A stretch of DNA of 50,192 nucleotides from a phage. Positions 1-50,192 of the stretch are shown here, piece by piece. The stretch lies in sequence record PZ445416.1, one strand, 5' to 3'. Within the stretch, counting starts at the first letter, position 1; the number at the start of each line of letters is the position of its first letter. Below the pieces are notes generated by a model. It worked only from the letters and a program-made list of their open reading frames with translations, searched no databases and had not been told where the DNA came from. A program made the translations under genes and the position numbers.

Positions 1-1584
1 ATGGGGGACTTAATCATGATTCAATGGGAAGATCTTAACGCAACGCAGAAGTTAGCGATCAAGAAAATGAGTGAGGCTAATTTCGAAAAAATGATTCGGA
101 TCTGGTTCCAGCTTATGCAGGCGCAGCAGTTCCAGCCTAACTGGCATCACCTTTACCTATGTCACGAAGTGGAGGAAATTATTGCAGGGCGACGAGGGAA
201 TACAATCTTTAACGTCACGCCAGGTTCCGGTAAAACTGAAGTGTTCTCAATTCACCTTCCGGTGTACGCAATGCTCAAGTGTAAAAAGGTGCGAAACCTT
301 AACGTGTCGTTTGCCGACAGTTTGGTTAAGCGTAACAGTAAGCGTGTCCGTGAGATTATCAGCAGCAACGAATTTCAAGAGCTATGGCCTTGCAAGTTCG
401 GCACATCGAAAGACGAGGAGATGCAGGTTCTTAACGAAGATGGAAAGGTTTGGTTTGAGTTGATATCCGCAGCGGCTGGAGGTCGTATTACAGGTTCGCG
501 TGGTGGCTACATGACGCCGGGATTCTCCGGGATGGTAATGCTAGACGATATCGACAAGCCTGATGATATGTTCTCAAAGGTTAAGCGTGAGCGTACGCAC
601 ATGCTATTAAAAAACACCATCCGATCCCGTCGTATGCACAACGAGACGCCGATTATCGCAATCCAGCAGCGACTGCACGCGCAGGATTCAACCTGGTTTA
701 TGATGAATGGCGGTATGGGTATTGAGTTTGACCAGATTTCTATCCCGGCGCTGGTGACTGAAGAATACGGAAAGACGCTTCCTGACTGGTTACAACCTTA
801 CTTCGAGCGCGACGTTTTATCGTCTGAGTATGTCGAACTTGATGGCGTCAAGCATTACTCGTTCTGGCCCAGCAAGGAAAGTGTACATGACCTGTTAGCG
901 CTTCGCGAAGCTGATCAGTACACCTTTGACTCTCAGTATCAGCAGAAGCCGATCGCGCTTGGTGGCTCCGTGTTTAACTCGGAATGGTGGACTTATTACG
1001 GCAGCAGCCTTGACGCTGACGAACCAGATCCGGGTAAGTACGACTACCGTTTCATCACTGCCGATACCGCTCAGAAGACAGGCGAGCTAAACGACTACAC
1101 AGTCTTTTGCTTGTGGGGTAAGAAGAACGATAAGGTTTACTTTATTGACGGCATTCGCGGTAAGTGGGAAGCGCCGGATATGGAGAAACAATTTACCGCC
1201 TTAGTTAATCAGGCATGGAGACACAATAAATCAATGGGCGTGCTTCGAAAAATATACGTGGAAGACAAAGCAAGCGGTACGGGCTTGATTCAGAACTTAA
1301 GGAAAAAGACCCCTATCTCAATTACACCATTGCAACGTAACAAAGATAAAGTTACCCGCGCGATGGATGCTCAGCCAGTCATTAAGGCTGGTCGCGTGGT
1401 TCTTCCAGAAGAGCACCCTATGCTTGCGGAAATCATCGCAGAACATAGCGCCTTCACTTACGATGACACCCATCCGCATGATGATATCGTCGATAACTTC
1501 ATGGATGCGGCGAATATCGAATTATTGACAATTGATGATCCTATCGAGAGAATGAAGCGACTCGCCGGGATGGTTAAGCGGTAA
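1..1584 (+). CDS. terminase large subunit
   Basis: 527-aa ORF with P-loop-like GSGKTEV near the N-terminus and acidic nuclease-type C-terminal half; sits directly upstream of portal. True start may be the ATG at 16 (MIQWEDL), preceded by GGGGGA. Confidence 0.9.
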   Translation: MGDLIMIQWEDLNATQKLAIKKMSEANFEKMIRIWFQLMQAQQFQPNWHHLYLCHEVEEIIAGRRGNTIFNVTPGSGKTEVFSIHLPVYAMLKCKKVRNLNVSFADSLVKRNSKRVREIISSNEFQELWPCKFGTSKDEEMQVLNEDGKVWFELISAAAGGRITGSRGGYMTPGFSGMVMLDDIDKPDDMFSKVKRERTHMLLKNTIRSRRMHNETPIIAIQQRLHAQDSTWFMMNGGMGIEFDQISIPALVTEEYGKTLPDWLQPYFERDVLSSEYVELDGVKHYSFWPSKESVHDLLALREADQYTFDSQYQQKPIALGGSVFNSEWWTYYGSSLDADEPDPGKYDYRFITADTAQKTGELNDYTVFCLWGKKNDKVYFIDGIRGKWEAPDMEKQFTALVNQAWRHNKSMGVLRKIYVEDKASGTGLIQNLRKKTPISITPLQRNKDKVTRAMDAQPVIKAGRVVLPEEHPMLAEIIAEHSAFTYDDTHPHDDIVDNFMDAANIELLTIDDPIERMKRLAGMVKR

Positions 1585-1601
1585 TAAATGAGATATAATT
1601 A

Positions 1602-1627
1602 GGGCTGTCAATTGACGGCCTTTTTTA
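1602..1627 (+). terminator. hairpin plus T-tract between TerL and portal
   Basis: GGGCTGTCAATTGACGGCC hairpin with one wobble, followed by TTTTTTATT. Confidence 0.4.
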
Positions 1628-1638
1628 TTGGAGGAAAC

Positions 1639-2922
1639 ATGAAAATTGTTAAGCATGATGGATATAACGATATCTTTAACGGCGGCGCGGACGGATCGCC
1701 TAAGCCATTCTTTATGGTTGATGCGTCATATAACGTCGGCTCATTCTATAACGACAACGCGACAGCGAAAAGAATTGTCGACGTGATCCCTGAAGAGATG
1801 GTTACGGCTGGTTTTAAAATATCAGGAGTCAAGGATGAAAAGGAGTTCAAATCTCTGTGGGATAGTTACAAAATTGATCCTAGCTTGGTTGATGTTCTTT
1901 GCTGGGCGCGCCTATACGGTGGAGCGGCTATTGTAGCGATCATTAACGACAACAGAATGCTAACCAGTCCAGTTAAACCTGGAGCTAAACTTGAAGGTGT
2001 GCGTGTTTATGATAGATTCGCAATTACAATCGAAAAAAGAGTAACCAATGCTCGATCGCCTCGCTATGGTGAACCTGAGATCTATAAGGTGTCTCCTGGT
2101 GACAATATTCAACCTTACTTAATCCACCACACAAGAATTTTTATTGCTGATGGTGAACGAGTAACACCTCAGACTAGAAAACAGAATCAAGGGTGGGGCG
2201 CTTCAGTTTTGAATAAGTCACTAATTGATGCGATCTGCGACTACGACTATTGCGAATCTCTAGCGACTCAGATCCTGAGGCGTAAGCAGCAGGCGGTATG
2301 GAAAGTCAAAGGTCTTGCTGAGATGTGTGATGATGATGATGCTCAGTATGCAGCGCGTTTGAGGCTGGCTCAGGTTGACGATAATTCAGGCGTAGGCCGT
2401 GCTATCGGTATCGATGCTGAGACGGAAGAATACGACGTTCTCAACTCTGATATCAGCGGAGTTCCTGAGTTCTTATCAAGCAAGATGGACCGCATCGTCT
2501 CCCTATCCGGTATCCATGAGATTATCATCAAGAATAAGAACGTAGGCGGCGTATCAGCGAGCCAAAACACAGCGCTTGAGACTTTCTATAAGCTAGTCGA
2601 TCGCAAGCGAGAGGAAGATTACAGGCCGCTTCTTGAGTTCTTGTTGCCGTTCATTGTTGACGAAGAAGAGTGGTCCATCGAGTTTGAGCCGCTGTCGGTC
2701 CCGAGCAAGAAAGAAGAATCCGAGATCACGAAGAACAACATTGAGTCGGTAACGAAAGCTATCACCGAGCAAATCATCGATCTGGAAGAAGCTCGCGACA
2801 CGTTGCGATCCATTGCGCCTGAGTTCAAACTCAAGGATGGTAATAACATCAACATTCGCGAACCGGAAGAAACAACAGAGCCGGAGCCGGGATTAGGGGA
2901 GAAGTTAGAAGATGAAGATTAA
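1639..2922 (+). CDS. portal protein
   Basis: About 427 aa, immediately after TerL; start moved to the ATG at 1639, which follows GGAGGAAAC. Size, position and acidic C-terminus are typical of siphovirus portals. Confidence 0.8.
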   Translation: MKIVKHDGYNDIFNGGADGSPKPFFMVDASYNVGSFYNDNATAKRIVDVIPEEMVTAGFKISGVKDEKEFKSLWDSYKIDPSLVDVLCWARLYGGAAIVAIINDNRMLTSPVKPGAKLEGVRVYDRFAITIEKRVTNARSPRYGEPEIYKVSPGDNIQPYLIHHTRIFIADGERVTPQTRKQNQGWGASVLNKSLIDAICDYDYCESLATQILRRKQQAVWKVKGLAEMCDDDDAQYAARLRLAQVDDNSGVGRAIGIDAETEEYDVLNSDISGVPEFLSSKMDRIVSLSGIHEIIIKNKNVGGVSASQNTALETFYKLVDRKREEDYRPLLEFLLPFIVDEEEWSIEFEPLSVPSKKEESEITKNNIESVTKAITEQIIDLEEARDTLRSIAPEFKLKDGNNINIREPEETTEPEPGLGEKLEDED

Positions 2923-3673
2923 TGGCGTTGCTACTCAGTGGCGCTATCCTGAAATGAGTGAGCGCGAAATGTCGCGCTCCTTACAGGATGTTGCAGCCAG
3001 ACTAACAGAAAGAATGCGTGACGAATTAAAGCCGATGAAATTTGACGCTACCGACGAAGAGATAGACCAAGCGGAAAGGTCATTGCTTGATTACGTCGAA
3101 TCTCTAATCGCGCCGATTATCGGATCTCTATCATCCGTCGCGCTAACTATCTATAAATTCAACTCTAAGCAGTGGTTGCGAATAGCTCGGAATGCTGGAG
3201 GTAAGAAGAATCAAGCCGTAATGCTACTTGCCCTGATTGGTCCTACCGCTGCCGAAAACTGGTACTCAGGACAATATAATCTGTGGCGATCGCAGGTGAC
3301 TACTTCTATCAGGAAATTTGCCGCCAACATGGTTACTGATTTCACTGATAAACTTCGTGCGGCATCCGGTCAGGGTAAAAGCAAGGATTTTGTTGTTGAA
3401 CTTGCTAAGGAGAGGTTTGGTATTTACCGGAATTGGGCCAAAAACAGAGCGTCGGGGATTGTCGGAACCTGGAACAGTAGACTGATGCGGCAGCGCATAA
3501 AAGACGCTGGTGTATCTTACTATTTCTGGCGCGGGGTGATGGATTTACGCGAACGTGAAAAACATGTAAGATGGGAAGGTAAGCGCATAGCGGTAGATTC
3601 CGATCACGTATTCCCGGGTGAAGAATACAACTGCCGCTGTTGGGCTGTTCCAGACTTTTCTACAGGAGATTAA
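2912..3673 (+). CDS. minor head protein (Mu F-like head morphogenesis)
   Basis: 253 aa; C-terminal motif HVFPGEEYNCRCW resembles the conserved Mu F / SPP1 gp7 signature; lies between portal and scaffold. Confidence 0.75.
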   Translation: MKINGVATQWRYPEMSEREMSRSLQDVAARLTERMRDELKPMKFDATDEEIDQAERSLLDYVESLIAPIIGSLSSVALTIYKFNSKQWLRIARNAGGKKNQAVMLLALIGPTAAENWYSGQYNLWRSQVTTSIRKFAANMVTDFTDKLRAASGQGKSKDFVVELAKERFGIYRNWAKNRASGIVGTWNSRLMRQRIKDAGVSYYFWRGVMDLREREKHVRWEGKRIAVDSDHVFPGEEYNCRCWAVPDFSTGD

Positions 3674-3675
3674 AA

Positions 3676-4788
3676 ATGAAGGCAAAGCAAAGATTCGATT
3701 CAGTAAAAATCAAGGCTCACTTTGATGATAACGGTTTTTTAGTTGACCGCCCAATCGTGGCGCGAATCGGCGCTCAGGTTTACAAAACGCCGCACGGCGA
3801 TCGAGTTGAGTTCCGTCCGGCATCCGAAGTTTTCAAGCAAGATTCCTTGCAAAGTTTTGCAGGCAAGCCGATCACAGTCGGTCACGTAACGGTGACACCC
3901 CAAAATGCTAAGGACGTTGTTGTCGGATCGTGTGCTGGCGCTGGTATTGCTTCAGGGGTTGGCGTTGAAGTTCCTTTGAGTATTTACAGCGACTACGCGA
4001 TCAGCAAAGCTAAAGCGAAGGAGGCCGGGGAATTATCTGTAGGGTATACGTCGGTAGATATTGATAAGCCAGGCTGGGGTTCAAATGAGACTGGAGAATA
4101 TATCTTCGAAGAGGATATGAAACAGGACGAAGCGCCGCCTGAAGGTTGGGTGAAATTCGACGCGGTACAGACTAATATCAAGGTCAACCATATTGCCCTA
4201 GTTTTTAAAGGTCGTGCGGGAATTGCTAAATTAAATCTTGATGCCGAACAGGAGTTCCCGTATGATAATAACGTTCAATTAACTAACGAGGACAAGCAAA
4301 TGAAAAAAATTAAGATCGACTCAGTTGATGTGGAAGTAACCGAAGACGTTGCGAACCATATCGAAAAATTAACCGCGCAGATTGCCACCATTCAGGGGAA
4401 AGCTGATGGCTTCGAAGCTGAGCGCGATGCGCTGAAGGTTAAGGTTGACTCTCTGCCGGAACTTGTGAAGGCCGAGGTAGAGAAGCAAAAAGCCGATGCC
4501 GCCGCACGCGCAGAAGTTACCGCAGTAGCAGAAACCGCAGGCGTCAAACATGATGGTCTTGATATCAAAGACGTCAAGATTGCCGTAGTTAAAGCCATGC
4601 TTGATAAAGATGTTAGTGAAAAATCAGACGCATATATCGACGCTATGTTTGATGTTGCTAAAGATTCTGATATCATGGCTATTCAGCGTAAAGCAGTAAA
4701 AGGCGACTCTATCGAAGGCGGTAAGCCGGAAGAGAAAAACGACGCCGCGCCTGTTACGCCAAATTCACGTTTAAGCAAAGTAATGTAA
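3676..4788 (+). CDS. putative scaffolding / prohead protein
   Basis: Start at MKAKQRF after GGAG; C-terminal half is Lys/Glu/Ala-rich and coiled-coil-like (KAEVEKQKADAAARAEVTAVAE); position before capsid genes. Confidence 0.55.
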   Translation: MKAKQRFDSVKIKAHFDDNGFLVDRPIVARIGAQVYKTPHGDRVEFRPASEVFKQDSLQSFAGKPITVGHVTVTPQNAKDVVVGSCAGAGIASGVGVEVPLSIYSDYAISKAKAKEAGELSVGYTSVDIDKPGWGSNETGEYIFEEDMKQDEAPPEGWVKFDAVQTNIKVNHIALVFKGRAGIAKLNLDAEQEFPYDNNVQLTNEDKQMKKIKIDSVDVEVTEDVANHIEKLTAQIATIQGKADGFEAERDALKVKVDSLPELVKAEVEKQKADAAARAEVTAVAETAGVKHDGLDIKDVKIAVVKAMLDKDVSEKSDAYIDAMFDVAKDSDIMAIQRKAVKGDSIEGGKPEEKNDAAPVTPNSRLSKVM

Positions 4789-4799
4789 GGGGAAATATC

Positions 4800-5276
4800 A
4801 TGGCACAAATTAATGCATCTTATCAGCGAGATATGGCGATTGCGCTTCCGGGTATGGTTGCGGATACTTCAAAGTACAATATTGACGGCGCTTGTGTCGT
4901 TAATGAAGGTGATGTTCTTGTTGGCGCTGCCGTACAGGTCGTTCAAGCTCAGGCGGTTGATGGTCATAAGTTGGTTAAGGCTCTTACTACCGGAACCACT
5001 CCTTACGGCGTGGCAATCCGATCTCACTGGCAGACTGTTAACGCTCAAAATCAGATGGTTTACGAAGATGGCGGCGCTATCAACGTGATGACTTCAGGCC
5101 GAGTATGGATGCTTTCCAAATCCACCGAAGCACCAACTTTCGGCTCTGCCGTTAAACTTGATGTTGATGGTCAGGAAAAATCTGATGGCACGATCGAAAC
5201 AACCTGGACCTACGCTGGCGGTTGGACTAAATACAAAGATATTCAGCTTGTTGAGGTTCAGTTGCATCAACTGTAA
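4800..5276 (+). CDS. capsid-associated protein, paralog A (decoration-like)
   Basis: 158 aa; shares the motifs YNIDGACV, GAAVQVV and GTTPYG with the downstream ORF. Confidence 0.5.
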   Translation: MAQINASYQRDMAIALPGMVADTSKYNIDGACVVNEGDVLVGAAVQVVQAQAVDGHKLVKALTTGTTPYGVAIRSHWQTVNAQNQMVYEDGGAINVMTSGRVWMLSKSTEAPTFGSAVKLDVDGQEKSDGTIETTWTYAGGWTKYKDIQLVEVQLHQL

Positions 5277-5292
5277 TTAGCGTTTAATATGG

Positions 5293-5324
5293 GGACTATC
5301 CTTTTTTGGATAGTCCTTTTTTTA
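5293..5324 (+). terminator. rho-independent terminator
   Basis: GGACTATCC, loop TTTTTT, GGATAGTCC, then TTTTTTT. Confidence 0.7.
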
Positions 5325-5337
5325 TGGAGAAATCATT

Positions 5338-6105
5338 ATGGCTTACGAAAATTTAATGTTGCGCCCGGCGTGTCCGGGAAATCTTTCTGATACTTCAACC
5401 TACAATATTGATGGCGCTTGCGTGGCTCAAGGTGACATTGAGTTCGGCGCGGCGGTTCAGGTTGTCGGCATCGTTGATGGTGTAAAAGTCGTCAAAGTAC
5501 TTTCTGATGGCGGGACTCCTTACGGTATCGCTTTCCGTTCTCAATATGAACACCTGAGCGGTAAAATTCTCGACGGCGAAGTTTGCAACGTCGTTTCTCA
5601 CGGTCGCATGTGGGCGCTTACTTCTCTTGATGAGGCTCCCGGCTTGTTCTCAAAGTTGCAGTTTGGATCTGGTGGAGTTGTTACTGGTGGGTCTGGTTCC
5701 GCAGGATGGACCTTTGCTGGCGGCTTTGTTAAGCACGAAGACGGGCACATTATTGAGGTTCAGGTGAAACAAAATGCTTTCATCGTTCCACCGCCGCCGC
5801 CCCCTGTTGTTCTTGTTGAGTCCGCTACAATCACCACTGACAAGGAAAGTCCTCAACCAAACAATGTTACGATCCAGTGTGTAGCTAATGCTCTTCCGGC
5901 TAATGCAACCGATAAGACTGGTAAATGGTCAATCGACGCTACCAATATCGCCACTGTCGATCCGGACTCAGGTCTTGTAACTCCCGTTGGTGGAGAGGTA
6001 GTCGGTGATTTCAATATTACCTGGACGGCTAACGATGCCAGCAAGACGACGGCAACCATTGCTTATCGCGTAGAAGCAGTGCCAACGCCAGAGGTTGATG
6101 CATAA
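5338..6105 (+). CDS. capsid-associated protein, paralog B with C-terminal Ig-like extension
   Basis: 255 aa; N-terminal 150 aa paralogous to 4800-5276, then a PPPPPP linker and a beta-rich domain resembling bacterial Ig-like (Big_2) folds. Confidence 0.5.
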   Translation: MAYENLMLRPACPGNLSDTSTYNIDGACVAQGDIEFGAAVQVVGIVDGVKVVKVLSDGGTPYGIAFRSQYEHLSGKILDGEVCNVVSHGRMWALTSLDEAPGLFSKLQFGSGGVVTGGSGSAGWTFAGGFVKHEDGHIIEVQVKQNAFIVPPPPPPVVLVESATITTDKESPQPNNVTIQCVANALPANATDKTGKWSIDATNIATVDPDSGLVTPVGGEVVGDFNITWTANDASKTTATIAYRVEAVPTPEVDA

Positions 6106-6126
6106 CATAAAAACACTTTGACGCTT

Positions 6127-6141
6127 TAACAAAAAGTGCTA
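6127..6141 (-). promoter_or_regulatory. isolated Box-A site (reverse orientation) before major capsid gene
   Basis: Minus strand TAGCACTTTTTGTTA between paralog B stop and terminator 6150-6177; no -10 at the cassette position. Confidence 0.45.
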
Positions 6142-6149
6142 TTATTGAA

Positions 6150-6177
6150 GCCGTGAACATAATCACGGCTTTTTTAT
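6150..6177 (+). terminator. rho-independent terminator
   Basis: GCCGTGA, loop ACATAA, TCACGGC, then TTTTTTATT. Confidence 0.7.
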
Positions 6178-6196
6178 TAACTACGGAGAAGTAATC

Positions 6197-7156
6197 ATGA
6201 CTACTAAAAAATTTGATGAAGCAGATAAAAGCAATGTTGAAATGTATCTGATCCAGGCTGGCGTAAAACAGGATGCAGCCGCAACGATGGGTATCTGGAC
6301 CGCTCAGGAACTACACCGCATCAAAAGCCAGTCCTATGAAGAAGACTACCCGGTAGGATCAGCTTTACGCGTATTCCCGGTTACAACCGATCTTTCTCCG
6401 ACTGATAAGACGTTTGAATACATGACCTTTGATAAGGTTGGTACTGCTCAGATTATCGCAGACTACACCGACGATCTTCCGCTGGTTGATGCCCTGGGTA
6501 CTTCTGAATTTGGCAAGGTGTTCCGTCTTGGTAACGCGTACCTGATCTCAATCGACGAAATCAAAGCGGGTCAGGCAACTGGTCGACCGTTATCGAACCG
6601 TAAGGCAAATGCGTGCCAGTTGGCGCATGATCAGCTTGTTAACCGCCTGGTGTTCAAAGGTTCCGCGCCGCACAAGATTGTGTCCGTGTTCAACCATCCG
6701 AACATCACCAAAATTACCTCTGGTAAATGGATTGATGTATCGACCATGAAGCCGGAAACTGCGGAAGCTGAGTTAACTCAGGCGATCGAAACCATCGAGA
6801 CGATTACTCGTGGTCAGCACCGCGCAACCAACATCCTGATCCCGCCTTCCATGCGTAAGGTTTTGGCGATTCGTATGCCTGAGACAACCATGTCTTACCT
6901 GGACTATTTTAAGTCTCAGAACTCCGGTATCGAAATCGACTCTATCGCAGAACTTGAGGATATTGACGGAGCAGGAACCAAAGGCGTACTGGTGTATGAA
7001 AAGAATCCGATGAACATGTCCATCGAGATCCCGGAAGCATTTAACATGCTGCCAGCACAACCGAAAGACTTGCACTTTAAAGTGCCTTGCACCTCTAAGT
7101 GTACTGGTCTTACAATTTATCGCCCGATGACTATTGTCTTAATCACTGGCGTGTAA
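6197..7156 (+). CDS. major capsid protein
   Basis: 319 aa, strong RBS, flanked by rho-independent terminators on both sides (high-expression unit), position after scaffold and decoration genes. Confidence 0.7.
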   Translation: MTTKKFDEADKSNVEMYLIQAGVKQDAAATMGIWTAQELHRIKSQSYEEDYPVGSALRVFPVTTDLSPTDKTFEYMTFDKVGTAQIIADYTDDLPLVDALGTSEFGKVFRLGNAYLISIDEIKAGQATGRPLSNRKANACQLAHDQLVNRLVFKGSAPHKIVSVFNHPNITKITSGKWIDVSTMKPETAEAELTQAIETIETITRGQHRATNILIPPSMRKVLAIRMPETTMSYLDYFKSQNSGIEIDSIAELEDIDGAGTKGVLVYEKNPMNMSIEIPEAFNMLPAQPKDLHFKVPCTSKCTGLTIYRPMTIVLITGV

Positions 7157-7163
7157 TATTATA

Positions 7164-7192
7164 GGGGCTAACTTAGTTAGTCCCTTTTTTAT
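7164..7192 (+). terminator. rho-independent terminator after major capsid gene
   Basis: GGGGCTAAC...GTTAGTCCC hairpin with one G-U wobble, then CTTTTTTATT. Confidence 0.6.
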
Positions 7193-7205
7193 TGGAGAAA
7201 TCAAA

Positions 7206-7493
7206 ATGGCTAAAGAAAAAACTGTTGTTATCGTAAACGTTGGTGTAGCTCTTCAGATGTTCCGTCTTGAAGATGGTTCCTTTGCTAAAGTTCTTCCAGA
7301 TGAAGAGGTCACGCTTCCGGCGTCCGTTCTTGATTTGCCTGGCCTGCGTTGCTTAATTGCTCGCGAAGAAATCGAAGTTAAAGACGACAGTGCAACCAAC
7401 CGCAAAATCCGCGCTGAAATGGCAAAGATCACTAAGCCAGATCCGTGGGATAGCAAAAGCGTTAAAGAGCTTGAGGACGGCGGCGAATATTAA
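7206..7493 (+). CDS. hypothetical head-associated protein
   Basis: 95 aa, RBS GGAGAAA, own terminator at 7501-7525. Confidence 0.5.
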   Translation: MAKEKTVVIVNVGVALQMFRLEDGSFAKVLPDEEVTLPASVLDLPGLRCLIAREEIEVKDDSATNRKIRAEMAKITKPDPWDSKSVKELEDGGEY

Positions 7494-7500
7494 TCATCAA

Positions 7501-7525
7501 GGCGCTCATGTAGCGCCTTTTTTTA
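7501..7525 (+). terminator. rho-independent terminator
   Basis: GGCGCTCATGTAGCGCC hairpin then TTTTTTT. Confidence 0.75.
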
Positions 7526-7537
7526 TGGGGGTAAATC

Positions 7538-7948
7538 ATGAATCAAGAAGCTTTAATTGCAGTTGTTGAGCAAATGCGAAAGCTGGTTCCGGCACTTCGT
7601 AAGGCTCCAGACGAAACGCTTTATGCGTGGGTAGAAATGGCTGAGCTATTTGTATGCCAGAAGACCTTTAAAGATGCATACGTCAAGGCGCTTGCTCTTT
7701 ATGCATTGCACCTTGCTTTCCTTGATGGGGCGCTAAAAGGTGAAGATGAGGATCTTGAATCGTACTCACGACGCGTTACGTCATTCTCCCTGAGCGGTGA
7801 ATTTAGCCAGACTTTCGGAGAGGTGACGAAGAACCAGTCAGGAAACATGATGCTTTCGACGCCGTGGGGTAAGATGTTCGAACAGCTTAAGGCGCGACGA
7901 CGTGGTCGATTCGCATTAATGACAGGACTCCGTGGAGGATGCCACTAA
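7538..7948 (+). CDS. putative head-tail connector/adaptor
   Basis: 136 aa, located between capsid and tail genes; function assigned by synteny only. Confidence 0.45.
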   Translation: MNQEALIAVVEQMRKLVPALRKAPDETLYAWVEMAELFVCQKTFKDAYVKALALYALHLAFLDGALKGEDEDLESYSRRVTSFSLSGEFSQTFGEVTKNQSGNMMLSTPWGKMFEQLKARRRGRFALMTGLRGGCH

Positions 7949-8319
7949 TGAACTACTCACAGATTGAAAGGATGGCTCGCAAAGGCGTGGCTTTCTTCAC
8001 CGATCCGTCAAGACCTATGAACCTGATAAAACAAGGTGAATACGGATATGATGAAAACGGATTCGAGATCCCACCAATGGAAAAGGTTATTCCAATATCC
8101 GGCGCGACGCGAAGACCGAACGCGCGTGAGATTGACGGGGAAACTATCCGCGCCTCAGATATTTTGGGGATCTTCAATAATGATCATGAAATAAACGAAG
8201 GTGACTATATAGAGATTGATGGCATTCGTCATGTTGTCGTTGATGCTCGCCCGGTTCAGGCGGCACTGAAACCAGTCGCCTATCGTCCAGTATTGCGGAG
8301 GGTATCAGTAGGTGGCTAA
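7939..8319 (+). CDS. putative head-tail joining protein
   Basis: 126 aa, overlaps neighbours by a few nucleotides (translational coupling); assigned by synteny. Confidence 0.45.
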   Translation: MPLMNYSQIERMARKGVAFFTDPSRPMNLIKQGEYGYDENGFEIPPMEKVIPISGATRRPNAREIDGETIRASDILGIFNNDHEINEGDYIEIDGIRHVVVDARPVQAALKPVAYRPVLRRVSVGG

Positions 8320-8755
8320 TTATCAGATTCGTAGATTTCAAGGCGAGATTGATGCGTGGATTAAGGCCGCTGAAAGCACGCTAGAACATGCTATTGAGAT
8401 ATTCGTAAGGGATGTTCACGATGCTCTTGTTAGTCGATCACCTGTCGATACTGGTCGATTTAAGGGTAACTGGCAGATAACTTTTAACGAAATCCCTAAC
8501 CACGCATTAAACCGATACGATAAAACTGGCGGCGTCGTCAGAGGTGAGGAGCAGGCCAAAACTTATGGCATGTTCAGCCGTGGCGGCGCGATAACATCCG
8601 TTCACTTTTCAAACATGTTGATTTATGCAAACGCTCTTGAGTACGGTCATTCACAACAAGCACCGAGCGGCGTTGTCGGCCTTGTAGCATTAAGGCTGAG
8701 ATCATATATGGCTGACGCAATCAAGCAGGCAAGGAGACAGCAAAATGCATTATGA
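8312..8755 (+). CDS. HK97 gp10-like neck/tail completion protein
   Basis: GTG start; contains SPVDTGRFKGNW, which resembles the conserved SP.DTG motif of the HK97 gp10 family. Confidence 0.55.
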   Translation: MANYQIRRFQGEIDAWIKAAESTLEHAIEIFVRDVHDALVSRSPVDTGRFKGNWQITFNEIPNHALNRYDKTGGVVRGEEQAKTYGMFSRGGAITSVHFSNMLIYANALEYGHSQQAPSGVVGLVALRLRSYMADAIKQARRQQNAL

Positions 8756-9143
8756 GTTATCAGCGGCGGCGCGAGCCGCTTTTCTATCAAAGTACAGAGA
8801 CTTTCCTCACTACATGGAAAACAGAAATTTCACACCTCCGAAGGATGGCGGCATATGGCTGAGGTTCAACTACATTGAAGGGGATACGCTTTATCTATCC
8901 ATTGACAGAAAGTGTAAATCTTACATCGCAATCGTTCAGATCGGCGTAGTGTTCCCTCCAGGCTCCGGCGTTGACGAAGCAAGATTGAAAGCAAAAGAGA
9001 TTGCTGATTTTTTCAAAGATGGTAAAATGCTTAACGTTGGTTATATTTTCGAGGGTGCAATCGTGCATCAAATTGTTAAACATGAAAGCGGGTGGATGAT
9101 TCCGGTTCGCTTTACAGTACGAGTAGACACAAAGGAGACTTAA
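8745..9143 (+). CDS. hypothetical tail-associated protein
   Basis: 132 aa, RBS AGGAGA, directly precedes the major tail protein. Confidence 0.45.
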   Translation: MHYELSAAARAAFLSKYRDFPHYMENRNFTPPKDGGIWLRFNYIEGDTLYLSIDRKCKSYIAIVQIGVVFPPGSGVDEARLKAKEIADFFKDGKMLNVGYIFEGAIVHQIVKHESGWMIPVRFTVRVDTKET

Positions 9144-9144
9144 T

Positions 9145-9813
9145 ATGCACTTACCAAATGGCGCGCAAATTTTCGTGGAAACCTCTCGCGGAGAAGAGAT
9201 CGAGGCGACCGCTGTCACTAACGCAAAAAATCCTGTTGCTACAGTTACATCTAAAGGCGACTTAGTAAAAGGCGATTACGTTATTGTAACTCAGTCAACT
9301 TGGGCTAAGATGGCTAGTCGAGTGCTAATTGTTGCTGAGGCTCAGGAAACAAGCATCACTCTTGCTGGAATTGACACCTCTGATACTCTTGTTTTTCCGG
9401 CTGGCGGTACGATGAGCTTTGCAAAAATTACTGGCTGGACTGAGATTCCTTGCGTACAGGAGATTGGTCAGGACGGCGGCGAGCAGCAGTATTACACTTA
9501 TCAGTGTTTGTCCGACGATAAAGAGCAGCAGATCCCAACGTTTAAATCTGCGGTATCGCTAACGTACACTTTCGCGCACGAATTTGATAACCCGATCTAC
9601 CCGATTCTGCGCAAGCTGGATTCGTCTGGCCAGGTAACAGCGGTTCGAATGTACGTGCCGAAAGCGAGCGAAATGCGTATGTGGGCTGGCATCTTGTCGT
9701 TTAACGATATCCCATCCACGCAGGTTAACGAAATGGAAACGGTGGAACTCGCCGTATCCCTGAAAGGTGACTTTACTTTCATTTCCTCCACTCTGGCATC
9801 GCCTGGTGCTTAA
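9145..9813 (+). CDS. major tail protein
   Basis: 222 aa, RBS AAGGAGA, followed by a terminator and then the chaperone/tape-measure block. Confidence 0.6.
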   Translation: MHLPNGAQIFVETSRGEEIEATAVTNAKNPVATVTSKGDLVKGDYVIVTQSTWAKMASRVLIVAEAQETSITLAGIDTSDTLVFPAGGTMSFAKITGWTEIPCVQEIGQDGGEQQYYTYQCLSDDKEQQIPTFKSAVSLTYTFAHEFDNPIYPILRKLDSSGQVTAVRMYVPKASEMRMWAGILSFNDIPSTQVNEMETVELAVSLKGDFTFISSTLASPGA

Positions 9814-9825
9814 ATACCATCCATA

Positions 9826-9850
9826 GGGGGCTTGCGCCCCCTTATTCATT
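9826..9850 (+). terminator. terminator-like hairpin after major tail gene
   Basis: GGGGGCTTGCGCCCCC hairpin followed by a weak T-rich run (TTATTCATTTC). Confidence 0.5.
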
Positions 9851-9889
9851 TCTGTAAAATCATCTTATCAACTTTATTCGATTAACTTT

Positions 9890-9904
9890 TAACAAAAAGT
9901 GCCA
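9890..9904 (-). promoter_or_regulatory. isolated Box-A-like site (reverse orientation) before tail chaperone gene
   Basis: Minus strand TGGCACTTTTTGTTA (one arm mismatch) immediately before the CCAATCAGGAG leader of the chaperone gene. Confidence 0.4.
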
Positions 9905-9926
9905 TCAACCAATCAGGAGAAACATC

Positions 9927-10244
9927 ATGGCTAAATTCAATTTCGTGTTGGGCCAGCTTCCAGACTTCAAACTTCCGGTGACGTTCACCATGCCAAACGG
10001 CGAGGATGCGACTATTATTTTTACAGTGCGCCACCTTTCCAGTAAAGAAGTGCAAGATATGTATGCGAAGCAGGGCGAAATGAATGATAGCGATTTCATC
10101 ACTAAGATCGCGTCAGGCTGGAATCTGGAAGAAGAATTTAACGAAGAGAATGCGCGCAAACTGGTACAGTATTATCCTTCCGCAGCATACAATCTGACGG
10201 CAACTTACATCAAGGCGCTCGCCGGACACCGAGCAAAAAACTAA
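9927..10244 (+). CDS. tail assembly chaperone (G-like)
   Basis: 105 aa, acidic, immediately upstream of the tape measure; ends in slippery heptamer A_AAA_AAC. Confidence 0.7.
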   Translation: MAKFNFVLGQLPDFKLPVTFTMPNGEDATIIFTVRHLSSKEVQDMYAKQGEMNDSDFITKIASGWNLEEEFNEENARKLVQYYPSAAYNLTATYIKALAGHRAKN

Positions 10245-10561
10245 AAAGGGCGGTTTATCTGTTATATCAGAAACCGCCGACAGAAGAGCAATTGCGATCG
10301 GTTGGCCTCAGTCTTTCTGACTATGAAGACGAGGAACCGGAAACGATAATCGGCGATACTGAAATGGTGAAGGCGTGGAATGTTTTTACGTCAATGCTCA
10401 CTCAGTGGAGAAGTTCAGGCGCTGGAGCTTATGGCCTTGACTATAATGTTTTGCCTATGTTGTTCAAAATCTATAAAATAGAAGATGAAGAACTGGCATT
10501 GCAGGACGTTAGGATCATGGAAGCGAAAGCGCTTGAAATGATTGCTAAGCAAAACAACTAA
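9927..10561 (+). CDS. tail assembly chaperone, -1 frameshift fusion product (G-T-like)
   Basis: The -1 frame is open from the slippery site (10235-10241) through 10561; an 8-bp stem GGCGGTTT/AAACCGCC begins 7 nt downstream. Confidence 0.55.
10235..10278 (+). other. programmed -1 ribosomal frameshift site (slippery heptamer plus stem-loop)
   Basis: A_AAA_AAC at 10235-10241 in the zero frame; stem 10249-10256 pairs with 10271-10278 around a 14-nt loop. Confidence 0.6.
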
Positions 10562-10600
10562 GCCGCCGTTTGGCGGTTTTTTCGTATATAGGGGGGTTAT

Positions 10601-13474
10601 ATGGTTGATAAGGTAGCAGGTCTGTCGCTTGACGTTGATGTGTCAACAGTGCAGCGCGCCGTCAAGTCACTGAAAGAGTTTTCAAAGGCCAACGACCAGG
10701 CCGCTGATTCTATGGGTTCTTTAATCAATGAGTCAGAGGTTGCAAAACAGAAGGCCAAAGAACACGCTGAACAACTCAAGCGCCAGAGAAAAGAGTATGA
10801 GGCCGTGGAGAAGGCAATCGATCCTACAGTATCAAAAATGGAAAGGTTGAAGATTGCGTCTCAGCAGCTTGATAAACTCTGGCAGCAGGGAGTCGTTCCG
10901 GATGAGACATTTTTCCGTTTGGGTGAAATGCTGGATCTGCAAAACGCAAAACTTGCTCGCAGCCGGGCTATGCTTACGGAAGAAGGTCAGGCGGCATTGC
11001 AGGAAGCGAAAGCAAAAGAGCAGGCGGCAGCACGAAGCAAGGCGTTCATGGATGCCCTGAATGGTCAAGTTAATGCGATCGGCAAGACTCATGCTGAATT
11101 GATGGAACTGAAAGCGGCTGAGCTTGGTTTATCGAAAGAAGCAGCACCACTAATCGCAAAACTTAAAGATCAAGGCCGGGCTATGAATGCAGCAGGTATT
11201 AGCGCCGGGGAATACAGGCAAGCAATGCGAATGCTTCCTGCACAGATTACCGACGTTGTTACATCTCTTGCGTCAGGTATGCCAGTTTGGATGGTTGCCA
11301 TCCAGCAAGGCGGTCAAATCAAGGACTCGTTCGGCGGGATCGGGAATACGTTTAAGGTATTGCTCAGCTATATTAATCCGGTCACAGTTGGCGTTGGTGT
11401 TCTTGTCGGTTCTTTAGGTCTTCTTGCGAAAGCTGGTTATGACTCTTACAAGTCAATAACCGATATGCAGAATGCGCTTATTGAGACTGGCGGTTATGCA
11501 GGTGTTACGGCTGAAGATCTTGATTCAGTGTCTAAAAAGATCGCGCAGACAAGTAACTCAACCATTGGGAGTATTCGCGAGATTGTAACGGAGTTGGCAA
11601 GTTCTGGTAAGTACACCCGAGAGCAGATCCAGAACATCACTAAGGCTACCGCAGAGTGGTCAGCGTCAACAGGAAAATCAGCAAGTCAAATTATTGCTGA
11701 GTTCGACAAAATCGCAAGTGATCCGGTAAAAGGTCTGAAGAAGTTAAACGAGCAATATAATTTCCTTGAAAAAGGGCAGCTTACCTATATCGATACATTA
11801 AGCCGGACGAAAGGAGAAACTGAGGCTGTATCAGAGGCTACCAAACTATTCGCAGACGTAATGGAAAAGCGAATGAAGTCGATCGCGGATAACGCTACTC
11901 CTCTGGAAAAGATGTGGAGCGATATTAAACAATGGGCTTCGGACGCGTGGGGATGGGTTGGTGATCATACGCTTGGTGCGCTAAACCTGATTATCGACGT
12001 TGTTCAGGGTACAGTGATTCAGGTTAAAATGATTCTTGCGAAGGGTGATGAGTACATCTCAAATTTTATCGCCTCAGCCATAAAGGCAACTCAGTCACTG
12101 CCTGGAATGAGTGATTTCGGCGCTGATGTGCTGAAGGAGCAGGAGAACATTGTAAAAAGTTCTCGCGACAACTACGATCAGTTAGCTTCAGAGCTTGACG
12201 CTATTAACGCTCGCGTAGAAAAAGGCGAGATGGGATACGTTGAAGCGATGAAGCAGCGTCGCACTCTTGAAAAGCAGTACAGCGAGGAAACTAAGGAAGC
12301 AATAAGGAAAGAAGCAGAAGAGATCGAGAAGCGAAACCGAGAACGAAATAAGCAGTCGAAAATTGTGCGCTCACCGACAGAGCAATTCGACAAGGAGTTA
12401 ATTTCACTCAAGGCTCAACTTAAGGTATTGCAGGAGCACAAGGAGATCGGTCAAAAACTTTCCGCGCAGAGAAAAGCGCTGTTTACGACCGAGGCGACGA
12501 TTGCTGTTCTTCGTGAAGCCAGTTCCAAGCGTCAGTTGTCTGCGGAAGAAAAAGCATTGTTGGCAAGTCAGGAGAAGGTTGTAGAACTTGCTAAACAGAA
12601 GGCTGAGATTGGCGATCAGATTGTCAAGCAACAGCAGTTGAACGCACTTACCGACAAATCACTGAAGTTTGTCAATGAGATGACGGCGGCGACGGAACAG
12701 CTTAACGCTTCACGAGGTCTTAGTACTCGCGACATGGAACGACAAGCTGAACTAGCTAAAATCACCACTGATTACATCAACTCCGGCGGCGGTGAAGGAG
12801 ACGAAAAACTCCAGAACATGATTAAGGCGCAAAATGATTACTACGCTGCGGAAGATGCCAAGCGAGCTGACTGGTTGGCAGGTGCTGAAAGTGCTTTTGC
12901 TGATTACGGTGATGCAGCAATGGATATGTACGGCAATGTTAACGAGATCGCGTCAAGTGCCCTTAACGGAATGTCAGATATGATGGTTCAATTTCTGACC
13001 ACAGGAAAAGCGAACTTTGAGGACTTTGCGAAAAATATCATCGGCATGATTATAAAGATGATTGCTCAGATGGTAATCTTCAATACGATCTCAGGCATGA
13101 TGGGCGGTAAGACGTGGAGCTTTGCTGGAGGGGCGTCGTCTGGTGCTTCTGCGGCATCACAGGCAACCCCTACGCCTGCCGTCTCTGGTTTTAGGTCTTT
13201 ATCTTCAGGCGTCGCTGTTACCTCGCTTGCTGCCGCTGCGGGTAGTGTTGCAACATCTGGATTTAACGCATCTAAATCAGCACCGAAGGCAGCAAACCAA
13301 TCAGCAGGCGGGACGGTCGTTGATGTTAGGGGTATGGAGGTTAAGGTTGATAACGGTTCAGATCCGAGAGGAATTTCTCAGGGCGTAGAAATGATGTTCA
13401 AAAAAATGATTCGCGAGTCTTGTTCGCAGGGCGGTGAGGTTTATAATTACATTCAGGAAAAAACAGGAGGCTAA
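10601..13474 (+). CDS. tail tape measure protein
   Basis: 957 aa, long coiled-coil-rich middle, Gly/Ala/Ser-rich hydrophobic C-terminal segment, canonical position after the chaperones. Confidence 0.85.
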
Positions 13475-13476
13475 TA

Positions 13477-13830
13477 ATGGCGACACTTGACACTTTCGGT
13501 TGGTGTACGCAGGTTCAAGGGGGCGGTGGCTCCCTTACCACTACCAATAATGACCGCTCCATCCAGTTTGGTAACGGATACATGCAGCTTGCGTCGTCTG
13601 GATTTAACACTACTCGACGCGAGTATTCAGTTGTCTATGCTGGGGAAGATTTCATGTCTGTTTACGACTTCTGTGACTCTCACCGCATTAAGCCGTTCGC
13701 ATGGACGCCGCCGGACGGTAAGGTCGGGGTATGGGTAGTAAAGCCTAACAGTTTGGGAGCGAAGCCAGTATCACGCGACGTGATGGAGATTAACGTCACG
13801 TTTATGGAACAGTTTACATCTATGGATTAA
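13477..13830 (+). CDS. minor tail protein (lambda M-like)
   Basis: 117 aa directly after the tape measure; RBS CAGGAGG. Confidence 0.55.
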   Translation: MATLDTFGWCTQVQGGGGSLTTTNNDRSIQFGNGYMQLASSGFNTTRREYSVVYAGEDFMSVYDFCDSHRIKPFAWTPPDGKVGVWVVKPNSLGAKPVSRDVMEINVTFMEQFTSMD

Positions 13831-13846
13831 CGCCACATAACAAAAA

Positions 13847-13868
13847 CCCGCCTTGCGCGGGTTTTTTT
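13847..13868 (+). terminator. rho-independent terminator
   Basis: CCCGCCTTGCGCGGG hairpin then TTTTTTT; identical hairpin recurs at 16026. Confidence 0.75.
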
Positions 13869-13909
13869 GTAGCTGTAGAATGGTTGCAGGTAAACAAGAG
13901 GAAAAATCA

Positions 13910-14692
13910 ATGAGCGAAAACAAAAAACTTTATGATGAAGAAAGCGGAAGAAGCCTGTTTCACAACTGCCTACAATCACTATATCCGGGAGAGATAATCA
14001 CTCTCATCGAAGTTGATGGTAGTAAGTTCGGCGCTCAGGTGTACCGATTCCACGGTGAGAATATCCAGTACACTCCAGAAGAAATCATGCAGGCCCAGCA
14101 AACTGGAACGCTACCGCCGAAGGAAATTACATTCCGTGGCGAGAAATACGGGGCGCGACCGTTCGGCATATCCGGGATCTCGTTTGACAGTTCAGGAAAG
14201 GCAACAAAACCACAATTAACGGTGGCAAACATTGATAGTCGCGTATCTGCGATGATCCGTGCATATAACGGACTAATGCAAGCTAAGGTGACTATCTGGA
14301 TAACTCAGCGTGAGCTTATTAACTCCGATGGCTCAATCGCTGATGGAGCTTACCGCAAACTGGTATACTATATCGAGCGTCCGAACTATGTTGATAAAAG
14401 CGTTGCGCGGTTCGATCTCACATCACCTTACGATATGGACGGCATCATGATTCCGTCTCGACTCACGCAAAGCGTATGCTATTGGGCGCAGCGTGGATGG
14501 TATAAAACCGGGAAGGGCTGCGGATACAACGGGCAAAATGGTTACTTCGATAAAGACAATAATCCTGTAGACGATCCGTCGCTGGATTTTTGCCCGGGAA
14601 CGGTAACGGCCTGCCGACTGCGGTTCGGCGCAAACAATGAATTGGATTTTGGCGGTTGCGCTGTCGCTTCACTACAGAGGAAAAATCAATGA
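13910..14692 (+). CDS. minor tail protein (lambda L-like)
   Basis: Start at MSENKK after AGAGGAAAAATCA; C-terminal Cys cluster (CGYNG, CPG, CRLRFG) as in L-like tail tip proteins. Confidence 0.6.
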   Translation: MSENKKLYDEESGRSLFHNCLQSLYPGEIITLIEVDGSKFGAQVYRFHGENIQYTPEEIMQAQQTGTLPPKEITFRGEKYGARPFGISGISFDSSGKATKPQLTVANIDSRVSAMIRAYNGLMQAKVTIWITQRELINSDGSIADGAYRKLVYYIERPNYVDKSVARFDLTSPYDMDGIMIPSRLTQSVCYWAQRGWYKTGKGCGYNGQNGYFDKDNNPVDDPSLDFCPGTVTACRLRFGANNELDFGGCAVASLQRKNQ

Positions 14693-15423
14693 TTAGTGCA
14701 AAAATTAAACTTGAAATTATGACTCACGCTCAGGAAGAATACCCCCGCGAATGCTGCGGGGTAGTCACCCAAAAGGGCCGCGTGCAAAAATACCATCGCA
14801 TTGATAATGTGCATCGTGATCCCGAGAATCATTTCATGATGGATGCTGTACAATACGCTTGCATTGAGGACGATGCGGAATCAACAACAATAGCAATTGT
14901 TCACAGCCACACAGGAGACGGGGCTACAACTCTACCAAGCGCTCACGATACGTGCATGTGCAACGAGATGGAAGTTACCTGGATTATTGTTAGTGTGCCG
15001 GAAGGGGATATGCGATTTGTGAAGCCGGAGAAATTGCCTCTGATTGGTCGTCCGTGGTCATTAGGTTCATTCGACTGTTACGGTCTTGTTATGGCGTGGC
15101 ACAAAGAGCACGGCGTAGAATTGCGCGATCGCCGATTGAATTTTGAATGGTGGAAACCTGAGTACGGAATTAATCTCTATCAGGATTATTACAAGCAGGA
15201 TGGCTTCGTTGAGATTCCAGATCAGAATAATCCGTCATTCGGTGATATGGTAATCATGCAGATAGGGCAAAACGTTCCGGTATGGAACCATGCAGGGATT
15301 TACCTGGGAGATAATCAGATCTTGCATCATGCCTTCGGCAAGCTATCTCGTCGTGATATTTATTCCGGATGGTATCAGGATCATACTGTTTTAATCGTTC
15401 GCCATAAGGATCTTAAATTATGA
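14689..15423 (+). CDS. tail tip assembly protein (lambda K-like: MPN/JAB plus NlpC/P60)
   Basis: JAMM-like HSHTGDGATTLPSAHD; cysteine-peptidase-like DCYGLV plus downstream His; ATGA overlap with upstream gene. Confidence 0.75.
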   Translation: MISAKIKLEIMTHAQEEYPRECCGVVTQKGRVQKYHRIDNVHRDPENHFMMDAVQYACIEDDAESTTIAIVHSHTGDGATTLPSAHDTCMCNEMEVTWIIVSVPEGDMRFVKPEKLPLIGRPWSLGSFDCYGLVMAWHKEHGVELRDRRLNFEWWKPEYGINLYQDYYKQDGFVEIPDQNNPSFGDMVIMQIGQNVPVWNHAGIYLGDNQILHHAFGKLSRRDIYSGWYQDHTVLIVRHKDLKL

Positions 15424-16019
15424 ATGATGTAAAAGTAATTAAATTGTCAGGTTCACTTGGGAGACGCTTCGGCGTCTTTCACCGTTACGCTGTTGACTCT
15501 TACCCGGAAGCCATACGGGCGCTATCCAGTCAGGTGGACGGATTTAAAGAGTACATGCAAAGCGAGGTAGGATCTCGTAGCAGGTTTGCAATATTTGTGG
15601 ATGGCGTTAACGTGGGACACCATGAAGAGGAAAAATTCAAGTGCGCGAAAGAGATAAGAATCGTACCGATCCCTACTGGCTCTAAGACAGGAGGTCTATT
15701 TCAGGTTGTATTGGGCGCGGCAATAATGGTTGCAGCATTCTATACTGGCGGCGCGTCTCTGGCTTTAATGGGCACAATGTCCTCGTCTCTGTTTATGATG
15801 GGTGGCGCTATGGTGCTGGGCGGCGTGATGCAGATGATTTCACCGCAGCCGGGTGGCGCAAACTTTGAAGTTCAATCAAGCAAGAATAAACCTTCGTACG
15901 CGTTCGGCGGTGCTGTCAATACGACGGCGGCGGGATACCCTCTCCCGGTCCCGTATGGATATCGCGCCGGAGGTGGCGCAACTTTCTCAGCAGGTTCTTA
16001 TGCCGAGGATATGAGTTAA
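15420..16019 (+). CDS. tail assembly protein (lambda I-like)
   Basis: 199 aa with Gly/Ala/Met-rich hydrophobic C-terminal half; position between K-like and J-like genes. Confidence 0.6.
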   Translation: MNDVKVIKLSGSLGRRFGVFHRYAVDSYPEAIRALSSQVDGFKEYMQSEVGSRSRFAIFVDGVNVGHHEEEKFKCAKEIRIVPIPTGSKTGGLFQVVLGAAIMVAAFYTGGASLALMGTMSSSLFMMGGAMVLGGVMQMISPQPGGANFEVQSSKNKPSYAFGGAVNTTAAGYPLPVPYGYRAGGGATFSAGSYAEDMS

Positions 16020-16025
16020 AATTAA

Positions 16026-16048
16026 CCCGCCTTGCGCGGGTTTTTTTT
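16026..16048 (+). terminator. rho-independent terminator
   Basis: CCCGCCTTGCGCGGG hairpin then TTTTTTTT, followed by TATAAT at 16054-16059 ahead of the J-like gene. Confidence 0.75.
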
Positions 16049-16096
16049 CGCCTGTATAATGAGTCCACCGATAAATAGCACAAAAAGGTAAACATC

Positions 16097-19000
16097 ATGA
16101 TTCAAAAAGTGATAAGTGGATCTAAGGGTGGGTCACAGAAGCCTCATAACCCAGTTGAGATGGAAGACAATCTAATCTCAATCAACAAAATCAAAATCCT
16201 GTTAGCTGTATCTGATGGTGAAATTGACGAAACATTCAGCCTAAAGCAGTTGATGTTTAACTCAGTTCCGGTGCAAAACGAGGATGGATCGTTCAACTTC
16301 GAAGGGGTAAAGGCTGAGTTCAGGCCGGGAACTCAGACGCAGGAATACATAAAGGGCATGGAAGATAGCTCCAGCGAGGTAACTGTAAATCGTGAGGTTA
16401 CTACCGATAACCCATACACGATCTCAGTAACCAACAAAACGCTGTCGGCAATCCGTATCAAAATGTTCATGCCTCGCGGCGTACGAATTGAAAGTAACGG
16501 CGATAAAAACGGCGTTCGCGTTGAGTACGAGGTGCAGCAAGCGGTTGATGGCGGTTCGTTTGAGACTGTTCTTACTGATGTAATCGAAGGCAAAACAATG
16601 TCGGGTTATGATCGAAGCCGTCGCGTAAACCTGCCTAACTTCAACAATCAGGTAATATTCAGAGTTGTTCGAAAGACTCCTGATTCCAATGACTCGAATG
16701 TCGTTGATGCAATCCAGGTAAGAAGCTATGCAGAGGTCATTGATGCCAAATTCCGATATCCTCTGACTGGTCTTCTTTTCGTAGAGTTCGATTCGAAGAT
16801 GTTCCCCAACCAGTTACCTACGATCTCAATTCGTAAGCGCTGGAAGATTGTAAACGTTCCGTCTAACTACGACCCAGAATCGCGAACATACAACGGCAAT
16901 TGGGATGGCACTTTCAAAAAAGCATGGACGAATAATCCGGCGTGGGTTCTTTATGACCTGATGATTAATCAGCGTTACGGCCTGGATCAGAAAGAGCTTG
17001 GTATCGCTGTCGATAAATGGGCGCTCTACGAGGCTGCGCAATATTGCGATCAGATGGTTCCTGATGGGAAGGGCGGGACGGAACCTCGATACCTTTGCGA
17101 CGTGATAATCCAGTCCCAGACTGACGCTTACAAGGTTATTCGAGATATTTGCTCAATCTTTCGAGGTATGAGCTTTTGGAATGGCGAAAGCATTTCGGTA
17201 ATCATCGACAGGCCGCGTGAACCTGCGTACATCTTCACTAACGACAACGTTGTTAATGGTGACTTCTCCTACACGTTCGCAAGCGAAAAGAGCATGTACA
17301 CGACGTGTAATGTGATGTTTGATGATGAACAAAACATGTATCAACAGGACGTTGAGCCAGTATTCGATCGTGAGGCTACTCTACGCTTCGGGAACAACGT
17401 AACGAGCATTACAGCGATCGGGTGCACTCGACGCAGCGAGGCTAACCGACGTGGGCGATGGATTCTGAAAACGAACCTACGCAGCACTACGGTAAACTTC
17501 GCTACTGGACTGGAAGGGATGATTCCGACAATCGGAGACGTGGTGGCAATATCTGATAACTTCTGGTCAAGTAACTTGACGATGAACCTGTCAGGGCGAT
17601 TGCTCGAAGTGTCAGGTAGTCAGATTTTCCTGCCGTTCCGCGTTGATGCGCGCGCAGGTGACTTTATTATCGTAAATAAGCCAGATGGCAAGCCCGTGAA
17701 GCGCACAATCTCAAGTGTTAGTGCGGATGGTAAGACCATAGAGATTAACATCGGCTTTGGCTTTCCTGTGAAGCCTAACACGGTATTCGCAATCGACCGT
17801 ACTGACATTGCGTTGCAGCAGTACGTCGTGACAAAAATCGACAAGGGCGATGATGATGAGGAATTTACCTACAAAATCACGGCGGTGGAGTACGATCCTA
17901 ACAAGTACGATGAAATTGATTACGGGGTTAACATCGACGACCGACCGACGAGCATCGTTGAGCCAGATCAGATCCCTAAGCCGAAAAACGTGAAAGTGTC
18001 CTCAGAGTCGAGAATCGTCCAGGGGATGAGCGTAGAAACGATGATTGTTAGCTGGGATAAAGTGCCGTACGCAGTTTTCTATGACGTACAGTGGCGAAAG
18101 GATAACGGCAACTGGCAAAACGTTCCGCAGACAGCAAACAAAGAGGTTTATGTTGAAGGGATTTACGCTGGCAACTATCAGGTTCGCGTTCGCTCCGTCG
18201 CTGGTTCGGGTACGACTTCAGGCTGGTCAAATATCGTCGCGGCAACATTGACGGGTAAACAGGGTGAGCCTGGCCGACCGATTAACCTTACAGCTACGGA
18301 TGATGTTGTTTTTGGCATCCGTACAAAATGGGGGTTCTCTGATGGTTCTGGAGATACGGCCTATACGGAGTTGCAACAGTCACCGGATGGAACAGTGGAT
18401 AACGCAAGTTTGCTTTCATTGATTCCGTATCCGCAGCATGAGTATTATCACTCACCGATGCCGGGAGGGAATATTGTGTGGTATCGGGTAAGGACAGTTG
18501 ACAGGATCGGTAACGTGTCTCAGTGGACTGATTTTGTCAGGGGCATGGCATCAACAAACGTTGACGATATCATCGGAGAGATTTCTGTCGATATCGAAAA
18601 CTCGCCGGGTTACGAGTGGCTTGTTGATAACGCAACCGACAACGCGTCGCAGAACGCAGCGAACGCAGAGGCAGCAATTGAGAACGCGCTGGCTAATGAC
18701 AAAGACGCGATCTACATGAAGAAGGAGAACGGAAAGCGAAAAGCGGAGTACACCAAATCACTGAAGCTAATTGCTGATGAGACTGAGGCGCGAGTAACGG
18801 CGGTTGAGCAATTGAGGGCGAGCTTTGGCGATCAGATTAGCGCAAGCAATAGTGAATTGCGTGAAGTTATCGCAACTGAGACAGGGGCGCTATCTCGTGA
18901 GATTGACCAACTCAAGGCAGAGATTGGTGATGATATTCAGGCAAGTTTGACCGATATCCGTGAAGCCATCGCGAACGAGACTGAGGCGAGAACGCAAGCT

Positions 19001-19516
19001 GACTTAACGTTAAGCGCGCGACTTGGGAATAACGAGGCAGCACTTTCTCAAAAACTTGACTCGTGGAGTAACGCCGATTCGACTGGTGCAATGTACGGCG
19101 TCAAGCTGGGTCTGAAATACAACGGCCAGGAATACAGCGCAGGAATGGCTATGTCTCTGATTGGTTCCGGGGCTGCGGTTAAAGCGCAAATTCTATTCGA
19201 AGCGTCACGATTTGCAATCATGACTGGAATGAACGGTCAGACTCAGTATCCTTTCGTTGTTGAAGGTAATCAGGTGATTCTTAATAGTGCCATCATTAAG
19301 AACGGATTCATCACGAATGCGATGATTGGTAATGTTATTCAATCGAATAACTATGTCGTTAACAAGGCTGGCTGGAGACTTGACAAGGGAGGTACATTTG
19401 AAAACTACGGAAGTGATGGTGAGGGTGCAATGAAGCAAACTAATACCACAATATCTGTTAGGGATGCGAGTGGTCGCCTGAGGGTTCAGATTGGCAGGTT
19501 GACTGGCTCATGGTAA
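16097..19516 (+). CDS. tail tip / host-specificity protein (lambda J-like)
   Basis: 1139 aa, largest tail-tip ORF, with central fibronectin-III-like repeats and a C-terminal receptor-binding region; followed by terminator. Confidence 0.8.
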   Translation: MIQKVISGSKGGSQKPHNPVEMEDNLISINKIKILLAVSDGEIDETFSLKQLMFNSVPVQNEDGSFNFEGVKAEFRPGTQTQEYIKGMEDSSSEVTVNREVTTDNPYTISVTNKTLSAIRIKMFMPRGVRIESNGDKNGVRVEYEVQQAVDGGSFETVLTDVIEGKTMSGYDRSRRVNLPNFNNQVIFRVVRKTPDSNDSNVVDAIQVRSYAEVIDAKFRYPLTGLLFVEFDSKMFPNQLPTISIRKRWKIVNVPSNYDPESRTYNGNWDGTFKKAWTNNPAWVLYDLMINQRYGLDQKELGIAVDKWALYEAAQYCDQMVPDGKGGTEPRYLCDVIIQSQTDAYKVIRDICSIFRGMSFWNGESISVIIDRPREPAYIFTNDNVVNGDFSYTFASEKSMYTTCNVMFDDEQNMYQQDVEPVFDREATLRFGNNVTSITAIGCTRRSEANRRGRWILKTNLRSTTVNFATGLEGMIPTIGDVVAISDNFWSSNLTMNLSGRLLEVSGSQIFLPFRVDARAGDFIIVNKPDGKPVKRTISSVSADGKTIEINIGFGFPVKPNTVFAIDRTDIALQQYVVTKIDKGDDDEEFTYKITAVEYDPNKYDEIDYGVNIDDRPTSIVEPDQIPKPKNVKVSSESRIVQGMSVETMIVSWDKVPYAVFYDVQWRKDNGNWQNVPQTANKEVYVEGIYAGNYQVRVRSVAGSGTTSGWSNIVAATLTGKQGEPGRPINLTATDDVVFGIRTKWGFSDGSGDTAYTELQQSPDGTVDNASLLSLIPYPQHEYYHSPMPGGNIVWYRVRTVDRIGNVSQWTDFVRGMASTNVDDIIGEISVDIENSPGYEWLVDNATDNASQNAANAEAAIENALANDKDAIYMKKENGKRKAEYTKSLKLIADETEARVTAVEQLRASFGDQISASNSELREVIATETGALSREIDQLKAEIGDDIQASLTDIREAIANETEARTQADLTLSARLGNNEAALSQKLDSWSNADSTGAMYGVKLGLKYNGQEYSAGMAMSLIGSGAAVKAQILFEASRFAIMTGMNGQTQYPFVVEGNQVILNSAIIKNGFITNAMIGNVIQSNNYVVNKAGWRLDKGGTFENYGSDGEGAMKQTNTTISVRDASGRLRVQIGRLTGSW

Positions 19517-19522
19517 TATCAA

Positions 19523-19549
19523 GGGCATCGAGAGATGCCCTTTTCTTTT
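19523..19549 (+). terminator. rho-independent terminator after J-like gene
   Basis: GGGCAT, loop CGAGAG, ATGCCC, then TTTTCTTTT. Confidence 0.65.
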
Positions 19550-19561
19550 GGAGGATTTATT

Positions 19562-19867
19562 ATGGCGTACGGTATATCAACTTGGGACACAAATGGCGTT
19601 TATAATAACTATGGAATTAAGCCCGTCACGGTTGTTGGTTGGAACTTTTTGTCAGCAGGCCAGAATTCAGCATCGTTCAGCTATCAAGTGCCACCTGGTA
19701 TGCATGTGAACTACGTTATAAGCCTTGACGACGGCGCCATTAGTGGGCCTGGCAGGAAAATTATTGCTAGCGGTAATACGATAACAGTAACGCCAGCAAA
19801 CTCACCTGGGCCAAACGTGTACCCATCATCAAACTGTTACTTAATAGCATATCTGGAGAATGATTAA
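19562..19867 (+). CDS. hypothetical tail-associated protein
   Basis: Start at MAYGIST after GGAGGA; beta-rich; downstream of J. Confidence 0.45.
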   Translation: MAYGISTWDTNGVYNNYGIKPVTVVGWNFLSAGQNSASFSYQVPPGMHVNYVISLDDGAISGPGRKIIASGNTITVTPANSPGPNVYPSSNCYLIAYLEND

Positions 19868-20556
19868 TGTCATACGGTGCTTTTATAGATGTAAACGGAA
19901 ACCCATTCATAACCCCGCTATCCACGCCATTCGCTTTATATGCGAGAGGGGAAATTAAATCAGTAAATGTTAGTGGTTCACAGGTTGCGGAGAGATATGT
20001 TCGGATACCTACAGGTGTTCCGGTTATAGCTTTTTGCAAAACAACAAACACGCAGCAGGGGACCGCGCTTTCAGCCTTTACTTTCAGAAGCGGACCCAAT
20101 GTTGGAACTGTTTATATAAGGGGGACAAATCCAGCAAACCAATCATACACACTAACATATTACATATTTGCCATATTTGAGCAGTCACTACCGAGCTGGG
20201 GTATGGCGATATGGGATGCGTCAGGAAAGCTAGTGCTGACAAATGAGACAAAAGTCCTTAGTGATTTGGTTACAATCGGCACTCCTGGATACGCTGGCGG
20301 CGGATTAAACATAGACACAACACTCAGCGGAAGCTACGCAGTTGTTCCAACTATACTTGGCAACTATCAAATTGTTATTGGCAGGCTGCCAACTGGGCAA
20401 CCCATAATAGGAAACTCAACAGCAGGCAGTTCATGCAGGTACAATGGGAGCACAACGAGAATAAATGCAGCAGCAACCACTGCAGCGGGTCAGATAATGA
20501 ACACCACAAATAATGGAAATATTATAACAGCAATCAAAACGGCAGCGTACGACTAA
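19867..20556 (+). CDS. hypothetical tail-associated protein
   Basis: 229 aa, Gly/Thr/Asn-rich, start overlaps upstream stop; last gene of the late block before a bidirectional terminator. Confidence 0.45.
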   Translation: MSYGAFIDVNGNPFITPLSTPFALYARGEIKSVNVSGSQVAERYVRIPTGVPVIAFCKTTNTQQGTALSAFTFRSGPNVGTVYIRGTNPANQSYTLTYYIFAIFEQSLPSWGMAIWDASGKLVLTNETKVLSDLVTIGTPGYAGGGLNIDTTLSGSYAVVPTILGNYQIVIGRLPTGQPIIGNSTAGSSCRYNGSTTRINAAATTAAGQIMNTTNNGNIITAIKTAAYD

Positions 20557-20579
20557 GCCCCTTGCGGGGCTTTTCTTTT
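20557..20579. terminator. bidirectional terminator between late block and cor
   Basis: GCCCCTTGCGGGGC hairpin flanked by T-tract downstream; lies between convergent genes. Confidence 0.7.
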
Positions 20580-20805
20580 ATATCGAGCAATCGTGAGATT
20601 TGAAGTTTTTCTCTGATACATAGTTGAAGGAGAATGGGTATCCAGCACGCAATACCATCTCCTTTCCGCGCATCTTAGAGCCAAAAACGTAAACCGAGTA
20701 CTCCGCGCCACCTGATTCATAAATTGCCGTGCAAGTACGCTCAGGCATCGATGAGCAACCAGTCAGGATGAATGCCGAAGCGATAATGGTGATTAACTTT
20801 TTCAT
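20578..20805 (-). CDS. cor: Cor-like superinfection-exclusion lipoprotein
   Basis: 75 aa with lipoprotein signal MKKLITIIASAFILTGC; own near-consensus promoter; position after tail genes as in T1/phi80-type phages. Confidence 0.6.
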   Translation of the reverse strand: MKKLITIIASAFILTGCSSMPERTCTAIYESGGAEYSVYVFGSKMRGKEMVLRAGYPFSFNYVSEKNFKSHDCSI

Positions 20806-20833
20806 TTGTATGTCCTCGTCGTTAGTGTGATTG

Positions 20834-20862
20834 CATTGTATGTCGCATTTACTTTTATTGCA
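20834..20862 (-). promoter_or_regulatory. sigma70-type promoter for cor-like gene
   Basis: Minus strand TTGCAA (20862-20857), 17-bp spacer, TACAAT (20839-20834), about 28 nt before the start codon. Confidence 0.55.
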
Positions 20863-20966
20863 ATAGCACGATTACAATTTTCGTGTAACAGGTGTCTATT
20901 TTTGTAACCGGAGCGGGTGTTACAAAATCCACCCCATCCGACCGCAGAGGGGTATGATAAAAACTC

Positions 20967-21022
20967 TATATAATATATATAGATAGATAATATTTAATTT
21001 TAGCTTTATATATATAATTATT
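20967..21022. repeat. TA-rich tract with element TATATAATATATATAG
   Basis: TATATAATATATATAGATAGATAAT... within the 525-bp non-coding gap between cor and the exonuclease gene; the same 16-mer recurs at 40251-40266. Confidence 0.7.
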
Positions 21023-21270
21023 GTTGTGTAACAGTTGTCTATCGTGTAACTGGTGATTTGATTGATTCGTCAAATTTCTATCATATACGTTCAAAATTTA
21101 ATCAATATGGATTCTACTTGTAGCTATCTCTGTATTTCTAAGAAAAATCGGTTACAAGTATTACACAGTAGACATCACATAAAAATAGACTTAAGCCATT
21201 GATTCCGTTAATGCTGGTTGTAACTTGAGCGATATAGACACGCTATTACACACCAATTACATGTATCCGA

Positions 21271-21298
21271 TTGACTAAACGCTGTTAATGGCTATAAT
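21271..21298 (+). promoter_or_regulatory. sigma70-type early promoter for recombination module
   Basis: TTGACT (21271-21276), 16-bp spacer, TATAAT (21293-21298); leader CATCGTAAACGAAGGAG before the ATG at 21330. Confidence 0.6.
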
Positions 21299-21329
21299 GG
21301 ATTCATCGTAAACGAAGGAGATAAACGCA

Positions 21330-22394
21330 ATGTTCCAGGTATTCACATCAAGTCAGCTTTCTAATGACGAGTATCATAGCAACGAAGGTTGGGCGGCAGA
21401 GTATGTAAGCGGTTCGAGCCTTGCAGAAATTTATCAGACTTGCCCGGCTAACTGGCGATTCAAGAAGAACGAGACGACTAAAGCGCTGGAGTTTGGTACT
21501 CAGTCGCACACCAACTTTGAGAGCCGAGATCTGTTTACTGCATCGTATGCGCGTTGTCCGGCTCCGGCAGAGTTTAAAGATCTCATTACTTCGCAGGCGG
21601 CGCTGGCAGCAAAATTAAAATCTTTTGGCCTGAAAGGTACATCCGGTAAGCAGTACCCGGACCTCATCAAAATGATGGTTGATTGTGGCGAAGACCTTAA
21701 CGTTCAATACCTGATTGAACTGATCGCAGAGGCTGAGGCTCGCGCTGAAGGAAAGAAACTCGTCGACGCTGATAAATACGACGCCTGCATGAAGATGAGA
21801 GCTATACTTGAACAGAACCCCGATCATGAAGCGTGCATCAACAGCGAAACAGCGCAGCGTGAAATCTCAATCTTCGGTGAAATATCCGGCGTCAAGGTTA
21901 AGGTTCGACTAGATCATCTTGACTATAAAGAGAATGTACCAGGTCGTGTACTGACTGGTTATGATGAGAATGGTGATCCGGTATTTGAAGACGTAATTTT
22001 CCCGGAAGCACTGATTATCACAGATTTCAAAACTACGATGAGCGCCAACCCGTTAGAGTTCCCGAGACTGGCATACAATCACGGTTATTACCTGAAGATG
22101 GCATTGCAGCATGACCTGCTACGTCGCGCAATCCAGGCTGGCGCTTTTGAAGGAAACTTCCCGGAAGATATTCCGATCGTAGTTCGATTGCTTGCGCAGG
22201 AGAAAAAAGAGCCTTATATCGCACTGGCTTACCGTATGACTATGGAGCAAATCAGGATCGGTCGTAACCAGTACATTAGCGTAGTCCACACTTACAAGGC
22301 TTGCTCTGAAATGGATGTTTGGCCTGGGTACGCTGGCGACGCAAGCGAGATCGAACTTGAAACGCCATCATGGGTGCGTTACCAAAATAAGTAA
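21330..22394 (+). CDS. PD-(D/E)xK exonuclease (RecE/YqaJ-like)
   Basis: Motifs VRLDHLD and IITDFKT fit the D...(D/E)xK nuclease signature; followed by Erf and SSB. Confidence 0.6.
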   Translation: MFQVFTSSQLSNDEYHSNEGWAAEYVSGSSLAEIYQTCPANWRFKKNETTKALEFGTQSHTNFESRDLFTASYARCPAPAEFKDLITSQAALAAKLKSFGLKGTSGKQYPDLIKMMVDCGEDLNVQYLIELIAEAEARAEGKKLVDADKYDACMKMRAILEQNPDHEACINSETAQREISIFGEISGVKVKVRLDHLDYKENVPGRVLTGYDENGDPVFEDVIFPEALIITDFKTTMSANPLEFPRLAYNHGYYLKMALQHDLLRRAIQAGAFEGNFPEDIPIVVRLLAQEKKEPYIALAYRMTMEQIRIGRNQYISVVHTYKACSEMDVWPGYAGDASEIELETPSWVRYQNK

Positions 22395-22468
22395 ACGGCA
22401 CAAATAGCTAAACAAATAATTAATGAGGTGTTATAATGCACCTCATACACCAATCAGGAGAAGTTAAT

Positions 22469-23116
22469 ATGCAATTATCACCAGAAACAAACGAAATCCT
22501 TCCTGCACTGTTCAATGCTCGCAACAAATTCGCGAAAGCAAAGAAGGACGCTAAAAACAATCACCTGAAAAATTCATACGCAACTCTTGATGCAATGATG
22601 GCGGCAGTAAGCCCGGCGCTAACCGATAACGATATCATGATCCTGCAATCAATGCTGGATACCAGCACTGAAACAACTTTCCACCTTGAGACTATGTTGA
22701 TTCACAAATCAGGGCAATGGGCCAAATTCTTCATGATGATGCCTATTGCAAAACGCGATCCGCAAGGCGTAGGATCTGCAATGACTTACGCTCGGCGCTA
22801 CTCACTCGCTGCGGCGCTGGGGATTAGTCAGAGTGATGACGATGCTCAGCTTGCAGTGAAATCTGTCAAGGACTGGAAAAAAGAACTTGATGCGTGTGAA
22901 GATATCGAATCACTGAAAGAGGTATGGGCCAGCGCCTACCGTCAGACTGACACGGCAAGTAAGTCAATTATTCAGGATCACTACAACGCACTTAAGGCTA
23001 AGTTTGAGATCGGTAAAGCTCGTGGTATTCGCCCGGCGCAACCGGAACAGAAAAAACAGGTTGAAGCAACTAGCGCGAAGCCTGTACAATCTCAATCAAT
23101 CACCAACTTCGAATAA
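22469..23116 (+). CDS. Erf-like single-strand annealing protein
   Basis: Start at MQLSPE after CAGGAGAAG; motifs NSYATLDAMM and TYARRYSLAAALG resemble the Erf family. Confidence 0.6.
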   Translation: MQLSPETNEILPALFNARNKFAKAKKDAKNNHLKNSYATLDAMMAAVSPALTDNDIMILQSMLDTSTETTFHLETMLIHKSGQWAKFFMMMPIAKRDPQGVGSAMTYARRYSLAAALGISQSDDDAQLAVKSVKDWKKELDACEDIESLKEVWASAYRQTDTASKSIIQDHYNALKAKFEIGKARGIRPAQPEQKKQVEATSAKPVQSQSITNFE

Positions 23117-23161
23117 TCATCAGGGCGGCTTCTGTCGCCCATAAATTTTAGGAGAGAAATA

Positions 23162-23587
23162 ATGCATATTATCACTGGCGAGATCCGCAAAGAACCTAAG
23201 ATTCTTGAACGTAACGGCGGCAATACTTATATCATCGAACTGGCAGAAAGCTATAAGCCTCGTGATGGCGATCGAGAATACACAAACTACACATTCTTTT
23301 TTAGCGATGGTGGAAAGCCTGGCCTTGCTGACTGGTATCGCGAAGCGTTTCAGGTTGGTCGGGTAATTTCAGTATCTTGCGAAACGTTGAAGATCTCATC
23401 CCGTGAGCACAACGGAACGATTTACAATTCATTGCAGGCAGCTGATTTCCCTAAGCTGGTATTCAGTCAACGAGGACAAAGCAATCAACAACAGCGATCG
23501 CCTCAGCAGCAACAACAGCGTTCTCAGCAGCAGTCACAACCACAACCAAATCAACAATCAACATTTGACGACGATATTCCATTCTAA
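23162..23587 (+). CDS. ssb: single-stranded DNA-binding protein
   Basis: 141 aa OB-fold-like N-terminus, Gln-rich linker and acidic C-terminal tail DDDIPF typical of SSB. Confidence 0.85.
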   Translation: MHIITGEIRKEPKILERNGGNTYIIELAESYKPRDGDREYTNYTFFFSDGGKPGLADWYREAFQVGRVISVSCETLKISSREHNGTIYNSLQAADFPKLVFSQRGQSNQQQRSPQQQQQRSQQQSQPQPNQQSTFDDDIPF

Positions 23588-23615
23588 AAAGAAGCCCCGC
23601 AATGCGGGGCTTTTT
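23587..23615. terminator. bidirectional terminator between ssb and tail fibre gene
   Basis: AAAAAGAA, GCCCCGCAATGCGGGGC hairpin, TTTTTG; convergent genes on both sides. Confidence 0.75.
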
Positions 23616-23616
23616 G

Positions 23617-25599
23617 TTACTTGTTTTCGATTAGTCTGTTAACCAACACTTCAAGCGCTGACAGTCTTGATTCAAGATCAGCGATCCTTTCCTTGTTCTG
23701 TTCATCACGAGCACGTAGCGCCTTGATTGCAGCAAGTCCATCTAAAAGCATTGGTGTCCGATCTAGGTGGTAGTACCCACCAATTAATTTGGTGTATTCC
23801 TTATCGATTCCTCGAATTTGTTGGCTGATAACACCCCTTCGGACAGTTGGCTCTTTATTTTGGTCCCTTTCTTCTTTAAACCGGAATAGTTTAAAGTCCA
23901 TGCGGTTAATGTTATCCAATGCCCCCTCGACGTTAAGATTACCAAGCACGTCTTTAAGACGTTCATCAGAGACTGCGCTCATAGTGTATTCCGACCACGG
24001 TTGCCACCCACCTTTGTTGGTGTTCACCCTTGAGTACGTGACGTTCCCTGTAGTGTAGTAGATCTGACGCCACCATACATCTTTCGGGTTATAGCTCCCT
24101 GGTAAGCTACCCTCCTTAAGACCCTGCGAGCAATAAGAGAAACAAGACCCGTAAGTGTCCGTGACAGGACCGTTAGCTGGGTTGCCAGCAACATACGACC
24201 AGCCCTGTGCAATATCGTCAAAGTTACCAAGCCATACGTCGTCACCATTCCACATCAAACCACCTTTTAGCGCTAACGATGTATCCGCACCTTCGACCCC
24301 CTCGATTTGTGGGAACTCAAGCCGCTGAAAGGTTCCGTTGCCGTCGTTGGCGCGGCGGTACAGGCGTACGATTCCGTCATCGTTTAGCTCAAGCGACATG
24401 TTATGGCGCATTGATGACGACTCAATGGTGTCGTTAGTGAGGCTGATTTTAGGCGAAGCATTCCCGCGTACCTTAACCATGCTCGACGCTCGCACTTCGC
24501 TCGGCCCGGATAATAGTCCATCCTCGTTATACGTGAGGTATGCGGTCTTTGCCGCTTCATGGTTCCCTGTAGAAATAGAGGTGGTGGATTTGCCGTCAAC
24601 CAGTTCGTTGTTAAACGTCGATTTTGTTAACAGCGCACCGCCCGCATCATTTCGGTGGGACTCCATGCCGCCGCCGTATGCAGTACCGTTCAGTTTTAGG
24701 TGCAAGGATTGGTGAGTTACGTTATCCGCGTCACCAAGCCCCACATTAGTTCGCGACGTCGGCAGATCAGCCAGGCCAGCCAGGTTGTCGGATTTAGTTA
24801 GCAGGTTTTCAGCATTAACGCTATTTGCTGCGTCTTTCGCTTCCTGAGCACTTACCGCCGCCGCATCTTTTGCGCTTACCGCATTGTCACGCGCTACCTG
24901 AGCGTCGTTTTTTGCAGAGGTTGCCGTTTGCGCTGCCGTTTGAGCGTCATTAACGTAACCTGACAGATCGCCTTTTGCGTCATTAATTGCCTGAATCGCC
25001 GCTGCCTCTTCTGTGTCAATGTGAGAGATAACAGATGATTCCTTAGATCCGATATTAGTAATAGCCTGATCTTTTGCCGCATTAATGCTATCTACAGCGC
25101 CGTCAACAATTTGCTGAGTCTGGTTCTTGATTGAGTTAGTTTCATCACGAGCCGCATTTGCTGCGTCACGAGCTAATTCAGATTGATTCTGAGCCGACTC
25201 TGCCGCCGATTTGTTCGCCTTAATTTCCTCAACGATACGGTTAAGGTTATCCATACCCAGATCTGCAATGATATCCATTGCCCCAGCAATCTCAGTCTCT
25301 TTACTTTGATAGTATCTAAGCGTCTCAGCAACGTTTTGAGCCAATCCATTAACGGTTAGTGAGTCGTTAAGCAGGATTACATACTTTCCGTCAGCGGCAG
25401 TCTGACCATCCGTAGAGATAGCCTTTAACTCTGTGTCACTCACAATATCGCTGATTACAGCCAGCTTAATTGGTTGCTCCAGGAATACGATAGTTGCACC
25501 GACTCGAATCAGAGCAAGCTGATCTTTCCATTTTGTATCGGTTCCGTGAACTGTGCCGTCTGCATCCATTGATGCCGTACCGCGTCGATATAAAGCCAT
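23617..25599 (-). CDS. tail fibre with C-terminal intramolecular chaperone (peptidase S74-like) domain
   Basis: 660 aa; C-terminus has SDERLKDV followed by a roughly 110-aa coiled-coil domain, matching the autocleavage motif of S74 chaperone domains. Confidence 0.75.
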   Translation of the reverse strand: MALYRRGTASMDADGTVHGTDTKWKDQLALIRVGATIVFLEQPIKLAVISDIVSDTELKAISTDGQTAADGKYVILLNDSLTVNGLAQNVAETLRYYQSKETEIAGAMDIIADLGMDNLNRIVEEIKANKSAAESAQNQSELARDAANAARDETNSIKNQTQQIVDGAVDSINAAKDQAITNIGSKESSVISHIDTEEAAAIQAINDAKGDLSGYVNDAQTAAQTATSAKNDAQVARDNAVSAKDAAAVSAQEAKDAANSVNAENLLTKSDNLAGLADLPTSRTNVGLGDADNVTHQSLHLKLNGTAYGGGMESHRNDAGGALLTKSTFNNELVDGKSTTSISTGNHEAAKTAYLTYNEDGLLSGPSEVRASSMVKVRGNASPKISLTNDTIESSSMRHNMSLELNDDGIVRLYRRANDGNGTFQRLEFPQIEGVEGADTSLALKGGLMWNGDDVWLGNFDDIAQGWSYVAGNPANGPVTDTYGSCFSYCSQGLKEGSLPGSYNPKDVWWRQIYYTTGNVTYSRVNTNKGGWQPWSEYTMSAVSDERLKDVLGNLNVEGALDNINRMDFKLFRFKEERDQNKEPTVRRGVISQQIRGIDKEYTKLIGGYYHLDRTPMLLDGLAAIKALRARDEQNKERIADLESRLSALEVLVNRLIENK

Positions 25600-25620
25600 A
25601 ATATAAACTCCTTAAATAAA

Positions 25621-25635
25621 TAGCACGAATTGCTA
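25621..25635 (+). promoter_or_regulatory. isolated Box-A site
   Basis: TAGCACGAATTGCTA between tail fibre start and primase terminator; only a weak hexamer (TATGAG) at the 22-bp position and no plus-strand gene downstream. Confidence 0.45.
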
Positions 25636-25673
25636 AACACAGATTTTATCATTGCTCTATGAGTCTTGCAACG

Positions 25674-25702
25674 GGCAATAAAAAACCGCCCGAAGGCGGT
25701 TA
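25674..25702 (-). terminator. rho-independent terminator after primase (minus strand)
   Basis: Minus strand CCGCCTTCGGGCGG hairpin then TTTTTTATT, immediately after the primase stop. Confidence 0.7.
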
Positions 25703-26635
25703 GAGTAGGTCACTTGCTGAGAATAACTTAGCTTGCATTCCTGAACGGTATCCTCCAGGATTCGGGATAATTATTTTTAATTGCCTGTCGTCAGCCATGT
25801 ATAAAGTCTCCTTATCTGAAGGTTCGCACGCCACTCTTACCTCGCGATCTCCTTTGTATCTGTACGCAACCATTTCGAGATTTTCAGGAGTGAAGCAGGC
25901 CCACACCTCTTGCTTTGTGTGAAATGCAATATGCTGAGCATCAATCCAATTAAGGCATAAGTAGATCGCTTTTTCAGTTTTACCAGTCACGGCAACCGAG
26001 CAACTTGTGTATTTCTTAGCGTAAAATGACTCCCTTCCTTCCTCATCAATAATCAAAATATTGCAAAACTCATCATCAAGACCGTCCTCGTGTACAAGTT
26101 GACATGGTATGGTGTGAAATACGCTCTCCCCGCCATCGTCGCGACGTTTTACGCCAACGTCGAATGATTCAGTAGGTAGCGACTCAAACATGCTTAGAGG
26201 CGTCTTTACGCGCTTCTCTGTGCGCTCCATGACTTTCATCACCGCTTCATGATCTGCCATCATGACATTGACACCAGATACCGGAGTTCGGCGCGCTTTC
26301 TTGTTTGCCTTGACGATGTATTCCTGCGGAACTTTTCCGAGAAATCTTCCCAATATATTTATGCATTCGCTATACGGCATACCAGTTAATTTCATCAACC
26401 AACCGATCCCGGAGTCGTTACCGCATGAGTTGCAGATTGCACCGCCGTCTCCTGGGGTATTCAGGTTGTCGGTCCAGCGAAAACGGTCTTTACCTCCACA
26501 GTTGGGGCAAGGTTGATGCTTCTTGTTGAATACCTCGTTAGGCAATCCGCAGACTGACTGAAAAGCCTCACGCCATAACCCCTTCATATACGGCAAGACG
26601 TCCTCTTTCTGAAACATCATAAACTCTTCGTTCAC
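25700..26635 (-). CDS. DNA primase
   Basis: N-terminal zinc-binding motif CPNCGG...CNSCG followed by a Toprim-like acidic region; adjacent to helicase. Confidence 0.65.
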   Translation of the reverse strand: MNEEFMMFQKEDVLPYMKGLWREAFQSVCGLPNEVFNKKHQPCPNCGGKDRFRWTDNLNTPGDGGAICNSCGNDSGIGWLMKLTGMPYSECINILGRFLGKVPQEYIVKANKKARRTPVSGVNVMMADHEAVMKVMERTEKRVKTPLSMFESLPTESFDVGVKRRDDGGESVFHTIPCQLVHEDGLDDEFCNILIIDEEGRESFYAKKYTSCSVAVTGKTEKAIYLCLNWIDAQHIAFHTKQEVWACFTPENLEMVAYRYKGDREVRVACEPSDKETLYMADDRQLKIIIPNPGGYRSGMQAKLFSASDLL

Positions 26636-26651
26636 TTCCAGATCTCCAAAT

Positions 26652-26696
26652 AAAAAACGCGTAGAAGGATGTTAACCCGCTACGCGTCGTTTGTTT
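26652..26696 (-). terminator. terminator/attenuator-like hairpin between HTH gene and primase
   Basis: Minus strand stem CGCGTAG / CTACGCG with 15-nt loop followed by TTTTTTA; long loop makes it weak. Confidence 0.4.
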
Positions 26697-27148
26697 TAAC
26701 TAAAAATGCTATTCGTCGTTCCAATATCTTCCTTCTTCACGACTCGCATAAACTTCTTGTTTTTGCATCGCTTCTCAAGGCACTTTCCGTTCCCATCAAA
26801 CTTCAGATCGAATCGTAGCCATGCCGCCCGGAATCCTTTGCAACCCTGTCGGCGGTAAGCACGATGCGCTGCTTCAGCGCCTTGCCATGAAATCATATTG
26901 CGATCTTTCCAGCCTTGCACCGTCTGATTGCTAACTTTTAGAGCCTTTGCGCAGGCCGCAGGACCACCGTAATATTCGATAAGAGCATCCAATCGCGCTC
27001 TCAGTCCTGCGCGCGTTTCTTCTTTATGGATATAAAATCCGCAGCGCTGGCGAGGCTTTTTATCTTTACCGCGTCGTGTTCCGTTGTTACCATTGATGTG
27101 ACGTTTATCGATTTCACCAGTAGACTCTGCGATACGTTTCATATTCAT
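26696..27148 (-). CDS. HTH DNA-binding protein (YdaS/Cro-like)
   Basis: Start moved to MNMKR after AGGAG; segment GGPAACAKALKVSNQTVQGWK resembles YdaS/XRE-type helix-turn-helix; basic N-terminus. Confidence 0.5.
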   Translation of the reverse strand: MNMKRIAESTGEIDKRHINGNNGTRRGKDKKPRQRCGFYIHKEETRAGLRARLDALIEYYGGPAACAKALKVSNQTVQGWKDRNMISWQGAEAAHRAYRRQGCKGFRAAWLRFDLKFDGNGKCLEKRCKNKKFMRVVKKEDIGTTNSIFS

Positions 27149-27161
27149 CTTAATTCTCCTG

Positions 27162-27204
27162 TAGCACTTTTTGCTAAAAACGTTTACTGTATGCCGTGTA
27201 TTAT
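27162..27204 (+). promoter_or_regulatory. Box-A cassette (putative phage promoter/operator) upstream of helicase
   Basis: TAGCACTTTTTGCTA, 22 bp, TATTAT; in the divergent gap between the HTH gene and helicase. Confidence 0.6.
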
Positions 27205-27242
27205 ATCGTAAACGATACAACGATTCAAAGGATTAAATAGCC

Positions 27243-29261
27243 GTGACAATTAACATCAAAAAGCAAATCGCATTACTTGGCGAGGACTATATAAAACGCA
27301 CTCAAGAACGATTCACTGTTGGTGAGGTCGTTCCGTATCCGTACCAGGTTGTTGCTTATGCTGAGATCGCAAAACGCCTATCAAATTATGAGCATCCATT
27401 CTTTGTTAAAGCGTCAGTATCGGCGGGTAAGACCATCATTTTTGCTATGGTTGCAAAGCAGTGTCAAAAAATGGGCTTGAAAATGCTTGTGCTGGCACGC
27501 CAGGGTGAGATTGTCGATCAGGATAGTGAAGAGATCGACAATTTCGGGGTGACTAACTCTATATTCTCAGCGTCACTTGGAATCAAGTCTTGCTACTTCC
27601 CGATCGTGGTAGGCTCTGAGGGTACTGTTGCAAATGGTTTAAATAATGAGCTAGCTGATTTTGTCCCTCACGTAATCGGGATAGATGAATGTCACCAGGT
27701 GGATTGGGAAGACCTTGCACAAGCCATAGATGGCAAGGAAACGATGGAACAGATGCGGGAAGAGAAGGGAAAAATCATTATGGAAGGGGGGATTTCTCTG
27801 ATTGGTAATGATGGGAAGCCTTTACTTGGAACTAAGCGAAGCCAGTACACGATCGTAATAATGGAGATGATGCGTCGCTGTAAAGAGGTTCACGGGCATG
27901 ACCTAAGAATATTTGGTATGACGGGATCTGAATTTCGCGGCGTTGTTCCTATTCTTGTTGAGAATCCAAAGGCGTTAGGATTCTGGCGCGAGCGCGTTAC
28001 TGATATTGACACCAACTACCTCATTGAGTTTGGCTCTGTCGTTCCGACGATATTCGGTTCAACGGATGGCGCTCACTACGATCTGGATAAGTTCAAAGCG
28101 TCAAGCGAGGACGGCGTTCAGGACTTTACAGAGAAAGATATGAAAGCGATGGAAGATGAAATTCTTCATGACAAATCTCTGACTCAGCGAATCATGCAAA
28201 TGGTCGCCAAAAAGGCTGAAGAGCGCAACGCGGTCCTGATTACATGTGCCGGGGTGCGTCACTGTAAAGAGGCAGCGGCGGCACTTCCTCCAGGAAGCAC
28301 CTATGCAATCATCACTGGAGATACAGACACCAAAACTCGCAAGAAGATTCTGGACGATGTGAGGTCCGGGAAGATTAAATACACCTTTCAGGTAATGGCT
28401 CTCACGACTGGCGTTAACGTTCCAAATTGGGATTTCAGTGTCATACTTCGCAAAATAGGATCACTCACGCTGTTGATTCAACTTTTGGGTAGGGGTATGC
28501 GATTGCTTAAATCCTGGCAGGTTGCTGAAGGAATGGTTAAGCAAGATCATCTTGTATGGGATTTCGCTGGCACTATGGATGAGTTGGGGCAACTTTATTT
28601 CGATCCTATACTTGAGCAGGCTCAATTCCAAAAGCGTTTTGAAAATGGCAAAGACCCGAAAACGTGTCCGAAGTGTGGTTGCGTAAATAGCTTCTACGCT
28701 CGCCGATGCGTTAACGTTATCGATGGTGAGCGTTGTGATCATTTCTGGACTTCTCAGATTTGCGAGGACCAGGTGGATGAGCGAACCGGGAAAATCCTTG
28801 TCAAAGGGTGTGGTGCCGAGAATGACGTTGTCGCCCGAGTTTGTCGTTGCTGTGATGTGTCACTTGTCGATCCTAACCTGAAATTGTCCGGCAAGGCGTA
28901 CACCAAGAATGACTGGTACGAGGTAAAGAATTTTGAGGTAACGCTAACCAAAAACCAAAAGGGTGTGATATACAAATACACACTGATTAACGATGATGGT
29001 GATGAGTTCAAGGCGTATGAAAAGTTCTTCCCCGAGTCTGACTCTAAGATTTGCGGTACACTATGGAAAACTAAAGGTGTATTGCCACACGTATCAGATC
29101 CTAAAATGCGCCGCTACTTTATCGGAATGAAGAACGCCATCAAGATCGTGCAATACGCACATCATATTGCTCACCCGGTGCGCGTAACTCATCGTCGCAA
29201 CCAGAAGAAAGAAGATATTATTAGTCGGAAGGATTTTGGAATGGAGGATATCCCGGAATGA
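27243..29261 (+). CDS. DExH-box DNA helicase
   Basis: GTG start; Walker A SAGKTII and motif II GIDECHQ; C-terminal Cys clusters (CPKCGC, CRCC) suggest a zinc finger. Confidence 0.8.
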   Translation: MTINIKKQIALLGEDYIKRTQERFTVGEVVPYPYQVVAYAEIAKRLSNYEHPFFVKASVSAGKTIIFAMVAKQCQKMGLKMLVLARQGEIVDQDSEEIDNFGVTNSIFSASLGIKSCYFPIVVGSEGTVANGLNNELADFVPHVIGIDECHQVDWEDLAQAIDGKETMEQMREEKGKIIMEGGISLIGNDGKPLLGTKRSQYTIVIMEMMRRCKEVHGHDLRIFGMTGSEFRGVVPILVENPKALGFWRERVTDIDTNYLIEFGSVVPTIFGSTDGAHYDLDKFKASSEDGVQDFTEKDMKAMEDEILHDKSLTQRIMQMVAKKAEERNAVLITCAGVRHCKEAAAALPPGSTYAIITGDTDTKTRKKILDDVRSGKIKYTFQVMALTTGVNVPNWDFSVILRKIGSLTLLIQLLGRGMRLLKSWQVAEGMVKQDHLVWDFAGTMDELGQLYFDPILEQAQFQKRFENGKDPKTCPKCGCVNSFYARRCVNVIDGERCDHFWTSQICEDQVDERTGKILVKGCGAENDVVARVCRCCDVSLVDPNLKLSGKAYTKNDWYEVKNFEVTLTKNQKGVIYKYTLINDDGDEFKAYEKFFPESDSKICGTLWKTKGVLPHVSDPKMRRYFIGMKNAIKIVQYAHHIAHPVRVTHRRNQKKEDIISRKDFGMEDIPE

Positions 29262-29674
29262 TTACAGACAAAGGCGATTATTTGGAGTTTTACGAACGAG
29301 ATCCCAGTGATACGCGAAAGGAGGATGCGCACCAGGTAGATTGCGTGTCCTGGCTGAAATACAATTTCCCACACCTTCTATTTTGGCACACTGTCAATGA
29401 AGGTGAAAAAACAATCACTTCAGCACTCAGGGATGAGCAGGCTGGATTACTTAAAGGTGTGTCAGATTTCGTTATCCTGATTGGTGTTAACTCACGATAC
29501 CCGTTTGCAGCAATAGAACTCAAACGGGTTAATAAGTCAGGCAAAGGAAAGGCGTCACCAGTCAGCGACAAGCAAAGGGAATTTCTCCGAAAGGTCAGGG
29601 AGCGTGGCGGCTTCCCCGCCGTCGCATACGGATTTGAGCAATTCAAGGTCGCAATTTACGAATTGATGAAATAG
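29258..29674 (+). CDS. VRR-NUC domain nuclease
   Basis: 138 aa with D...ELK-type catalytic pattern (VSDFVI, AAIELKR) typical of VRR-NUC; coupled to helicase stop. Confidence 0.65.
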   Translation: MITDKGDYLEFYERDPSDTRKEDAHQVDCVSWLKYNFPHLLFWHTVNEGEKTITSALRDEQAGLLKGVSDFVILIGVNSRYPFAAIELKRVNKSGKGKASPVSDKQREFLRKVRERGGFPAVAYGFEQFKVAIYELMK

Positions 29675-29714
29675 CACTTTTTGTTAAAACTGCTGGAATG
29701 GAATCTGGCATTAT
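29672..29714 (+). promoter_or_regulatory. Box-A cassette upstream of dam
   Basis: TAGCACTTTTTGTTA, 22 bp, CATTAT; TAG is the stop codon of the VRR-NUC gene. Confidence 0.6.
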
Positions 29715-29741
29715 TATCTCACCGAAACGAGAGGACTAAAG

Positions 29742-30455
29742 ATGAAAGACTTTAATGATATTGAAACCATCGACTTTGCAGAAACTGGTTGCTCATTCAC
29801 TCGCGAAGCAATAGCATCAGGCGGTTATTATCAGGCATTGAAAACGCCAACCTGCAAAGAGATTTCAGGGCGTCGATACAAGGGAACAAATACCCCTGAC
29901 GCTGTTCGTGATTTATGGTCAACTCCGCGCGAGGTTATTGCATACCTTGAGGGGCGATACGGAAAATATGATCTCGACGCTGCGGCAAGCGAAGAAAATA
30001 AAGTTTGCGATAAGTTCTACTCTCAGGAAACAAACTGCTTAAAACGTTGGTGGGGTAAGAATAAGCACGTTTGGTTAAACCCCCCTTATAGCAGACCCGA
30101 TATATTCGTCAAGAAGGCTATTGAGCAAATGGAGCACAATAACCAGATCGATATACTGTTACCCGCCGATAACTCTACGGCGTGGTTTACTGAAGCTCGA
30201 CAGAACGCAGCTGAAATAATCTGGATTGAAGCGGACTTGACTGAGGATATTGACGGCAATGAATACGCGCGATCCGGTCGCCTGGCTTTCATATCCGGTG
30301 AAACTGGAAAGGCCGTAGACGGTAATAACAAAGGTTCGGTAATTTTTATTATGCGCGAACTTAAAGAAGGTGAGGTGCAACAGACTCACTACATCCCAAT
30401 CACAAGCATTTGCCCTTCGGTGAAAAACAAACGAGCAAAGGTGAGGAAAGTATGA
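29742..30455 (+). CDS. dam: DNA N6-adenine methyltransferase (phage Dam-like)
   Basis: Catalytic NPPY motif (WLNPPYS) and upstream acidic SAM-binding region; 237 aa. Confidence 0.75.
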   Translation: MKDFNDIETIDFAETGCSFTREAIASGGYYQALKTPTCKEISGRRYKGTNTPDAVRDLWSTPREVIAYLEGRYGKYDLDAAASEENKVCDKFYSQETNCLKRWWGKNKHVWLNPPYSRPDIFVKKAIEQMEHNNQIDILLPADNSTAWFTEARQNAAEIIWIEADLTEDIDGNEYARSGRLAFISGETGKAVDGNNKGSVIFIMRELKEGEVQQTHYIPITSICPSVKNKRAKVRKV

Positions 30456-30703
30456 TGAGCGAAAAAATGGTTCCTGTTAAATTAACTGAGCAAGGTTTAT
30501 GGCTACTTTATCGAGCTACGTGCTGCGAGATTATGGAGCGAAATGGATTGACTAAGGATGTTATTGGTTGCGATCTGTGGGAGTTCACTAGTTCTCTTGA
30601 TATGTCTTTCGAAGAGATAAGGAATGAATACATTGAGAATTGGCCATTAATCATCCAAAAAGACGTAGAAGAACTTTCTTCTGAGATAATCACACAGCAC
30701 TAA
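30452..30703 (+). CDS. hypothetical protein
   Basis: Start at MMSEK after GAGGAAAG, overlapping the dam stop; 83 aa. Confidence 0.45.
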   Translation: MMSEKMVPVKLTEQGLWLLYRATCCEIMERNGLTKDVIGCDLWEFTSSLDMSFEEIRNEYIENWPLIIQKDVEELSSEIITQH

Positions 30704-30737
30704 TTGCTAAAACTACCCGGCGAAAGTCGGGTATAGT
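30695..30737 (+). promoter_or_regulatory. Box-A cassette
   Basis: CAGCACTAATTGCTA, 22 bp containing hairpin ACCCGGCGAAAGTCGGGT, TATAGT; upstream stop TAA is inside the box. Confidence 0.6.
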
Positions 30738-30769
30738 TATTTCATGGAAACGAAATGAGGAATCAGAAG

Positions 30770-30979
30770 ATGGCACGCATTAACGCAAACTTTTTCAATA
30801 TCGCCCAGCAGTCTGCAAAAATGGCCGTTCATATTACGAACAAGCAAGGCGGCAACTTCGATTGGGATATTGCTATGAACTTCCTTAAAATGTCTTATTA
30901 CCGTTGCTCGGTTGAAGAAGTCGAAGGCTTTATCTCTGACGTGGAGAAAATAACTAATGCTGATAAAAAAGAAAGGTAA
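30770..30979 (+). CDS. hypothetical protein
   Basis: Start at MARIN after GAGGAA, downstream of Box-A cassette 30695-30737. Confidence 0.45.
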   Translation: MARINANFFNIAQQSAKMAVHITNKQGGNFDWDIAMNFLKMSYYRCSVEEVEGFISDVEKITNADKKER

Positions 30980-31229
30980 GCGCGAAGTGTGGGAGCACGC
31001 AAAGGAATGCGGAATCTCAGACGATATAGCACTAATAGCAAAATATTTCGATATAAAGGATGTTAGCATTATCTCAAACGGAAAGATTTCATTTATGGAA
31101 GATATGCCGAGAAAAATGCATAGAGTGCCAGCTACCCCATCACTTGAATTTTATCGTGAAGAAGGAAAGAGAATTGAGCGAGAACGAAAAACAGCAAAGA
31201 GCAACAAGTCTTCCAGGCTTAAACATTAA
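30957..31229 (+). CDS. hypothetical protein (frame-ambiguous region)
   Basis: 90-aa ORF overlapping a second long ORF in another frame over a Lys/Glu/Arg-rich AAG/GAA-repetitive stretch. Confidence 0.35.
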   Translation: MLIKKKGKREVWEHAKECGISDDIALIAKYFDIKDVSIISNGKISFMEDMPRKMHRVPATPSLEFYREEGKRIERERKTAKSNKSSRLKH

Positions 31230-31461
31230 CTTAGATGACTACCAGACCATATGGATCGGAAAGAAGCAGGTTAAGAAAATCCCTTTCTCTGATTGGTTGC
31301 CTCCTGACTTCGTTAATGTGCTTTGCACTATTGGGATCGAGCAAGAGTTGCATATAGGTTATTACTCACCAGGTAGAAACAGTATGATGCTTGAGGTTAA
31401 TGGAAAACTGGTTGAGTTTAAATCTTCAGATCTAGGATTCTGGTTAAAGGCTGTGGCATGA
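31060..31461 (+). CDS. hypothetical protein (frame-ambiguous region)
   Basis: 133-aa ORF; its C-terminal 80 aa look protein-like but the N-terminal part overlaps 30957-31229; no convincing RBS. Confidence 0.35.
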   Translation: MLALSQTERFHLWKICREKCIECQLPHHLNFIVKKERELSENEKQQRATSLPGLNINLDDYQTIWIGKKQVKKIPFSDWLPPDFVNVLCTIGIEQELHIGYYSPGRNSMMLEVNGKLVEFKSSDLGFWLKAVA

Positions 31462-31539
31462 GACTTTATTTTGCTGTAGTATTAACACCGCTAATTTCAT
31501 TTTCAGTAATGTATTTCATTATCATGTAAGGATTAAAAT

Positions 31540-32691
31540 ATGTCACAATCTAAAATCACTACCGAGCAACTTATCGAAGAACGCATGAACGGACTTACAC
31601 TTCGCGAGATCGCGGAAAAGTACGGTATGCACATTCGCACGGTTGAAGCTCGCCACGCAAAATTGGCAAAAGAAGGCCACTTCCACGGTAACGAGCATGT
31701 CGCTAAGAACGTACCGGAAGGATTCATGGTAAAAGGTACATCAACGATGATTCGCGGAGATGGGACCGAGGTAGTGCGCTGGGTTAAAACCGATCAGGAC
31801 CGTGAGAAGATCGCGGCAATGATGGAAGCGGCGCGCATTGCATTCTGTGAAGACCTGCCGCGAGCAAAGCCAACCGAGCTACTAGCCTCGCAAGGGCTTA
31901 CGACAGCGATGGGTAAGTTGGCGCTCTATCCGGTGTTCGATCTTCATATTGGTGCGCTTGCTCATAAGCATGAATGCGGTGAGAACTATTCCACCGACGT
32001 AGCGGAAAAAGTGCTTAGCGACTTCTTTAATTACGCGATCGATATCGCGCCGAACGCAGAGAAGGCTGTTCTGTTAATCGGCGGCGACTTCCTTCACTCT
32101 GACGGCCTTGATGCAGTTACCCCGGCAAGTGGTCACGTTCTTGATCAGGACTCACGATACGCAAAATTAGTTCATGTTGCGATTCGTTCGGTACGCCGAG
32201 CCATCGACAAAATGCTTATGAAACACAAAGAAGTCGAGGTCCAGGTTATCGAAGGGAACCACGATCAGTCTGGGATGATTTGGCTGCGAGCTGCAATGTC
32301 GGCATATTATGAAGACGAGCCGCGAGTATTCGTTGACGTTAGTCCTATGATTCTGCATAAGACTCGTTGGGGAAATACCTTGCTGGGATACACTCACGGG
32401 CACACTATGAAAAAGGCAGACACGCGACTTGCAGCAATGGCGGCAGATTTCCGGTCAGACTTCGGTGAGAGCAAGTATGTGTATACTCATAGCGGTCACT
32501 GGCATCACCAGACAATCACTGAGCACTCGCTTGGTATTGATGAAGTACACGGTCAGTTAGGCGCGAAAGATGCATACGCCGCGCGAGGCGGGTGGCGCTC
32601 ATATCGCCAGGCGGCGGTAATAGTTTACGATAAACAGTTTGGTGAAATCGGTCGATTCATCTACCGTCCAGAAATGACAGGATCGCACTAA
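31540..32691 (+). CDS. metallophosphoesterase with N-terminal HTH domain
   Basis: N-terminal LTLREIAEKYGMHIRTVEARHAKL is HTH-like; calcineurin-type motifs GGDFLHSDG, EGNHDQ, GHTHG and GHWHH. Confidence 0.65.
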   Translation: MSQSKITTEQLIEERMNGLTLREIAEKYGMHIRTVEARHAKLAKEGHFHGNEHVAKNVPEGFMVKGTSTMIRGDGTEVVRWVKTDQDREKIAAMMEAARIAFCEDLPRAKPTELLASQGLTTAMGKLALYPVFDLHIGALAHKHECGENYSTDVAEKVLSDFFNYAIDIAPNAEKAVLLIGGDFLHSDGLDAVTPASGHVLDQDSRYAKLVHVAIRSVRRAIDKMLMKHKEVEVQVIEGNHDQSGMIWLRAAMSAYYEDEPRVFVDVSPMILHKTRWGNTLLGYTHGHTMKKADTRLAAMAADFRSDFGESKYVYTHSGHWHHQTITEHSLGIDEVHGQLGAKDAYAARGGWRSYRQAAVIVYDKQFGEIGRFIYRPEMTGSH

Positions 32692-32725
32692 TTGCTAAAG
32701 ATACCCGAATCCCTTCGGGTATAGT
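32683..32725 (+). promoter_or_regulatory. Box-A cassette
   Basis: TCGCACTAATTGCTA, 22 bp with perfect IR ATACCCGAA/TTCGGGTAT, TATAGT. Confidence 0.6.
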
Positions 32726-32754
32726 AATCACATCGAAAACAAAGAGGATATATC

Positions 32755-32931
32755 ATGAAACTAGTTAAGTGCATCCGAAATGACTCCAAAACACTTCCAT
32801 TCCGCGTAAATCAGATCTATAGTGTTGGTTATGATTTCGGTGGGGGATTATTTGAGATTCACGATGGTCGAGGTTCAGCAATCCAGGCTCCTCTGAACGG
32901 CAGCTATCTGGAATTTATTGCGATAGATTAA
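32755..32931 (+). CDS. small hypothetical protein (58 aa)
   Basis: ORF MKLVKCIRND..., absent from the supplied track; sits at the canonical distance downstream of Box-A cassette 32683-32725 with RBS AAAGAGGA. Confidence 0.4.
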   Translation: MKLVKCIRNDSKTLPFRVNQIYSVGYDFGGGLFEIHDGRGSAIQAPLNGSYLEFIAID

Positions 32932-33049
32932 CAATATCATTCATCACCTTACAGGCTGGCATGATTTACATGCTGGCCTTTTTGCGTTGTGTCAAATAAA
33001 TTTGAAGGTTAAAATCAACTCACTTGTTCAAAAAATATATGGTGAGATT

Positions 33050-33265
33050 ATGAAAGAATTTTTAACCGCAGCTACGTCTAGCACGGGCGGGGCTTCATTA
33101 GTGGGGGCGGCGACCGGGCAACTTTATATTGCTGGCGCTACATTCATTTGCTTTCTGCTTTTTGGTGCTTGGGGCGCATACTGGAAGTATCGTGATAGCA
33201 AGGCGATTCAGGAAGCGTTAAACGATGGCGATCTAAATAAGGCACTTAAGATCAGGGGGAGATAA
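33050..33265 (+). CDS. putative holin
   Basis: 71 aa with one strongly hydrophobic segment ([21 protein letters not shown]) and charged C-terminus; stop overlaps the endolysin start. Confidence 0.55.
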
Positions 33266-33753
33266 TGAGCTTAAAAAATAACGTTATAGGCGCATCGATC
33301 GGGGCTGCTTTGACGTTGACGCCTACCCTACTGGAACGAATCGAAGGGATAGAATACGAGGTGTATTACGATATCGCCGGAGTCCCTACCGTATGCAGCG
33401 GAATAACCGGGCCTGACGTCATACCTGGTAAGAAATACACTAAGCGAGAATGCGATGCATTGCTGATAAAACATATCGGCGTCGCTCAGCGATACGTTGA
33501 CAAAAAGGTGAATGTTGATATTCCGGTAACGATGCGCGCGTCACTGTACAGCTTCACTTTCAACGTTGGTACTGGCGCGTTCGGATCTTCTACAATGCTT
33601 AAGCTAATAAATCAGAGTAAGCACAAGGAAGCGTGCAATCAGTTATGGCGATGGGTATACTACTACAACCCAAAAACAAAAAAGCGAGAAGTGTCTAGAG
33701 GACTCAAGAACCGACGCGCTGAAGAATACGCGTATTGCGTTAAGGAATTATGA
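33265..33753 (+). CDS. endolysin (lysozyme-like muramidase)
   Basis: 162 aa; N-terminal [26 protein letters not shown] resembles the catalytic E...D...T region of GH24 phage lysozymes. Confidence 0.75.
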
Positions 33754-34154
33754 TGAAACTGAAGAAAACGTGCATTGCGATTGCAGTGGCTTTTGGTGTT
33801 ATTTCCCTATCCGGTTGCTCGACGGCATCTGCCCTGAGCGGTTTAATCGGATCTAAACCGGAAGTTACAGCACAAATCGGAGAGGAGAACACAAAGCAAT
33901 TAGCAGGAGTAACCGCAAAATCCGAAGATAAGCGAGATGTTAAAGTTGAGAAGTCCAATGTAGGAAAGATTGACTCTTCCTTGAAGAAGTCAATTGAAGT
34001 GTCAACCATTAAGGCTAACACGGTTAACGCTGAAAGCATCACAGTAACAAAACCGGAAAACTGGTACGATGCTATCGTTGGCTGGATTCTCGTTTTTATC
34101 GGTCTATTGCTGGTTTATTTTTCACTTCGTAAGGACGAAAAAAAGGAGGCGTAA
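33750..34154 (+). CDS. unimolecular spanin (lipoprotein with C-terminal transmembrane anchor)
   Basis: Lipobox LSGC after a signal peptide, plus C-terminal TM helix [13 protein letters not shown]; overlaps endolysin stop. Confidence 0.7.
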
Positions 34155-34168
34155 GCCTCCTTTCTTTT
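34138..34168. terminator. bidirectional terminator at lysis cassette end
   Basis: AAAAAAA, GGAGGCGTAAGCCTCC hairpin, TTTCTTTT; between convergent spanin and minus-strand early genes. Confidence 0.6.
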
Positions 34169-34382
34169 ATGCATCATCCCACATGTAACTTTCGTTCGTG
34201 AGTTTTGCGTATTCGCGAACTTCAATCTCACAGGTGTCTCCGTACATCTCAGCGACCTTCTTCTCGTTCGCTACCGCCGTTTCTTCATCCCATCCATCAG
34301 CCTTGCTGTAAATGGTAGGAATCTCACTGCTAGTGCCGTTAGAGTGGTTGTAAACGCGAACTACTAAAAATTTGTTAGCCAT
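34167..34382 (-). CDS. hypothetical protein
   Basis: Start moved to MANKF after AAGGAAAG; downstream of Box-A cassette 34420-34462. Confidence 0.5.
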   Translation of the reverse strand: MANKFLVVRVYNHSNGTSSEIPTIYSKADGWDEETAVANEKKVAEMYGDTCEIEVREYAKLTNESYMWDDA

Positions 34383-34419
34383 GATGCTTTCCTTCAGGTC
34401 GTTTCGTTTCGATGAAACA

Positions 34420-34462
34420 AATATACCCGATACGAGATCGGGTGTTTTAACAAAAAGTGCTA
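34420..34462 (-). promoter_or_regulatory. Box-A cassette (minus strand)
   Basis: Minus strand TAGCACTTTTTGTTA, 22 bp with IR CCCGAT/ATCGGG, TATATT, leader CATCGAAACGAAACGA. Confidence 0.6.
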
Positions 34463-34571
34463 TTTGTACCTTTTTACGTGAAGTAGCAACTCCCCCTCCT
34501 GGTCGCAAAGATTATGCTCGCTTTCGTTACTAGCCCTCATTGAAGTGAGTAACAGACTCAACAACCCTTGC

Positions 34572-34979
34572 TCAAATTCTTCTTTCGTAAGCTGGAGCCT
34601 TGCGCACAATTCGACGTTCTGATCTATCAATGTTTCTACGTTCGCCAAACAAATCTTCATCACTCATCTCTCCAATGTGCATCATTTCCCACGTATACCG
34701 ATTGTTGTAGCCATCAATACACATCAGCTTCATCATTACAGGGCGCTTAATCTTTCCCTTGCACCAGTAAAACCCATCCTTGCAATCAAGATAACCCTCA
34801 GTCACGCAGCGCGCGCAAAACTCCTTAGATAGCGCGCTTGTAAATTCACGGCGAGTCATTCCGGCGGCCTTAGCAAATCGCTCACTTTCCTTGTGGGCGT
34901 ATATAAATTTCGCTATGTGCTGTCGAGTGTATTTGTCGTAACCTTCGCAGAACCTGAACAGATCTAAAAGAAGAAGCAT
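34572..34979 (-). CDS. hypothetical Cys-rich protein
   Basis: 135 aa; Cys cluster CARCVTEGYLDCKDGFYWCKG; start lies 5 nt after the stop of the upstream P-loop gene. Confidence 0.5.
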   Translation of the reverse strand: MLLLLDLFRFCEGYDKYTRQHIAKFIYAHKESERFAKAAGMTRREFTSALSKEFCARCVTEGYLDCKDGFYWCKGKIKRPVMMKLMCIDGYNNRYTWEMMHIGEMSDEDLFGERRNIDRSERRIVRKAPAYERRI

Positions 34980-34983
34980 ATTA

Positions 34984-36552
34984 TTAACCCATCAGTCGAG
35001 GATTGATGAAAACAATATCATCAATCCGGCAAGTGTAGTTCATCTCTTCGAGCGTTATCAGCAGGCTGTCGATTCGCTCAGATACTTTCTGTTGACCGTT
35101 GAACGGCGTAACGTTACGGCACTTTGCAACAATGCTATGAATCGGAGCGCGCCCTTTATTCTTCTTTGCGATCTCAGTGATAACATCAATCAGCTTACGA
35201 GATTCAGCCTCATCACCAGCATACCCGGCGGCGCTTGCGGACGACAGATAAGTCCTGGAAAGCTCATTGAAAATCATAATCGCTTCCTGCATTGTCTCAA
35301 GATCAATCTCACGATTAGATCGGTTCGGTGATTCACCCTCCCAATTCTTGATCGTGTGAAGAACTGAAGCAATGCGCAAGGCGTGCTTATCGAACTTACC
35401 GAGATGACCGCGTAGCATTGAGTGAGAGTATTTGCCCCCGGCGGCGAAATCAGGCTCCATCGCCTGGCGAGCAAGGTTTAATTCACGCATAGCGTTACGG
35501 CTTACAGAGAGAACAACGTTGTCTTCCTTCATGATGTTGTGAACGAGTCTGTAATATTTGCTAACCAGTCCGCGATCGACTTCTTTATACAATGCATCAC
35601 CATTTTCATCACAAAGAATACGAGTACCTAAAAGCGGTTCCTCGCGAACCAATAGGAAACGCTCAGATACACCGATACCGCGCTGGCCTGCGTCCATGAT
35701 ACCCTTGATTGTTTCATCCTGCGCAATGACGCAGATCGAACCGACCGGGCAAAGAGATAAGTTGTTGTCTTGGTTTGAACGCGCGACCTCCATATGGTTT
35801 TTATCCCACGCCTTAAGGATAAGTTCGCTGTTTGATTTCTTATCAGAGCCGCCATAAGTCAGGCCGAGCAATGTGTTGATTGCTGTCGCCTCATCAGAGA
35901 TTACTGAGAAGTGACCTTGAACAGCCGCCACCTTCGCAAGACCTTCAGGTGTAGGATCTGATACAGCGAAAACAATATCAGCCATCTTCTTGATCTTTTC
36001 TTCCAGTTTTTCCTTGTCCTCGTATAGCGCTGCCGTCGTGTTACCCTTCGGGTCGTTTTTAATTTCCTTCTCGACCTGACGTAGCTGACTGGTTAAACGG
36101 ATACGTTCCTTTTTTCGCTCTTCATTCAGTCGCTGAATCTCTGCGCGCATAGGCGTAATCGCTGCGGAGTTAATCGCAGATTTACCTGTTGACGGTGGCT
36201 GGCTGATTACCATGTAAAGAGCGGTTGGTTGTTCTTCTCCGTGATATTGCACCCAAAACTTCCCGAGCATCGCGGCTGATATGCACCCAATGAAATGAGC
36301 GTACGCAGACGAAACAGGGAACTGTACAGACTCGGCCTTTGCTTTTGCATATTCGAATACCAGGTTATCGCCACCTAACGAAATCAGAGGGAACTTATCG
36401 TTGCCGCTATTGATATCGATCGGATCTTGCCAAAATGAAACTGAGTCACCATAGCTGTTTTCACGAATTGCTATCGCCACCGGATTAACTCCAGTGCTAT
36501 TGGCGATCTCAATAATCTGTTGGTAATTCAGTTTTGGCTTAATATTAAACAT
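34984..36552 (-). CDS. P-loop NTPase of unknown function
   Basis: Start moved to MFNIK after AAGGAG; Walker A-like QPPSTGKSA, then long coiled-coil and helical regions; no further family assignment possible. Confidence 0.6.
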   Translation of the reverse strand: MFNIKPKLNYQQIIEIANSTGVNPVAIAIRENSYGDSVSFWQDPIDINSGNDKFPLISLGGDNLVFEYAKAKAESVQFPVSSAYAHFIGCISAAMLGKFWVQYHGEEQPTALYMVISQPPSTGKSAINSAAITPMRAEIQRLNEERKKERIRLTSQLRQVEKEIKNDPKGNTTAALYEDKEKLEEKIKKMADIVFAVSDPTPEGLAKVAAVQGHFSVISDEATAINTLLGLTYGGSDKKSNSELILKAWDKNHMEVARSNQDNNLSLCPVGSICVIAQDETIKGIMDAGQRGIGVSERFLLVREEPLLGTRILCDENGDALYKEVDRGLVSKYYRLVHNIMKEDNVVLSVSRNAMRELNLARQAMEPDFAAGGKYSHSMLRGHLGKFDKHALRIASVLHTIKNWEGESPNRSNREIDLETMQEAIMIFNELSRTYLSSASAAGYAGDEAESRKLIDVITEIAKKNKGRAPIHSIVAKCRNVTPFNGQQKVSERIDSLLITLEEMNYTCRIDDIVFINPRLMG

Positions 36553-36581
36553 CACAATAAACTCCTTAGTTGACGGTGTAA

Positions 36582-36624
36582 ATGATACACCGCCAATGGT
36601 ACACGCGTTTTGCAAAAAGTGCTA
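36582..36624 (-). promoter_or_regulatory. Box-A cassette (minus strand) upstream of P-loop gene
   Basis: Minus strand TAGCACTTTTTGCAA, 22 bp, TATCAT, IR GGTGTA/TACACC. Confidence 0.55.
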
Positions 36625-36628
36625 TTGG

Positions 36629-37045
36629 TTATAAGTATTTGGCCTCAAAGGTTGTGCCGTCTGCGATACTAAAACCAACCTCTTCGCGAAATAAGGTCCA
36701 GCGACAACCATCTTCATCAAAGATGTAACCAGCTACGCCACCGAGAGCGCGACCGCTTTCAACCTGGTAACGCTTGCCAACTTTGAATGATTTTTTCATT
36801 GGGTTGCGATGGTCAAGCCCGGTGCACTTGAGCGTCTTTGTTTTCAACTCAGTGAACTTCGCGAAGAAGATTTCATCAGATCCGTGAATCTGTAATTCAT
36901 CATGCTTTTCAAGTTTTAAATACTTCCCGCATTTTAATTTTACTTCGCGAGTGCCATCATAGCGCTCACGACCTTTGTATAGGTTGTTTACTTCAAATCC
37001 TGTGATTTTATCTGCGTGAGTGCATTTCAGTTTGATGGATTTCAT
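36629..37045 (-). CDS. hypothetical protein
   Basis: 138 aa, RBS CAGGAG, downstream of Box-A cassette 37082-37124. Confidence 0.5.
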   Translation of the reverse strand: MKSIKLKCTHADKITGFEVNNLYKGRERYDGTREVKLKCGKYLKLEKHDELQIHGSDEIFFAKFTELKTKTLKCTGLDHRNPMKKSFKVGKRYQVESGRALGGVAGYIFDEDGCRWTLFREEVGFSIADGTTFEAKYL

Positions 37046-37081
37046 TTCGTTAACTCCTGATTGGTTATCTTGAATAAGGTC

Positions 37082-37124
37082 ACTTTATCAAATGACCTTA
37101 CGGCAATATTAACAAATCGTGCTA
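37082..37124 (-). promoter_or_regulatory. Box-A cassette (minus strand)
   Basis: Minus strand TAGCACGATTTGTTA, 22 bp, TAAAGT enclosed by IR AAGGTCA/TGACCTT, leader CCAATCAGGAG. Confidence 0.55.
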
Positions 37125-37125
37125 T

Positions 37126-37335
37126 TTACCAGGGAATATAATCGTCGTCGTCCTCATCAATATCATCGCCAGGTAACTCGAAGTTTGGATTATATTCGCT
37201 TTCTGCGTCCATATCCATATTCCCTAGAGCGTCCTCAAGTGTGATTTCTTTATATGCAACCTTGATACACCATTCCGCACTAAGCCCGGCATCAAGAGCG
37301 GCAAAATAACGAGTCCAGAAATTATCCCGTTCCAT
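37126..37335 (-). CDS. small acidic protein
   Basis: ATG at 37335 (track start is a TTG one codon upstream); C-terminus LPGDDIDEDDDDYIPW is strongly acidic. Confidence 0.5.
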   Translation of the reverse strand: MERDNFWTRYFAALDAGLSAEWCIKVAYKEITLEDALGNMDMDAESEYNPNFELPGDDIDEDDDDYIPW

Positions 37336-37338
37336 CAA

Positions 37339-37563
37339 TTAACTCCATGAATTAATGTAAATTGAGTTAGCCTCAAGCGTAGCGCGCACATCAGCATCTG
37401 TTGCATTTACTAAGCGCGAGCCTGGCGTGCTGCCGATAACGTTATTACCGTTACGAGTCTTAGTTACCGTCATTGAAATAAAACCGGAAGACTTATCCAT
37501 TTTGATAACTACACGGCCTTTCGCGTTCAGGTGCTTGATGATATTCTCAACTTTAATGCTCAT
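37339..37563 (-). CDS. hypothetical protein
   Basis: 74 aa, RBS AAAGGA, downstream of Box-A cassette 37596-37639. Confidence 0.5.
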   Translation of the reverse strand: MSIKVENIIKHLNAKGRVVIKMDKSSGFISMTVTKTRNGNNVIGSTPGSRLVNATDADVRATLEANSIYINSWS

Positions 37564-37595
37564 TTTTAATTCCTTTGTTTGTTTGGTGTGGGAGT

Positions 37596-37639
37596 AATAT
37601 ACCTTACTCCCTGCTGATTGTCTTTAGCTATTCGTGCTA
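37596..37639 (-). promoter_or_regulatory. Box-A cassette (minus strand, variant box)
   Basis: Minus strand TAGCACGAATAGCTA, 23 bp, TATATT, IR GGGAGTAA/TTACTCCC. Confidence 0.5.
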
Positions 37640-37779
37640 TCAGTACTCAGAAATTACTTTGCACTCTTTGATTGTGCCGCCTAGAACTACTTTCTGCATC
37701 ATTGCCTTTTGGTGGCTATCGTAAACGCGAACATTTTTTACGCTGTTAAATTTGCCAGTATAGAAAGTGTGAATATAAA

Positions 37780-38100
37780 TCATTTTTTACCGTCCCAAGT
37801 TTGATACGCCGTCACCAGGTTGATGCTATGATCTAACTCATCAATGCTTAGCGATCCGATTCGAACCAATTCTTTTTCATGCTTGATATCAATCATCCTG
37901 CCATATGGATGACCTGGAACGTATTTGAACAGTCGCTTGCTGTCGGCAATGTCGGCATTGATCCCGTAGAATCTACCTACCGCCGCCTTCACGCGCTCCA
38001 TGATATTTTTTTCGTGAATTGCCGCCGCGTTATTCAGTGCCGCAACCGTGCTTCCGTTAATCTTCGGTGACTTCGTTGTGATTTTGTAAGTGTGGTTCAT
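37780..38100 (-). CDS. hypothetical protein
   Basis: 106 aa, in an operon-like arrangement with the two upstream genes. Confidence 0.5.
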   Translation of the reverse strand: MNHTYKITTKSPKINGSTVAALNNAAAIHEKNIMERVKAAVGRFYGINADIADSKRLFKYVPGHPYGRMIDIKHEKELVRIGSLSIDELDHSINLVTAYQTWDGKK

Positions 38101-38117
38101 TACTCCCCCTTAACCAG

Positions 38118-38318
38118 TCAGGATAGCTTTCGCGCTTCATCAATGATAACAGGTTCGAGGCGCTCAAGTCGAACGCGGAACGTGTTCATAAATCCCTCGT
38201 TGTTCTTCAATAATTCGAAGGCATCCGTAGCTTCAATTGCGCTATTTCCCATGTAGGCAACTACTCTCTTTTTCGTCTTGCGTGAGATCGCAACCACGCG
38301 GTAGATATTATCACTCAT
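38118..38318 (-). CDS. hypothetical protein
   Basis: Start at MSDNIY; ATGAGTGA overlap with the upstream stop. Confidence 0.45.
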   Translation of the reverse strand: MSDNIYRVVAISRKTKKRVVAYMGNSAIEATDAFELLKNNEGFMNTFRVRLERLEPVIIDEARKLS

Positions 38319-38682
38319 ACAATGCCTCCTTAACACGATCCGCAATGCAGGAGTTTACAGTGATTGAGTAGTTAGCCACGCCCCATAATGCAATATTGCC
38401 AAGCTCGGTACGCATTGATGGATTGTTAAGCTGGATTATTGTCTCTCCAGTATCATTATCAATAAAGCGAGACACGCCTAAATGGTCCACAGCGCGGGTT
38501 ACTCGGTTCACGCACTCCATTGCATCACTTACGCCGTAATAAGCGCTTAGAGCGGCTCTCACTCCATTCTCTTGCTTGTTGTAAATCTTGCGCGCAATGT
38601 TCTCGATCGCTACATTCTCTTTCTCGTCAGTCTGGATTGCTGTGCTTGCTGAGAAGTCTAGGTCTACGAATTGTTTAAACAT
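38311..38682 (-). CDS. hypothetical protein
   Basis: Start moved to MFKQF, at the canonical distance from Box-A cassette 38714-38756 with leader ACGAGG. Confidence 0.5.
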   Translation of the reverse strand: MFKQFVDLDFSASTAIQTDEKENVAIENIARKIYNKQENGVRAALSAYYGVSDAMECVNRVTRAVDHLGVSRFIDNDTGETIIQLNNPSMRTELGNIALWGVANYSITVNSCIADRVKEALYE

Positions 38683-38713
38683 GGTGATTACCTCGTTTTC
38701 TGTTGATGGGATG

Positions 38714-38756
38714 ACTATACCAGCCATCCTTGATGCGCGTTTAGCAATTTGTGCTA
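38714..38756 (-). promoter_or_regulatory. Box-A cassette (minus strand)
   Basis: Minus strand TAGCACAAATTGCTA, 22 bp, TGgTATAGT, IR GGATG/CATCC. Confidence 0.6.
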
Positions 38757-39092
38757 TTAAGCAATATCGAACTCAGCGGCGTACGCTTCTTTGAAGCCAG
38801 CTTCACGCATGGTGCGCTTACTGATTTTGCGCGGGAATTTGTACTGGCTGTTAGGCATCACCCACCAGAAGCAAGCTGTCTCGCGAACGATTTCATATTT
38901 ACCGTAACGAGTGAAGGTGTCGCGCTCCATGTCAGGCTGGTTAACACAGGTCAGGAATTTAACTTCCTTGTCTTCAGTTTTGATTTCTTCCCAAACGAAG
39001 GAGTCCATTCCGTTAACCTTGCAAGCAACCATGATGTACTCAAAGCCGTTTTCGATTTTGATGATTTCGTTACCGCGATTTTCGTATTTCAT
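38757..39092 (-). CDS. hypothetical protein
   Basis: 111 aa, RBS CAGGAG, downstream of Box-A cassette 39131-39173. Confidence 0.5.
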   Translation of the reverse strand: MKYENRGNEIIKIENGFEYIMVACKVNGMDSFVWEEIKTEDKEVKFLTCVNQPDMERDTFTRYGKYEIVRETACFWWVMPNSQYKFPRKISKRTMREAGFKEAYAAEFDIA

Positions 39093-39130
39093 TTTCTTGC
39101 TCCTGATGTGTATCTCGTTTCGATGAGGTA

Positions 39131-39173
39131 ATTATGCCAAATCACACCGATCGAGTTTTAACAAAAAGTGCTA
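39131..39173 (-). promoter_or_regulatory. Box-A cassette (minus strand)
   Basis: Minus strand TAGCACTTTTTGTTA (stop of the methyltransferase-like gene inside box), 22 bp, CATAAT, leader CCTCATCGAAACGAGA. Confidence 0.6.
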
Positions 39174-39862
39174 TCCGCGATCGCTTTAAAAAATCCCCTG
39201 GGTGATAGGGATCGTATCAACTTAGTTTTGGCAGATTTGCCGCCTAGCTTGCTGTGCTGCGCAGAGTACCCGTCAGGCAGGCTTACAGGTTTTCTTTCAG
39301 GCATGACAAAATCGTCAGAGGTCCACAGACAAGTTTTCTTCGGGTAAGCATCGCGCGGCGCAATATACATAGGGAACCAGGGATGCGCGTCATTCTCAGG
39401 AAGATAGCCGCCATACTCCCAGGGATTGAAGGAGTGATTTGGTTTTCTCCACACAGACGACAGGACGCTAACCGGATTCTCAATGATGTAAGTCACACCC
39501 AGGCTATCGCCAATGTTCGCGGCAATCCTTGCGGTGGCAACGGCCTTTTCCTGGAATAACGGATCGCGTTCACGCTTTCTTGCGAAGTGGGCGGCACCGC
39601 TAACAGCCAGGTCGGTACACGGAGGGAAAGCCATAATGAAATCCGGCTTGCCATACACACCAGCGATAGCATCACGCTCAAACGCTGCGTCAATGAACAC
39701 GTTCACATACTCAATGTTCGGATGCTCCACCCGGGCATTGTACTTTGCATAATCCCCGTGATCGGCTCCGTCAAAGTTGAAGCACATCACCTTGTGACCT
39801 TGCTTAGCCAGTTCATGACCAGCAAGACCGGAACCGTCGAATAGCGACCAGATTAATTTCAT
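39158..39862 (-). CDS. C5-cytosine methyltransferase-like protein
   Basis: Start moved to MKLIW after AGGAG; motif order FDGSG (I), FPPCTDLAVSG (IV, Thr in place of the usual Gln), IIENP (VI); short at 234 aa. Confidence 0.55.
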   Translation of the reverse strand: MKLIWSLFDGSGLAGHELAKQGHKVMCFNFDGADHGDYAKYNARVEHPNIEYVNVFIDAAFERDAIAGVYGKPDFIMAFPPCTDLAVSGAAHFARKRERDPLFQEKAVATARIAANIGDSLGVTYIIENPVSVLSSVWRKPNHSFNPWEYGGYLPENDAHPWFPMYIAPRDAYPKKTCLWTSDDFVMPERKPVSLPDGYSAQHSKLGGKSAKTKLIRSLSPRGFFKAIADSTFC

Positions 39863-39895
39863 TGCAAATCTCCTACTGATTGGTTGATGTGATGA

Positions 39896-39939
39896 ATCAT
39901 ACACTGCCAGCCTGACCAAGTCGTTAGCAAAAAATGCTA
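39896..39939 (-). promoter_or_regulatory. Box-A cassette (minus strand) upstream of C5-methyltransferase-like gene
   Basis: Minus strand perfect palindrome TAGCATTTTTTGCTA, 23 bp, TATGAT, leader CCAATCAGTAGGAG. Confidence 0.6.
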
Positions 39940-40020
39940 TTCCAATAGTTGCTCATTATTCCACCAGTAATGGAATATCTGGAATAATTGCGATCCCGAT
40001 TGATCTCGAATGATGAAATG

Positions 40021-40090
40021 TGATTGTTGCATGATGTGCAACTGTTGATGTGATTGTTGCTTGGAATGCAATGATTGTGAGAGGGAGGAT
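40021..40090. repeat. iteron-like direct repeats and short palindromes
   Basis: 13-mer ATGTGATTGTTGC at 40028 and 40058 (30-bp register), plus palindromes TTGCATGATGTGCAA and TTGC-N6-TGCAA. Confidence 0.55.
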
Positions 40091-40129
40091 TTAGTGTTAC
40101 CCGGTTCGCCTGGTGGTCATCTCCATTTT

Positions 40130-40144
40130 TAGCAAAACGTACTA
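40130..40144 (-). promoter_or_regulatory. isolated Box-A-like site within AT-rich hub
   Basis: Plus strand TAGCAAAACGTACTA (minus strand TAGTACGTTTTGCTA); no hexamer at the cassette position. Confidence 0.4.
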
Positions 40145-40230
40145 TCGATTACACTTTAACTTGTCACGATTGTAATATTTGTCTAGAATCGCACTTGTGA
40201 CAAAATTACGCACTGTGACGCATAACAATA

Positions 40231-40300
40231 GACATATAGATATATGTATATATATAATATATATAGTGTTTTTTTTATTTATATATATAGATAATCATAT
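40231..40300. repeat. TA-rich tract with element TATATAATATATATAG (second copy)
   Basis: TATATGTATATATATAATATATATAG...ATATATATAGATAAT inside the 630-bp non-coding hub between the divergent early clusters. Confidence 0.7.
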
Positions 40301-40548
40301 TGTAATAGTTGTGTATAGCTGTCTTACATTGTCTAGCGTACTGTTGGCATATTTCTATCTGCATGTTTATATATACAGTACTTTTTTGAGAGCTATATAT
40401 TTCTATGGTTACTCTAGACAGCTAGACAAATGTTACACGGCTTAAAATTGACTCGCAGGCATTGACAGCTCTACATCACGTTGTCACAATGGCAATTGTT
40501 GACACATTATGACGCCATTTACACACAAATAGACAAAGAGGATATATT

Positions 40549-41064
40549 ATGAGCAATACCAATCAGGAATTAAAAATCACCGATATGATTCGCCTAACCT
40601 GTGATGCAATGTACCGCGACAAAGGCATGACCGAGTTCTCTTTCGTGGCTGATGATATGGCCCTAGAAGCAGCGCGATTCTACTTCCGTGGCCAGGAGGT
40701 AAGCGATGCCGATCTTGAATCTGCCGCTGCCGGATGGGTGGACCAGAACCAGGGGGAGGTAGAGAAGCGATTCAAATCTGCTTTCATCACTCCAATCATT
40801 ACCCGACACTTTTGCAAGTATGGCAAGGTGGCAAAGGTGAAGGTAGGCCGGAATGACGCGGCAATCACGATGATAACCGTTATCGTTACAGACGAAGAGG
40901 TTCCAGTGAAGAAACGCCGTAGCCGGAAAAAAGTTAGCCTGGCCGACTGCCTGGACTCGTTTGATGTTGATGTTAGCAAGCTATCAGATAGCGAGTTAAT
41001 GGTTCGTGATGTGAATGAGATCGTGCGCCAGATGAAAGCGCATATTGAAAAGTGTGGACTGTAA
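40549..41064 (+). CDS. hypothetical protein (first gene of rightward early cluster)
   Basis: 171 aa, RBS AAAGAGGA, directly downstream of the AT-rich hub. Confidence 0.5.
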   Translation: MSNTNQELKITDMIRLTCDAMYRDKGMTEFSFVADDMALEAARFYFRGQEVSDADLESAAAGWVDQNQGEVEKRFKSAFITPIITRHFCKYGKVAKVKVGRNDAAITMITVIVTDEEVPVKKRRSRKKVSLADCLDSFDVDVSKLSDSELMVRDVNEIVRQMKAHIEKCGL

Positions 41065-41070
41065 GGAGAG

Positions 41071-41316
41071 ATGAGTATGAGCAAGATTAAGCATGACGCC
41101 CTGAAAGGTATCTTGATGCGACTAAACCCAGGCGAAGCATTCCAGCTTAACCCCGAGACGTTTGGATTCAATGGTGATTATCGTACAACCTTCGAATTTG
41201 TAAGGTATGTAAAGAAAGAGTTTGGATTCGAAGTTATTCACGCAGGTCTTATCAATGGCATCCAGACATTCATCTTTAAGCCAAATGAGATTCGTTGCTT
41301 CACGATGATGAAATAG
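41071..41316 (+). CDS. hypothetical protein
   Basis: 81 aa, RBS AAGGAGAG; its stop TAG is the first triplet of Box A at 41314. Confidence 0.5.
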   Translation: MSMSKIKHDALKGILMRLNPGEAFQLNPETFGFNGDYRTTFEFVRYVKKEFGFEVIHAGLINGIQTFIFKPNEIRCFTMMK

Positions 41317-41356
41317 CACTTTTTGTTAAAGCCCGGTCGAGCGGATCGGGTATTAT
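41314..41356 (+). promoter_or_regulatory. Box-A cassette
   Basis: TAGCACTTTTTGTTA, 22 bp, TATTAT, leader CATCGACACGATACAGAGGA. Confidence 0.6.
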
Positions 41357-41388
41357 CTTCTCATCGACACGATACAGAGGAATCGAAG

Positions 41389-41583
41389 ATGGAAATGCAA
41401 ATTGATGTGGTTGTTGTTCAGCGCGACTCAACTCATGAAAAGGGTCTGTTCAAGAAAGGAACCGAAATCACGATCGACCTTGAGGATATGGTTGCATATC
41501 ACTCGGGCCTTACCTGGAACGTGGTGCGCGTAGGCAGCGACTACAAACTCAAAGGCTTTAACACTTACTTTGCGGAGGTTTAA
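41389..41583 (+). CDS. hypothetical protein
   Basis: Start moved to MEMQID after CAGAGGAA, at canonical cassette distance. Confidence 0.5.
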   Translation: MEMQIDVVVVQRDSTHEKGLFKKGTEITIDLEDMVAYHSGLTWNVVRVGSDYKLKGFNTYFAEV

Positions 41584-41585
41584 TC

Positions 41586-42056
41586 ATGGCGACAATTACC
41601 GTATTCCTGGCTAAAGATGAGATTGATGGCGAAATGTCATTCTTCGCGTTTGAGCACAAGACCGGATCGCACTGGCACATGTACAGTCACTACACGGTTA
41701 TTGATATCAACTCATACGCTTGCGATTCGCTAAATGAAAAACTTGGTCGATTCATTGAGCATGTTAAATTAAGAGATGGTGGCGAGTGGAATGATAAGCA
41801 TGAAGGTCGACGCATGTGTGACATGATTGATCCTGTTTATCTGGAGTCGTTCGAGCTTGATGCTGATGTTGCCATTAAGGTGAGAAAGTCGGGTGAATTG
41901 TTGCCAGGGATGCGTGTGCTGACTGGTTACTCGGGCCGTAAGGTGTGGCGCACTGTATCCAAGATTCGCCAGCGTTCGGCAACATGCTATAGCGTATTCT
42001 TTGATGATGGTTGGAATATGATTTCCGGCAGTGAGGTAAAGTATCTCACCAAATAG
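41586..42056 (+). CDS. hypothetical protein
   Basis: 156 aa; stop TAG is the first triplet of Box A at 42054. Confidence 0.5.
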   Translation: MATITVFLAKDEIDGEMSFFAFEHKTGSHWHMYSHYTVIDINSYACDSLNEKLGRFIEHVKLRDGGEWNDKHEGRRMCDMIDPVYLESFELDADVAIKVRKSGELLPGMRVLTGYSGRKVWRTVSKIRQRSATCYSVFFDDGWNMISGSEVKYLTK

Positions 42057-42096
42057 CACGAATTGTTAAAACCGGATCGGGGTATCTTGCTATAGT
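42054..42096 (+). promoter_or_regulatory. Box-A cassette
   Basis: TAGCACGAATTGTTA, 22 bp with IR GGGGTA/TACCCC, TGcTATAGT. Confidence 0.6.
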
Positions 42097-42134
42097 TACC
42101 CCATCAAAACGAGATACCAATCAGAGGATTCACC

Positions 42135-42365
42135 ATGTCAATCGTCAAGAACCAACAAGCCATCGACTCAACCAGCCACAACCGCTTTGCTATTTTCATC
42201 ACATCTATAGGTCGCCGATTTGCAGTTAAGGCCGCGCCTGGTGGATACAAAACATACATGGAGGATAACGGGAAATGGGTGTGGTGCGAAAACCTAGCCA
42301 ACTTCCTGGTATGGAACGCAGACCTGCAAGGATTCGATGATATCAGCACTTTAATTGAGGAGTAA
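42135..42365 (+). CDS. hypothetical protein
   Basis: 76 aa, leader CCAATCAGAGGA. Confidence 0.5.
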   Translation: MSIVKNQQAIDSTSHNRFAIFITSIGRRFAVKAAPGGYKTYMEDNGKWVWCENLANFLVWNADLQGFDDISTLIEE

Positions 42366-42371
42366 ATAATA

Positions 42372-42599
42372 ATGCCACGTTACAGTAACCTAACCAAACT
42401 AGTCCGCGTCAACGGGCATATGATCCCGGCTAAATCTACTCACTGCGCGAAAGGCGCAAAGCACGGATTATATTTCAAGTGGCGCGGTCAATGGAACTTC
42501 ACGGCGGTGAGCAATTTTTACATGCGAGTTCCAGGTGATGACCCGCAATCGGTAGTAGAAAACTCAATAGGTGACAACAAGATCGAGGTGCTAAAATGA
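42372..42599 (+). CDS. hypothetical protein
   Basis: 75 aa, basic and Cys/His-containing. Confidence 0.45.
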   Translation: MPRYSNLTKLVRVNGHMIPAKSTHCAKGAKHGLYFKWRGQWNFTAVSNFYMRVPGDDPQSVVENSIGDNKIEVLK

Positions 42600-42706
42600 A
42601 CTTCAATACAATAGCTCTATGGTCTGCCGTCTGGTTCTTCTGCATGGGTCACGTTATGGTCGGCATCGTGGTAATGCTTCTCCTGTGCGCGGGGGCGTTC
42701 GAATGA
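42596..42706 (+). CDS. putative small membrane peptide (36 aa)
   Basis: ATGA overlap with upstream stop; almost entirely hydrophobic (ALWSAVWFFCMGHVMVGIVVMLLL); absent from the supplied track. Confidence 0.35.
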   Translation: MNFNTIALWSAVWFFCMGHVMVGIVVMLLLCAGAFE

Positions 42707-42876
42707 TGCGAATATTGATTTGCATGATGGCGGCTGTCGCCCTGGCTATCCTGGTAGTGTCCGGCTGCGGCGAGGTCAAAGAGCGATGCCATGAAACCGG
42801 GAGCCAGGCTACTACTTTCGTGATGGTTGGCAACGTTTTGCTACCAATCACATCAAATGAAATCACTTGCGAATAG
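42703..42876 (+). CDS. putative small lipoprotein (57 aa)
   Basis: Start MMRIL overlaps the previous stop; signal peptide with lipobox-like VVSGC. Confidence 0.4.
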   Translation: MMRILICMMAAVALAILVVSGCGEVKERCHETGSQATTFVMVGNVLLPITSNEITCE

Positions 42877-42884
42877 AGGTTAAT

Positions 42885-43076
42885 ATGGCTGACTTTATGC
42901 ACCAAATGATTGCAGTATTCAAAGGTAGCGAAGATGAGGAAGTAAAAGAGTGCTTTACTGTCGACAAGCCTTATAACGCTTCTCTGACCAGCTTCGGTAA
43001 CATCTCATTGCTTGATGATAATGGCGACCCCTGGGTATTCGATGAAGATACGGATTGCTTCGAAATTAAAGAATAG
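42885..43076 (+). CDS. hypothetical acidic protein
   Basis: Start at MADFMHQ after AGAGG; stop TAG is the first triplet of Box A at 43074. Confidence 0.5.
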   Translation: MADFMHQMIAVFKGSEDEEVKECFTVDKPYNASLTSFGNISLLDDNGDPWVFDEDTDCFEIKE

Positions 43077-43116
43077 CACTTTTTGTTAAAACGCGATCAT
43101 ATGGTTGCGATATAGT
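43074..43116 (+). promoter_or_regulatory. Box-A cassette
   Basis: TAGCACTTTTTGTTA, 22 bp, TATAGT, leader CACATCAACAACGAATGAGGA. Confidence 0.6.
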
Positions 43117-43147
43117 AACCACATCAACAACGAATGAGGACGAGAAC

Positions 43148-43636
43148 ATGAAAATTAAATTACTGTGCACTGGAGGTTACAAAGGCTTTACTCGCAACCT
43201 GGAGTCAGACCCGATTATCGTTGACGCTGTGAAGTGTGATGATAGCACGGGCGGCTACCGTGTTAAGGTTGACGATCTGGTAAAAGCTGGCGTGTACGAT
43301 CTGGATTATGGACTTTCGGTTAGCCCGGTAGTCGGTCCGGCAGACTTCAATGAGAAAAACGGAACGATGTTCTTCTTCGAGTGGGAAGTCCAGGCAAATC
43401 CTAAGCCGCGCAAGGTTCGACTTCTCAATAGTGGCGGATACCCGATGCGCTCGGGGTATGAGAACCGCACGTTCCCGGTTATCGTTGATTTTGAAGAAAT
43501 CACTAGCAACCTGGCATACGTTAACGATGAGCAGTTGCGAGCGGTTGGATTTGTCGGCGGTATGAATAAAGAGGCGCTCTGCTTCTTCCATCGAGATCCA
43601 GAACCGTTCGATATTGAGTGCGAGTTAGTTTACTAA
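43148..43636 (+). CDS. hypothetical protein
   Basis: 162 aa; stop TAA overlaps Box A at 43635. Confidence 0.5.
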   Translation: MKIKLLCTGGYKGFTRNLESDPIIVDAVKCDDSTGGYRVKVDDLVKAGVYDLDYGLSVSPVVGPADFNEKNGTMFFFEWEVQANPKPRKVRLLNSGGYPMRSGYENRTFPVIVDFEEITSNLAYVNDEQLRAVGFVGGMNKEALCFFHRDPEPFDIECELVY

Positions 43637-43677
43637 GCACGAATTGTTAAAAGGGGATTTGTCCTGACTGGTATAAT
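43635..43677 (+). promoter_or_regulatory. Box-A cassette
   Basis: AAGCACGAATTGTTA, 22 bp with IR GGGGATT/AATCCCC, TGgTATAAT. Confidence 0.6.
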
Positions 43678-43707
43678 CCCCACATCAACCACTAAGAGGA
43701 AAGCATC

Positions 43708-44214
43708 ATGTTAAAATTAGAATACGTAAAATTCCCGATTAAATTTATCAGCCTGGGTTGCGGTGAAATTACACTCACCAGTGAAGATAAAGGCAAGTGG
43801 GCCACTGATGAGGTGTCTCAGCTTAAGTTGGATTGGTTTATCAATCGGCACAATGAAGTAAATCCTGAAAACTCAGCCAAGAAGGATTACCATTACATTA
43901 TTAGTGGTAGTCAGGATGCGTACGGAAAGTATGATGGTTGGAAAACTGATCGATCCATCTTCCACCCCGCAAAGCCAGAAATTAAACCGATGTTACAATG
44001 CACTCAGATCGAGAACATGCCATTGAGCGCTACGCTAAAGGGCGTCCAACTTGATAGCGAATCCTGGACCGAGATTACCGCCACACCTAAAACTATTGAG
44101 GTGCATGATGATGTAGTGATTCTCCTATTGCATTACGGCAGCTTTAAGCACAAAACGGTATCAGGTGAAATAAGCATTAAGCGCGGAACACTTGTACGCT
44201 ATGAGGTGAAATAA
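43708..44214 (+). CDS. hypothetical protein
   Basis: 168 aa; RBS AAGAGGAAAG. Confidence 0.5.
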   Translation: MLKLEYVKFPIKFISLGCGEITLTSEDKGKWATDEVSQLKLDWFINRHNEVNPENSAKKDYHYIISGSQDAYGKYDGWKTDRSIFHPAKPEIKPMLQCTQIENMPLSATLKGVQLDSESWTEITATPKTIEVHDDVVILLLHYGSFKHKTVSGEISIKRGTLVRYEVK

Positions 44215-44363
44215 TGGCGGCGTGGATTTTGATTATCTTGATGAGTACCGGGCCGGATCACGTATACATGGAAAGTCAGCAATCATGCAACAAGGCTCGG
44301 GAAGTAATTGCAGAGAGCAAGCCGTTCGGATACGAAGTAAAAACGATGTGCGTTAAACGATAG
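44214..44363 (+). CDS. small hypothetical protein (49 aa)
   Basis: ATG overlaps upstream TAA; hydrophobic N-terminus (AAWILIILMS); stop TAG is the first triplet of Box A at 44361; absent from the track. Confidence 0.35.
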   Translation: MAAWILIILMSTGPDHVYMESQQSCNKAREVIAESKPFGYEVKTMCVKR

Positions 44364-44403
44364 CACGAATTGCTAAACCTTCCGCAAGGCCATTTGATAT
44401 AGT
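44361..44403 (+). promoter_or_regulatory. Box-A cassette
   Basis: TAGCACGAATTGCTA, 22 bp with IR AAGGCCA/TGGCCTT, TGaTATAGT. Confidence 0.6.
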
Positions 44404-44443
44404 GGCCTTATTGAAGCAAGGCAACCAATCAGAGGAATCAGCT

Positions 44444-44650
44444 ATGGCTACACGACTAACTCAGTGGCAGATTTACGACAAGGCCTCACACCTTCGTGAA
44501 TCGCTTCGCGGACTGGCACCGAACGACCGCATGGAGATTATCGGGCACGCATTGCACGAACTCACGTCTCAGGACGTAATCTATCACTCATGCGGCAATA
44601 AATTCTGGAACGTGACATTCGAGGTAAAGAAAGATGAGCAAAACTCATAA
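44444..44650 (+). CDS. hypothetical protein
   Basis: Start moved to MATRLTQ after CCAATCAGAGGA. Confidence 0.5.
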   Translation: MATRLTQWQIYDKASHLRESLRGLAPNDRMEIIGHALHELTSQDVIYHSCGNKFWNVTFEVKKDEQNS

Positions 44651-44921
44651 GTTAAAAATCTCCCCGGTACATTTCATTGGTGTAATGAACGGAACCAAAA
44701 CGGCAGAGTTCCGCGTCAATGACCGCAACTTCCAGGTTGGTGATATCCTTGAGCTACGCGAGTTCGATCGTGACGAGCTTACCGGGTGGGAAGTTCACGC
44801 CAGGGTGTCCGATGTTACAGATGTGACGCCATACATCAATCGCGGTTATGACGAGCAAGAATGCGACTTCACGCAGTACGTGATGTTATCAATCAAGCCC
44901 TACAGGAAGATTAGACCATGA
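44634..44921 (+). CDS. ASCH / DUF3850-like protein (PUA-like fold)
   Basis: HKLKISPVHFIGVMNGTKTAEFRVNDRNFQVGDILELRE resembles the DUF3850/ASCH signature as I remember it. Confidence 0.55.
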   Translation: MSKTHKLKISPVHFIGVMNGTKTAEFRVNDRNFQVGDILELREFDRDELTGWEVHARVSDVTDVTPYINRGYDEQECDFTQYVMLSIKPYRKIRP

Positions 44922-45556
44922 AATTTGAGTGTGTATCGAGTAGCGGATCTGGTTTTAAGTGGGGAAAAACTTACAAAGGTGTTCGCGTAAATGATGACAG
45001 CTTCATCATTACTGATGAGAACGGTTGCAACGTGAACGTTGTACGGCGTCACGAATATCAGGAAATTTTCCTGCCTTATGGCGGTAGCTCAAAATATATC
45101 TTCCATCGAATCGTGGATGGTGTTAAATTTAACGACGTAATCGAAGCAATCAACCAACTGCATAATAAAGAGGTAAAATTTATGAAATTCGAATGTATCA
45201 GCGATAACACCAAAAAATTTACTGTTGGAAAAATCTATGACGTTCCATCTGAGCACGCTAAGCACACGACTGTAATTACCGATGACACGGGCCATAACCG
45301 CATCGCAACGATCACTCACAATGGTGAGGGTCTTCGTTGGAACAGTGGCGGCACTAAGTTCGCAACTTTCGGTAAGAAGAGTAAGCGCACTTTCTGCGTC
45401 AACGACAAGATCAATACCAGCAAGATTAGCAACGTCAAGCCTATTAATGTTGACCGCAAGCCAGCGATGAAGTTTGAAGAGAAAGCGGATTTATCCATCC
45501 TGGCTGTGGCGCTTGTTCTCCTGGTGGCTTCGATTTCGCTGATGTTCATCATGTAA
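44918..45556 (+). CDS. membrane-anchored protein with internal tandem repeat
   Basis: Residues 1-90 and 91-180 both begin MKFEC(V/I)S... and share G(K)xYxxV; C-terminal TM helix ILAVALVLLVASISLMFIM. Confidence 0.55.
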   Translation: MKFECVSSSGSGFKWGKTYKGVRVNDDSFIITDENGCNVNVVRRHEYQEIFLPYGGSSKYIFHRIVDGVKFNDVIEAINQLHNKEVKFMKFECISDNTKKFTVGKIYDVPSEHAKHTTVITDDTGHNRIATITHNGEGLRWNSGGTKFATFGKKSKRTFCVNDKINTSKISNVKPINVDRKPAMKFEEKADLSILAVALVLLVASISLMFIM

Positions 45557-45609
45557 TTTCAATTGGGAATCGGCTCTGAACGGTTCCCCTTTCTTTTGGA
45601 GAAAACACT

Positions 45610-45720
45610 ATGCCAGACTTTTCTAACTGGAATAACGAGCCACCATCATTTCAGGATTTGCTATTCTGCCTCCTGGTCCTGACATTATCTCTTAAGGGTG
45701 TTTTATGGCTACTATCATGA
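45610..45720 (+). CDS. possible small hydrophobic peptide (36 aa)
   Basis: ORF MPDFSNWNNEPPSFQDLLFCLLVLTLSLKGVLWLLS with upstream GGAG; overlaps the start of 45705-45923 in another frame, so only one may be real. Confidence 0.25.
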   Translation: MPDFSNWNNEPPSFQDLLFCLLVLTLSLKGVLWLLS

Positions 45721-45923
45721 CAGCAGAAGATGCAGCGCGTGACGCAGTGGAAGGAATGCGCCCAAATACCTCCAGAATCGCACACTACTACAAATCTGAG
45801 GTGTCGGCAGTGCAATTGGTCCACGAAATTTTAATGCTACCACAAGTCGATTCAGCGCGCGTGGTGACGTGCTTAAAAAATTATTTTTGCATCACTATTA
45901 AAACGAATAGCACGAATTGCTAA
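45705..45923 (+). CDS. hypothetical protein
   Basis: 72 aa; stop TAA lies inside Box A at 45908-45922. Confidence 0.35.
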   Translation: MATIMTAEDAARDAVEGMRPNTSRIAHYYKSEVSAVQLVHEILMLPQVDSARVVTCLKNYFCITIKTNSTNC

Positions 45924-45950
45924 AACCTATCAAGGTGAATGCGCTATGAT
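45908..45950 (+). promoter_or_regulatory. Box-A cassette
   Basis: TAGCACGAATTGCTA, 22 bp, TATGAT. Confidence 0.6.
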
Positions 45951-45980
45951 TCCCCTACACCAACAAACGAGGAAACGATA

Positions 45981-46427
45981 ATGAAACACTTAATCTGCAT
46001 TGAAGCGCCTAACGATGAATACACTCTGCACGGCATTGGAATGTTCAAAGGTCACTACATGACAGCAAGTATTCATGATTCGCGTTGCGTCAATGGCGAT
46101 CTGATGATTACGTCAAAAGAAGTAAATCCGTACATTATGCAGAATCTTGGCAATAACGAATATATGGCCTATGGATGCAACGCAGTGTATAAGCACATTA
46201 AGATCCGCAAGCGCGTCGTGCGTGCATTCAAGAAGATTGCAATGAAGTACTGGAAGATGAGCAAGAAGGACGCCGGGCGCTGGGCGCGTAATGTTGCTGA
46301 CGCATACTTCTACCGTAACGGTGAGTCCTGCTACTTCCTGATCGATGAAATTATGGAAAACTACGGCGGCGACTTCAGCCAGTGCAGCTTTGACGATTGG
46401 GTTAATTATGAGATCAGTTGCTGGTAA
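45981..46427 (+). CDS. hypothetical protein
   Basis: Start moved to MKHLI after ACGAGGAAACG; Cys/Tyr/Trp-rich; stop followed immediately by Box A at 46428. Confidence 0.5.
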   Translation: MKHLICIEAPNDEYTLHGIGMFKGHYMTASIHDSRCVNGDLMITSKEVNPYIMQNLGNNEYMAYGCNAVYKHIKIRKRVVRAFKKIAMKYWKMSKKDAGRWARNVADAYFYRNGESCYFLIDEIMENYGGDFSQCSFDDWVNYEISCW

Positions 46428-46470
46428 TAGCACGAATTGCTAAAACTTGCTCAAGGGTATTTGATAGAAT
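46428..46470 (+). promoter_or_regulatory. Box-A cassette upstream of HAD phosphatase gene
   Basis: TAGCACGAATTGCTA, 22 bp, TGaTAGAAT, leader CCAATCAGAGGA. Confidence 0.6.
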
Positions 46471-46510
46471 GCCCTTCGTTGAGTTAAGCAACCAATCAGA
46501 GGAATAAATC

Positions 46511-47122
46511 ATGGATAAAATTACCATTTGGGGACAGACAATCAACCTGTTTCTCGGCACGCGCCGCGTAGCAATCTTTGACTTTGATGGAACACTTAGC
46601 GATGGATCTGGTCGACTTCACCTGCTACCTACAAAGGATTTGCAATTAACTGAAAGCTGGTCCGAGTTTAACCGCGCGGCAATATTTGATAACCCAATCA
46701 AGAGTACGATTGAAGTGATGAACTCTATGTTTGCCGCTGGGTATCATGTGATCATTTTAACCGGGCGAAGTGATGAGGTGCGTTACGCATCTGAGTTATG
46801 GCTTAAGCATCACGGCGCTCGATATGATTACTTAGTCATGCGACCGCATACCGACAACCGCAAAGACACGGTAATGAAAGAAGAGGCAGTGCGCGCGATC
46901 GGCATTGAGAACATTCTGGCGGCCTGGGATGACTCACCGCAAATTATTCCATTATTCCGCTCGCTTGGAATAACAACTTACGCTGTAGTTGACTATGGCG
47001 ATAACGTTCACAATCATTTAAAATCTCACGGGGTAGATGAGGTTTGCAATCATGAACCATCTGAGCCGCTACCGCCATTTGGTGAGAAAATTTGCATTAA
47101 GTGCAAGGAGTTATTGAAGTGA
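46511..47122 (+). CDS. HAD-family phosphatase (polynucleotide 3'-phosphatase-like)
   Basis: N-terminal DxDGT motif (IFDFDGTL) typical of HAD phosphatases such as the T4 Pnkp phosphatase domain; C-terminal CxxC pair. Confidence 0.65.
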   Translation: MDKITIWGQTINLFLGTRRVAIFDFDGTLSDGSGRLHLLPTKDLQLTESWSEFNRAAIFDNPIKSTIEVMNSMFAAGYHVIILTGRSDEVRYASELWLKHHGARYDYLVMRPHTDNRKDTVMKEEAVRAIGIENILAAWDDSPQIIPLFRSLGITTYAVVDYGDNVHNHLKSHGVDEVCNHEPSEPLPPFGEKICIKCKELLK

Positions 47123-47230
47123 ACCTATACGAATTTATTGCATCGCACCCGGTATTGACGGTTATCATTCTGCTAATCATCAATCACACTATCATCAATG
47201 TGGCAAAATTATTTTTAGGGAGATGCTAAC

Positions 47231-47803
47231 ATGAAAACAGCTATCATTTTAAACGGCGCACCTGGTGCGGGAAAGGACACTATCGGATGCATCCTGGCTG
47301 ACACTTACGATCACGTAGCGCTACGCAGCTTCAAAGCGCCAATGTTTGAGATTGCCCGAGCAATCCTGGGTGAGACTAATTTCGAGTATTTCATGTTCTT
47401 GTACGAGGACCGTCGCTATAAAGAAGAGCCAACATCAATCCTGAACGGTAAAAGCCCACGCCAGTTCATGATCTGGATTAGCGAGGAGGTCATCAAGCCG
47501 CAGTTCGGAAATCGCTTCTTCGGTATGCGAGCGGAAAGCAAGGTGAAAGAGTCGCACTCCCTTTCGGTATTTACTGACGGTGGATTCAAAGATGAGATCC
47601 TACAAATGATTGAAGGTGATATCCAGGTTAAGCTATGTCGAATCCATCGCAACGGTTGCAGCTTTGATAACGACAGCCGAGACTATATCTATCTTGACGA
47701 TATGATCGGGGTCAACGGTTATCAGGAATGTGACTTCTTTTCTGTCGAAGGCCATCCAGAAATTACCGCTCAGCACATAGCCGCCACGTTCATCAACAAA
47801 TAG
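47231..47803 (+). CDS. P-loop kinase (polynucleotide 5'-kinase / nucleotide kinase-like)
   Basis: Walker A LNGAPGAGKDT at residues 7-17; 190 aa; adjacent to the HAD phosphatase gene. Confidence 0.6.
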   Translation: MKTAIILNGAPGAGKDTIGCILADTYDHVALRSFKAPMFEIARAILGETNFEYFMFLYEDRRYKEEPTSILNGKSPRQFMIWISEEVIKPQFGNRFFGMRAESKVKESHSLSVFTDGGFKDEILQMIEGDIQVKLCRIHRNGCSFDNDSRDYIYLDDMIGVNGYQECDFFSVEGHPEITAQHIAATFINK

Positions 47804-47843
47804 CACGAATTGCTAAAACTTCGGTGGGGTGATTTGATATAGT
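47801..47843 (+). promoter_or_regulatory. Box-A cassette
   Basis: TAGCACGAATTGCTA (TAG is the kinase stop), 22 bp, TGaTATAGT, leader CATCGACAACGAAGAGAG. Confidence 0.6.
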
Positions 47844-47875
47844 TACCTCATCGACAACGAAGAGAGAAAATCGAA

Positions 47876-48085
47876 ATGATGGTATCAACTGATAAGTTTT
47901 TCACTTGCAATAAAACTTCTGAAGTATTCGAACTGGTTCATACTGATAATGGTGACTTCATGCATGACGGTTGCGACGTTTTCATTGAAGTGAAAGAAAG
48001 CGACTATGACGATGGGGTTTATTATAACCCGGCAGTGAACACTCAGTTTTTTACCCCGATCGAAGATGAAGGAGAAGAAGCATGA
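47876..48085 (+). CDS. hypothetical acidic protein
   Basis: 69 aa, RBS AGAGAGAAA, downstream of cassette 47801-47843. Confidence 0.5.
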   Translation: MMVSTDKFFTCNKTSEVFELVHTDNGDFMHDGCDVFIEVKESDYDDGVYYNPAVNTQFFTPIEDEGEEA

Positions 48086-48405
48086 TCACGATTAACCTGT
48101 CAGATAAACAAGCGCGTGAAATCCTCGACACTATCGGCGAACAGCTTCACGTAAAAGGCGCTACCGCTGAGATTCTTAACCAGATCGAAAGACAGCTAAC
48201 TCCGGTGTCGACGAATCAAGCTGAGTTCGCAGCATGGAAAAGCGAACGCATTACGCCAAATATTATCAAGGCATGGAAGCGCAAGCATAAAAAAGAAATC
48301 AATGTTGAGGATAAGCTAACGGAAGTTTTGAATAACTTCACTAAATATCAAATCGCATACATGGAAAGGGTAACAGGTTTTCATTTAATTAGTGGGGATA
48401 AATAA
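48082..48405 (+). CDS. hypothetical protein
   Basis: 107 aa, start overlaps upstream stop. Confidence 0.5.
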   Translation: MITINLSDKQAREILDTIGEQLHVKGATAEILNQIERQLTPVSTNQAEFAAWKSERITPNIIKAWKRKHKKEINVEDKLTEVLNNFTKYQIAYMERVTGFHLISGDK

Positions 48406-48635
48406 TGTTCGGTTTAAGCGAAGCGGAGTGGAACGTAGTAAAGCGTGCAGCTAAGGAATTAAACAAATTCGTCAGTGGAATGAAGAAAGAAGATCGTAAA
48501 AACGACAAGATCATGATTGACGTGATTTCGACTCACCACAAAAAGGTCGAGCTACTCATTGACCGATACAAATTTGTCTGGACTGCCGGGTATATTGCTG
48601 GGCGCGTAGGGAACAAAGAAGGGGATTACGAATAA
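48405..48635 (+). CDS. hypothetical protein
   Basis: 76 aa, start overlaps upstream stop. Confidence 0.5.
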   Translation: MFGLSEAEWNVVKRAAKELNKFVSGMKKEDRKNDKIMIDVISTHHKKVELLIDRYKFVWTAGYIAGRVGNKEGDYE

Positions 48636-48838
48636 TGGCTAACTTACCGAAGAAAGGCGAGCAGGTTCGATGTGTCACTTCACGCAATAGCGATGCTTTC
48701 TCAGCAGGGTGCGCGTACGATGTGGAAAAGGTTAGTAAATCAAAGAGATTGGTATTCGTATACGGCGATGATGGAAACCTGCACGAGATTGATTACCCGC
48801 AGGATATGACTAAGGGGCAATTCGAAATTAATGATTGA
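48635..48838 (+). CDS. hypothetical protein
   Basis: 67 aa, start overlaps upstream stop. Confidence 0.5.
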   Translation: MANLPKKGEQVRCVTSRNSDAFSAGCAYDVEKVSKSKRLVFVYGDDGNLHEIDYPQDMTKGQFEIND

Positions 48839-48864
48839 CCTAAATCCCTGAGCGGTGATAGTAT
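48835..48864 (+). promoter_or_regulatory. sigma70-type promoter with extended -10
   Basis: TTGACC (48835-48840), 18-bp spacer including TG, TAGTAT (48859-48864); followed by a ~135-nt structured untranslated region. Confidence 0.45.
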
Positions 48865-49002
48865 TAATCCCGTAGATAGACGAGGCGCAACTAAGCGCAA
48901 CGCGTGAGACGATTCTCACACTTCCAGCTAACAAGCTCGGTTGCATAGTGGTTAAGCAACGCCGCAGACCCGTAAGCGGCAACAATTCAAGAGGATTGCA
49001 TA

Positions 49003-49164
49003 ATGCAAAAAACTAAAGACGAATCAGTCAAAATTGAAATTAAAGTAACTCGCAACGGTGAAACCACTCGTTATAAAAAACGATTAAATCCTGGCGAGGC
49101 TGTTATTGGTCGCATTGCTGGCGTTATGATTAAGGCGCAGGAAGATGAAGCGATTCAAAGTTAA
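49003..49164 (+). CDS. small hypothetical protein (53 aa)
   Basis: ORF MQKTKDESVKIEIKVTRNGE... with RBS AAGAGGA; absent from the supplied track. Confidence 0.4.
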   Translation: MQKTKDESVKIEIKVTRNGETTRYKKRLNPGEAVIGRIAGVMIKAQEDEAIQS

Positions 49165-49330
49165 ATTAATTATTCGAAAGATGGGAATGTTTTGCCAGTC
49201 TTGCAAGCAATCTTTCGAAACTGAATTATCAGCAACCAGTCAGGCAGAAGCCATCACGAAAGCAAAAAAACTTTCCGGCGCTAACCTTGACACTCACAAA
49301 ATAAATATTGAATTAATCAAGGAGATTTAA
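49145..49330 (+). CDS. hypothetical protein
   Basis: 61 aa with CQSC motif; start uncertain (49145 overlaps previous ORF; alternative ATG at 49181). Confidence 0.35.
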   Translation: MKRFKVKLIIRKMGMFCQSCKQSFETELSATSQAEAITKAKKLSGANLDTHKINIELIKEI

Positions 49331-49331
49331 C

Positions 49332-49559
49332 ATGACAATTTTTTTATTGATTATCGCTGGTGTTGTTATTTTTGGTGCTGGTTTGTTTGCTGGCTTCGCA
49401 CTTGTTGCGGCAGCAATTGCGATGGACGCTAAGGATAAAACTGGTGTATGGCTGACATACTCGCCTAAGAAGGATCAATGGGAAATGACTGGCGACCTTG
49501 CTCACTGCTACTCTAAAGCTCAGACCCACCCTAAAGGCATTAAACGACGATTGTCGTGA
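49332..49559 (+). CDS. small membrane protein
   Basis: RBS AAGGAGA; N-terminal TM helix IFLLIIAGVVIFGAGLFAGFALVAAAI; followed by terminator. Confidence 0.5.
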   Translation: MTIFLLIIAGVVIFGAGLFAGFALVAAAIAMDAKDKTGVWLTYSPKKDQWEMTGDLAHCYSKAQTHPKGIKRRLS

Positions 49560-49569
49560 TAAACACTAA

Positions 49570-49590
49570 CCCGCTCCGGCGGGTTTTTTT
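49570..49590 (+). terminator. rho-independent terminator before TerS
   Basis: CCCGCTCCGGCGGG hairpin then TTTTTTT. Confidence 0.75.
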
Positions 49591-49610
49591 ATGCCTGCAA
49601 TATGGTAAAA

Positions 49611-49625
49611 TAGCACTAAATGTTA
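49611..49625 (+). promoter_or_regulatory. isolated Box-A site over the TerS leader
   Basis: TAGCACTAAATGTTA immediately downstream of extended -10-like TGgTAAAAT (49603-49611) and 18 nt before the TerS ATG. Confidence 0.5.
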
Positions 49626-49643
49626 AACAGAGAGGATGTATTT

Positions 49644-50168
49644 ATGAGTGAACCTAAGAACGCTCCCGTAGTCCAGGGGGGTAATTTCAAAGAGCTATAC
49701 AAGAAAAAGTTTGGCACTGTACTCGCGAAAAACCGGGCAATGACGCCTGAGCAATTATTCGATCTGTCAGTGAAGTATTTCGAATGGGCCGAGGACAACG
49801 CAATCAAGGCGTCAGAATCAGCCAGCTTTCAAGGTGGCGTTTATGAATCGCTTGTTCATAAGCCGCGCGTCTTCACCTGGACCGGATACCGACTGTTCAT
49901 CGGTGCAAGCGAGGCCGCAATCATTAAGTGGAAGCGAGAGGAAGAATACAGTGAGGTTATGGAGTTTGTGGAATCGGTAATCAACGAGCAAAAATTCCAG
50001 CTTGCCGCCAACGGTGTTATTAATGCCTCCTTTATCGGTAAGGATCTCGGAATCGATAAGCCAGCCTCAATCAATATCGAAAACTCGTCAGCTTCCGCAT
50101 CGACAGTAGTCGCCACTACTGAGGATGCAATGAAGGACGCAGTAAATAGCATTCTTGACATGCTTTAA
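49644..50168 (+). CDS. terminase small subunit
   Basis: Start at MSEPKN after AGAGAGGA; about 175 aa, directly precedes TerL in a circular reading of the window; assignment from position and remembered family resemblance. Confidence 0.6.
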   Translation: MSEPKNAPVVQGGNFKELYKKKFGTVLAKNRAMTPEQLFDLSVKYFEWAEDNAIKASESASFQGGVYESLVHKPRVFTWTGYRLFIGASEAAIIKWKREEEYSEVMEFVESVINEQKFQLAANGVINASFIGKDLGIDKPASINIENSSASASTVVATTEDAMKDAVNSILDML

Positions 50169-50192
50169 CGTTAGGGGCGCGCGAGCGCCCAC

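Follow-up and report, generated by a model that had tools for sequence, protein, structure and literature searches.

The 50,192-bp record PZ445416.1, analysed here over its whole length (the window), is the complete genome of a T1-like phage (Tunavirus, Drexlerviridae), and it contains two AT-rich intergenic hubs that are paralogous, colinear and centred on the two least stable sites of the genome. The anatomy of the hubs, their duplication, conservation, concerted evolution and thermodynamic instability can all be observed directly, and from the sequence comparisons each hub is best read as containing a single copy of a cis-acting module, about 90–140 bp long, that is old and common to the family. 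As replication origins of this phage family the two modules are the strongest candidates to date, although control of early genes could be their role instead. The feature described by an earlier note on this DNA is genuine; it is conserved and present twice, with a greater size and more structure than the note gave it, and its function we infer.

Setting of the two hubs

Hub 1 has cor (20578–20805, minus strand) as its left neighbour and recE (exonuclease VIII, 21330–22394), which opens the recE/erf/ssb module, on its right. The gap between cor and the recombination module, previously given as 525 bp, is indeed present and bounded by these two genes, but its size is 524 bp. The GC content is 0.32 at 21001–21300, and the region is 97.5% identical to that of phage JMPW1 and 93.7% identical to that of T1. 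Hub 2 has a GC content of 0.30 at 40201–40500, and the rightward arm beyond it is made up of small early genes. The features of both hubs are collected in Table 1.

The re-annotated T1 record carries a 46-aa CDS, CPTT1_049, at window positions 21062–21202, within the hub 1 gap. We have rejected this small ORF as a real gene and judged the region to be non-coding, since its diversity is flat over the three codon positions (0.060/0.087/0.095) and distant relatives have gaps within it with lengths that are not multiples of three.

Table 1. Window coordinates of the two hubs, their elements and the candidate binding proteins
Feature	Position	Strand	Basis or remark
Hub 1, whole cor/recE intergenic region	20806..21329	no strand	ORF list and sequence
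Leftward promoter-like site for cor, TTGCAA-17 nt-TACAAT	20835..20863	−	consensus scan, 9/12 positions
Hub 1 left word array, triplet TGTAAC/TGTCTA/TGTAAC at 20884, 20893, 20903	20883..20927	+	word map
Hub 1 TA core	20958..21020	+	stability scan, diversity, cross-subfamily comparison
Hub 1 block colinear with hub 2 40241–40316	20967..21042	+	local alignment score 54
Hub 1 second (+) word triplet, TGTAAC 21027, TGTCTA 21036, TGTAAC 21045	21026..21051	+	word map
Hub 1 two (−) word triplets, 21151/21160/21169 and 21235/21245/21256	21149..21261	−	word map
Near-consensus sigma-70 promoter for recE/erf/ssb, TTGACT-16 nt-TATAAT	21271..21298	+	11/12 positions
Hub 2, intergenic, from DNA methylase gene (minus strand) to first gene of rightward early arm (40549)	39920..40548		
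Two 24-nt direct repeats, each a small hairpin GTTGCA-N5-TGCAAC	40018..40071	+	repeat family; only in hub 2
Hub 2 left word array, TGTCAC 40162, TGTAAT 40171, TGTCTA 40180	40161..40203	+	repeats, word map
Hub 2 TA core: 16-mer 40251–40266, T8 run, second TA tract 40276–40293	40225..40299	+	
Hub 2 post-core (+) words, TGTAAT 40301, TGTGTA 40310, TGTCTA 40330	40300..40336	+	
Hub 2 (−) word triplet, TAGACA 40415, TAGACA 40423, GTTACA 40432	40407..40438	−	
Rightward early promoter, TTGACA-17 nt-CACAAT with TG	40462..40490	+	10/12 positions
Candidate binder: DUF3987 helicase	34984–36615	minus	
Candidate binders: small proteins	34572–34979 and 36629–37045	minus	
Candidate binder: Cro-like protein	26696–27220	minus	

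A shared 16-mer within a longer colinear block

The 16-mer TATATAATATATATAG, reported in the earlier note as common to 20967–20982 and 40251–40266, is an exact match present at these two positions and nowhere else in the genome. The repeated words described around it are also present (GTGTAACA at 20883 and 21026, TGTTACA at 20918 and GGTTACAA at 21149), as is the near-consensus promoter at the end of the gap. In whole-window shuffles about 0.01 matches to the 16-mer are expected by chance, even with two mismatches allowed, and none of 500 dinucleotide shuffles of the whole hubs reached a shared 16-mer; under the harshest null, in which only the two TA-rich cores were shuffled, 24 of 2000 (1.2%) shared a 16-mer or longer. 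The 16-mer by itself is therefore only modestly beyond low-complexity expectation, and the evidence surrounding it is much stronger. ATATATA, for example, is found 21 times in the hubs and not once elsewhere in the genome.

The comparison across related phages that had been proposed earlier found the 16-mer retained: the hub 1 copy is kept exactly in all 14 close relatives and the hub 2 copy in eight of the 12 informative ones, the remaining four (the T1 class) carrying TATATAATATATAAG in hub 2, which is one TA unit shorter. The number of TA units is variable among relatives.

The similarity between the two hubs extends well beyond the 16-mer. Their local alignment is colinear, in the same orientation and about 80 nt long, with a score of 54 versus 23.5 ± 2.9 for shuffled sequences (maximum 36), and only 37 in the reverse-complement orientation. 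The two hubs also align colinearly and without inversion in each of the other genomes compared. Against shuffles, the hub 1–hub 2 alignment reaches z values of 10.4 in the window, 15.9 in T1, 17.9 in TLS and 48 in Rtp. An nhmmer search finds these two copies only, with no third one in the genome, and no copy of the module was detected in 5,426 E. coli genomes and 72,556 plasmids, where satellites or cloned origins were sought.

Common layout and word arrays

Both hubs follow the same plan: a (+) triplet of short words, the TA core, a second (+) triplet, AT-rich sequence of about 100 nt in hub 1 and about 80 nt in hub 2, (−) words and, at the right end, a near-consensus sigma-70 promoter, the orientation pattern of the words being (+), core, (+), then (−), (−) in each. 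The words within a triplet are spaced by 8–11 nt, or approximately one helical turn, and the distance from the left array to the 16-mer is 83 nt in hub 1 and 80 nt in hub 2. TGTAAC and TGTCTA together number 18 in the hubs (1.15 kb) versus 22 in the other 49 kb, a count that none of 1000 hub shuffles reached. The bipartite motif TAGACA-N3-5-TTACA has five matches in the genome, all five in the hubs, one of them being TAGACACGCTATTACA at 21235. Further (−) words of hub 2 are located at 40520/40530. The ~80-nt similarity, the phased word triplets with their fixed orientation pattern and the probable pac end region in hub 2 (see below) had been missed by the earlier note.

In hub 1, the left array contains the palindrome TTTTGTAAC-N10-GTTACAAAA at 20900–20927, and the second (+) triplet region is a direct repeat of 20877–20899 (87% identity). 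The core begins with CTATATAAT in both hubs; this sequence, with its perfect −10 hexamer, lies at the left edge of the core and is kept across subfamilies. The hub 1 core holds the 16-mer, an embedded TATAAT (20969–20974) and a second TA tract at about 21003–21019, and the 16-mer is included in a palindrome, TCTATATA-ATA-TATATAGA, at 20965–20983. A cruciform or hairpin in the TA core was considered and rejected, since its single-strand folding is no better than that of shuffled sequence (z +0.76 and −1.46 for the two cores).

The words are absent from the other promoters of this phage, which use a different conserved element, ATAGCAC-N3-TTGYTA, and none were found in the region upstream of the Cro-like regulator or in the regulator/helicase divergent region. 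Hub 1 has one ATAGCAC, at 20863, which relatives do not conserve, and neither the hub words nor the core match the TLS-type 21-nt repeat consensus ATAGCAC-N3-TTGnTAAAA.

Duplex stability

We have scanned duplex stability by the nearest-neighbour method at several window sizes. The two cores rank first and second as the least stable sites of the genome at every size, hub 2 being first (z 5.3–5.7) and hub 1 second (z 4.8–5.3), with the third site at 3.1–3.5. Stability and layout were compared in five genomes from four subfamilies, i.e. the window phage, T1, TLS, Rtp and Rogue1, and the two hub cores are likewise first and second in T1 (z 5.9 and 5.25), TLS (5.0 and 4.6), Rtp (4.8 and 4.3) and Rogue1 (5.1 and 4.25). 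An unwinding element, one of the functions suggested earlier for the shared sequence, fits this behaviour in all five genomes.

Conservation and concerted evolution

Diversity at hub 1 was determined among 15 T1-group genomes. The TA core has a pi of 0.010, which is 20-fold lower than the 0.204 of recE codon position 3, where changes are mostly synonymous, and is similar to the constraint on recE codon positions 1+2 (0.015). Hub 1 as a whole has a pi of 0.060, its second word triplet 0.029 and the spacer at 20928–20957 0.157. These values indicate that the hub 1 core is under purifying selection. Within the left array, GTGTAA, TGT.TA and GTTACA.AAT are invariant even where the RecE proteins of relatives are only 78–80% identical, and the recE/erf/ssb promoter, annotated at the equivalent position in the T1 record, is invariant in all aligned relatives, distant ones included. 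In hub 2, pi is 0.03–0.06 at 40240–40279 and 0.2–0.4 in the flanks, which split into two sequence classes; at the position of the (−) triplet the T1-class relatives carry three copies of CGATTAACA and the other class carries TAGACAGCTAGACAAATGTTACAC.

Across subfamilies the layout persists and the words change, being of the TGTAAC type in the T1, Rtp and Rogue1 lineages, and of the TGTTC/GAACA type in TLS-like phages. The within-genome hub scores are 54, 66, 63 and 141, and 76 in Rogue1, where the score is given without a shuffle control, as compared with 26–59 for the 24 between-subfamily scores; two of the latter (58 and 59) are exceptions in that they pass the window's own 54. Since the two copies in a genome are mostly more alike than copies of other subfamilies, we take them to evolve in concert; this implies a common trans-acting partner for both copies, gene conversion between them, or the two together. 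Taken together with the paralogous, colinear hubs in five of five genomes, this concerted evolution gives good support to the earlier idea of a duplicated functional element.

Co-variation of TGTCTA and TGTATA between the hubs was considered as a sign of changed binding specificity, but was rejected because phages such as ISF002, ADB-2 and JMPW2 mix the classes, pairing a hub 1 of the window type with a hub 2 of the T1 type. In view of these mixed phages, the hub word is simply degenerate (TGTMWM).

Paired origins as the leading reading

We tentatively read the hubs as paired modules of the replication-origin type, in which an unwinding element and arrays of phage-protein binding sites would lie inside early-promoter hubs, and place this reading a little short of an even chance. 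A phage-encoded DNA-binding protein would coat the phased words (TGTAAC, TGTCTA and TGTAAT here, the TGTTC type in TLS) and, once bound, would open the TA core, the easiest place in the genome to melt, where the phage helicase and primase would then be loaded. Transcription from the embedded TATAAT or from the flanking early promoters may assist, as at T4 and T7 origins. That protein is bound, DNA unwound and replication initiated at the hubs, we only infer.

Among the proteins of the family are a primase, an SF2 helicase and a DUF3987 protein. The candidate binders are the DUF3987 (MCM-like) helicase, with its C-terminal winged helix, or the small putative helix-turn-helix proteins encoded beside it. 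DUF3987 proteins have been placed among the replicative helicases of the SF6/MCM-like kind and carry a winged helix at the C terminus (PMC4889955), and one member has been demonstrated to be a 5′–3′ helicase (PMC11724360); the DUF3987 helicase would thus be a plausible loader. For the two small proteins, the HTH-like label comes only from the HHpred notes of the T1 record, and the Cro/C2-like protein has a weak Pfam match and the PHROG annotation 'transcriptional regulator'. Protein similarity between T1 and Rtp, which share the word type, versus TLS gives weak hints for DUF3987 and for the 135-aa protein, one of two small neighbours (135 and 138 aa), which are not decisive for choosing the binder.

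Several observations favour the origin reading. The core is extremely unstable throughout the family, and the words are iteron-like and lineage-specific. In addition, TLS hub 1 retains its left words although the leftward gene is absent there, which means that they are more than just the upstream sites of a divergent promoter, and the family offers no other candidate origin: no origin has been identified in T1-like phages, two recent genome papers having been unable to find one, and no other repeat-plus-AT-rich region has been reported for TLS (PMC11447400; PMC7718038). The literature searched yielded no transcription-start or origin mapping for T1-like phages.

Other observations point the other way. 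The outer word arrays adjoin promoters, neither hub adjoins the helicase or primase genes, and replication in T1 may be largely recombination-dependent. Since unwinding elements normally need AT-richness rather than an exact sequence, a promoter or a specific protein site would account at least as well for a core that hardly varies. Neither hub contains a DnaA box (TTWTNCACA), and GATC sites, of which hub 1 has none and hub 2 has two versus 4.8 per kb genome-wide, are not clustered; as these are expected only for a host-type origin, their absence counts to a limited extent against an origin. Searches of the hubs for a LexA box (CTGT-N8-ACAG) and a CRP box (TGTGA-N6-TCACA) found none, and Rfam gave no match at E ≤ 1 in either hub.

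A more specific version of the origin reading, which we consider unlikely, is that of twin origins loading the MCM-like DUF3987 (SF6) helicase head-to-head on inverted word triplets flanking the unwinding element, through either its own C-terminal winged helix or a helix-turn-helix partner, with the two copies kept alike by gene conversion. If true, such head-to-head loading would be the bacterial-virus counterpart of archaeal origins built from ORB and unwinding elements.

Alternative explanations

The strongest alternative, possible but in our view doubtful, is that the hubs are purely transcriptional, i.e. two immediate-early promoter clusters in which a phage regulator, the Cro/C2-like protein or a small helix-turn-helix one, would use the triplets as operators or activator sites. 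The TA core would then be a promoter (TATAAT) or an UP-like element, and the hubs would resemble each other because one regulator acts on both. It accounts well for the near-consensus sigma-70 promoters at the right end of both hubs, for the exact conservation of the core, which is typical of promoters and operators, and for the −10 hexamer of CTATATAAT conserved across subfamilies; at least one DNA-binding regulator, the Cro/C2-like protein, is also predicted among the proteins of the phage. Moreover, the bipartite word motif ends 19 nt upstream of the −35 at both hub 1 promoters (cor and recE) in mirror orientation, the left array stopping, through TTACAC at 20883, at this distance from the −35 hexamer of cor. 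However, hub 2, TLS and Rtp do not share this triplet-to-promoter spacing. The central TATAAT does have a −35 in hub 2 (TAGACA-18 nt-TATAAT, 11/12), but no plausible one in hub 1, both TLS hubs or Rtp. The persistence of left words in TLS hub 1 and the absence of words from the other promoters and from the regulator/helicase divergent region are likewise not expected, and an alternating-TA tract of 60–70 nt, the stability minimum in five of five genomes, exceeds what a promoter needs. The origin and transcriptional models can both hold, as they would in an origin activated by transcription.

The TA cores could also be binding or nucleation sites for host nucleoid proteins, such binding having been suggested by the earlier note, at which H-NS, IHF or Fis would bend or silence the early regions, but we regard this as very unlikely. 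H-NS prefers extremely AT-rich DNA with many TpA steps, and the cores are of this kind; one IHF-core match (21192) and two palindromic Fis-like matches (21089 and 40540) were also found. These matches are all outside the shared block, however, and degenerate binders need neither exact conservation nor concerted evolution. The flanking words differ by subfamily while the hosts are the same enterobacteria, which argues that the partner is encoded by the phage.

Still less probable is a recombination or processing hotspot, the former having been suggested by the earlier note. In the form considered here, cruciforms extruded by the TA palindromes would be cut by the phage Holliday-junction resolvase, seeding RecE/Erf-dependent replication or module exchange. 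The palindrome around the 16-mer and the position of hub 1 directly upstream of recE, erf and ssb would suit such a role, and the hub flanks are mosaic, with cor swapped for a lipoprotein gene and the right arm of hub 2 in two classes. But folding of the cores does not exceed that of shuffled sequence, the swap of cor for the lipoprotein gene breaks within cor, at about 20755, rather than at a TA tract, and when breakpoints at TA tracts were looked for in mosaic relatives, only one shared event was nearby (about 40385–40402). The phased words would also be left without explanation.

Hub 2 probably houses the packaging end region, as indicated by record starts and by a restriction-mapped pac cut. 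The records of T1, JMPW1, phi2457T and FCWL1 begin at window-equivalent positions 40026–40027 and other records at 40081–40117, and the TLS record begins in the same part of its own hub 2, at the pac cut mapped by restriction (HindIII 5876, EcoRV 2733). The hairpin repeats at 40018..40071, which fold with a z of −2.75, are the probable pac or genome-end region. That the shared module itself is part of the packaging signal recognised by terminase is nevertheless hardly credible, since the ends in the T1 group lie 130–220 nt to the left of the hub 2 TA core, in repeats that hub 1 does not have. The old T1 and TLS restriction work was reportedly read as a single pac series, versus the second series that a second pac at hub 1 would give.

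Finally, a chance match of two low-complexity AT-rich spacers with no specific function, which the core-only shuffles and the variable TA-unit number might have suggested, can be given almost no weight and is effectively refuted by the paralogy (an alignment extending beyond the 16-mer in five genomes), the concerted evolution, the 20-fold reduced diversity and the layout shared by four subfamilies.

Comparison with known systems

T1 belongs to the classic T phages, and phages like it often contaminate laboratories and fermentations and are also candidates for phage therapy. The paired modules give a precise location for an origin function or a master early switch in these phages, and the hubs are defined targets for cloning, footprinting and engineering, such as phage-dependent plasmid amplification, decoy-based resistance and safe genome-editing sites. 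The hub pair appears to be undescribed in the literature searched; as a phage origin or control region, it fits a type of element that is already known.

The Bacillus phage SPP1, also a pac-type siphovirus, has two distant origins, oriL and oriR, with initiator-binding repeats common to both beside an AT-rich region; these sites are bound by G38P, and oriL is located inside gene 38. The T1-like hubs are similar in being two distant modules with repeats beside an AT-rich region, but both copies are intergenic, the binder is putative and there is no sequence similarity to SPP1.

In T4 ori(uvsY) and ori(34) and in the primary origin of T7, a promoter element is followed directly by an AT-rich unwinding element, and these genomes have more than one origin each. 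Likewise, the cores of the hubs open with a conserved TATAAT followed by TA tracts. In contrast to the hubs, the T4 and T7 origins have no phased word arrays, and the central TATAAT lacks a −35 in most hubs, a start site there being putative.

The lambda origin, which is inside the O gene, and those of iteron plasmids combine iterons with an AT-rich tract, and at archaeal origins inverted ORB elements flank an unwinding element. The hub repeats, too, are about one helical turn apart beside a meltable tract, the (+)...(−) arrays are arranged as at archaeal origins, and DUF3987 is MCM-related (PMC4889955). The hub words differ in being only 6–8 nt long and degenerate, and no initiator gene adjoins either hub.

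A repeated intergenic element is already described in T1-like phages, namely the 21-nt direct repeat of TLS, aaATAGCACnnnTTGnTAAAA (PMC11447400). This genome contains about 20 copies of the TLS-type repeat, one or two of them at the left edge of hub 2. Like the hub modules, it is repeated and intergenic, but it is dispersed, co-oriented with the genes and placed about 75–80 nt upstream of start codons, whereas the hub words and core are localised to the two hubs.

The p4/p6 early–late switch of phi29 is a single region in which phased sites lie between divergent promoters. The T1-like hubs resemble it as multiple phased sites between divergent promoters in a lytic phage, and differ from it in being present twice, with concerted evolution of the copies and a stability minimum of the genome at the centre of each.

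A dispersed, promoter-like repeat unit

The sequence ATAGCAC-N3-TTG(C/T)TAAAAC is the T1-group form of the 21-nt intergenic direct repeat of the T1-like phage TLS (PMC11447400), and around 20 copies of it occur in the window, every one oriented in the same direction as the genes (see table). Each copy is followed by an inverted repeat of 6–7 bp, such as AAGGCCA-TTTGATATAG-TGGCCTT or GGGGTA-TCTTGCTATAGT-TACCCC, with stems that vary in concert; a TGnTATAGT-like extended −10 element lies between them. Downstream of the inverted repeat comes a conserved CATCGAAACGA or ACCAATCAGAGGA, and then the ribosome-binding site. The distance from TTGYTA to the −10 element is approximately 22 nt, which exceeds the normal −35 spacing. 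Taken as a whole, the unit resembles a promoter of the activator-dependent or hairpin type, or else an RNA leader. At one minus-strand copy, some 70 nt (39103-39174) have an additional match elsewhere in most related loci, at 76–81% identity; this too points to these promoter-like units being dispersed repeats that extend beyond 21 nt.

Coordinates of the features discussed
Feature	Position	Strand	Remark
ATAGCAC-N3-TTG(C/T)TAAAAC copies	25620, 29671, 41313, 42053, 43073, 44360, 45907, 46427, 47800, 49610	+	
ATAGCAC-N3-TTG(C/T)TAAAAC copies	39174, 38757, 37125, 36619, 34463, 6142	-	
Variable spacer	20928-20957		hub 1
46-aa ORF CPTT1_049	21062-21202	+	annotated in re-annotated T1 record
DUF3987 (SF6/MCM-like) helicase gene	34984-36615	-	within 34572-37045
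Pair of 24-nt direct repeats with a small GTTGCA-N5-TGCAAC hairpin in each	40018-40071 (also 40099-40114)		hub 2
Near LexA box ATGTTTATATATACAG	40363-40378		hub 2

Hub 1 and the helicase neighbourhood

Within hub 1, the non-coding gap between cor and recE, the most variable stretch is the spacer between the GTTACAAAAT word, one of the short flanking repeats, and the easily melted TA core (π = 0.157 among 15 T1-group genomes). It holds a complementary pair, ACCCC...GGGGT, that could pair over a short length; at the equivalent place in T1 the bases differ on both sides (CTCC...GGAG). CPTT1_049 is probably not a gene, since its diversity is flat across codon positions and the more distant relatives carry gaps within it of lengths not divisible by three.

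Two small proteins of 135 and 138 aa are encoded on either side of the DUF3987 helicase gene, on the same strand, and are labelled RipR-like helix-turn-helix in the T1 record on HHpred evidence. The proteins of this segment are candidate origin- or word-binding factors.

Hub 2 and the probable genome-end region

Hub 2, between the DNA methylase gene and the rightward early arm, carries a sequence that differs from a LexA box, CTGT-N8-ACAG, in having A in place of the first C. This near match is retained in nine of ten relatives even though the flank around it falls into two divergent classes. The hub also contains the hairpin repeats (folding z = −2.75), which lie about 9 kb upstream of terS and are likely the pac or terminase recognition region. 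The GenBank records of T1, JMPW1, phi2457T and FCWL1 start exactly at these repeats, and that of TLS starts in the equivalent part of its own hub, at the restriction-mapped pac cut.

Follow-up and report, generated by a model that had tools for sequence, protein, structure and literature searches.

We analyzed a phage DNA of 50,192 nucleotides (PZ445416.1), here referred to as the window, whose first 25 kb are approximately 94 to 95% identical to phages T1, IME167, and phi2013. A sequence-only reading had singled out a 660-codon fibre gene on the minus strand between ssb and primase, and the open reading frame is indeed present there (Table 1). Its product falls into PHROGs tail fibre families (E values of 1e-66 to 1.5e-67) and is 100% identical to the lateral tail fiber protein of Escherichia phage LeonhardEuler (P0001). 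In the BASEL supplementary table, LeonhardEuler is listed as Bas13 (MZ501092; Drexlerviridae, Tunavirinae, Tunavirus), with "LPS / O-antigen?" as the primary receptor and FhuA as the terminal receptor. The gene is therefore real but ordinary, an already annotated GenBank gene for the lateral tail fibre of this T1-like phage. It is the sole structural gene in the early region of the window. The tail module, in turn, contains a J-like gene (positions 16097 to 19516), small receptor-binding genes that extend to position 20556, and cor. The fibre gene had been described as lying far from the other tail genes; it is detached from them, but the distance from position 20556 is only about 3 kb, with recE, erf, and ssb in between.

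Table 1. Genes, protein segments, and predicted signals at the fibre locus (positions within the window)
Feature	Positions	Strand	Remarks
ssb	23162-23587	plus	141 aa, ssb-like; neighbour of the fibre gene; annotation in relatives
Bidirectional intrinsic terminator	23589-23615	both	Common to ssb (plus) and the fibre gene (minus)
Lateral tail fibre gene	23617-25599	minus	660 aa, ATG start, 71.3-kDa precursor
Peptidase_S74 intramolecular chaperone	23620-23970	minus	aa 544-660; 13.6 kDa
SDERLK, putative catalytic Ser-x4-Lys dyad	23953-23970	minus	aa 544-549
Variable receptor-binding region	23971-24729	minus	aa 291-543; predicted all-beta, knob-like
Junction motif NSVNAENLLTKSDNLAGLADLPTSRTNVGLG	24730-24822	minus	aa 260-290; site of all 5′ recombination breakpoints
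Ala/Asn/Ser/Asp-rich shaft	24823-25269	minus	aa 111-259; 78-88% identity with tunavirus relatives
N-terminal virion-attachment domain	25270-25599	minus	aa 1-110; 96-99% identity with five tunavirus fibres
Shine-Dalgarno AAGGAG	25608-25613	minus	8 nt before the fibre ATG; invariant in seven tunaviruses
Box A, AATAGCACGAATTGCTAAA	25619-25637	plus	Perfect copy of the intergenic repeat of the T1 family; antisense relative to the fibre gene
Predicted sigma-70-like fibre promoter	25643-25671	minus	TTGCAA, 17-nt spacer, extended −10 TGaTAAAAT
Intrinsic terminator after primase	25684-25701	minus	Annotated at the same site in SA30RD
Primase	25700-26635	minus	311 aa; neighbour of the fibre gene; annotation in relatives

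The same layout recurred across the family. In all ten relatives compared (T1, IME18, SA30RD, phi2457T, EF3-1, IME-JL8, IME347, LL5, Rtp, and LF82-11), which represent six genera and three named subfamilies, the fibre gene is inverted and lies directly beside primase. The ssb gene was seen on its other side in five tunaviruses (T1, IME18, SA30RD, phi2457T, and EF3-1), in which recE, erf, and ssb run rightward, the fibre, primase, and regulator genes leftward, and the helicase gene rightward again. The block of fibre, primase, and regulator genes is kept in Sertoctavirus IME-JL8, Badaguanvirus IME347, Tlsvirus LL5 (Tempevirinae), Rtp (Braunvirinae), and the unclassified phage LF82-11. The BASEL study describes conserved, syntenic genes for recombination and for primase/helicase on the flanks of the lateral fibre locus (PMC8594841, legend of the S1C figure) and reports that lateral fibre genes share only their 5′ end, the far N terminus being conserved (PMC8594841). 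The Rtp record likewise limits the likeness of the rtp50 fibre to T1 gp26 to the N-terminal region. The earlier observation of an inverted gene inside the replication module was thus correct, but the position is no peculiarity: it is a fixed family layout, neither unusual nor new, and has been published for the BASEL Drexlerviridae (PMC8594841). Overall, little about the locus is new, since the gene is annotated and both its family-wide position and the pattern of a conserved N terminus and a variable C terminus have been published.

The protein comprises four parts (attachment domain, shaft, tip, and chaperone) and a junction motif between shaft and tip (Table 1). Residues 1 to 190 match the N termini of crystallised depolymerases (7VYV, 7VZ3, and 7LZJ; E value of 4e-43), which, as far as sequence similarity goes, fits a common virion-attachment domain bearing different distal bodies. 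The shaft is probably an alpha-helical coiled coil; the stretch of EF3-1 homologous to it gives a weak Alanine_zipper match, and elongated N-terminal coiled coils have been described for the fibre of the BASEL phage JakobBernoulli (BASEL 2025). The motif NL..L.D....AR.NLGL of the junction recurs in the unrelated fibre 9zd7 gp92, and it is therefore plausibly a shared linker that supplies homology for recombination. An AlphaFold2 (AF2) monomer model of residues 265 to 660 of this natively trimeric protein had a mean pLDDT of 75.5; residues 265 to 374 were poorly predicted (pLDDT of 41 to 66), most of the last 120 residues were predicted at a pLDDT of 82 to 95, and residues 614 to 659 formed a single long helix. 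The best structural matches of the tip in this monomer model were knobs of pyocin fibres. A profile search with the C terminus reached the T5-type L-shaped fibre 8hqz_d only at an E value of 0.013, a phmmer search of residues 481 to 660 against PDB sequences returned only a chance lipase match (E value of 1.7), and an NCBIfam search of the fibre protein assigned no family.

The C terminus had been proposed, from its SDERLK motif and a coiled coil, to be an intramolecular chaperone, and this proposal was borne out. Pfam Peptidase_S74 (PF13884) matches residues 544 to 598 with 31.4 bits against a curated cutoff of 22, the putative dyad sits at the N-terminal boundary of the domain, and the model shows a mixed alpha/beta fold that ends in the long helix and corresponds to that of four autocleaving domains with solved structures. 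S544, D545, K549, and R524 do not vary among 88 aligned homologues with 27 to 90% identity to the query. There is thus good support for identifying the product as a tail fibre that carries an S74 intramolecular chaperone. Among known proteins, T5 pb1 offers a close parallel, being a siphovirus lateral fibre in which an S74 chaperone comes after a beta-rich tip and which has a Ser-x4-Lys dyad of the same spacing and a terminal coiled-coil helix. T5 pb1 autocleaves, and its binding to O-antigen is reversible; the cut falls between Thr1263 and Ser1264, Lys1269 activates Ser1264, and the S1264A substitution blocks cleavage (PMC4690869). The chaperone is also shared with the K1F endosialidase (3GW6), phi29 gp12 (3GUD), and the ICA domain of MyRF (7DC3), but the passenger domains differ: an endosialidase beta-propeller, a beta-helix appendage, and a eukaryotic transcription factor, as against the small knob-like tip of the LeonhardEuler fibre. 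S74 chaperone domains on Drexlerviridae lateral fibres are already described, as Gp36 of JakobBernoulli combines a coiled coil, a T5-like tip, and a C-terminal intramolecular chaperone (BASEL 2025).

Comparison of the gene and its flanks across relatives revealed mosaic breakpoints and demonstrated the module exchange that had been anticipated. While residues 1 to 259 are 78 to 99% identical to those of other tunaviruses, the receptor-binding part is 11 to 37% identical. DNA identity with six relatives is 88 to 94% up to positions 23614 to 23622, at the terminator and stop codon, and is back to 88 to 94% from positions 24766 to 24805 (codons 265 to 278) onward. Between these limits there is no nucleotide similarity except with IME18 (to 23997), ECO104 4-5-2 (to 24154), and EF3-1 (to 23706), so that in most relatives the terminator marks the 3′ limit of the variable region. 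All 5′ breakpoints fell at codons 260 to 278, and the 3′ breakpoints either coincided with the stop codon or lay within the chaperone domain.

The individual segments have different relatives. T1 gp26 (ST26), a member of the published Drexlerviridae lateral fibre locus (PMC8594841; rtp50 in Rtp), sits, on the opposite strand, in the same place flanked by ssb and primase, with the same terminator, promoter, and Box A, and is 98% identical over residues 1 to 110 and 82% over residues 111 to 259. Identity then drops to 55% (residues 260 to 290), 18% (291 to 481), 26% (482 to 543), and 22% (544 to 632); the C-terminal 370 residues are unrelated (18 to 26% identity), and the fibres of T1 and SA30RD lack an S74 domain and terminate instead in Pfam PF25670 (Phage_tail_C_2), which implies that the chaperone moves as part of the exchangeable C-terminal module. 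Over the same six intervals, the IME18 fibre is 99, 78, 48, 23, 37, and 81% identical, and a metagenomic fibre (P0006) is 25, 23, 84, 82, 98, and 96% identical. Four other fibres (P0017, P0018, P0022, and P0024) combine an N terminus of about 90% identity and a chaperone of 72 to 88% identity with a tip of only 30 to 39% identity. These combinations indicate that three modules reassort: the anchor plus shaft, the tip, and the chaperone.

The metagenomic gene resides on a 44.7-kb contig, directly after the tape-measure, M, L, K, I, J, and cor-like genes and on the same strand, and is followed by leftward DNA polymerase A, SNF2, and Dam genes, a Dhillonvirus-type layout. When its locus was compared with the entire 50-kb window, the sole DNA similarity was a 1.1-kb segment (positions 23701 to 24822, 84% identity), so the likeness starts at codon 260. 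The lateral fibres of Dhillonvirus-type phages (HK578 and TheodorHerzl, as well as metagenomic P0003 to P0007) share the tip plus chaperone, with 82 to 98% identity over residues 260 to 632 for P0006 and 45% identity for HK578; they differ in their unrelated N-terminal anchor and, for the P0006 gene, in its place after the tail module on the same strand and in a genome that carries DNA polymerase A. Tunavirus and Dhillonvirus-type phages exchange the same tip. For phage engineers, the module map, with junctions at residues 260 to 290, at residues 543/544, and at the terminator, can serve as a guide to swapping tips while sparing attachment and folding.

These data bear on the proposal that the detached, inverted position is what allows receptor-binding cassettes to be swapped. 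That the gene is a recent or inverted whole-gene cassette made exchangeable by its detached position is largely refuted, and we regard it as very improbable. Terminators on either side insulate the gene, as they might such a cassette, and it is the only structural gene of the early region; yet it keeps the same position and orientation beside primase in the ten relatives from six genera (on the ssb side, in the five tunaviruses). Of 65 related phage records, none spans 80% or more of the 3.7-kb region (the best covers 76%), but conservation of codons 1 to 259, of the promoter, and of Box A equals that of the flanks. The 5′ breakpoint therefore lies inside the gene, at codons 260 to 278, and not at Box A, where a whole-gene cassette delimited by Box A and the terminator would have it. 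Moreover, the tip and chaperone (84% nucleotide and 82 to 98% amino acid identity) are fused to an unrelated N terminus in the Dhillonvirus-like contig. There the tip module comes immediately after the tail genes and is co-oriented with them, so swapping does not depend on a detached, inverted position. As judged from these alignments, module exchange is demonstrated, but it is intragenic and also occurs where the gene adjoins the tail genes.

Two further alternatives concern the protein itself. Because its attachment domain matches crystallised Klebsiella phage depolymerases, the product might be a glycan-degrading tailspike instead of a binding-only fibre, and it is also in endosialidases that S74 domains were first found. 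However, the similarity to Depo32 of Klebsiella phage GH-K3 (7VZ3 and 7VYV) and to the RAD2 depolymerase (7LZJ) is confined to that domain, beyond which, in these proteins, a large enzymatic body takes the place of the fibre tip and S74 domain. The tip of the LeonhardEuler fibre comprises only about 250 residues, contains no Pfam or NCBIfam enzyme domain, and finds its best structural matches in the pyocin knobs, not in beta-helix enzymes, and we therefore rejected a depolymerase identity as exceedingly unlikely. It is also quite improbable that the S74 domain is kept for folding and trimerisation yet remains uncleaved, the virion then carrying the full-length 71-kDa chain. The invariant R524 lies 20 residues ahead of Ser544, whereas the corresponding distance in T5 pb1, in which Arg1250 and Asp1239 of a neighbouring chain act as an upstream "folding sensor" (PMC4690869), is 14 residues. 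This difference would be compatible with an uncleaved domain, but the nucleophilic Ser and activating Lys are invariant despite the wide divergence of the homologues, the fold is that of solved autocleaving domains, and the same dyad gives cleavage in T5 pb1, K1F endoNF, and phi29 gp12 (PMC4690869).

The explanation we favor with high confidence is that of a family-typical lateral tail fibre gene with an exchangeable tip and an S74 chaperone, which would autocleave and whose product would make the first contact with a surface glycan. By analogy with T5 pb1, the K1F endosialidase, and phi29 gp12, three fibre chains would trimerise and the chaperone would serve as the template on which the tip folds; in a correctly formed trimer, Lys549 would activate Ser544, which would then cut the predicted Val543-Ser544 bond. 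We infer autocleavage at this bond from the same analogy. The 13.6-kDa chaperone would then depart, and the mature chain, with a computed mass of 57.8 kDa as compared with 71.3 kDa for the precursor, would stay on the virion. The BASEL data further suggest that the fibre may make a reversible first contact with LPS or an O-antigen, and that FhuA would be bound as the terminal receptor through the separate receptor-binding locus of the tail tip. Among the Drexlerviridae of that collection, only JakobBernoulli plates robustly on K-12 with restored O16 (PMC8594841), which argues that O16 is not the target of the LeonhardEuler tip. It should be noted that fibre formation and glycan binding have, in the words of the BASEL study, "never been directly demonstrated" for Drexlerviridae (PMC8594841), and that lateral fibre density is absent from the cryo-EM structure of laboratory T1 (PMC11945409).

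Upstream and downstream of the gene, we identified plausible transcription signals. The bidirectional terminator that had been proposed beside the fibre gene was confirmed, as the segment scores on both strands: it forms a G+C-rich hairpin with a 12-pair stem on the plus strand and a 9-pair stem on the minus strand, each followed by a T run, and the annotations of T1 and SA30RD place a terminator pair at the homologous site. On the other side, the stem of the terminator predicted after primase keeps its pairing across genera in spite of sequence changes (CCGCC/GGCGG, CCCGC/GCGGG, CCTCC/GGAGG, and CCCTC/GAGGG), and the fibre gene would therefore be insulated as its own transcription unit. The promoter-like site matches the consensus at 9 of 12 positions and carries the additional TG. 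Both of its hexamers are invariant in seven tunaviruses, in which the spacer varies, and the extended −10 element TGnTAnAAT is found at an equal distance from Box A in four further genera. A search of positions 23000 to 26000 against Rfam at gathering thresholds gave no match.

The isolated Box A noted beside the fibre gene is real, and it is also inverted relative to that gene. The 19-mer AATAGCACGAATTGCTAAA occurs in 12 copies in the window, compared with 0.04 expected by chance, and corresponds to a 21-nt direct repeat with the consensus aaATAGCACnnnTTGnTAAAA in TLS, T1, and Rtp, the role of which is an open question (PMC11447400). Ten copies, all located between 30.7 and 47.8 kb and none of them in the structural module, point along the direction in which transcription runs, and they are followed 20 to 21 nt downstream by a TATAGT-like hexamer; in nine of these ten, the hexamer lies in or beside a stable hairpin (z of −2.2 to −5.5). 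Unlike them, the fibre-linked copy has no conserved TATAGT-like partner 20 nt downstream. A plus-strand promoter at this copy is unlikely, as the TATGAG found at 20 nt lacks the final T and the stretch varies among relatives. The name does not denote an antitermination box of the nut/rrn type, since the lambda/rrn-type boxA TGCTCTTTAACA is not enriched in the window (46 matches with up to three mismatches versus 52 expected). Similarly, a reading of Box A as an RNA hairpin (TAGCA-N5-TGCTA) is weakened, as neither IME-JL8 (TATCA...TGCTA) nor the TLS consensus preserves the palindrome.

Since the inverted Box A starts 5 to 6 nt after the −10 element of the fibre promoter, it would span approximately positions +1 to +19 of the predicted fibre mRNA. 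Together with the Shine-Dalgarno sequence and the promoter hexamers, this geometry is invariant in the seven tunaviruses. The order of terminator, extended −10 element, inverted Box A, and Shine-Dalgarno sequence recurs in IME-JL8, IME347, Rtp, and LF82-11, whereas LL5 lacks it; the arrangement is thus found in Tunavirus, Sertoctavirus, Badaguanvirus, Rtpvirus, and phage LF82-11 and is absent from Tlsvirus LL5. Because Box A lies upstream of the TATAGT-like hexamer at ten early promoters but is flipped across the predicted start of the fibre transcript, opposite regulation is conceivable. We tentatively consider, as a rather unlikely reading, that the inverted Box A might be an operator or leader through which a putative factor activates the early genes and holds back or times the fibre gene; a candidate for this factor is perhaps the adjacent gp23-like regulator (positions 26696 to 27220). 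If true, the operator reading would provide the first functional handle on the T1-family repeat left open in the TLS genome paper (PMC11447400). The conserved inverted Box A at the predicted fibre promoter is the only mildly new element of the locus, and it offers a small, testable clue to this unexplained intergenic repeat.

The fibre gene of the Dhillonvirus-like genome L007, a 44.7-kb metagenomic contig (VATA22-2 scaffold_129), encodes a tip and chaperone like those of the lateral tail fibre in the window, but its N-terminal anchor is unrelated. This 1.1-kb tip and chaperone segment, 84% identical at the nucleotide level, is the sole part that the two genomes have in common, and, judged from this comparison, it is a clean case of a receptor-binding module moving between phage lineages. 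All 5′ breakpoints fall within one junction motif of the fibre, and a similar motif is present six times in an unrelated fibre, the short tail fiber gp92 (PDB 9zd7). The junction motif may therefore represent a widespread linker that serves as a recombination hotspot.

The fibre C-terminus also varies within the genus. Unlike the fibre in the window, which ends in a Peptidase_S74 chaperone (S74) domain, gp26 of the type phage T1 and the fibre of phage SA30RD terminate in Pfam domain PF25670 (Phage_tail_C_2), and the S74 domain is absent from both; hence, a single genus employs two nonhomologous C-terminal solutions. At the opposite end of the protein, the N-terminal domain (amino acids 1 to 110, reaching residue 190) is approximately 60% identical to the N termini of Klebsiella phage capsule depolymerases, namely, Depo32 from phage GH-K3 and the depolymerase of RAD2. 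Since both of these have been crystallised, the structure of the domain by which Drexlerviridae fibres attach may already have been solved.

Coordinates of the features discussed
Feature	Position	Strand	Note
Box A copies	30693, 32681, 42052, 44359, 45906, 46426, 47799	+	TATAGT-like −10 downstream
Box A copies	37108, 37623, 38740	−	TATAGT-like −10 downstream
Hairpin spacers	30712-30751, 32700-32739, 37068-37107, 37583-37622, 38700-38739, 42071-42110, 44378-44417, 46445-46484, 47818-47857		folding
Spacer	45925-45964		no such hairpin on folding
Degenerate Box A copy	49609-49627		three mismatches
Inverted Box A	25619-25637		before fibre gene
Primase terminator	25684-25701
Junction motif	24730-24822		NLLxKxDNLxGLxDxxxxRxNxGLG, aa 260-290
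Fibre N-terminal domain	25270-25599
T1 gp26	L001:4648-6834		PF25670
SA30RD fibre	L003:2617-4743		PF25670
Fibre gene with shared tip and chaperone	L007:8001-9956

In the window, a TATAGT-like −10 sequence sits 20 to 21 nt past each of 10 co-directional copies of the 19-nt repeat Box A. The motif is centred at about −42, and the TTGCTA sequence within it lies 22 nt from the −10, a distance that exceeds the reach of a normal −35 element. From its sequence, this arrangement looks like a dedicated early-promoter architecture in T1-like phages. Folding predicted a stable hairpin in the spacer after Box A at nine of these canonical copies, with energies of −11 to −19 kcal/mol and z values between −2.2 and −5.5; the TATAGT hexamer is located within or adjoining the loop or the 3′ arm. 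A further, degenerate copy overlaps the start of the open reading frame at 49620-50168, and no −10 partner was found for it; it may be either a decayed Box A or a chance match.

The Box A before the fibre gene is inverted and placed between the −10 of the predicted fibre promoter and the Shine-Dalgarno sequence. It is kept in Tunavirus (T1), Sertoctavirus, Badaguanvirus, Rtpvirus, and LF82-11; the region upstream of the fibre gene of LL5 (Tlsvirus) lacks it. Directly upstream of the fibre promoter lies the primase terminator, whose stem varies in sequence between genera (CCGCC/GGCGG, CCCGC/GCGGG, CCTCC/GGAGG, and CCCTC/GAGGG) while pairing remains complete in the window and at the homologous sites of L009, L010, L012, and L013 (IME-JL8, IME347, Rtp, and LF82-11). 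Because these changes are compensatory, they support a functional terminator.

Follow-up and report, generated by a model that had tools for sequence, protein, structure and literature searches.

The gene lying between the primase and helicase genes of this T1-like phage is very probably the ortholog of pir of phage T1, provided with a predicted promoter and terminator of its own. What is new in this analysis is the local anatomy, namely divergent promoters with overlapping predicted -10 hexamers on one side of the gene and, on the other, a terminator loop that holds a -10-like hexamer of the primase gene. Box A, the repeat found in the gap between pir and the helicase gene, is a genome-wide promoter element and not a private operator of that gap. 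Throughout, the window is the whole stretch of 50,192 nucleotides that was analysed (PZ445416.1).

Identity and setting of the pir gene

The pir ortholog occupies positions 26696..27148 of the minus strand (150 aa, with the stop counted in the span) and starts with an ATG at 27148; a longer, TTG-initiated reading of the frame, to 27220, is mechanical only. The protein sequence begins MNMKRIAESTGEIDKRHINGNNGTRRGKDKKPR. A Shine-Dalgarno sequence, AGGAGA (27155..27160, minus strand), lies 6 nt ahead of the ATG, and the corresponding TTCTCC block is kept in the gap alignment. The gene sits upstream of the DNA primase gene (25700..26635, minus strand, GTG start), which encodes a Zn_Ribbon_Prim domain, and is divergent from a superfamily-2 helicase gene (27243..29261, plus strand, GTG start at 27243). 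A sequence-only reading had placed a gene of about 150 aa here, divergent from the helicase, and such a gene is present; the span given for it, 26652-27204, covers more than the gene, adding the terminator and the greater part of the control region.

The product was 145/150 identical to T1 ST23 (Orf23 = Pir, YP_003922; 97%, E=4e-113, aligned over 150/150 residues), which RefSeq labels "transcriptional regulator", and it matched PHROG 2856, "transcriptional regulator", with E=3.6e-76. The pir sgRNA of Laganenka et al. 2019 maps exactly within ST23. The phage studied here is a Tunavirus of the Shigella/Escherichia type represented by Sfin-1 and phi2457T, not T1 itself, and 901 bases at the locus are 99.9% identical to those two Shigella phages. 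The window protein and T1 Pir are equally long and differ by five conservative substitutions; in both phages the gene stands between primase and helicase, and the gap sequence is the same, Box A and overlapping -10 hexamers included. Judged by sequence, no functional difference between the two would be expected.

Homologs of pir were found by tblastn in 824 phage records, every inspected one of which was from Drexlerviridae. Among 1.8 billion representative proteins searched, only 26 matched at E<=1e-3, so that the family is narrow and apparently core to Drexlerviridae. The order primase-pir-helicase was seen in the annotated genomes of T1, KP36, and Vc1, and in distant loci with called genes. 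Scanning viral_contigs and metagenome_contigs did not pick up the most distant relatives of Pir, and the distant loci were recovered by exact-sequence look-up.

Much is already published on the T1 protein. Laganenka et al. 2019 (PMC6737242) renamed T1 orf23 Pir, for "prophage induction regulator"; the lysogeny context of that work is unusual for T1. In their GFP reporters, Pir activated Phol and Pdam and repressed its own promoter and PrecE (PMC6737242). These effects could be indirect, because Pir was expressed from a plasmid and assayed in uninfected cells (PMC6737242). The same study described a second T1 regulator, Orf65, which represses Ppir and activates its own promoter, reported Porf65 to be Pir-independent, and found that cAMP-CRP represses Ppir, Pdam, and PrecE (PMC6737242). 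We looked in that paper for a Pir binding site, an EMSA, or a footprint and found none reported, and our search of the later literature for a definition of the Pir binding site likewise found none. A CRP-like site at 27128-27143 (2 mismatches) was dropped, as reading the T1 sequence indicated that it is not conserved there; it also lies partly outside the published reporter fragment.

Autoregulation of T1 Pir is thus in the literature, and the corresponding finding in the window was already known. The sequence-only proposal of a Cro/YdaS-type helix-turn-helix protein that serves the phage as a transcription factor and regulates its own gene gains support through the 97%-identical T1 Pir and is not new. 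As it stands, the finding matters little, as the gene is a RefSeq-annotated regulator whose T1 ortholog has been characterized, autorepression included.

Architecture and conservation of Pir

Pir comprises a basic arm (residues 1-35), a helix-turn-helix core, and a C-terminal extension. The basic N-terminus was confirmed, with a net charge of +7 over residues 1-40, and the pI of the whole protein is 10.2. An AF2 model (24 homologs) was confident at residues 36-140 and disordered at residues 1-35. The modeled core helices (43-60, 63-70, 74-83, and 88-100) superpose on all-alpha Cro proteins, and Pir has a five-helix all-alpha fold in which helices 2-3 form the helix-turn-helix. Its Pfam scores are sub-threshold, at 23.3 against 30.2 bits for P22_Cro (PF14549) and 19.2 against 30 bits for YdaS (PF15943). 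Precomputed matches to PF15943/PF14549 are present on many Pir homologs.

The comparison set consisted of Xfaso-1 Cro (3bd1), N15 Cro (2hin/6on0), and P22 Cro (1rzs), together with YdaS (8c7k), and sequence identity of these proteins to Pir is only 12-21%. Unlike them, Pir has an extra, conserved basic arm of 35 residues and a C-terminal extension of 40 residues, acts as an activator as well as a repressor, and comes from virulent-type T1-like phages without an adjacent partner CI repressor. A zinc site in the C-terminal region was considered and rejected, the cysteines not being conserved as a set.

The best-conserved part of the protein is the disordered arm, STGEIDKRxxNGNNGTRRGKDKKPR, with a mean majority fraction of 0.86 against 0.59 for the recognition helix. 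Within it, the family-wide motif NGNNGTRRGKD includes NGNNGT(R/K)RG, at residues 19-27 of the window protein, which is invariant in Pir alignment A1 and kept down to 36% identity, with the exception of protein P0048.

Overlapping divergent promoters predicted in the pir-helicase gap

The gap between pir and the helicase gene measures 94 nt and holds three overlapping signals. The first is a sigma70-type promoter for pir (27200..27228, minus strand), composed of TTGAAT (27228..27223), a 17-nt spacer, and TATAAT (27205..27200), a 10/12 match; its equivalent is annotated as a promoter in phages SA30RD and KP36. The second is a -10-like hexamer for the helicase, TATTAT (27199..27204, plus strand), and the third is a Box A of the T type, TAGCACTTTTTGCTAAA (27162..27178, plus strand), a dyad TAGCA-N5-TGCTA that points to the helicase. 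The presence of Box A in the shared gap agrees with the sequence-only reading. The helicase hexamer begins exactly 22 nt past the TGCTA of this box, and it occupies the same six to seven base pairs as the pir -10, on the opposite strand. Downstream of the helicase -10 come a leader, an AAAGG ribosome-binding site, and the helicase GTG. If each transcript is assumed to start ~7 nt past its predicted -10, an assumption on which the following positions depend, the helicase start would be at ~27211 (plus strand) and the pir start at ~27193 (minus strand). The dyad centre of the gap box would then lie at ~-42 from the helicase start, and the box itself would cover ~+16 to +32 of the pir transcript, in its 5' UTR, with a single base between it and the Shine-Dalgarno sequence of pir.

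This layout is conserved. The order pir ATG, Shine-Dalgarno, T-type Box A, 22 nt, GTATTATA, AAAGG, and helicase start is kept in 40/41 distinct gap sequences, drawn from 52 recovered loci, with locus L036 as the exception, and also in 4/5 very distant relatives; in the fifth, L061, TAGCAT replaces the shared -10. The sequence GTATTATA around the helicase -10 is itself conserved family-wide. Box A alone shows the same 40/41 count (absent from L036) and is found in all the distant loci, L057-L061. Given an intact dyad spacer, the gap box is of the T type, with one departure (CGATTAG, in L051), and T-type gap boxes also occur in relatives at 36-44% identity. The published annotation of phage TLS contains only three sigma70-type promoters genome-wide, one of which, P57, drives the Pir homolog gp57 (PMC11447400); the TLS stretch from P57 to the start of gp57 contains repeat DR11.

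Sequence and comparison together point to pir being read from its own conventional sigma70 promoter and the helicase being driven by the gap Box A cassette. Because the pir and helicase -10 hexamers overlap on opposite strands, RNA polymerase probably occupies just one of the two promoters at a time. Anything occupying Box A or firing the helicase promoter would be predicted to turn pir down, given a box in the pir 5' UTR beside the ribosome-binding site. Autorepression could then follow either of two routes: a protein on the gap Box A, which covers +16 to +32 of the pir transcript, may act as a roadblock, or polymerase may be recruited to the helicase promoter, whose -10 would exclude the pir -10. 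Either route would explain why Ppir is repressed in reporters by both Pir and Orf65.

A second gene shares this layout. A sigma70-like promoter for the tail-fibre gene (25671..25643) is followed by a reversed Box A at 25621-25637, ahead of the tail-fibre ribosome-binding site. As the tail-fibre gene has the same layout as pir, the comparison suggests that reversed Box A copies are used as negative elements.

A conserved terminator with a predicted primase -10 in its loop

Downstream of pir, an intrinsic terminator (26647..26688, minus strand) is formed by the stem ACGCGTAG/CTACGCGT (26657-26664/26680-26687) followed by the U-run UUUUUUAUUU. The hairpin and T-tract reported earlier between pir and primase were recovered, and the 77-nt stretch holding the hairpin (26636-26712) folds at -23.1 kcal/mol with z=-4.2. 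In T1, SA30RD, and KP36, annotation records a rho-independent terminator at the equivalent hairpin. An RNAalifold consensus gave no pairs for the terminator, as MAFFT misregisters stems of different sequence, and folds were instead computed individually for 14 locus representatives. All 14/14 had a hairpin of -15.7 to -23.7 kcal/mol and a T-tract, with differing stem sequences. Because hairpin and T-tract are kept despite these differing stems, the pir hairpin is a real, conserved intrinsic terminator. The gene is accordingly laid out as a monocistronic unit, between its own predicted promoter and this terminator.

The same region carries signals for primase. A degenerate Box A, TAGCATTTTTAGTTAAA (26695..26711, minus strand, 2 mismatches), overlaps the last pir codons and stop, and a -10-like hexamer, TAACAT (26669..26674, minus strand), lies 22 nt past it, in the terminator loop, which would put the primase start within 26660-26665 (minus strand). 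This primase Box A is at the same position in nearly all aligned loci, the clearest exception being L050, and TLS repeat DR10 is its equivalent. In most clades, the primase-box sequence AGC ACA AAT AGC TAA encodes the Pir C-terminal S-T-N-S-stop, and TAACAT, TATCAT, or TATTAT is found in the terminator loop. Past the hairpin come the U-run, GGAG, and then the primase GTG. Box A, a hairpin with the -10 in its loop, the T-tract, and the primase start are kept family-wide. We propose that pir transcription would end at the terminator and that the promoter within the hairpin can restart transcription for primase.

Box A as a genome-wide promoter element

The window holds 15 perfect copies of the Box A motif TAGCACNNNNTGYTAAA and 8 with one mismatch, where shuffled sequences lead one to expect 0 and 0.05. 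T1 has 26 matches at <=2 mismatches, Klebsiella phage KP36 has 14 copies against 0.11 expected, and Vibrio phage Vc1 has 13; overall, the Drexlerviridae examined all carry it, at ~25 copies per genome. Box A also ranked first among the dyads in nearly all 52 loci. A -10-like hexamer lies exactly 22 nt past TGYTA in 18/23 of the window copies, and Box A lies ~-42 from the predicted start at ~20 promoters, including the Pir-activated Pdam. The TTGCTA within the motif cannot serve as a -35, because 22 nt to the -10 is too far.

The repeat itself is already in the literature. Box A is the 21-nt direct repeat aaATAGCACnnnTTGnTAAAA of TLS, T1, Rtp, and Rogue1, with A, T, and G subtypes (PMC11447400); T-type boxes carry CTTTTTG, and the G type is TAGCACGAATTGCTAAA. 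For its function, the TLS authors listed a stoperator, an enhancer site, and an UP element as candidates (German, Misra, Kropinski et al. 2024, PMC11447400), and they drew no link between the repeat and Pir. To their description, we add that a -10 hexamer follows at a fixed 22 nt, that reversed copies lie downstream of the pir and tail-fibre sigma70 promoters, and that the motif is invariant over Webervirus, Jhansiroadvirus, and distant metagenomic relatives. One apparent variant, in locus L055, with a 4-nt spacer, had suggested covariation of protein and site; it was rejected as the product of an error-ridden assembly, the contig having frameshifts in both pir and helicase and homopolymers shortened from T5 to T4.

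T1-like phages form a very large family, as the number of records with Pir homologs indicates, and include many therapeutic candidates. Most of their early and middle genes are driven from these ~25 promoters, which have no -35 and an invariant dyad 22 nt from the -10, and the family-wide comparison narrows who may read Box A.

Candidate readers of Box A

The sequence-only reading took Box A to be Pir's own target beside its gene. In that form the proposal is not supported, as Box A is distributed genome-wide and the published reporter responses fit it only in part. Scored with a Box A PWM, the T-type box of Pdam reaches 32.2 bits and that of Ppir, which lies past the promoter, 28.9 bits; both agree with Pir acting through Box A. 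Phol (-0.2 bits) and PrecE (0.7 bits), which respond to Pir, are instead at background, and the Pir-independent Porf65 carries a perfect, G-type Box A (32.3 bits) at the same position as in Pdam. By eye, the only motifs other than Box A common to the four Pir-responsive T1 promoters were the 8-mer GTTGTAAC and the leader AAACGA, and both were rejected as a Pir motif, being at chance level or common to all cassettes.

We see an even chance that the reader of Box A is not Pir but host RNA polymerase, a conserved global regulator such as Lrp, or another conserved phage protein, and that Pir acts at other sites. The closeness of pir and Box A would then only reflect that nearly every early or middle gene has a box, and autorepression would run via a different operator or be indirect. 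By the reporter responses, Box A is neither necessary nor sufficient for an effect of Pir. Box A is also invariant over Escherichia, Klebsiella, and Vibrio phages and metagenomic relatives, and its 13 specified bases are unchanged where the Pir recognition helix is almost wholly replaced: helix 3 reads SNQTVQGWKDR in Pir and KRHRVARWVEK, NGLRMVLWKQK, NPLEYREMIRI, or DVCRLTNAYRL in other genomes with an identical Box A. The motif is unchanged as well in L060, whose Pir (P0048) is without the conserved N-terminal arm. Against this, Q75, Q/N78, W80, and R83 are kept in most Pir members, so a conserved specificity is still possible, and for that reason we give the helix-3 argument moderate, not decisive, weight.

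ALTERNATIVES for the Box A reader included Orf65, an invariant host factor, and the T1 ST16 homolog. Orf65 was first considered because it fits the T1 reporters, activating its own Box A promoter and repressing Ppir. It was rejected as a general reader, as its homologs are in only 68 records and it has no homolog in KP36 (best tblastn E=0.53), though KP36 has 14 Box A copies. For a host factor, T-type Box A agrees with the E. coli Lrp consensus yAGhAwATTwTdCTr at 13/15 positions, for which the chance in a random 15-mer is 6.6e-5; this consensus, however, is one chosen among many possible, and the comparison covers only its published string. The literature that we looked over for phage-host genetics backing Lrp at Box A contained none. 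The T1 ST16 homolog (31540..32691), recovered in 53 of the sequences examined, has a sigma70-region-4-like helix-turn-helix ahead of a metallophosphoesterase domain. Its putative recognition helix shows much stronger conservation than the Pir helix; its helix-turn-helix matches are, however, below Pfam thresholds (E=0.01). The range of roles that the TLS authors listed for the repeat, as a stoperator, enhancer site, or UP element (PMC11447400), also leaves room for a reader other than Pir. A host factor or another conserved phage helix-turn-helix protein is a plausible reader of Box A.

That Pir itself reads Box A, at least the T-type boxes with CTTTTTG, we regard as a tentative proposal. A Pir dimer at ~-42 would take the place of the missing -35 contact and switch on cassettes including those of helicase and dam, as a class II activator such as lambda cI does at PRM. 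Sitting at once in the 5' UTR of pir, this dimer would also block the promoter of pir. Several features suit such a model. The dyad TAGCA-N5-TGYTA, with half-site centres 10 bp apart and a rigid 22 nt to the -10, would fit a Cro-type dimer. Pdam, with its T-type box, is activated by Pir, and Ppir, with a T-type box downstream of the promoter, is repressed; the unresponsive Porf65 has a G-type and not a T-type box. The box in the pir-helicase gap is of the T type in almost every clade, and wherever Box A was found, Pir was found too. Moreover, pir is among the few genes with a Box-A-independent sigma70 promoter, as would suit the first step of a cascade. The responses of Phol and PrecE, the independence of Porf65, and the constancy of Box A across diverged recognition helices count against the model, and the literature that we searched held no Pir-Box A binding experiment. 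Pir as the Box A reader is thus possible and disfavoured by the variation of its recognition helix, and direct binding of Pir to Box A appears rather unlikely on the sequences compared.

If Pir does read T-type Box A, the gap would be a one-operator bidirectional switch that turns the helicase on and pir off, a whole class of promoters in each Drexlerviridae genome would rely on a Cro-fold dimer in place of the -35 contact, and a 20-year-old repeat would become a defined, phage-wide activator regulon.

It is highly improbable that the pir frame encodes something other than a transcription factor (a YdaS-like antitoxin or toxin partner, a homing endonuclease, or a replication accessory), as its weak Pfam match to the "YdaS_toxin" family and its place inside the primase-helicase replication module are outweighed by GFP reporter evidence of regulation for the 97%-identical T1 Pir (PMC6737242), by neighbours that are primase and helicase with no YdaT-like partner gene found, and by Pfam, PHROG, and fold searches that found no nuclease domain or fold, whether of HNH, GIY-YIG, or LAGLIDADG type.

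Comparison with other phage regulatory systems

If a dimer binds Box A, its centre at ~-42 and the mutually exclusive divergent promoters would copy the logic by which lambda cI at OR2 activates PRM and represses PR, and if that dimer is Pir, a single protein would likewise have opposite effects on two back-to-back promoters. In contrast to lambda, the gap has one site, not three cooperative operators, and Box A is at ~25 promoters genome-wide, whereas the lambda sites are confined to the immunity region.

An analogy to the stoperators of mycobacteriophage L5 gp71 was raised by the TLS authors (PMC11447400). Like those stoperators and the MotA boxes of T4, Box A is a short motif repeated genome-wide, which in the two known systems is served by one phage DNA-binding protein. 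To our knowledge, neither L5 gp71 nor T4 MotA is homologous to Pir. MotA boxes have their centre at -30, and AsiA is required as a co-factor. Stoperators silence transcription from inside transcribed regions, whereas most Box A copies lie upstream of a -10, in an activator-like position.

Candidate readers of Box A

Besides Pir (the phage T1 Orf23/ST23 protein), we considered other phage and host proteins that might recognize Box A, the promoter-linked dyad TAGCA-N5-TGCTA. The homolog of T1 ST16 (31540-32691, plus strand), assigned to PHROG 704 "DNA repair exonuclease," joins a metallophosphoesterase domain to an N-terminal helix-turn-helix (HTH) resembling sigma70-region-4/HTH_23 (residues 15-38, E = 0.01, sub-threshold). 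The protein was found in 53 sequences, and among these its putative DNA-reading helix, MHIRTVEARHAKLAK, shows strong conservation, far exceeding that of helix 3, the recognition helix of Pir. Because of this HTH and the much better conservation of its helix, the ST16 homolog is a candidate for the protein that reads the invariant Box A.

Among host factors, Lrp is a lead only, arising from sequence likeness. In T-type Box A, the 15-bp core TAGCACTTTTTGCTA (e.g., 27162-27176) agrees with the SELEX consensus for Escherichia coli Lrp, yAGhAwATTwTdCTr, in 13 of its 15 positions, compared with 11 of 15 for G-type Box A. A match of at least 13/15 has a random probability of 6.6e-5, though Lrp is one consensus among many possible. 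Genetic support for a link between Lrp and Box A was sought, and none was found.

T1 Orf65 is a second regulator, which is reported to activate itself and repress Ppir, the pir promoter (PMC6737242). Its homolog here (45981-46427, plus strand; 88.5% identity) falls in PHROG 10642, a group with no assigned function, and its gene has a Box A at 45908-45924; no Pfam domain was found in the protein. Orf65 homologs are limited to 68 phage records, mainly Tunavirus, and Klebsiella phage KP36 has no Orf65 homolog yet contains Box A.

Sequence elements within Box A cassettes

Many Box A cassettes also contain a short G+C-rich inverted repeat, located within the 22-nt spacer or across the -10, with stem sequences that vary from cassette to cassette. 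Examples lie at 30712-30737, 32700-32725, and 44386-44409, the last having the stem AAGGCC/GGCCTT around TATAGT (44398-44403). These repeats are similar to the pre-primase terminator, which has a promoter in its loop, but most copies are missing the T-tract. Downstream of the -10, most cassettes share a conserved leader, (C)ATCGAAACGA, as seen at 42097-42113, at 27205-27217, and in the minus-strand cassettes at 39157 and 34446. The variant ATCGTAAACGA occurs at the helicase gene and at T1 recE, and in the divergent pir-helicase gap it forms a perfect 14-bp palindrome, TATCGTAAACGATA. The leader may be an initial transcribed sequence, an RNA element, or a protein site.

One of the homologous pir loci compared, L055 (IMGVR_UViG_2974632794_000001, 9850-12500), carries frameshifts in both pir and the helicase gene, has the helicase C-terminus in duplicate, and contains Box A copies with homopolymers shortened from T5 to T4. 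As such, this public viral contig looks like an error-rich assembly and is unsuitable for comparative work.

Box A copies overlapping or opposing genes

The primase Box A (26695-26711, minus strand) overlaps the 3ʹ end of the pir coding sequence, and in most clades the conserved end of Pir, S-T-N-S-stop, is specified by the box sequence AGC ACA AAT AGC TAA. It is therefore probably the DNA element, and not the protein, that accounts for the conservation of this disordered tail.

The tail-fiber gene (ATG at 25599, minus strand) is preceded by a sigma70-like promoter, TTGCAA-17-TAAAAT (25671..25643, minus strand). A perfect Box A, reversed relative to the gene (25621-25637, plus strand), lies between this promoter and the ribosome-binding site, immediately ahead of the latter; at pir, too, Box A follows a conventional promoter. 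Read along its own strand, the tail-fiber copy is directed antisense into the primase gene, with only a poor -10 (TATGAG).

Two further copies, at 6125-6141 and 9888-9904 (both minus strand), are antisense within the plus-strand structural gene module. Both have minus-strand equivalents in T1, at 15069 and 18833, and DR7 of TLS (negative strand) is a counterpart. These copies are candidate promoters of antisense RNA or, alternatively, candidate roadblocks.

Follow-up and report, generated by a model that had tools for sequence, protein, structure and literature searches.

A recurring intergenic cassette in a T1-like coliphage with the predicted architecture of class II marbox promoters

Inventory and conservation of the cassettes

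The source genome is that of a T1-like coliphage (Drexlerviridae, Tunavirus), and the window analysed here is the whole stretch of 50,192 nucleotides. Between positions 27162 and 47843 it carries a recurring cassette in front of helicase, methyltransferase, lysis-region and polynucleotide-kinase-like genes (Table 1). An earlier note on this DNA had listed 19 copies, of which 12 are plus-strand and 7 minus-strand, each pointing toward the gene downstream. Exactly 19 are counted, far over chance, and the strand counts and the co-orientation hold for all of them. Each copy starts with Box A, TAGCA-N5-TGCTA. The exact palindrome occurs 8 times in the whole window against 0.02 expected, and 44 times against 21 expected with up to two mismatches. 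For the oriented 19-mer ATAGCACnnnTTGnTAAAA the counts are 24 against 0.1 expected at up to two mismatches and 27 against 2 at up to three. The distance from Box A to a hexamer is 22 bp in 17 of the 19 and 23 bp only in cassettes 37625 and 39925, as had been described. The stop codon of the upstream gene, read straight from the sequence and the list of open reading frames, lies inside Box A or at most 4 nt away in at least 12 of the 19, in agreement with the abutment noted before.

Table 1. Cassettes, further boxes and promoters in the window. Numbers in parentheses are the positions under which minus-strand cassettes are cited. TG-n marks an upstream TG; bits are scores with the host matrix.
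Feature	Coordinates	Strand	Spacer (bp)	Hexamer	Remarks
Cassette	27162..27204	+	22	TATTAT	Box TAGCACTTTTTGCTA, 17.0 bits; predicted promoter of helicase gene 27243-29261; first of its block; hairpin weak
Cassette	29672..29714	+	22	TG-n-CATTAT	TAG stop of upstream ORF within box; precedes Dam-like methyltransferase 29742-30455
Cassette	30695..30737	+	22	TATAGT	Hairpin ACCCGGCGAAAGTCGGGT adjoining hexamer, terminator-like score
Cassette	32683..32725	+	22	TATAGT	TAA stop of ORF 31540-32691 within box; precedes lysis-region genes
Cassette	34420..34462 (34448)	-	22	TATATT	Terminator-like hairpin 5' of hexamer
Cassette	36582..36624 (36610)	-	22	TATCAT	Box GCACTTTTTGCAAAA, identical to a Salmonella ChIP-seq site; hexamer in hairpin loop
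Cassette	37082..37124 (37110)	-	22	TG-n-TAAAGT	TAAT variant of box; hexamer in hairpin loop
Cassette	37596..37639 (37625)	-	23	TATATT	Hairpin GGGAG/CTCCC, GTGAG/CTCAC in relatives (compensatory)
Cassette	38714..38756 (38742)	-	22	TG-n-TATAGT	Box GCACAAATTGCTAAA, 17.6 bits
Cassette	39131..39173 (39159)	-	22	TG-n-CATAAT	Methyltransferase ORF 39158-39919(-) runs through whole box
Cassette	39896..39939 (39925)	-	23	TATGAT	Weaker box GCATTTTTTGCTAAC, 11.1 bits; first of minus-strand block; no hairpin
Cassette	41314..41356	+	22	TATTAT	Either of two unrelated spacers in relatives, both hairpin-forming
Cassette	42054..42096	+	22	TG-n-TATAGT	Hexamer in hairpin loop
Cassette	43074..43116	+	22	TATAGT	Hairpin TGGTT/AACCA, GGGGTT/AACCCC in relatives
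Cassette	43635..43677	+	22	TG-n-TATAAT	TAAGCAC variant of box, its TAA the upstream stop
Cassette	44361..44403	+	22	TG-n-TATAGT	Hexamer within hairpin AAGGCCA/TGGCCTT
Cassette	45908..45950	+	22	TATGAT	
Cassette	46428..46470	+	22	TG-n-TAGAAT	Hexamer as in micF; precedes polynucleotide-kinase-like gene
Cassette	47801..47843	+	22	TG-n-TATAGT	Hexamer enclosed by 13-bp hairpin with three G.T pairs
Degenerate full cassette	22396..22437	+	21	TG-n-TATAAT	Box GCACAAATAGCTAAA, 16.1 bits; hexamer in hairpin loop (z -5.1); precedes gene 22436-23116
Complete-looking cassette	9840..9904 (9890)	-	22	TG-n-TAAGAT	Antisense into late gene
Cassette	6127	-			Antisense into late gene
Box without correctly spaced hexamer	16076	+			
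Box without correctly spaced hexamer	25621	+			
Box without correctly spaced hexamer	26697	-			
Box without correctly spaced hexamer	31027	+			
Box without correctly spaced hexamer	40130	-			
Box without correctly spaced hexamer	49611..49625	+			About 17 nt 5' of Shine-Dalgarno of gene at 49644
Canonical sigma-70 promoter cluster	40161..40510	+			TTGTCA-17-TAGAAT, TAGACA-18-TATAAT, TTGACA-17-CACAAT; in 600-bp divergent non-coding region

The search of related phage genomes that the note had proposed finds box and spacing invariant in Tunavirus, Webervirus, Rogunavirinae and a Yersinia ruckeri phage, the helicases of which are just 50–62% identical. Such invariance across genera fits a slowly evolving host reader. 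The motif is absent from Sortsnevirus IME279, a Klebsiella phage of another family, although its host has the regulators discussed below. It follows the phage lineage and not the host, a point that can be counted for a phage-encoded reader but does not discriminate between the two.

Two things had escaped the earlier note, namely a hairpin in most cassettes and the fact that the repeat is already in print. A 2024 paper on phage TLS describes a 21-nt intergenic direct repeat, aaATAGCACnnnTTGnTAAAA, and records it in T1, Rtp and Rogue1 as well; it leaves the function open and suggests a stoperator, an enhancer site or an UP element (PMC11447400). Those repeats and the present boxes are the same element, with the same consensus, the same co-orientation with genes, the same A/T/G subgroups (central triplet AAA, TTT or GAA) and a position about 76 nt 5' of start codons; the passage describing them makes no mention of a fixed-distance -10, of marbox identity or of hairpins.

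Identity of Box A

Box A had been described as the site of no known E. coli regulator. Judged from its sequence, it is a near-perfect copy of the marbox, the asymmetric site read by MarA, SoxS and Rob, which are AraC-family activators of the antibiotic and stress responses of E. coli. The marbox consensus derived from ChIP-seq, GCAnnWWnTGnnAAA (PMC12052159), has 20 exact matches in the window against 0.75 expected and a maximum of 4 in 100 shuffles, and all 20 are Box A copies. The phage consensus agrees with the classical marbox AYnGCACnnWnnRYYAAAY (PMC3709825) at all positions except one, and variation between phage copies falls on the marbox positions written N, W or Y. The full phage box, ATAGCACnnWTTGYTAAAAC, is 20 bp long and corresponds to a forward-oriented marbox at about -50 to -31. 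A host matrix was built from 70 MarA/SoxS/Rob/RamA ChIP-seq sites of Salmonella (Table 1 of PMC10268841), and its consensus is identical, letter for letter, to the phage site 38740(-). With this matrix the canonical phage boxes score 15.2–17.6 bits, while the host's own sites reach 17.4 bits at most, with 10.7 as their median and 16.0 as the 90th percentile, so that by a Salmonella-derived measure the phage boxes are level with or above the best host sites. Sites of at least 14 bits number 24 in the window against 0.96 expected. No paper connecting the phage repeat with the marbox was found.

The earlier proposal of a dimeric protein on the palindrome does not fit the conserved positions, which are asymmetric. 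The left GCAC stands opposite TTGC on the right, and the 3' flank AAAAC opposite ATA at the 5' flank, as would suit a monomer with two helix-turn-helix motifs. The core TAGCA-N5-TGCTA is nonetheless a genuine inverted repeat of 5+5 with one helical turn between its half-sites, and this is one argument for an unlikely alternative, in which a regulator encoded by the phage would bind Box A and activate, or time, the promoters, the likeness to the marbox being coincidence or mimicry. Against it, the GCA...TGC symmetry is already present within the host consensus GCAnnWWnTGnnAAA, the conserved C4 of GCAC, the 3' AAAAC and the strict orientation suit a marbox and not a symmetric dimer, and the box equals the host consensus at every informative position, at the micF distance.

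Promoter geometry and the hairpin

In E. coli micF, the -10 hexamer TAGAAT begins 35 nt from the G of GCAC. The same distance holds in 17 of the 19 cassettes here and, among relatives, in 143 of 163 unique ones, and in orientation and distance to the -10 the cassettes agree base for base with class II micF. The phage geometry also agrees with the class II definition, in which the micF box is centred at -41.5 (PMC12052159, PMC10268841, PMC9638938). The sequence supports the earlier placement of the box in the position of a -35 element, with its centre near -41. No -35 is present in the cassettes, as the note had said, and between 27000 and 46900 canonical sigma-70 promoters that have a -35 show no enrichment (33 found, 36.5 expected); class II marbox promoters are reported without a -35 element (PMC10268841). 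The hexamers include TATAGT, TATTAT, TATAAT, TAGAAT, CATAAT and similar forms, and the TG said to precede them often is there in 9 of the 19. In a set of 143 unique cassettes drawn from four phage genera, the extended -10 shows a G at -14 worth 1.59 bits, and C-1/A+1 are conserved; position 2 of the hexamer is A and position 6 is T in this set, both being selection criteria. These features support the earlier attribution to host RNA polymerase, in its sigma-70 form. In 12 of the 19 the leader opens with C then A at the predicted -1/+1, in the form CATCGAAACGA, and the GAGGA described before is a GAGGA-type Shine-Dalgarno 11–34 nt downstream, ahead of the start codon.

Each cassette is probably a sigma-70 promoter of the class II MarA/SoxS/Rob type. 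The earlier interpretation is supported as regards class II promoters and host sigma-70 polymerase, and is not supported as regards an unrecognised regulator, a dimer on a palindrome and phage binders. Like the class II marbox promoters of E. coli and Salmonella, the cassettes have an asymmetric 20-bp box with GCAC and YAAA elements in forward orientation, 35 nt from GCAC to a sigma-70 -10, and a box that overlaps or replaces the -35; one copy even has micF's TAGAAT. They differ in belonging to a virulent genome that uses the module about 20 times, in boxes uniformly at the top of the host quality range, in the strong conservation of G at -14, and in fusion to a conserved leader and mostly a hairpin, with the box often over an upstream stop; binding of MarA, SoxS and Rob to the phage boxes is a prediction.

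The hairpin is variable and lies around or just before the -10. Its mean folding z is -2.66, with z below -1.64 in 15 of the 19 cassettes, and compensatory changes between orthologues preserve it. Sense and antisense folding energies of the cassettes do not differ significantly (p = 0.07). Significant hairpins with compensatory changes and G.T (G.U) pairs, and a hexamer that in a minority of cassettes sits in the loop, would favour a role of the cassette at the RNA level, as a nut/put or processing site, with Box A and the hairpin read in read-through transcripts and the hexamer as a loop motif. We regard this as very improbable. By our own classification of 67 clusters, the hexamer sits in the loop in 11 and the hairpin lies upstream of it in 27, so that the hairpin moves while the distance from hexamer to Box A is fixed. 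First-of-block cassettes retain box and hexamer with the hairpin weak or absent in all four genera, and G at -14 and C-1/A+1 are promoter features. The shifting position and the first-of-block cases mark the hairpin as an added module and not part of the core. On read-through RNA from the upstream gene it would probably serve as a leaky terminator or 3'-end stabiliser; if so, the cassette would combine terminator and promoter.

Candidate readers and boxes beyond the cassettes

The earlier note had named phage proteins as candidate binders, and these also serve the phage-regulator alternative. The Cro-like helix-turn-helix protein 26696-27148(-) lies beside the helicase gene in all four genera and its gene has a Box A copy within its 5' leader. 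Its recognition helix, however, varies by genus (NQTVQG, IQVVQQ, YGTVRH, HAVVSE) while the box is invariant, which argues against it. Among the early small proteins, the immediate-early protein 40549-41064 has detected homologues only in T1-like coliphage and Shigella phage records, and its structure model (pLDDT 85) is not AraC-like and has no significant PDB fold match. No MarA/Rob homologue is found in any phage reading frame (best E above 1), a scan of 20 plus-strand early proteins against PHROGs yields no transcription-regulator family, and Pfam gives no regulator among 10 proteins scanned save the weak Cro-like match of 26696-27148. An argument for a phage regulator comes from the cluster at 40161..40510, likely immediate-early promoters that require no activator. 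These predicted sigma-70 promoters drive 40549 and 41071 before the first rightward cassette, as in a cascade from immediate-early to delayed-early genes, and such separate promoters hint that firing of the marbox promoters may first require a phage product.

The marbox stands in for the -35 element, the extended -10 (G at -14, TATAGT-like hexamer) follows 35 nt downstream from the G of GCAC, and the predicted start of transcription is the A of the conserved leader. A monomeric host activator with two helix-turn-helix motifs would place one helix on GCAC and the other on YTAAA. Rob is constitutive and abundant and is for that reason the most likely reader in unstressed cells; under stress MarA, SoxS, or RamA in Klebsiella could take its place. 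Once on the box, the activator would dislodge sigma region 4 and attract polymerase by way of alpha-CTD and that same sigma region; this mechanism has been solved for micF, the class II marbox paradigm, in the Rob and SoxS activation complexes (PMC9178005, PMC9638938). The small ordinary sigma-70 cluster would fire first, unaided, and then about 20 marbox promoters for replication, recombination, methylase, nucleotide-kinase, lysis and many small genes. The number of near-perfect marboxes in micF placement suggests that the phage turns on its non-structural genes via host MarA/SoxS/Rob.

The T4 middle promoters (MotA box and -10; 'sigma appropriation') likewise form a phage regulon whose promoters have an activator box instead of a -35, with a good and often extended -10. 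There, the phage itself encodes both the activator MotA and the co-activator AsiA, and the box is centred near -30, whereas the present phage has a predicted host-factor site near -41 and no detectable phage activator. T1-like phages multiply rapidly in ordinary broth, a medium in which MarA and SoxS levels are low and most of the Rob is sequestered, so that, against the host-activator reading, the marbox promoters may work largely unaided. The full TG extended -10 of the nine cassettes and the common G at -14 are consistent with this.

Further copies lie outside the main region. In SH6 the gene at the position corresponding to 22436-23116 is annotated as an Erf-like ssDNA annealing protein. 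Another possibility, and quite an improbable one, is that the boxes, instead of being mainly activator sites, bind the host regulators or another factor, either as decoys drawing MarA/SoxS/Rob off the host stress regulon or as orientation-dependent roadblocks ('stoperators') limiting read-through from gene to gene. About 25 top-affinity predicted sites per genome, multiplied by replication, would suit a decoy, but neither role needs the fixed 35 nt to an extended -10, C-1/A+1, or co-orientation with every downstream gene. Known stoperators belong to temperate phages that have a repressor; no repressor is evident here. Those of mycobacteriophage L5 are likewise many asymmetric sites in short intergenic gaps, in one orientation to transcription; they differ in binding a phage repressor, blocking elongation, belonging to a temperate phage and having no fixed relation to a -10. 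In favour of the roadblock, the stoperator idea is raised in the TLS paper (PMC11447400), and the conserved boxes at 49611, 25621 and 16076 lie directly 5' of ribosome-binding sites without a proper -10. For these and the box at 40130, the role cannot be only activation. The orphan box at 49611(+) is conserved in 16 related loci, and the gene at 49644 is, from its position, taken to be that of the terminase small subunit.

The intergenic box and its match to the host marbox

The 27000–35000 part of the window matches 440 phage records in megablast. The best matches are T1-like phages of E. coli and Shigella (Drexlerviridae, Tunavirus) with 92–94% identity, and the 50.2-kb window is essentially one whole genome. 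The 15-mer TAGCA-N5-TGCTA (Box A) occurs in eight exact copies against 0.02 expected, and the oriented 19-mer ATAGCACnnnTTGnTAAAA in 24 copies at up to two mismatches against 0.1 expected. The earlier note claimed 19 cassettes within 27162–47843, each composed of Box A, a 22- or 23-bp spacer, a -10-like hexamer and a conserved leader. Exactly 19 are recovered, 12 on the plus strand and 7 on the minus strand, and every one is co-oriented with its downstream gene as described. The hexamer lies 22 bp past the 15-mer in 17 cassettes and 23 bp past it in the other two, again as claimed. Two further points of the same description hold: a stop codon of the upstream gene is inside the box or at most 4 nt away in at least 12 of the 19 cassettes (ORF 39158–39919(-) runs through its box), and promoters with a canonical -35 element are no commoner here than by chance (33 found, 36.5 expected).

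The repeat itself is already published. In the 2024 re-annotation of phage TLS, a 21-nt direct repeat, aaATAGCACnnnTTGnTAAAA, is described in 18 intergenic copies. These are co-oriented with transcription, lie about 76 nt ahead of start codons and form A, T and G subgroups, and the repeat is present also in T1, Rtp and Rogue1 (PMC11447400). There, stoperators, enhancer sites or UP elements are suggested, and the function is named an open question of the field (PMC11447400). Literature searches with the motif strings gave no description besides the TLS paper, and no paper was found that connects the marbox, MarA, SoxS or Rob with a phage; the T1 (2004) and Rtp (2006) genome papers were outside this search. 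The marbox identity offers a specific, testable answer on the role of the repeat.

MarA, SoxS and Rob, activators of the AraC family, recognise a degenerate and asymmetric site, the marbox, with the classical consensus AYnGCACnnWnnRYYAAAY (as quoted in PMC3709825). Extended Box A, ATAGCACnnWTTGYTAAAAC, agrees with this consensus at all positions but one. The window contains 20 exact matches to the ChIP-seq-derived consensus GCAnnWWnTGnnAAA (PMC12052159), all of them Box A copies; 0.75 are expected, and none of 100 shuffles gave more than 4. [quoted passage not shown] The phage box at 38740(-) equals the matrix consensus GCACAAATTGCTAAA, and the phage box GCACTTTTTGCAAAA matches one Salmonella ChIP site letter for letter. 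Canonical phage boxes score 15.2–17.6 bits on this matrix; for genuine host sites the median is 10.7, the 90th percentile 16.0 and the highest score 17.4 bits. In the window, 24 sites reach at least 14 bits (0.96 expected). Phage copies differ from one another at the N, W and Y positions of the marbox, and the GCA...TGC symmetry is already contained in the host consensus. With these consensus matches and matrix scores, the box is a host marbox and not the unrecognised palindrome of the earlier note. Nor does it look like a symmetric dimer operator: the inner C and T, like the ATA and AAAAC flanks, are conserved yet lack symmetry about the dyad, and the C of GCAC and the 3' AAAAC are conserved in addition to GCA...TGC.

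Two other assignments were rejected. A sigma-54 promoter (TGGCAC-N5-TTGCW) has GG and GC 10 bp apart, at -24 and -12; Box A reads TAGCAC-N3-TTGC, with AG for GG and a spacing too short by 2 bp, and is followed after another 22 bp by a conserved -10. For an UP element, Box A is no A/T tract and has no match to UP subsites, as judged from background knowledge.

Promoter geometry and distribution among phages

The paradigm class II promoter is micF, for which Rob and SoxS complexes have been solved (PMC9178005, PMC9638938) and the box centre is at -41.5 (PMC9638938). In E. coli K-12 the micF promoter reads ACAGCACTGAATGTCAAAAC, 15 nt, TAGAAT, and the G of GCAC is 35 nt ahead of the hexamer. The same distance is observed in 17 of the 19 phage cassettes, with 36 nt in the other two, and in 143 of 163 unique cassettes gathered from relatives. 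The marbox is forward in all 19, with AAA on the side of the -10 hexamer and downstream gene and GCAC on the far side, and Box A spans approximately -50 to -31, in place of a -35 element. This orientation and position agree with the class II definition (PMC12052159, PMC10268841, PMC9638938). Over the 143 cassettes, the G at -14 of the extended -10 carries 1.59 bits and C-1/A+1, which opens the conserved leader CATCGAAACGA, is also conserved; neither feature played a part in picking these cassettes. Four sequence features of a class II promoter are present: marbox match, forward orientation, micF spacing and a -10 without a -35. Because of the micF-like geometry and the conserved -14 G and C-1/A+1, the cassette is predicted to be a complete class II marbox promoter for sigma-70, with its start 7 nt past the hexamer, for example at about 27211, 42103 and 47850 on the plus strand and 39124 and 38707 on the minus strand. 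The class II activator proposed earlier is right in outline, except that the box it would read is the host marbox rather than an unfamiliar palindrome.

Conservation in related phages, a check suggested in the earlier note, is found for both box and spacing, which are unchanged in the genomes of three relatives: Klebsiella Webervirus GH-K3 (12 sites, 1.7 expected), a Yersinia ruckeri phage (17 sites, 1.3 expected) and the Rogunavirinae phage MM01 (11 sites, 2.3 expected). Their helicases are only 50–62% identical to that of the window. A Klebsiella Sortsnevirus and a Vibrio myovirus share the helicase but lack the motif, so the motif follows the phage family and not the host. This family-tracking says nothing on whether the reader comes from host or phage.

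Candidate readers of the box

No MarA/Rob homologue is detected in any reading frame of the window. All 859 six-frame ORFs were searched with phmmer and with an HMM of MarA plus the Rob N-terminal domain, and a phage-encoded MarA-like protein was rejected, with nothing better than E ~1. Among 10 proteins scanned against Pfam there is no regulator except a weak P22-Cro-like helix-turn-helix in 26696–27148, and among 20 plus-strand early proteins scanned against PHROGs there is no regulator family.

A phage product could nevertheless be required to unlock, or even read, the boxes, because an immediate-early step is suggested by the sole cluster of good canonical sigma-70 promoters, at 40161–40510 in the divergent region and ahead of two genes. 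The 600-bp non-coding region around them is probably the immediate-early control region, and an origin or the pac-proximal end may also be there. It holds repeated TTGTCAC/TGTGAC words and a TATATA-rich tract (40225–40300) and falls near the left end of the T1 reference genome. The 171-aa protein encoded just past these promoters finds no support as box reader: its AlphaFold2 model is confident (pLDDT 85), the fold is not AraC-like, and Foldseek against the PDB gives no significant match (best E 0.09) and weak PadR-like matches (TM 0.27). Homologues of this protein are detected in T1-like coliphage and Shigella phage records only. The Cro-like protein 26696–27148, named earlier as a candidate binder, is 47–53% identical across genera; the putative recognition helix varies from genus to genus and the box stays constant, which argues against this candidate. 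The Cro-like gene, on the minus strand, has a good canonical promoter TTGAAT-17-TATAAT at 27200–27228(-) that faces and overlaps the helicase cassette. Its transcript would have to cross the marbox at 27162–27176, so box occupancy could repress the gene.

As box and spacing are static though the helicases have diverged, we infer that they suit a conserved host protein better than a repressor-like protein of the phage, which would evolve fast. Being constitutive and abundant, Rob would most likely read the boxes in unstressed cells, and MarA, SoxS and RamA would be readers under stress. A putative host MarA/SoxS/Rob-assisted sigma-70 initiation at about 20 modular cassettes is the best-supported mechanism.

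It is possible, though we consider it rather unlikely, that T1-like phages (Drexlerviridae) have almost the whole non-structural programme wired to host mar/sox/rob, with development sped or gated by inducers and host regulators drained. If so, bile salts, salicylate, redox drugs and antibiotics would act directly on phage development via Rob, MarA, SoxS and RamA, an immediate-early phage product may unlock sequestered Rob, and regulators would be drawn away from host resistance genes by the top-affinity marboxes that replicating phage DNA presents in hundreds to thousands.

If the host-assisted mechanism holds, phage gene expression would be tied to the regulon for efflux, porins and intrinsic antibiotic resistance, which includes TolC, the TLS receptor. 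In T4 the activator is phage-encoded, whereas host activators are proposed here, and to our knowledge this would be the first virulent phage with host AraC-family stress activators as its main promoter-recognition device. It would also bear on phage–antibiotic synergy, phage behaviour in the bile-rich gut and the design of compact inducible promoter cassettes.

Hairpins, solitary boxes and other repeats

Most cassettes contain a hairpin of variable sequence between box and leader. The folding z-score has a mean of -2.66 and is below -1.64 in 15 of the 19 cassettes tested, which are 18 of those in the earlier note and an extra one at 22396, with 37110(-) left out by a scripting threshold. In some cassettes the hairpin ends at the hexamer and in others the hexamer is enclosed in the loop. 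In 16 related loci, including T1, the hairpins are kept by compensatory changes, for example GGGAG/CTCCC to GTGAG/CTCAC and TGGTT/AACCA to GGGGTT/AACCCC. At 41314–41356, the relatives compared (loci L010, L011, L014–L016, L018 and L019) have one of two unrelated spacers, both hairpin-forming, between identical boxes and similar leaders. Such unrelated interiors imply that cassette interiors may be swapped between promoters by recombination.

Block-opening cassettes, namely the helicase promoter in all four genera and 39925(-), are without the hairpin (z-scores -1.3, +0.7, 0.0, -0.7 and +1.0, compared with about -2.5 for internal cassettes). Its absence there suggests action on read-through transcripts of the upstream gene, and points to a putative leaky terminator or 3'-end stabiliser on this RNA rather than an element for promoter recognition. 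Of the hairpins that end at the hexamer, four are picked up by a simple terminator scan, in which the hexamer is the T-rich tail; most cassette hairpins have no run of three or more U, and terminator-like sites overall are not enriched. The hairpin may act as sense RNA or as DNA, as folding energy differs only slightly between sense (-10.7 kcal/mol) and antisense (-9.8 kcal/mol; p = 0.07).

Some marboxes have no -10 hexamer at 35 nt; among them, those at 49611, 25621, 16076 and 40130 are conserved. The box at 49611 is about 17 nt ahead of the Shine-Dalgarno of the gene at 49644, presumably that of the terminase small subunit, and 16 related loci keep this box; that at 25621 is inverted and about 20 nt upstream of the start codon of a minus-strand tail-fibre gene. 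Boxes of this type may be roadblocks or repressor-type sites. The box of the cassette at 9890, seen on the plus strand, is inverted and directly ahead of the ACCAATCAGGAG leader of a late gene, and this cassette may be an antisense promoter. Because of the boxes without a spaced -10 and the two antisense cassettes, boxes may serve also as roadblocks, decoys or antisense promoters.

Coordinates of genome regions, solitary marboxes, antisense cassettes and repeat-bearing sites
Feature	Position	Strand	Remark
Late structural genes	~1–21 kb		
Recombination, tail-fibre and replication genes	21–30 kb		
Non-coding region	39940–40548		600 bp, between two divergent blocks of small early genes
First gene past canonical promoters	40549–41064	+	171-aa protein
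Dam-like methyltransferase gene	29742–30455		
Marbox without -10 at 35 nt	16076–16090	+	
Marbox without -10 at 35 nt	25621–25635	+	
Marbox without -10 at 35 nt	26697–26711	-	
Marbox without -10 at 35 nt	31027–31041	+	
Marbox without -10 at 35 nt	40130–40144	-	
Marbox without -10 at 35 nt	49611–49625	+	
Antisense cassette 6127	6075–6141	-	antisense to late structural genes
Antisense cassette 9890	9840–9904	-	complete, antisense to late structural gene; marbox, 22 bp, TG-n-TAAGAT
ACCAATCAG sites	9908, 13296, 22449, 40558, 42116, 44424, 46491	+	
ACCAATCAG sites	3233, 15040, 19157, 27798, 29477, 31289, 37057, 39876	-	
GATC-bearing cassette	34448	-	
GATC-bearing cassette	39159	-	GATC 20–23 nt past G of GCAC
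GATC-bearing cassette	41314	+	
GATC-bearing cassette	42054	+	GATC 20–23 nt past G of GCAC
GATC-bearing cassette	43074	+	GATC 20–23 nt past G of GCAC

The 9-mer ACCAATCAG has 15 copies in the window, against 0.43 expected. Seven are in leaders just ahead of the Shine-Dalgarno and one is within the opening codons of gene 40549. Coding regions contain the remaining seven, of which six run antisense and in frames that differ, so this is no protein-level signal. Webervirus GH-K3 also has the 9-mer frequently (8 copies in 33.7 kb). GATC, the Dam site, is present in the spacers of 5 of 19 cassettes (about 1.4 expected), at the same position in three, and the phage encodes a Dam-like methyltransferase. 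The spacer GATC may reflect shared cassette ancestry or methylation-sensitive promoters.

Follow-up and report, generated by a model that had tools for sequence, protein, structure and literature searches.

Variable stem-loops with conserved pairing in the putative early-promoter cassettes of a T1-like phage

In T4-type phages such as RB49/phi1, PST and nt-1, small early genes are preceded by promoter-early stem-loop (PeSL) cassettes (Arbiol et al. 2010, PMC2839356; Comeau et al. 2014, PMC4122927). The RB49/phi1 stem-loops, which contain G-T pairs, mostly lie between the -35 and -10 or overlap the -10; one full cassette was demonstrated to be a strong promoter, and one stem-loop, placed in a lacZ reporter, reduced read-through to a degree similar to that of the strong rrnB T1 terminator (PMC2839356). 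The stem-loop has been read as a terminator or attenuator of upstream transcription, which was shown in one case (PMC2839356).

The DNA analysed here (PZ445416.1, 50,192 nt, hereafter the window) belongs to a T1-like phage (Drexlerviridae) and carries about 20 cassettes of one common layout, found at almost all of its early-gene junctions. PeSL units are the closest experimentally studied analogue of these cassettes. Both combine an early promoter with a variable stem-loop ahead of many small early genes, and both are located at mosaic boundaries. However, PeSL promoters match the sigma70 consensus closely, have a normally spaced -35 and carry an AT-rich UP region, whereas the T1-like cassettes, which belong to Drexlerviridae siphoviruses, have a palindrome-like 21-mer 22 bp from the hexamer and no usable -35, and about half of their hairpins lack a U-rich tail. 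Moreover, PeSL function is backed by reporter and mini-circle data, whereas the role of the T1-like cassettes is predicted from sequence.

Two other systems invite comparison. Intercistronic stabilisers, such as the E. coli REP in malE-malF and the T4 CUUCGG hairpins, shield the upstream message from 3' exonucleases. Like the cassette hairpins they are stable, often have UUCG or GNRA loops and lie between co-transcribed genes, but they are not interwoven with promoter elements, and REP is conserved in sequence whereas the cassette hairpins are conserved in pairing only. The N4 virion-RNAP promoters also carry a hairpin, in this case on the template strand, with a 3-nt loop, conserved sequence and a requirement for the N4 polymerase; the T1-like cassettes differ in their sense-strand signal, variable loops, use of the host polymerase and a hairpin tied to upstream transcription.

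Part of the T1-like cassette has been described before. The 21-nt direct repeats of TLS, T1, Rtp and Rogue1 (PMC11447400) are the same element, with consensus aaATAGCACnnnTTGnTAAAA, oriented with transcription and about 76 nt ahead of start codons. That study considered the repeat alone and saw its possible role in a stoperator, an enhancer or a UP element; the fixed +20 hexamer and the hairpins were not reported, only the adjacent terminators T57 and T62, which follow DR10 and DR12 immediately in TLS Table S1 and were not linked to the repeats. In the T1 RefSeq record (NC_005833), four annotated rho-independent terminators (35930..35971, 38973..39001, 39998..40024 and 41980..42007) are cassette hairpins with orthologues in the window. 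The annotation covers only this minority with a U tail; the majority of the cassette hairpins, notably those enclosing the hexamer, fail terminator criteria.

Cassette layout and hairpin classes

Each cassette consists, in order, of the 21-nt repeat, exactly 20 nt, a -10 hexamer, 5 nt and CA(+1). The spacing of 22 bp between TTGYTA and the hexamer is exact. With no hexamer filter applied, a -10-like hexamer stood at exactly +20 after 159 of 188 21-mers, and position frequencies were 0.88 for A-11, 0.90 for T-7, 0.81 for G-14, 0.74 for C-1 and 0.80 for A+1. No -35 element was present in the cassettes at 17 bp from the hexamer, and the median 5'-UTR was 25 nt. At 87 of 130 junctions the TAG inside the 21-mer is the stop codon of the upstream gene. 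This geometry is that of a predicted sigma70 promoter of extended-minus-10 character; a search for transcript 5' or 3' ends of T1-like phages found none.

About one third of the hairpins are terminator-like and confined to the spacer (class I). Another half or so enclose the hexamer and have no U-tract (class II). The earlier description of repeat arms around the hexamer in each cassette fails for the third that is wholly spacer-internal. Likewise, cassettes do occur in the range first given (30710-44403), but their real extent is 22392 to 47854. The five inverted repeats originally quoted are all present, with corrected coordinates; ACCCGGC/GTCGGGT, which includes one G.T pair, was off by 1 and lies at 30715-30721/30726-32. 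The cassettes are as follows.

22392..22446 (+): variant 21-mer; TATAAT 22432-37 (19-nt spacing) enclosed by arms 22423-31/22438-46, class II; MFE -13.8, with 0/200 shuffles as low.
26651..26715 (-): degenerate 21-mer (15-mer from 26709); hairpin ACGCGTAG 26687-80/CTACGCGT 26664-57 around TAACAT (26674-69), followed by TTTTTTATTT; between the regulator and primase genes and, judging by its sequence, a true intrinsic terminator; orthologue annotated as terminator in T1 (35930..35971) and as T57 in TLS.
27158..27214 (+): opens the helicase operon, its upstream neighbour being a divergent gene; AT-rich CGTTTAC/GTAAACG 27181-87/27208-14 around TATTAT (27199-204); a head-of-unit case with a weaker hairpin nonetheless present (z=-3.0).
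29668..29721 (+): weak spacer hairpin 29691-97/29704-10, not significant against shuffles; hexamer CATTAT 29709-14; orthologue annotated as T1 terminator 38973..39001.
30691..30744 (+): class I; arms 30714-21/30726-33 with a GAAA loop, adjoining TATAGT (30732-37) and a T-rich tail; orthologue annotated as terminator in T1 (39998..40024).
32679..32732 (+): class I; 9-bp stem ATACCCGAA/TTCGGGTAT 32701-09/32714-22, overlapping the first 3 nt of TATAGT (32720-25).
34413..34466 (-): class I; arms 34443-37/34431-25; hexamer TATATT 34425-20; T-rich tail.
36559..36628 (-): class II; core arms 36596-86/36580-70 around TATCAT (36587-82); z=-4.7.
37066..37128 (-): class II; TAAGGTCA../..TGACCTTA 37101-090/37085-074 around TAAAGT (37087-82); member of covarying family A1.
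37590..37643 (-): class II; GGGAGTAA/TTACTCCC 37611-04/37597-90; TATATT at 21-nt spacing.
38707..38760 (-): class II; arms 38729-21/38717-09 around TATAGT (38719-14).
39114..39177 (-): irregular class II hairpin 39155-40/39133-14 around CATAAT (39136-31); z=-2.4.
41310..41363 (+): class I; GCCCGGTC/GATCGGGT 41331-38/41344-51, adjoining TATTAT (41351-56).
42050..42105 (+): class II; GGGGTA 42079-84/TACCCC 42097-102 either side of TATAGT (42091-96).
43070..43123 (+): TGGTT 43102-06/AACCA 43117-21 either side of TATAGT (43111-16); the T1 counterpart is GGGGTT/AACCCC, a compensatory change.
43631..43684 (+): class II; GGGGATT 43653-59/AATCCCC 43675-81, overlapping TATAAT (43672-77).
44357..44416 (+): class II with two helices, inner AAGGCCA 44386-92/TGGCCTT 44403-09 and outer CTTC 44379-82/GAAG 44413-16; TATAGT (44398-403) within the hairpin loop.
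45904..45957 (+): weakened hairpin AGGTGAA 45933-39/TTCCCCT 45950-56 with one mismatch, not significant against shuffles; the T1 version, AGGGGAA/TTCCCCT, is perfect.
46424..46488 (+): class II, multi-part; inner AAGGGTA 46453-59/TGCCCTT 46470-76 (one G.U), outer helices up to 46488.
47797..47854 (+): class II; 14-bp G.U-rich stem 47821-34/47841-54 around TATAGT (47838-43); MFE -18.9 on the sense and -4.6 on the antisense strand.

The variable inverted repeats are real and strong. Over a 38-nt region in the 19 good window cassettes, mean RNA MFE was -12.07 kcal/mol, compared with -5.1 after segment shuffling with the hexamer fixed (z=-13.8), -7.4 when downstream arms were swapped among cassettes (z=-10.6) and -4.9 for random genomic 38-mers (z=-10.3). 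Taken one by one, 17 of the 19 ranked within the lowest 5% of their own shuffles, those at 29674 and 45910 being weak. In 232 non-redundant cassettes drawn from T1, TLS, Rtp and relatives in IMG/VR the hairpin persists, and a set of 103 non-redundant cassettes from the same sources gave z values of -31 (shuffles) and -16.7 (arm swaps).

Covariation, strand and upstream context

Pairing is kept while sequence varies, as first proposed, and compensatory changes were found across copies and relatives. In the covariation alignment 95.5% of cells were paired, against 79% in shuffles (0/500 as high) and 32-48% with the partner slid, and 8 of 11 pairs showed double-sided changes; the inner helix was 99.5% paired, with both sides changed in 5/7 pairs, and the spacer-internal class I family had both sides changed in 6/7. 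A fixed register of the hairpin relative to the hexamer was not found. The register varies. Some helices extend into the downstream transcript as far as about +8 to +17, and some hairpins are long multi-part helices of about 16 bp that span -32 to +17.

Of the two levels at which such a structure had been envisaged, a cruciform or melting element in DNA and an RNA hairpin in read-through transcripts, the evidence favours the latter. In the 103-cassette set the sense strand folded better than the antisense in 76 cassettes versus 26 (p=1.6e-8), an advantage of z=-9.6 over a composition control, with composition predicting the opposite direction; for class II alone the figures were 82 versus 32 (p=1.5e-7). 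Within class II helices internal G.T outnumbered A.C by 72 to 31 (p=6.6e-5), compared with 201 to 264 in shuffles, and 12 of 37 tetraloops were GNRA or UNCG, while 2 had the reverse-complement form. Together, G.U tolerance, the tetraloops and sense-strand folding indicate a sense-strand RNA structure and not a cruciform; the cruciform reading also fails to account for the third of hairpins that leave the hexamer outside.

The hairpin depends, in addition, on what lies upstream. Its 5' arm occupies positions -36 to -19, all of which precede the +1 of the cassette itself, meaning that the hairpin can form only in read-through RNA from the upstream gene. A hairpin was lacking in 9 of 130 cassettes (7%) behind a co-directional gene versus 17 of 35 (49%) behind a divergent gene or canonical terminator (Fisher 8e-8). 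Some 21-mers in this set match by chance, but the effect survives in a strict re-analysis (7/102 versus 8/23, p=0.001). The context classes are crude, resting on an ORF-length heuristic that left 58 cassettes 'unclear'. Class I is almost confined to cassettes behind co-directional genes, and canonical terminators seem to replace the hairpin in 3 of 5 cases. True head-of-unit cassettes that have a hairpin despite their position include 27164+ and, in T1, 36447+. Since the hairpin is often absent where no upstream transcript arrives, a promoter-intrinsic element, which would be expected there too, is argued against; most likely, the hairpin belongs to the transcript of the upstream gene.

Terminator likeness differs between the classes. 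Class I tails are only slightly richer in T than the same positions in other cassettes (3.2 vs 2.7). In class II the 8 nt that follow the stem contain a mean of only 1.05 T, and these hairpins fail the canonical intrinsic-terminator rule. A promoter/terminator scan flagged 30714, 41331, 34443(-) and 29691, and relatives contain textbook terminator-like hairpins, for example AAAACCCGC-tacg-GCGGGTTTTG.

Competing explanations and the proposed role of the cassettes

Sense-strand structures at co-directional junctions could also be processing sites, at which RNase E or RNase III would cut polycistronic early RNA into monocistronic messages, in the manner of the early RNase III sites of T7. The class II hairpins without U-tracts, the long multi-part helices and the AU-rich single-stranded flanks (the 21-mer on one side, CAUCGAAACGA on the other) would suit this. 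However, RNase III usually needs roughly 20 bp and is unlikely to act here, because most stems lie within only 5-16 bp, the majority at 5-9 bp; no conserved cleavage motif is in register with the variably placed stems, and the apparent substitution by terminators fits a 3'-end role better than cleavage. We regard processing as unlikely. It is quite improbable that the structure acts in DNA, the non-template strand forming a hairpin that presents the hexamer, unpaired in its loop, to sigma70 region 2, like an N4 hairpin promoter adapted to the host polymerase and perhaps helped by a 21-mer-binding protein or a cruciform. Such a hairpin would likewise show sense-strand bias, class II places the hexamer in the loop with high regularity, the lack of a -35 at 17 bp requires some unusual recognition, and a few head-of-unit cassettes (27164+) retain the hairpin. 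Against this stand the hexamer outside the structure in class I, the frequent absence of hairpins exactly where upstream RNA does not arrive, the RNA-type tetraloops and the unfixed register. Furthermore, G-14 is conserved at 0.81, recognition of the TGn motif takes place in double-stranded DNA, and stems of 5-8 bp with 10-15-nt loops extrude poorly from a duplex.

It is more improbable still that the palindromes are recombination signals or by-products, derived from mobile or recombinogenic units, akin to the modular shuffling of PeSL type, as DNA features or duplication hitch-hikers. Nine of 20 window-versus-T1 homology breakpoints do fall inside cassettes (8.9% of the region, a baseline other than gene junctions in general), and in PeSL cassettes crossovers were located to the stem-loop or its vicinity (PMC2839356), but the compensatory double changes and the G.U-over-A.C asymmetry imply selection on sense-strand pairing, not palindrome inheritance. 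The least probable alternative places the start at the 3' end of the 21-mer, as a phage-specific promoter whose transcripts would begin with a stabilising stem-loop like T7 late transcripts. With its length and AT-rich 3' end, the 21-mer is reminiscent of a promoter for a single-subunit polymerase, and the hairpin begins 2-8 nt past it; yet T1-like genomes have no RNA polymerase or sigma gene (PMC11447400), the fixed +20 hexamer with A-11, T-7, G-14 and CA at +1 is a host sigma70 signature, and the need for an upstream co-directional gene is left unexplained.

The explanation we favour, with a probability of roughly 0.6, is that PeSL-like composite promoter/attenuator cassettes stand at each early-gene junction. 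In DNA, each would act as a sigma70 promoter through a hexamer with A-11 and T-7 plus G-14, starting at the A of the conserved CA. The upstream partner would be the 21-mer shared across the family, whose imperfect palindrome of 17 bp (TAGCA-N5-TGCTA) has its centre near -42, a position that would fit a class II activator; the product of the gene at 26696-27150(-), a conserved HTH protein of Cro-like type, is a candidate binder. Polymerase arriving from the upstream gene, whose stop is usually the TAG in the 21-mer, would read through the cassette, and the only sequence-free positions (20-nt spacer and 5-nt discriminator) would be selected to fold in that RNA, making the stem-loop a 3'-end element of the upstream message. 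The cassette's own transcript would begin inside or after the 3' arm and so never carry the hairpin. The function we infer for the hairpin is termination, attenuation or stabilisation: the GC-rich third, with stable tetraloops adjoining the T-rich hexamer and discriminator, may be partial intrinsic terminators (attenuators), while the half enclosing the hexamer without a U-tract would more likely be exonuclease barriers or pause/attenuation structures.

The 21-nt repeat, its junctions and its promoter half

A megablast of window 30000-45000 matched 571 phage records, the closest being the T1-like siphoviruses Escherichia phage SA12KD, Shigella phage Sfin-1 and IME18 (~92% identity). Together with the collinearity of phage T1 and the window, this places the finding where a Drexlerviridae genome encodes its early genes. 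Of the phages infecting E. coli or Klebsiella, the T1-like ones (Drexlerviridae) rank with the commonest, and to our knowledge their transcription programme is essentially unmapped; the literature searched yielded no TSS, RNA-seq or transcript-end data for any of them. Across the whole window no Rfam family matched at the gathering threshold, and a search of the window revealed neither tRNA nor tmRNA.

The pattern GCACKAATTGYTAAA, searched with up to two mismatches, gave 24 matches in the window versus 0.63 expected. In their flanking sequence, (a)aATAGCAC-N3-TTG-Y-TAAA(a) is followed after exactly 20 nt by a TATAGT-like hexamer, 5 nt and CA, often as CATCGAAACGA, and then by the RBS context ACCAATCAGAGGA before ATG. 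The window carries about 20 such cassettes on the strand of the local genes, with 19 good copies between 22398 and 47803 and a degenerate 20th at 26709(-). Their upstream box is the published T1-like 21-nt direct repeat aaATAGCACnnnTTGnTAAAA (the 21-mer), intergenic and co-oriented with the genes, with an identical consensus in T1, TLS and Rtp. Eighteen intergenic copies have been described in TLS, the repeat being present in T1, Rtp and Rogue1 too (PMC11447400). The 2024 TLS reannotation, in which the function of the repeat was an open question and a stoperator, an enhancer or an UP element was suggested, describes neither the hexamer nor the hairpins reported here (PMC11447400).

The 21-mer is imperfectly palindromic (TAGCA-N5-TGCTA), with its centre near -42. 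Its reading as an RNA hairpin in itself (UAGCA-N5-UGYUA) was discarded, because variants lose pairs without compensatory change, which marks the box as a sequence-specific site. The stop codon of the upstream gene is the TAG within ATAGCAC in 87 of 130 co-directional junctions and lies 3-4 nt earlier in 31 more, falling within or adjoining the 21-mer in 118/130. At the opposite end, the leader between the predicted +1 and the start codon has a median length of 25 nt (IQR 24-27; window 42050-42135 is an example). The co-directional junction is thus a module of fixed length that leaves variation to the spacer and the discriminator alone, so that any hairpin must sit around the -10.

Among 188 non-redundant strict 21-mers, counted with the hexamer unfiltered, a -10-like hexamer stands at exactly +20 in 159, at +19 in 11 and at +21 in 8. 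Conservation, with the hexamer again unfiltered, amounts to 0.88 for A-11, 0.90 for T-7, 0.65 for T-12, 0.81 for G-14, 0.74 for C-1 and 0.80 for A+1. The frequency of T-15 is just 0.37 and the TG motif is thus partial; the start is predicted 7 nt past the hexamer. Judged by these positions, the cassette promoter appears to have the hallmarks of an extended -10 promoter for host sigma70. Between the TTGYTA box and the hexamer there are 22 bp, in agreement with the 22-bp spacer of the first-pass annotation. No -35-like element is conserved at 16-18 bp from the hexamer, which eliminated both a hidden -35 at that distance and a sigma28 reading. The sigma54 promoter consensus is TGGCAC-N5-TTGC, with the GG and GC dinucleotides at invariant spacing; TAGCAC-N3-TTGC, having AG for GG and a spacing 2 bp too short, was rejected as a sigma54 promoter.

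A centre near -42 corresponds to the position taken by class II activators, for instance lambda cI at PRM. A small HTH protein is conserved as T1 gp23, TLS gp57 and Rtp52, annotated as "transcriptional regulator" in all three, and is encoded in the window at 26696-27150(-) (region 26696-27220(-)). Its Pfam match to P22_Cro is sub-threshold (E=7e-5, below cutoff), and a canonical sigma70 promoter of its own lies at 27228-27200(-); in TLS it is among only three genes with such a promoter (PMC11447400). This conserved Cro-like protein is a candidate for binding the 21-mer.

Several further observations concern the box and its surroundings. The initially transcribed motif CATCGAAACGA, conserved like the RBS context ACCAATCAGAGGA, occupies +1 to +11, A-rich from +5 to +12, after most hexamers (e.g., 34413-34403(-) and 47850-47860(+)), and GTTTC/GAAAC could pair into a second small hairpin spanning +1 in some cassettes. 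At window 49613-49645(+) a 21-mer GCACTAAATGTTAAA has no hexamer and no hairpin and is directly followed by the RBS and ATG of a terS-like gene, indicating that the box has a role independent of the promoter half; T1 has the same arrangement at 8365. Three 21-mers oppose the local gene direction (window 6125-6139(-), 9888-9902(-) and 25623-25637(+)), each lying between genes and next to a terminator hairpin (e.g., 25684-25701). They are conserved in T1 (15083-, 18847-, 34905+) and TLS (DR7), and might drive short antisense transcripts that enter late genes or the primase gene at their ends. Finally, the AT-rich divergent control region between two early operons at 39920-40550 holds canonical sigma70-like promoters at 40161, 40229 and 40462 (+), short repeats (tgtgattgttgc twice, ctagaca, tatata runs) and, at 40142(-), a 21-mer variant without hexamer. 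It is likely an immediate-early promoter or origin region.

A covarying hairpin, probably in the sense-strand RNA of the upstream gene

The five inverted repeats quoted in the first-pass annotation all exist, the first being off by one base and containing one G.T pair. The arms had been said usually to flank or overlap the hexamer. This is true of class II hairpins, which make up 115 of 232 non-redundant cassettes, but not of class I (78/232), in which the hairpin lies inside the spacer, its end at or short of the hexamer; the remaining 39 have a weak or no convincing hairpin. When 38 nt were folded, from the box end to 12 nt beyond the hexamer, the 19 window cassettes gave a mean RNA MFE of -12.07 kcal/mol. 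The corresponding value was -5.1 for spacer/downstream segments shuffled with the hexamer fixed (z=-13.8), -7.4 for downstream segments swapped between cassettes (z=-10.6) and -4.9 for random 38-mers from the same genome (z=-10.3). The window cassettes do therefore pair in excess of shuffled spacers, with 17 of the 19 individually at or below the 5% shuffle tail and those at 29674 and 45910 weak. The cassette also occurs in T1, TLS and Rtp (three subfamilies) and in many IMG/VR T1-like contigs, and 103 non-redundant copies yielded a mean MFE of -10.58 versus -4.87 shuffled (z=-31) and -7.12 arm-swapped (z=-16.7).

The register of the hairpin varies, its centres clustering near -19.5 and near -12. 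For this reason column-pair complementarity in a fixed register over all cassettes gave a weak signal only (max z ~3), and covariation was assessed per family instead. Single-linkage clustering lumped 76 cassettes of differing registers and yielded no consensus fold for them. In the family to which window cassettes 37122(-), 44363(+) and 46430(+) belong, the inner helix occurs as AAGGCCA/TGGCCTT, AAGGGCA/TGCCCTT, AGGGGCA/TGTCCCT, AACGTCA/TGGCGTT, GGAGACA/TGTCTCC, AAGCCCA/TGGGCTT and other variants. Over its 30 distinct sequences 95.5% of cells are paired; shuffles give 79.1%, none of 500 being as high, and sliding the partners by 1-3 columns lowers the value to 32-48%. The inner helix is 99.5% paired, with two-sided change in five of seven pairs, and three of the four pairs of the outer helix (CTTC/GAAG type) are altered on both sides. 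Class I hairpins show the same for six of seven pairs, again with 0/500 shuffles as high and despite mixed registers, and only 54 of 1859 cells across 26 families are non-pairing. The compensatory changes postulated from the window alone thus hold across copies and related phages.

Two natures had been proposed for this structure, a cruciform or melting element in DNA and an RNA hairpin in read-through transcripts from the upstream gene. Four independent tests point to the sense strand, single-stranded, as RNA. In the window, the reverse complement folds at -8.85 against -12.07 for the sense strand (p=0.0005), and in the 103-cassette set the sense strand folds better in 76 cases versus 26 (p=1.6e-8), the difference between strands being -2.15 observed versus +0.3 in shuffles (z=-9.6). 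Base composition was dismissed as the cause of this asymmetry, given that shuffles favour the antisense strand, and A.C over G.T. The effect stems from class II (sense better 82 vs 32, p=1.5e-7), whereas class I stems, nearly pure Watson-Crick, are strand-symmetric (40 vs 38). A model-free helix search scoring both mismatches alike found 72 internal G.T versus 31 A.C in class II helices (p=6.6e-5), compared to 201 versus 264 in shuffles. Of the 37 tetraloops closed by stems of 4 bp or more, 12 are GNRA or UNCG (4.7% expected, p=7e-8), with only two in the reverse-complement form. A cruciform requires both strands to be paired and has no use for RNA tetraloops, so that the sense bias and the GNRA/UNCG loops both speak against it. 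A cruciform or an N4-type hairpin promoter would call for pairing in every copy, and a cruciform for equal pairing on the two strands; neither was observed, and the hairpin is absent in 49% of cassettes without an incoming transcript. An antisense terminator (hairpin followed by TTTTAGCAA on the opposite strand) was likewise set aside as the principal role, since the sense strand pairs better.

The RNA hairpin is further tied to the upstream message by its position. Its 5' arm begins between -36 and -19, meaning that the cassette's own transcript lacks the hairpin and only read-through RNA from upstream contains it. A hairpin serving incoming RNA should be dispensable where no RNA arrives. Over the 232 cassettes, it is missing in 9/130 after a co-directional ORF versus 17/35 after a divergent start or a canonical terminator (Fisher 8e-8), with a mean MFE of -13.1 in the co-directional context versus -7.8 and -4.8 in the other two. 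The strict set (exact 21-mers, loci with at least two cassettes) gave 7/102 versus 8/23 (p=0.001). Class I is nearly confined to co-directional junctions, and examples of hairpin-less cassettes lie directly behind textbook terminators (Rtp 16306 (...CCCTCTTCGGAGGGTTTTTTATT), L024 and L146). Sense-strand pairing, the position of the 5' arm and context dependence all support the read-through alternative; the cruciform or melting alternative is not supported.

Possible termination or attenuation, and likeness to PeSL cassettes

A subset of the hairpins would, by their sequence, plainly be intrinsic terminators.

Terminator-like hairpins of the window
30714-30733 (+), terminator-like hairpin (terminator scan)
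41331-41351 (+), terminator-like hairpin (terminator scan)
29691-29710 (+), terminator-like hairpin (terminator scan)
34443-34425 (-), terminator-like hairpin (terminator scan)
26687-26651 (-), hairpin of the regulator/primase junction, enclosing the hexamer and followed by TTTTTTATTT

Those at 26687-26651(-), 30714, 34443(-) and 41331 score as intrinsic terminators, or nearly so. Spacers of relatives hold AAAACCCGC-tacg-GCGGGTTTTG and similar hairpins, the T1 RefSeq record annotates four cassette hairpins as rho-independent terminators, and TLS Table S1 places T57 and T62 directly after DR10 and DR12 (PMC11447400). The GC-rich stem and U-tract of rho-independent terminators are nevertheless found together in a minority of hairpins only. 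At least five T in the 8-nt tail occur in 11/78 class I hairpins, whose tails are modestly T-rich (3.2 vs 2.7 position-matched), and class II tails average 1.05 T over 8 nt, most being without a U-tract, which makes canonical termination unlikely for about half of the hairpins. That half may act in attenuation or pausing, or in 3'-end protection of the upstream message. An RNase III site spans about two helical turns, ~20 bp of dsRNA; the perfect stems, at 3-9 bp, fall short of this, and the few that reach ~16 bp do so with G.U pairs and internal loops.

Most likely, then, the hairpin is a 3'-end element of the upstream gene (attenuator, terminator or stabiliser) interleaved with the promoter of the next one. 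The evidence for termination or attenuation of upstream transcription is indirect, coming from the context dependence and from the terminator-like members. A more elaborate and rather improbable scheme is that hexamer-enclosing hairpins without U-tract constitute a new factor-dependent attenuator, forming with the Cro-like protein on the 21-mer at ~-42 a switchable "stop-and-restart" junction. Polymerase arriving from upstream would stop or be released at the promoter where the same or another polymerase re-initiates, each small early gene being metered on its own. In a bolder variant, a non-template-strand hairpin might present the -10 to sigma70 in the form of an unpaired loop.

The 3'-end element interleaved with a promoter recalls the promoter-early stem-loop (PeSL) cassettes of T4-type phages. 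In lacZ fusions one PeSL stem-loop cut read-through to an extent similar to rrnB T1, and one cassette was shown to be a strong promoter (PMC2839356); its authors proposed that such cassettes mediate modular shuffling (PMC2839356; PMC4122927). As in PeSLs, the T1-like stem-loop stands between the upstream promoter element and the -10 (78/232) or around the -10 (115/232), and many copies (~20 in the window) are set tightly between a stop codon and the next start. Unlike PeSLs, which have a sigma70-consensus -35, 17 bp and a -10, the T1-like promoter half has the 21-mer instead of a -35. By analogy, the T1-like cassette can be regarded as PeSL-like, in a phage family new to this type. In window 32676-44428, 9 of 20 HSP ends against T1 fall inside cassettes covering 8.9% of the region (p=2e-5 against a uniform null), a pattern consistent with a PeSL-like mosaic and the modular shuffling proposal. 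Several of the breaks in homology with T1 lie next to HNH endonuclease genes or small inserted ORFs.

In summary, the 21-nt repeat is just the upstream third of a rigid module comprising a stop codon, 20 free nt, an extended -10, a predicted start 7 nt beyond it and a 25-nt leader; a covarying hairpin of sense-strand RNA, linked to the upstream gene, is encoded in the free nucleotides. The open question of the repeat's function now becomes experimentally addressable. The module is of use for annotation, because most such promoters and 3' elements are currently missed, and its cassettes could serve as compact insulated expression units for phage engineering. The comparison with PeSLs suggests an independent origin of composite promoter/attenuator cassettes in T4-type and T1-type phages, where they would serve generally to package small early genes.
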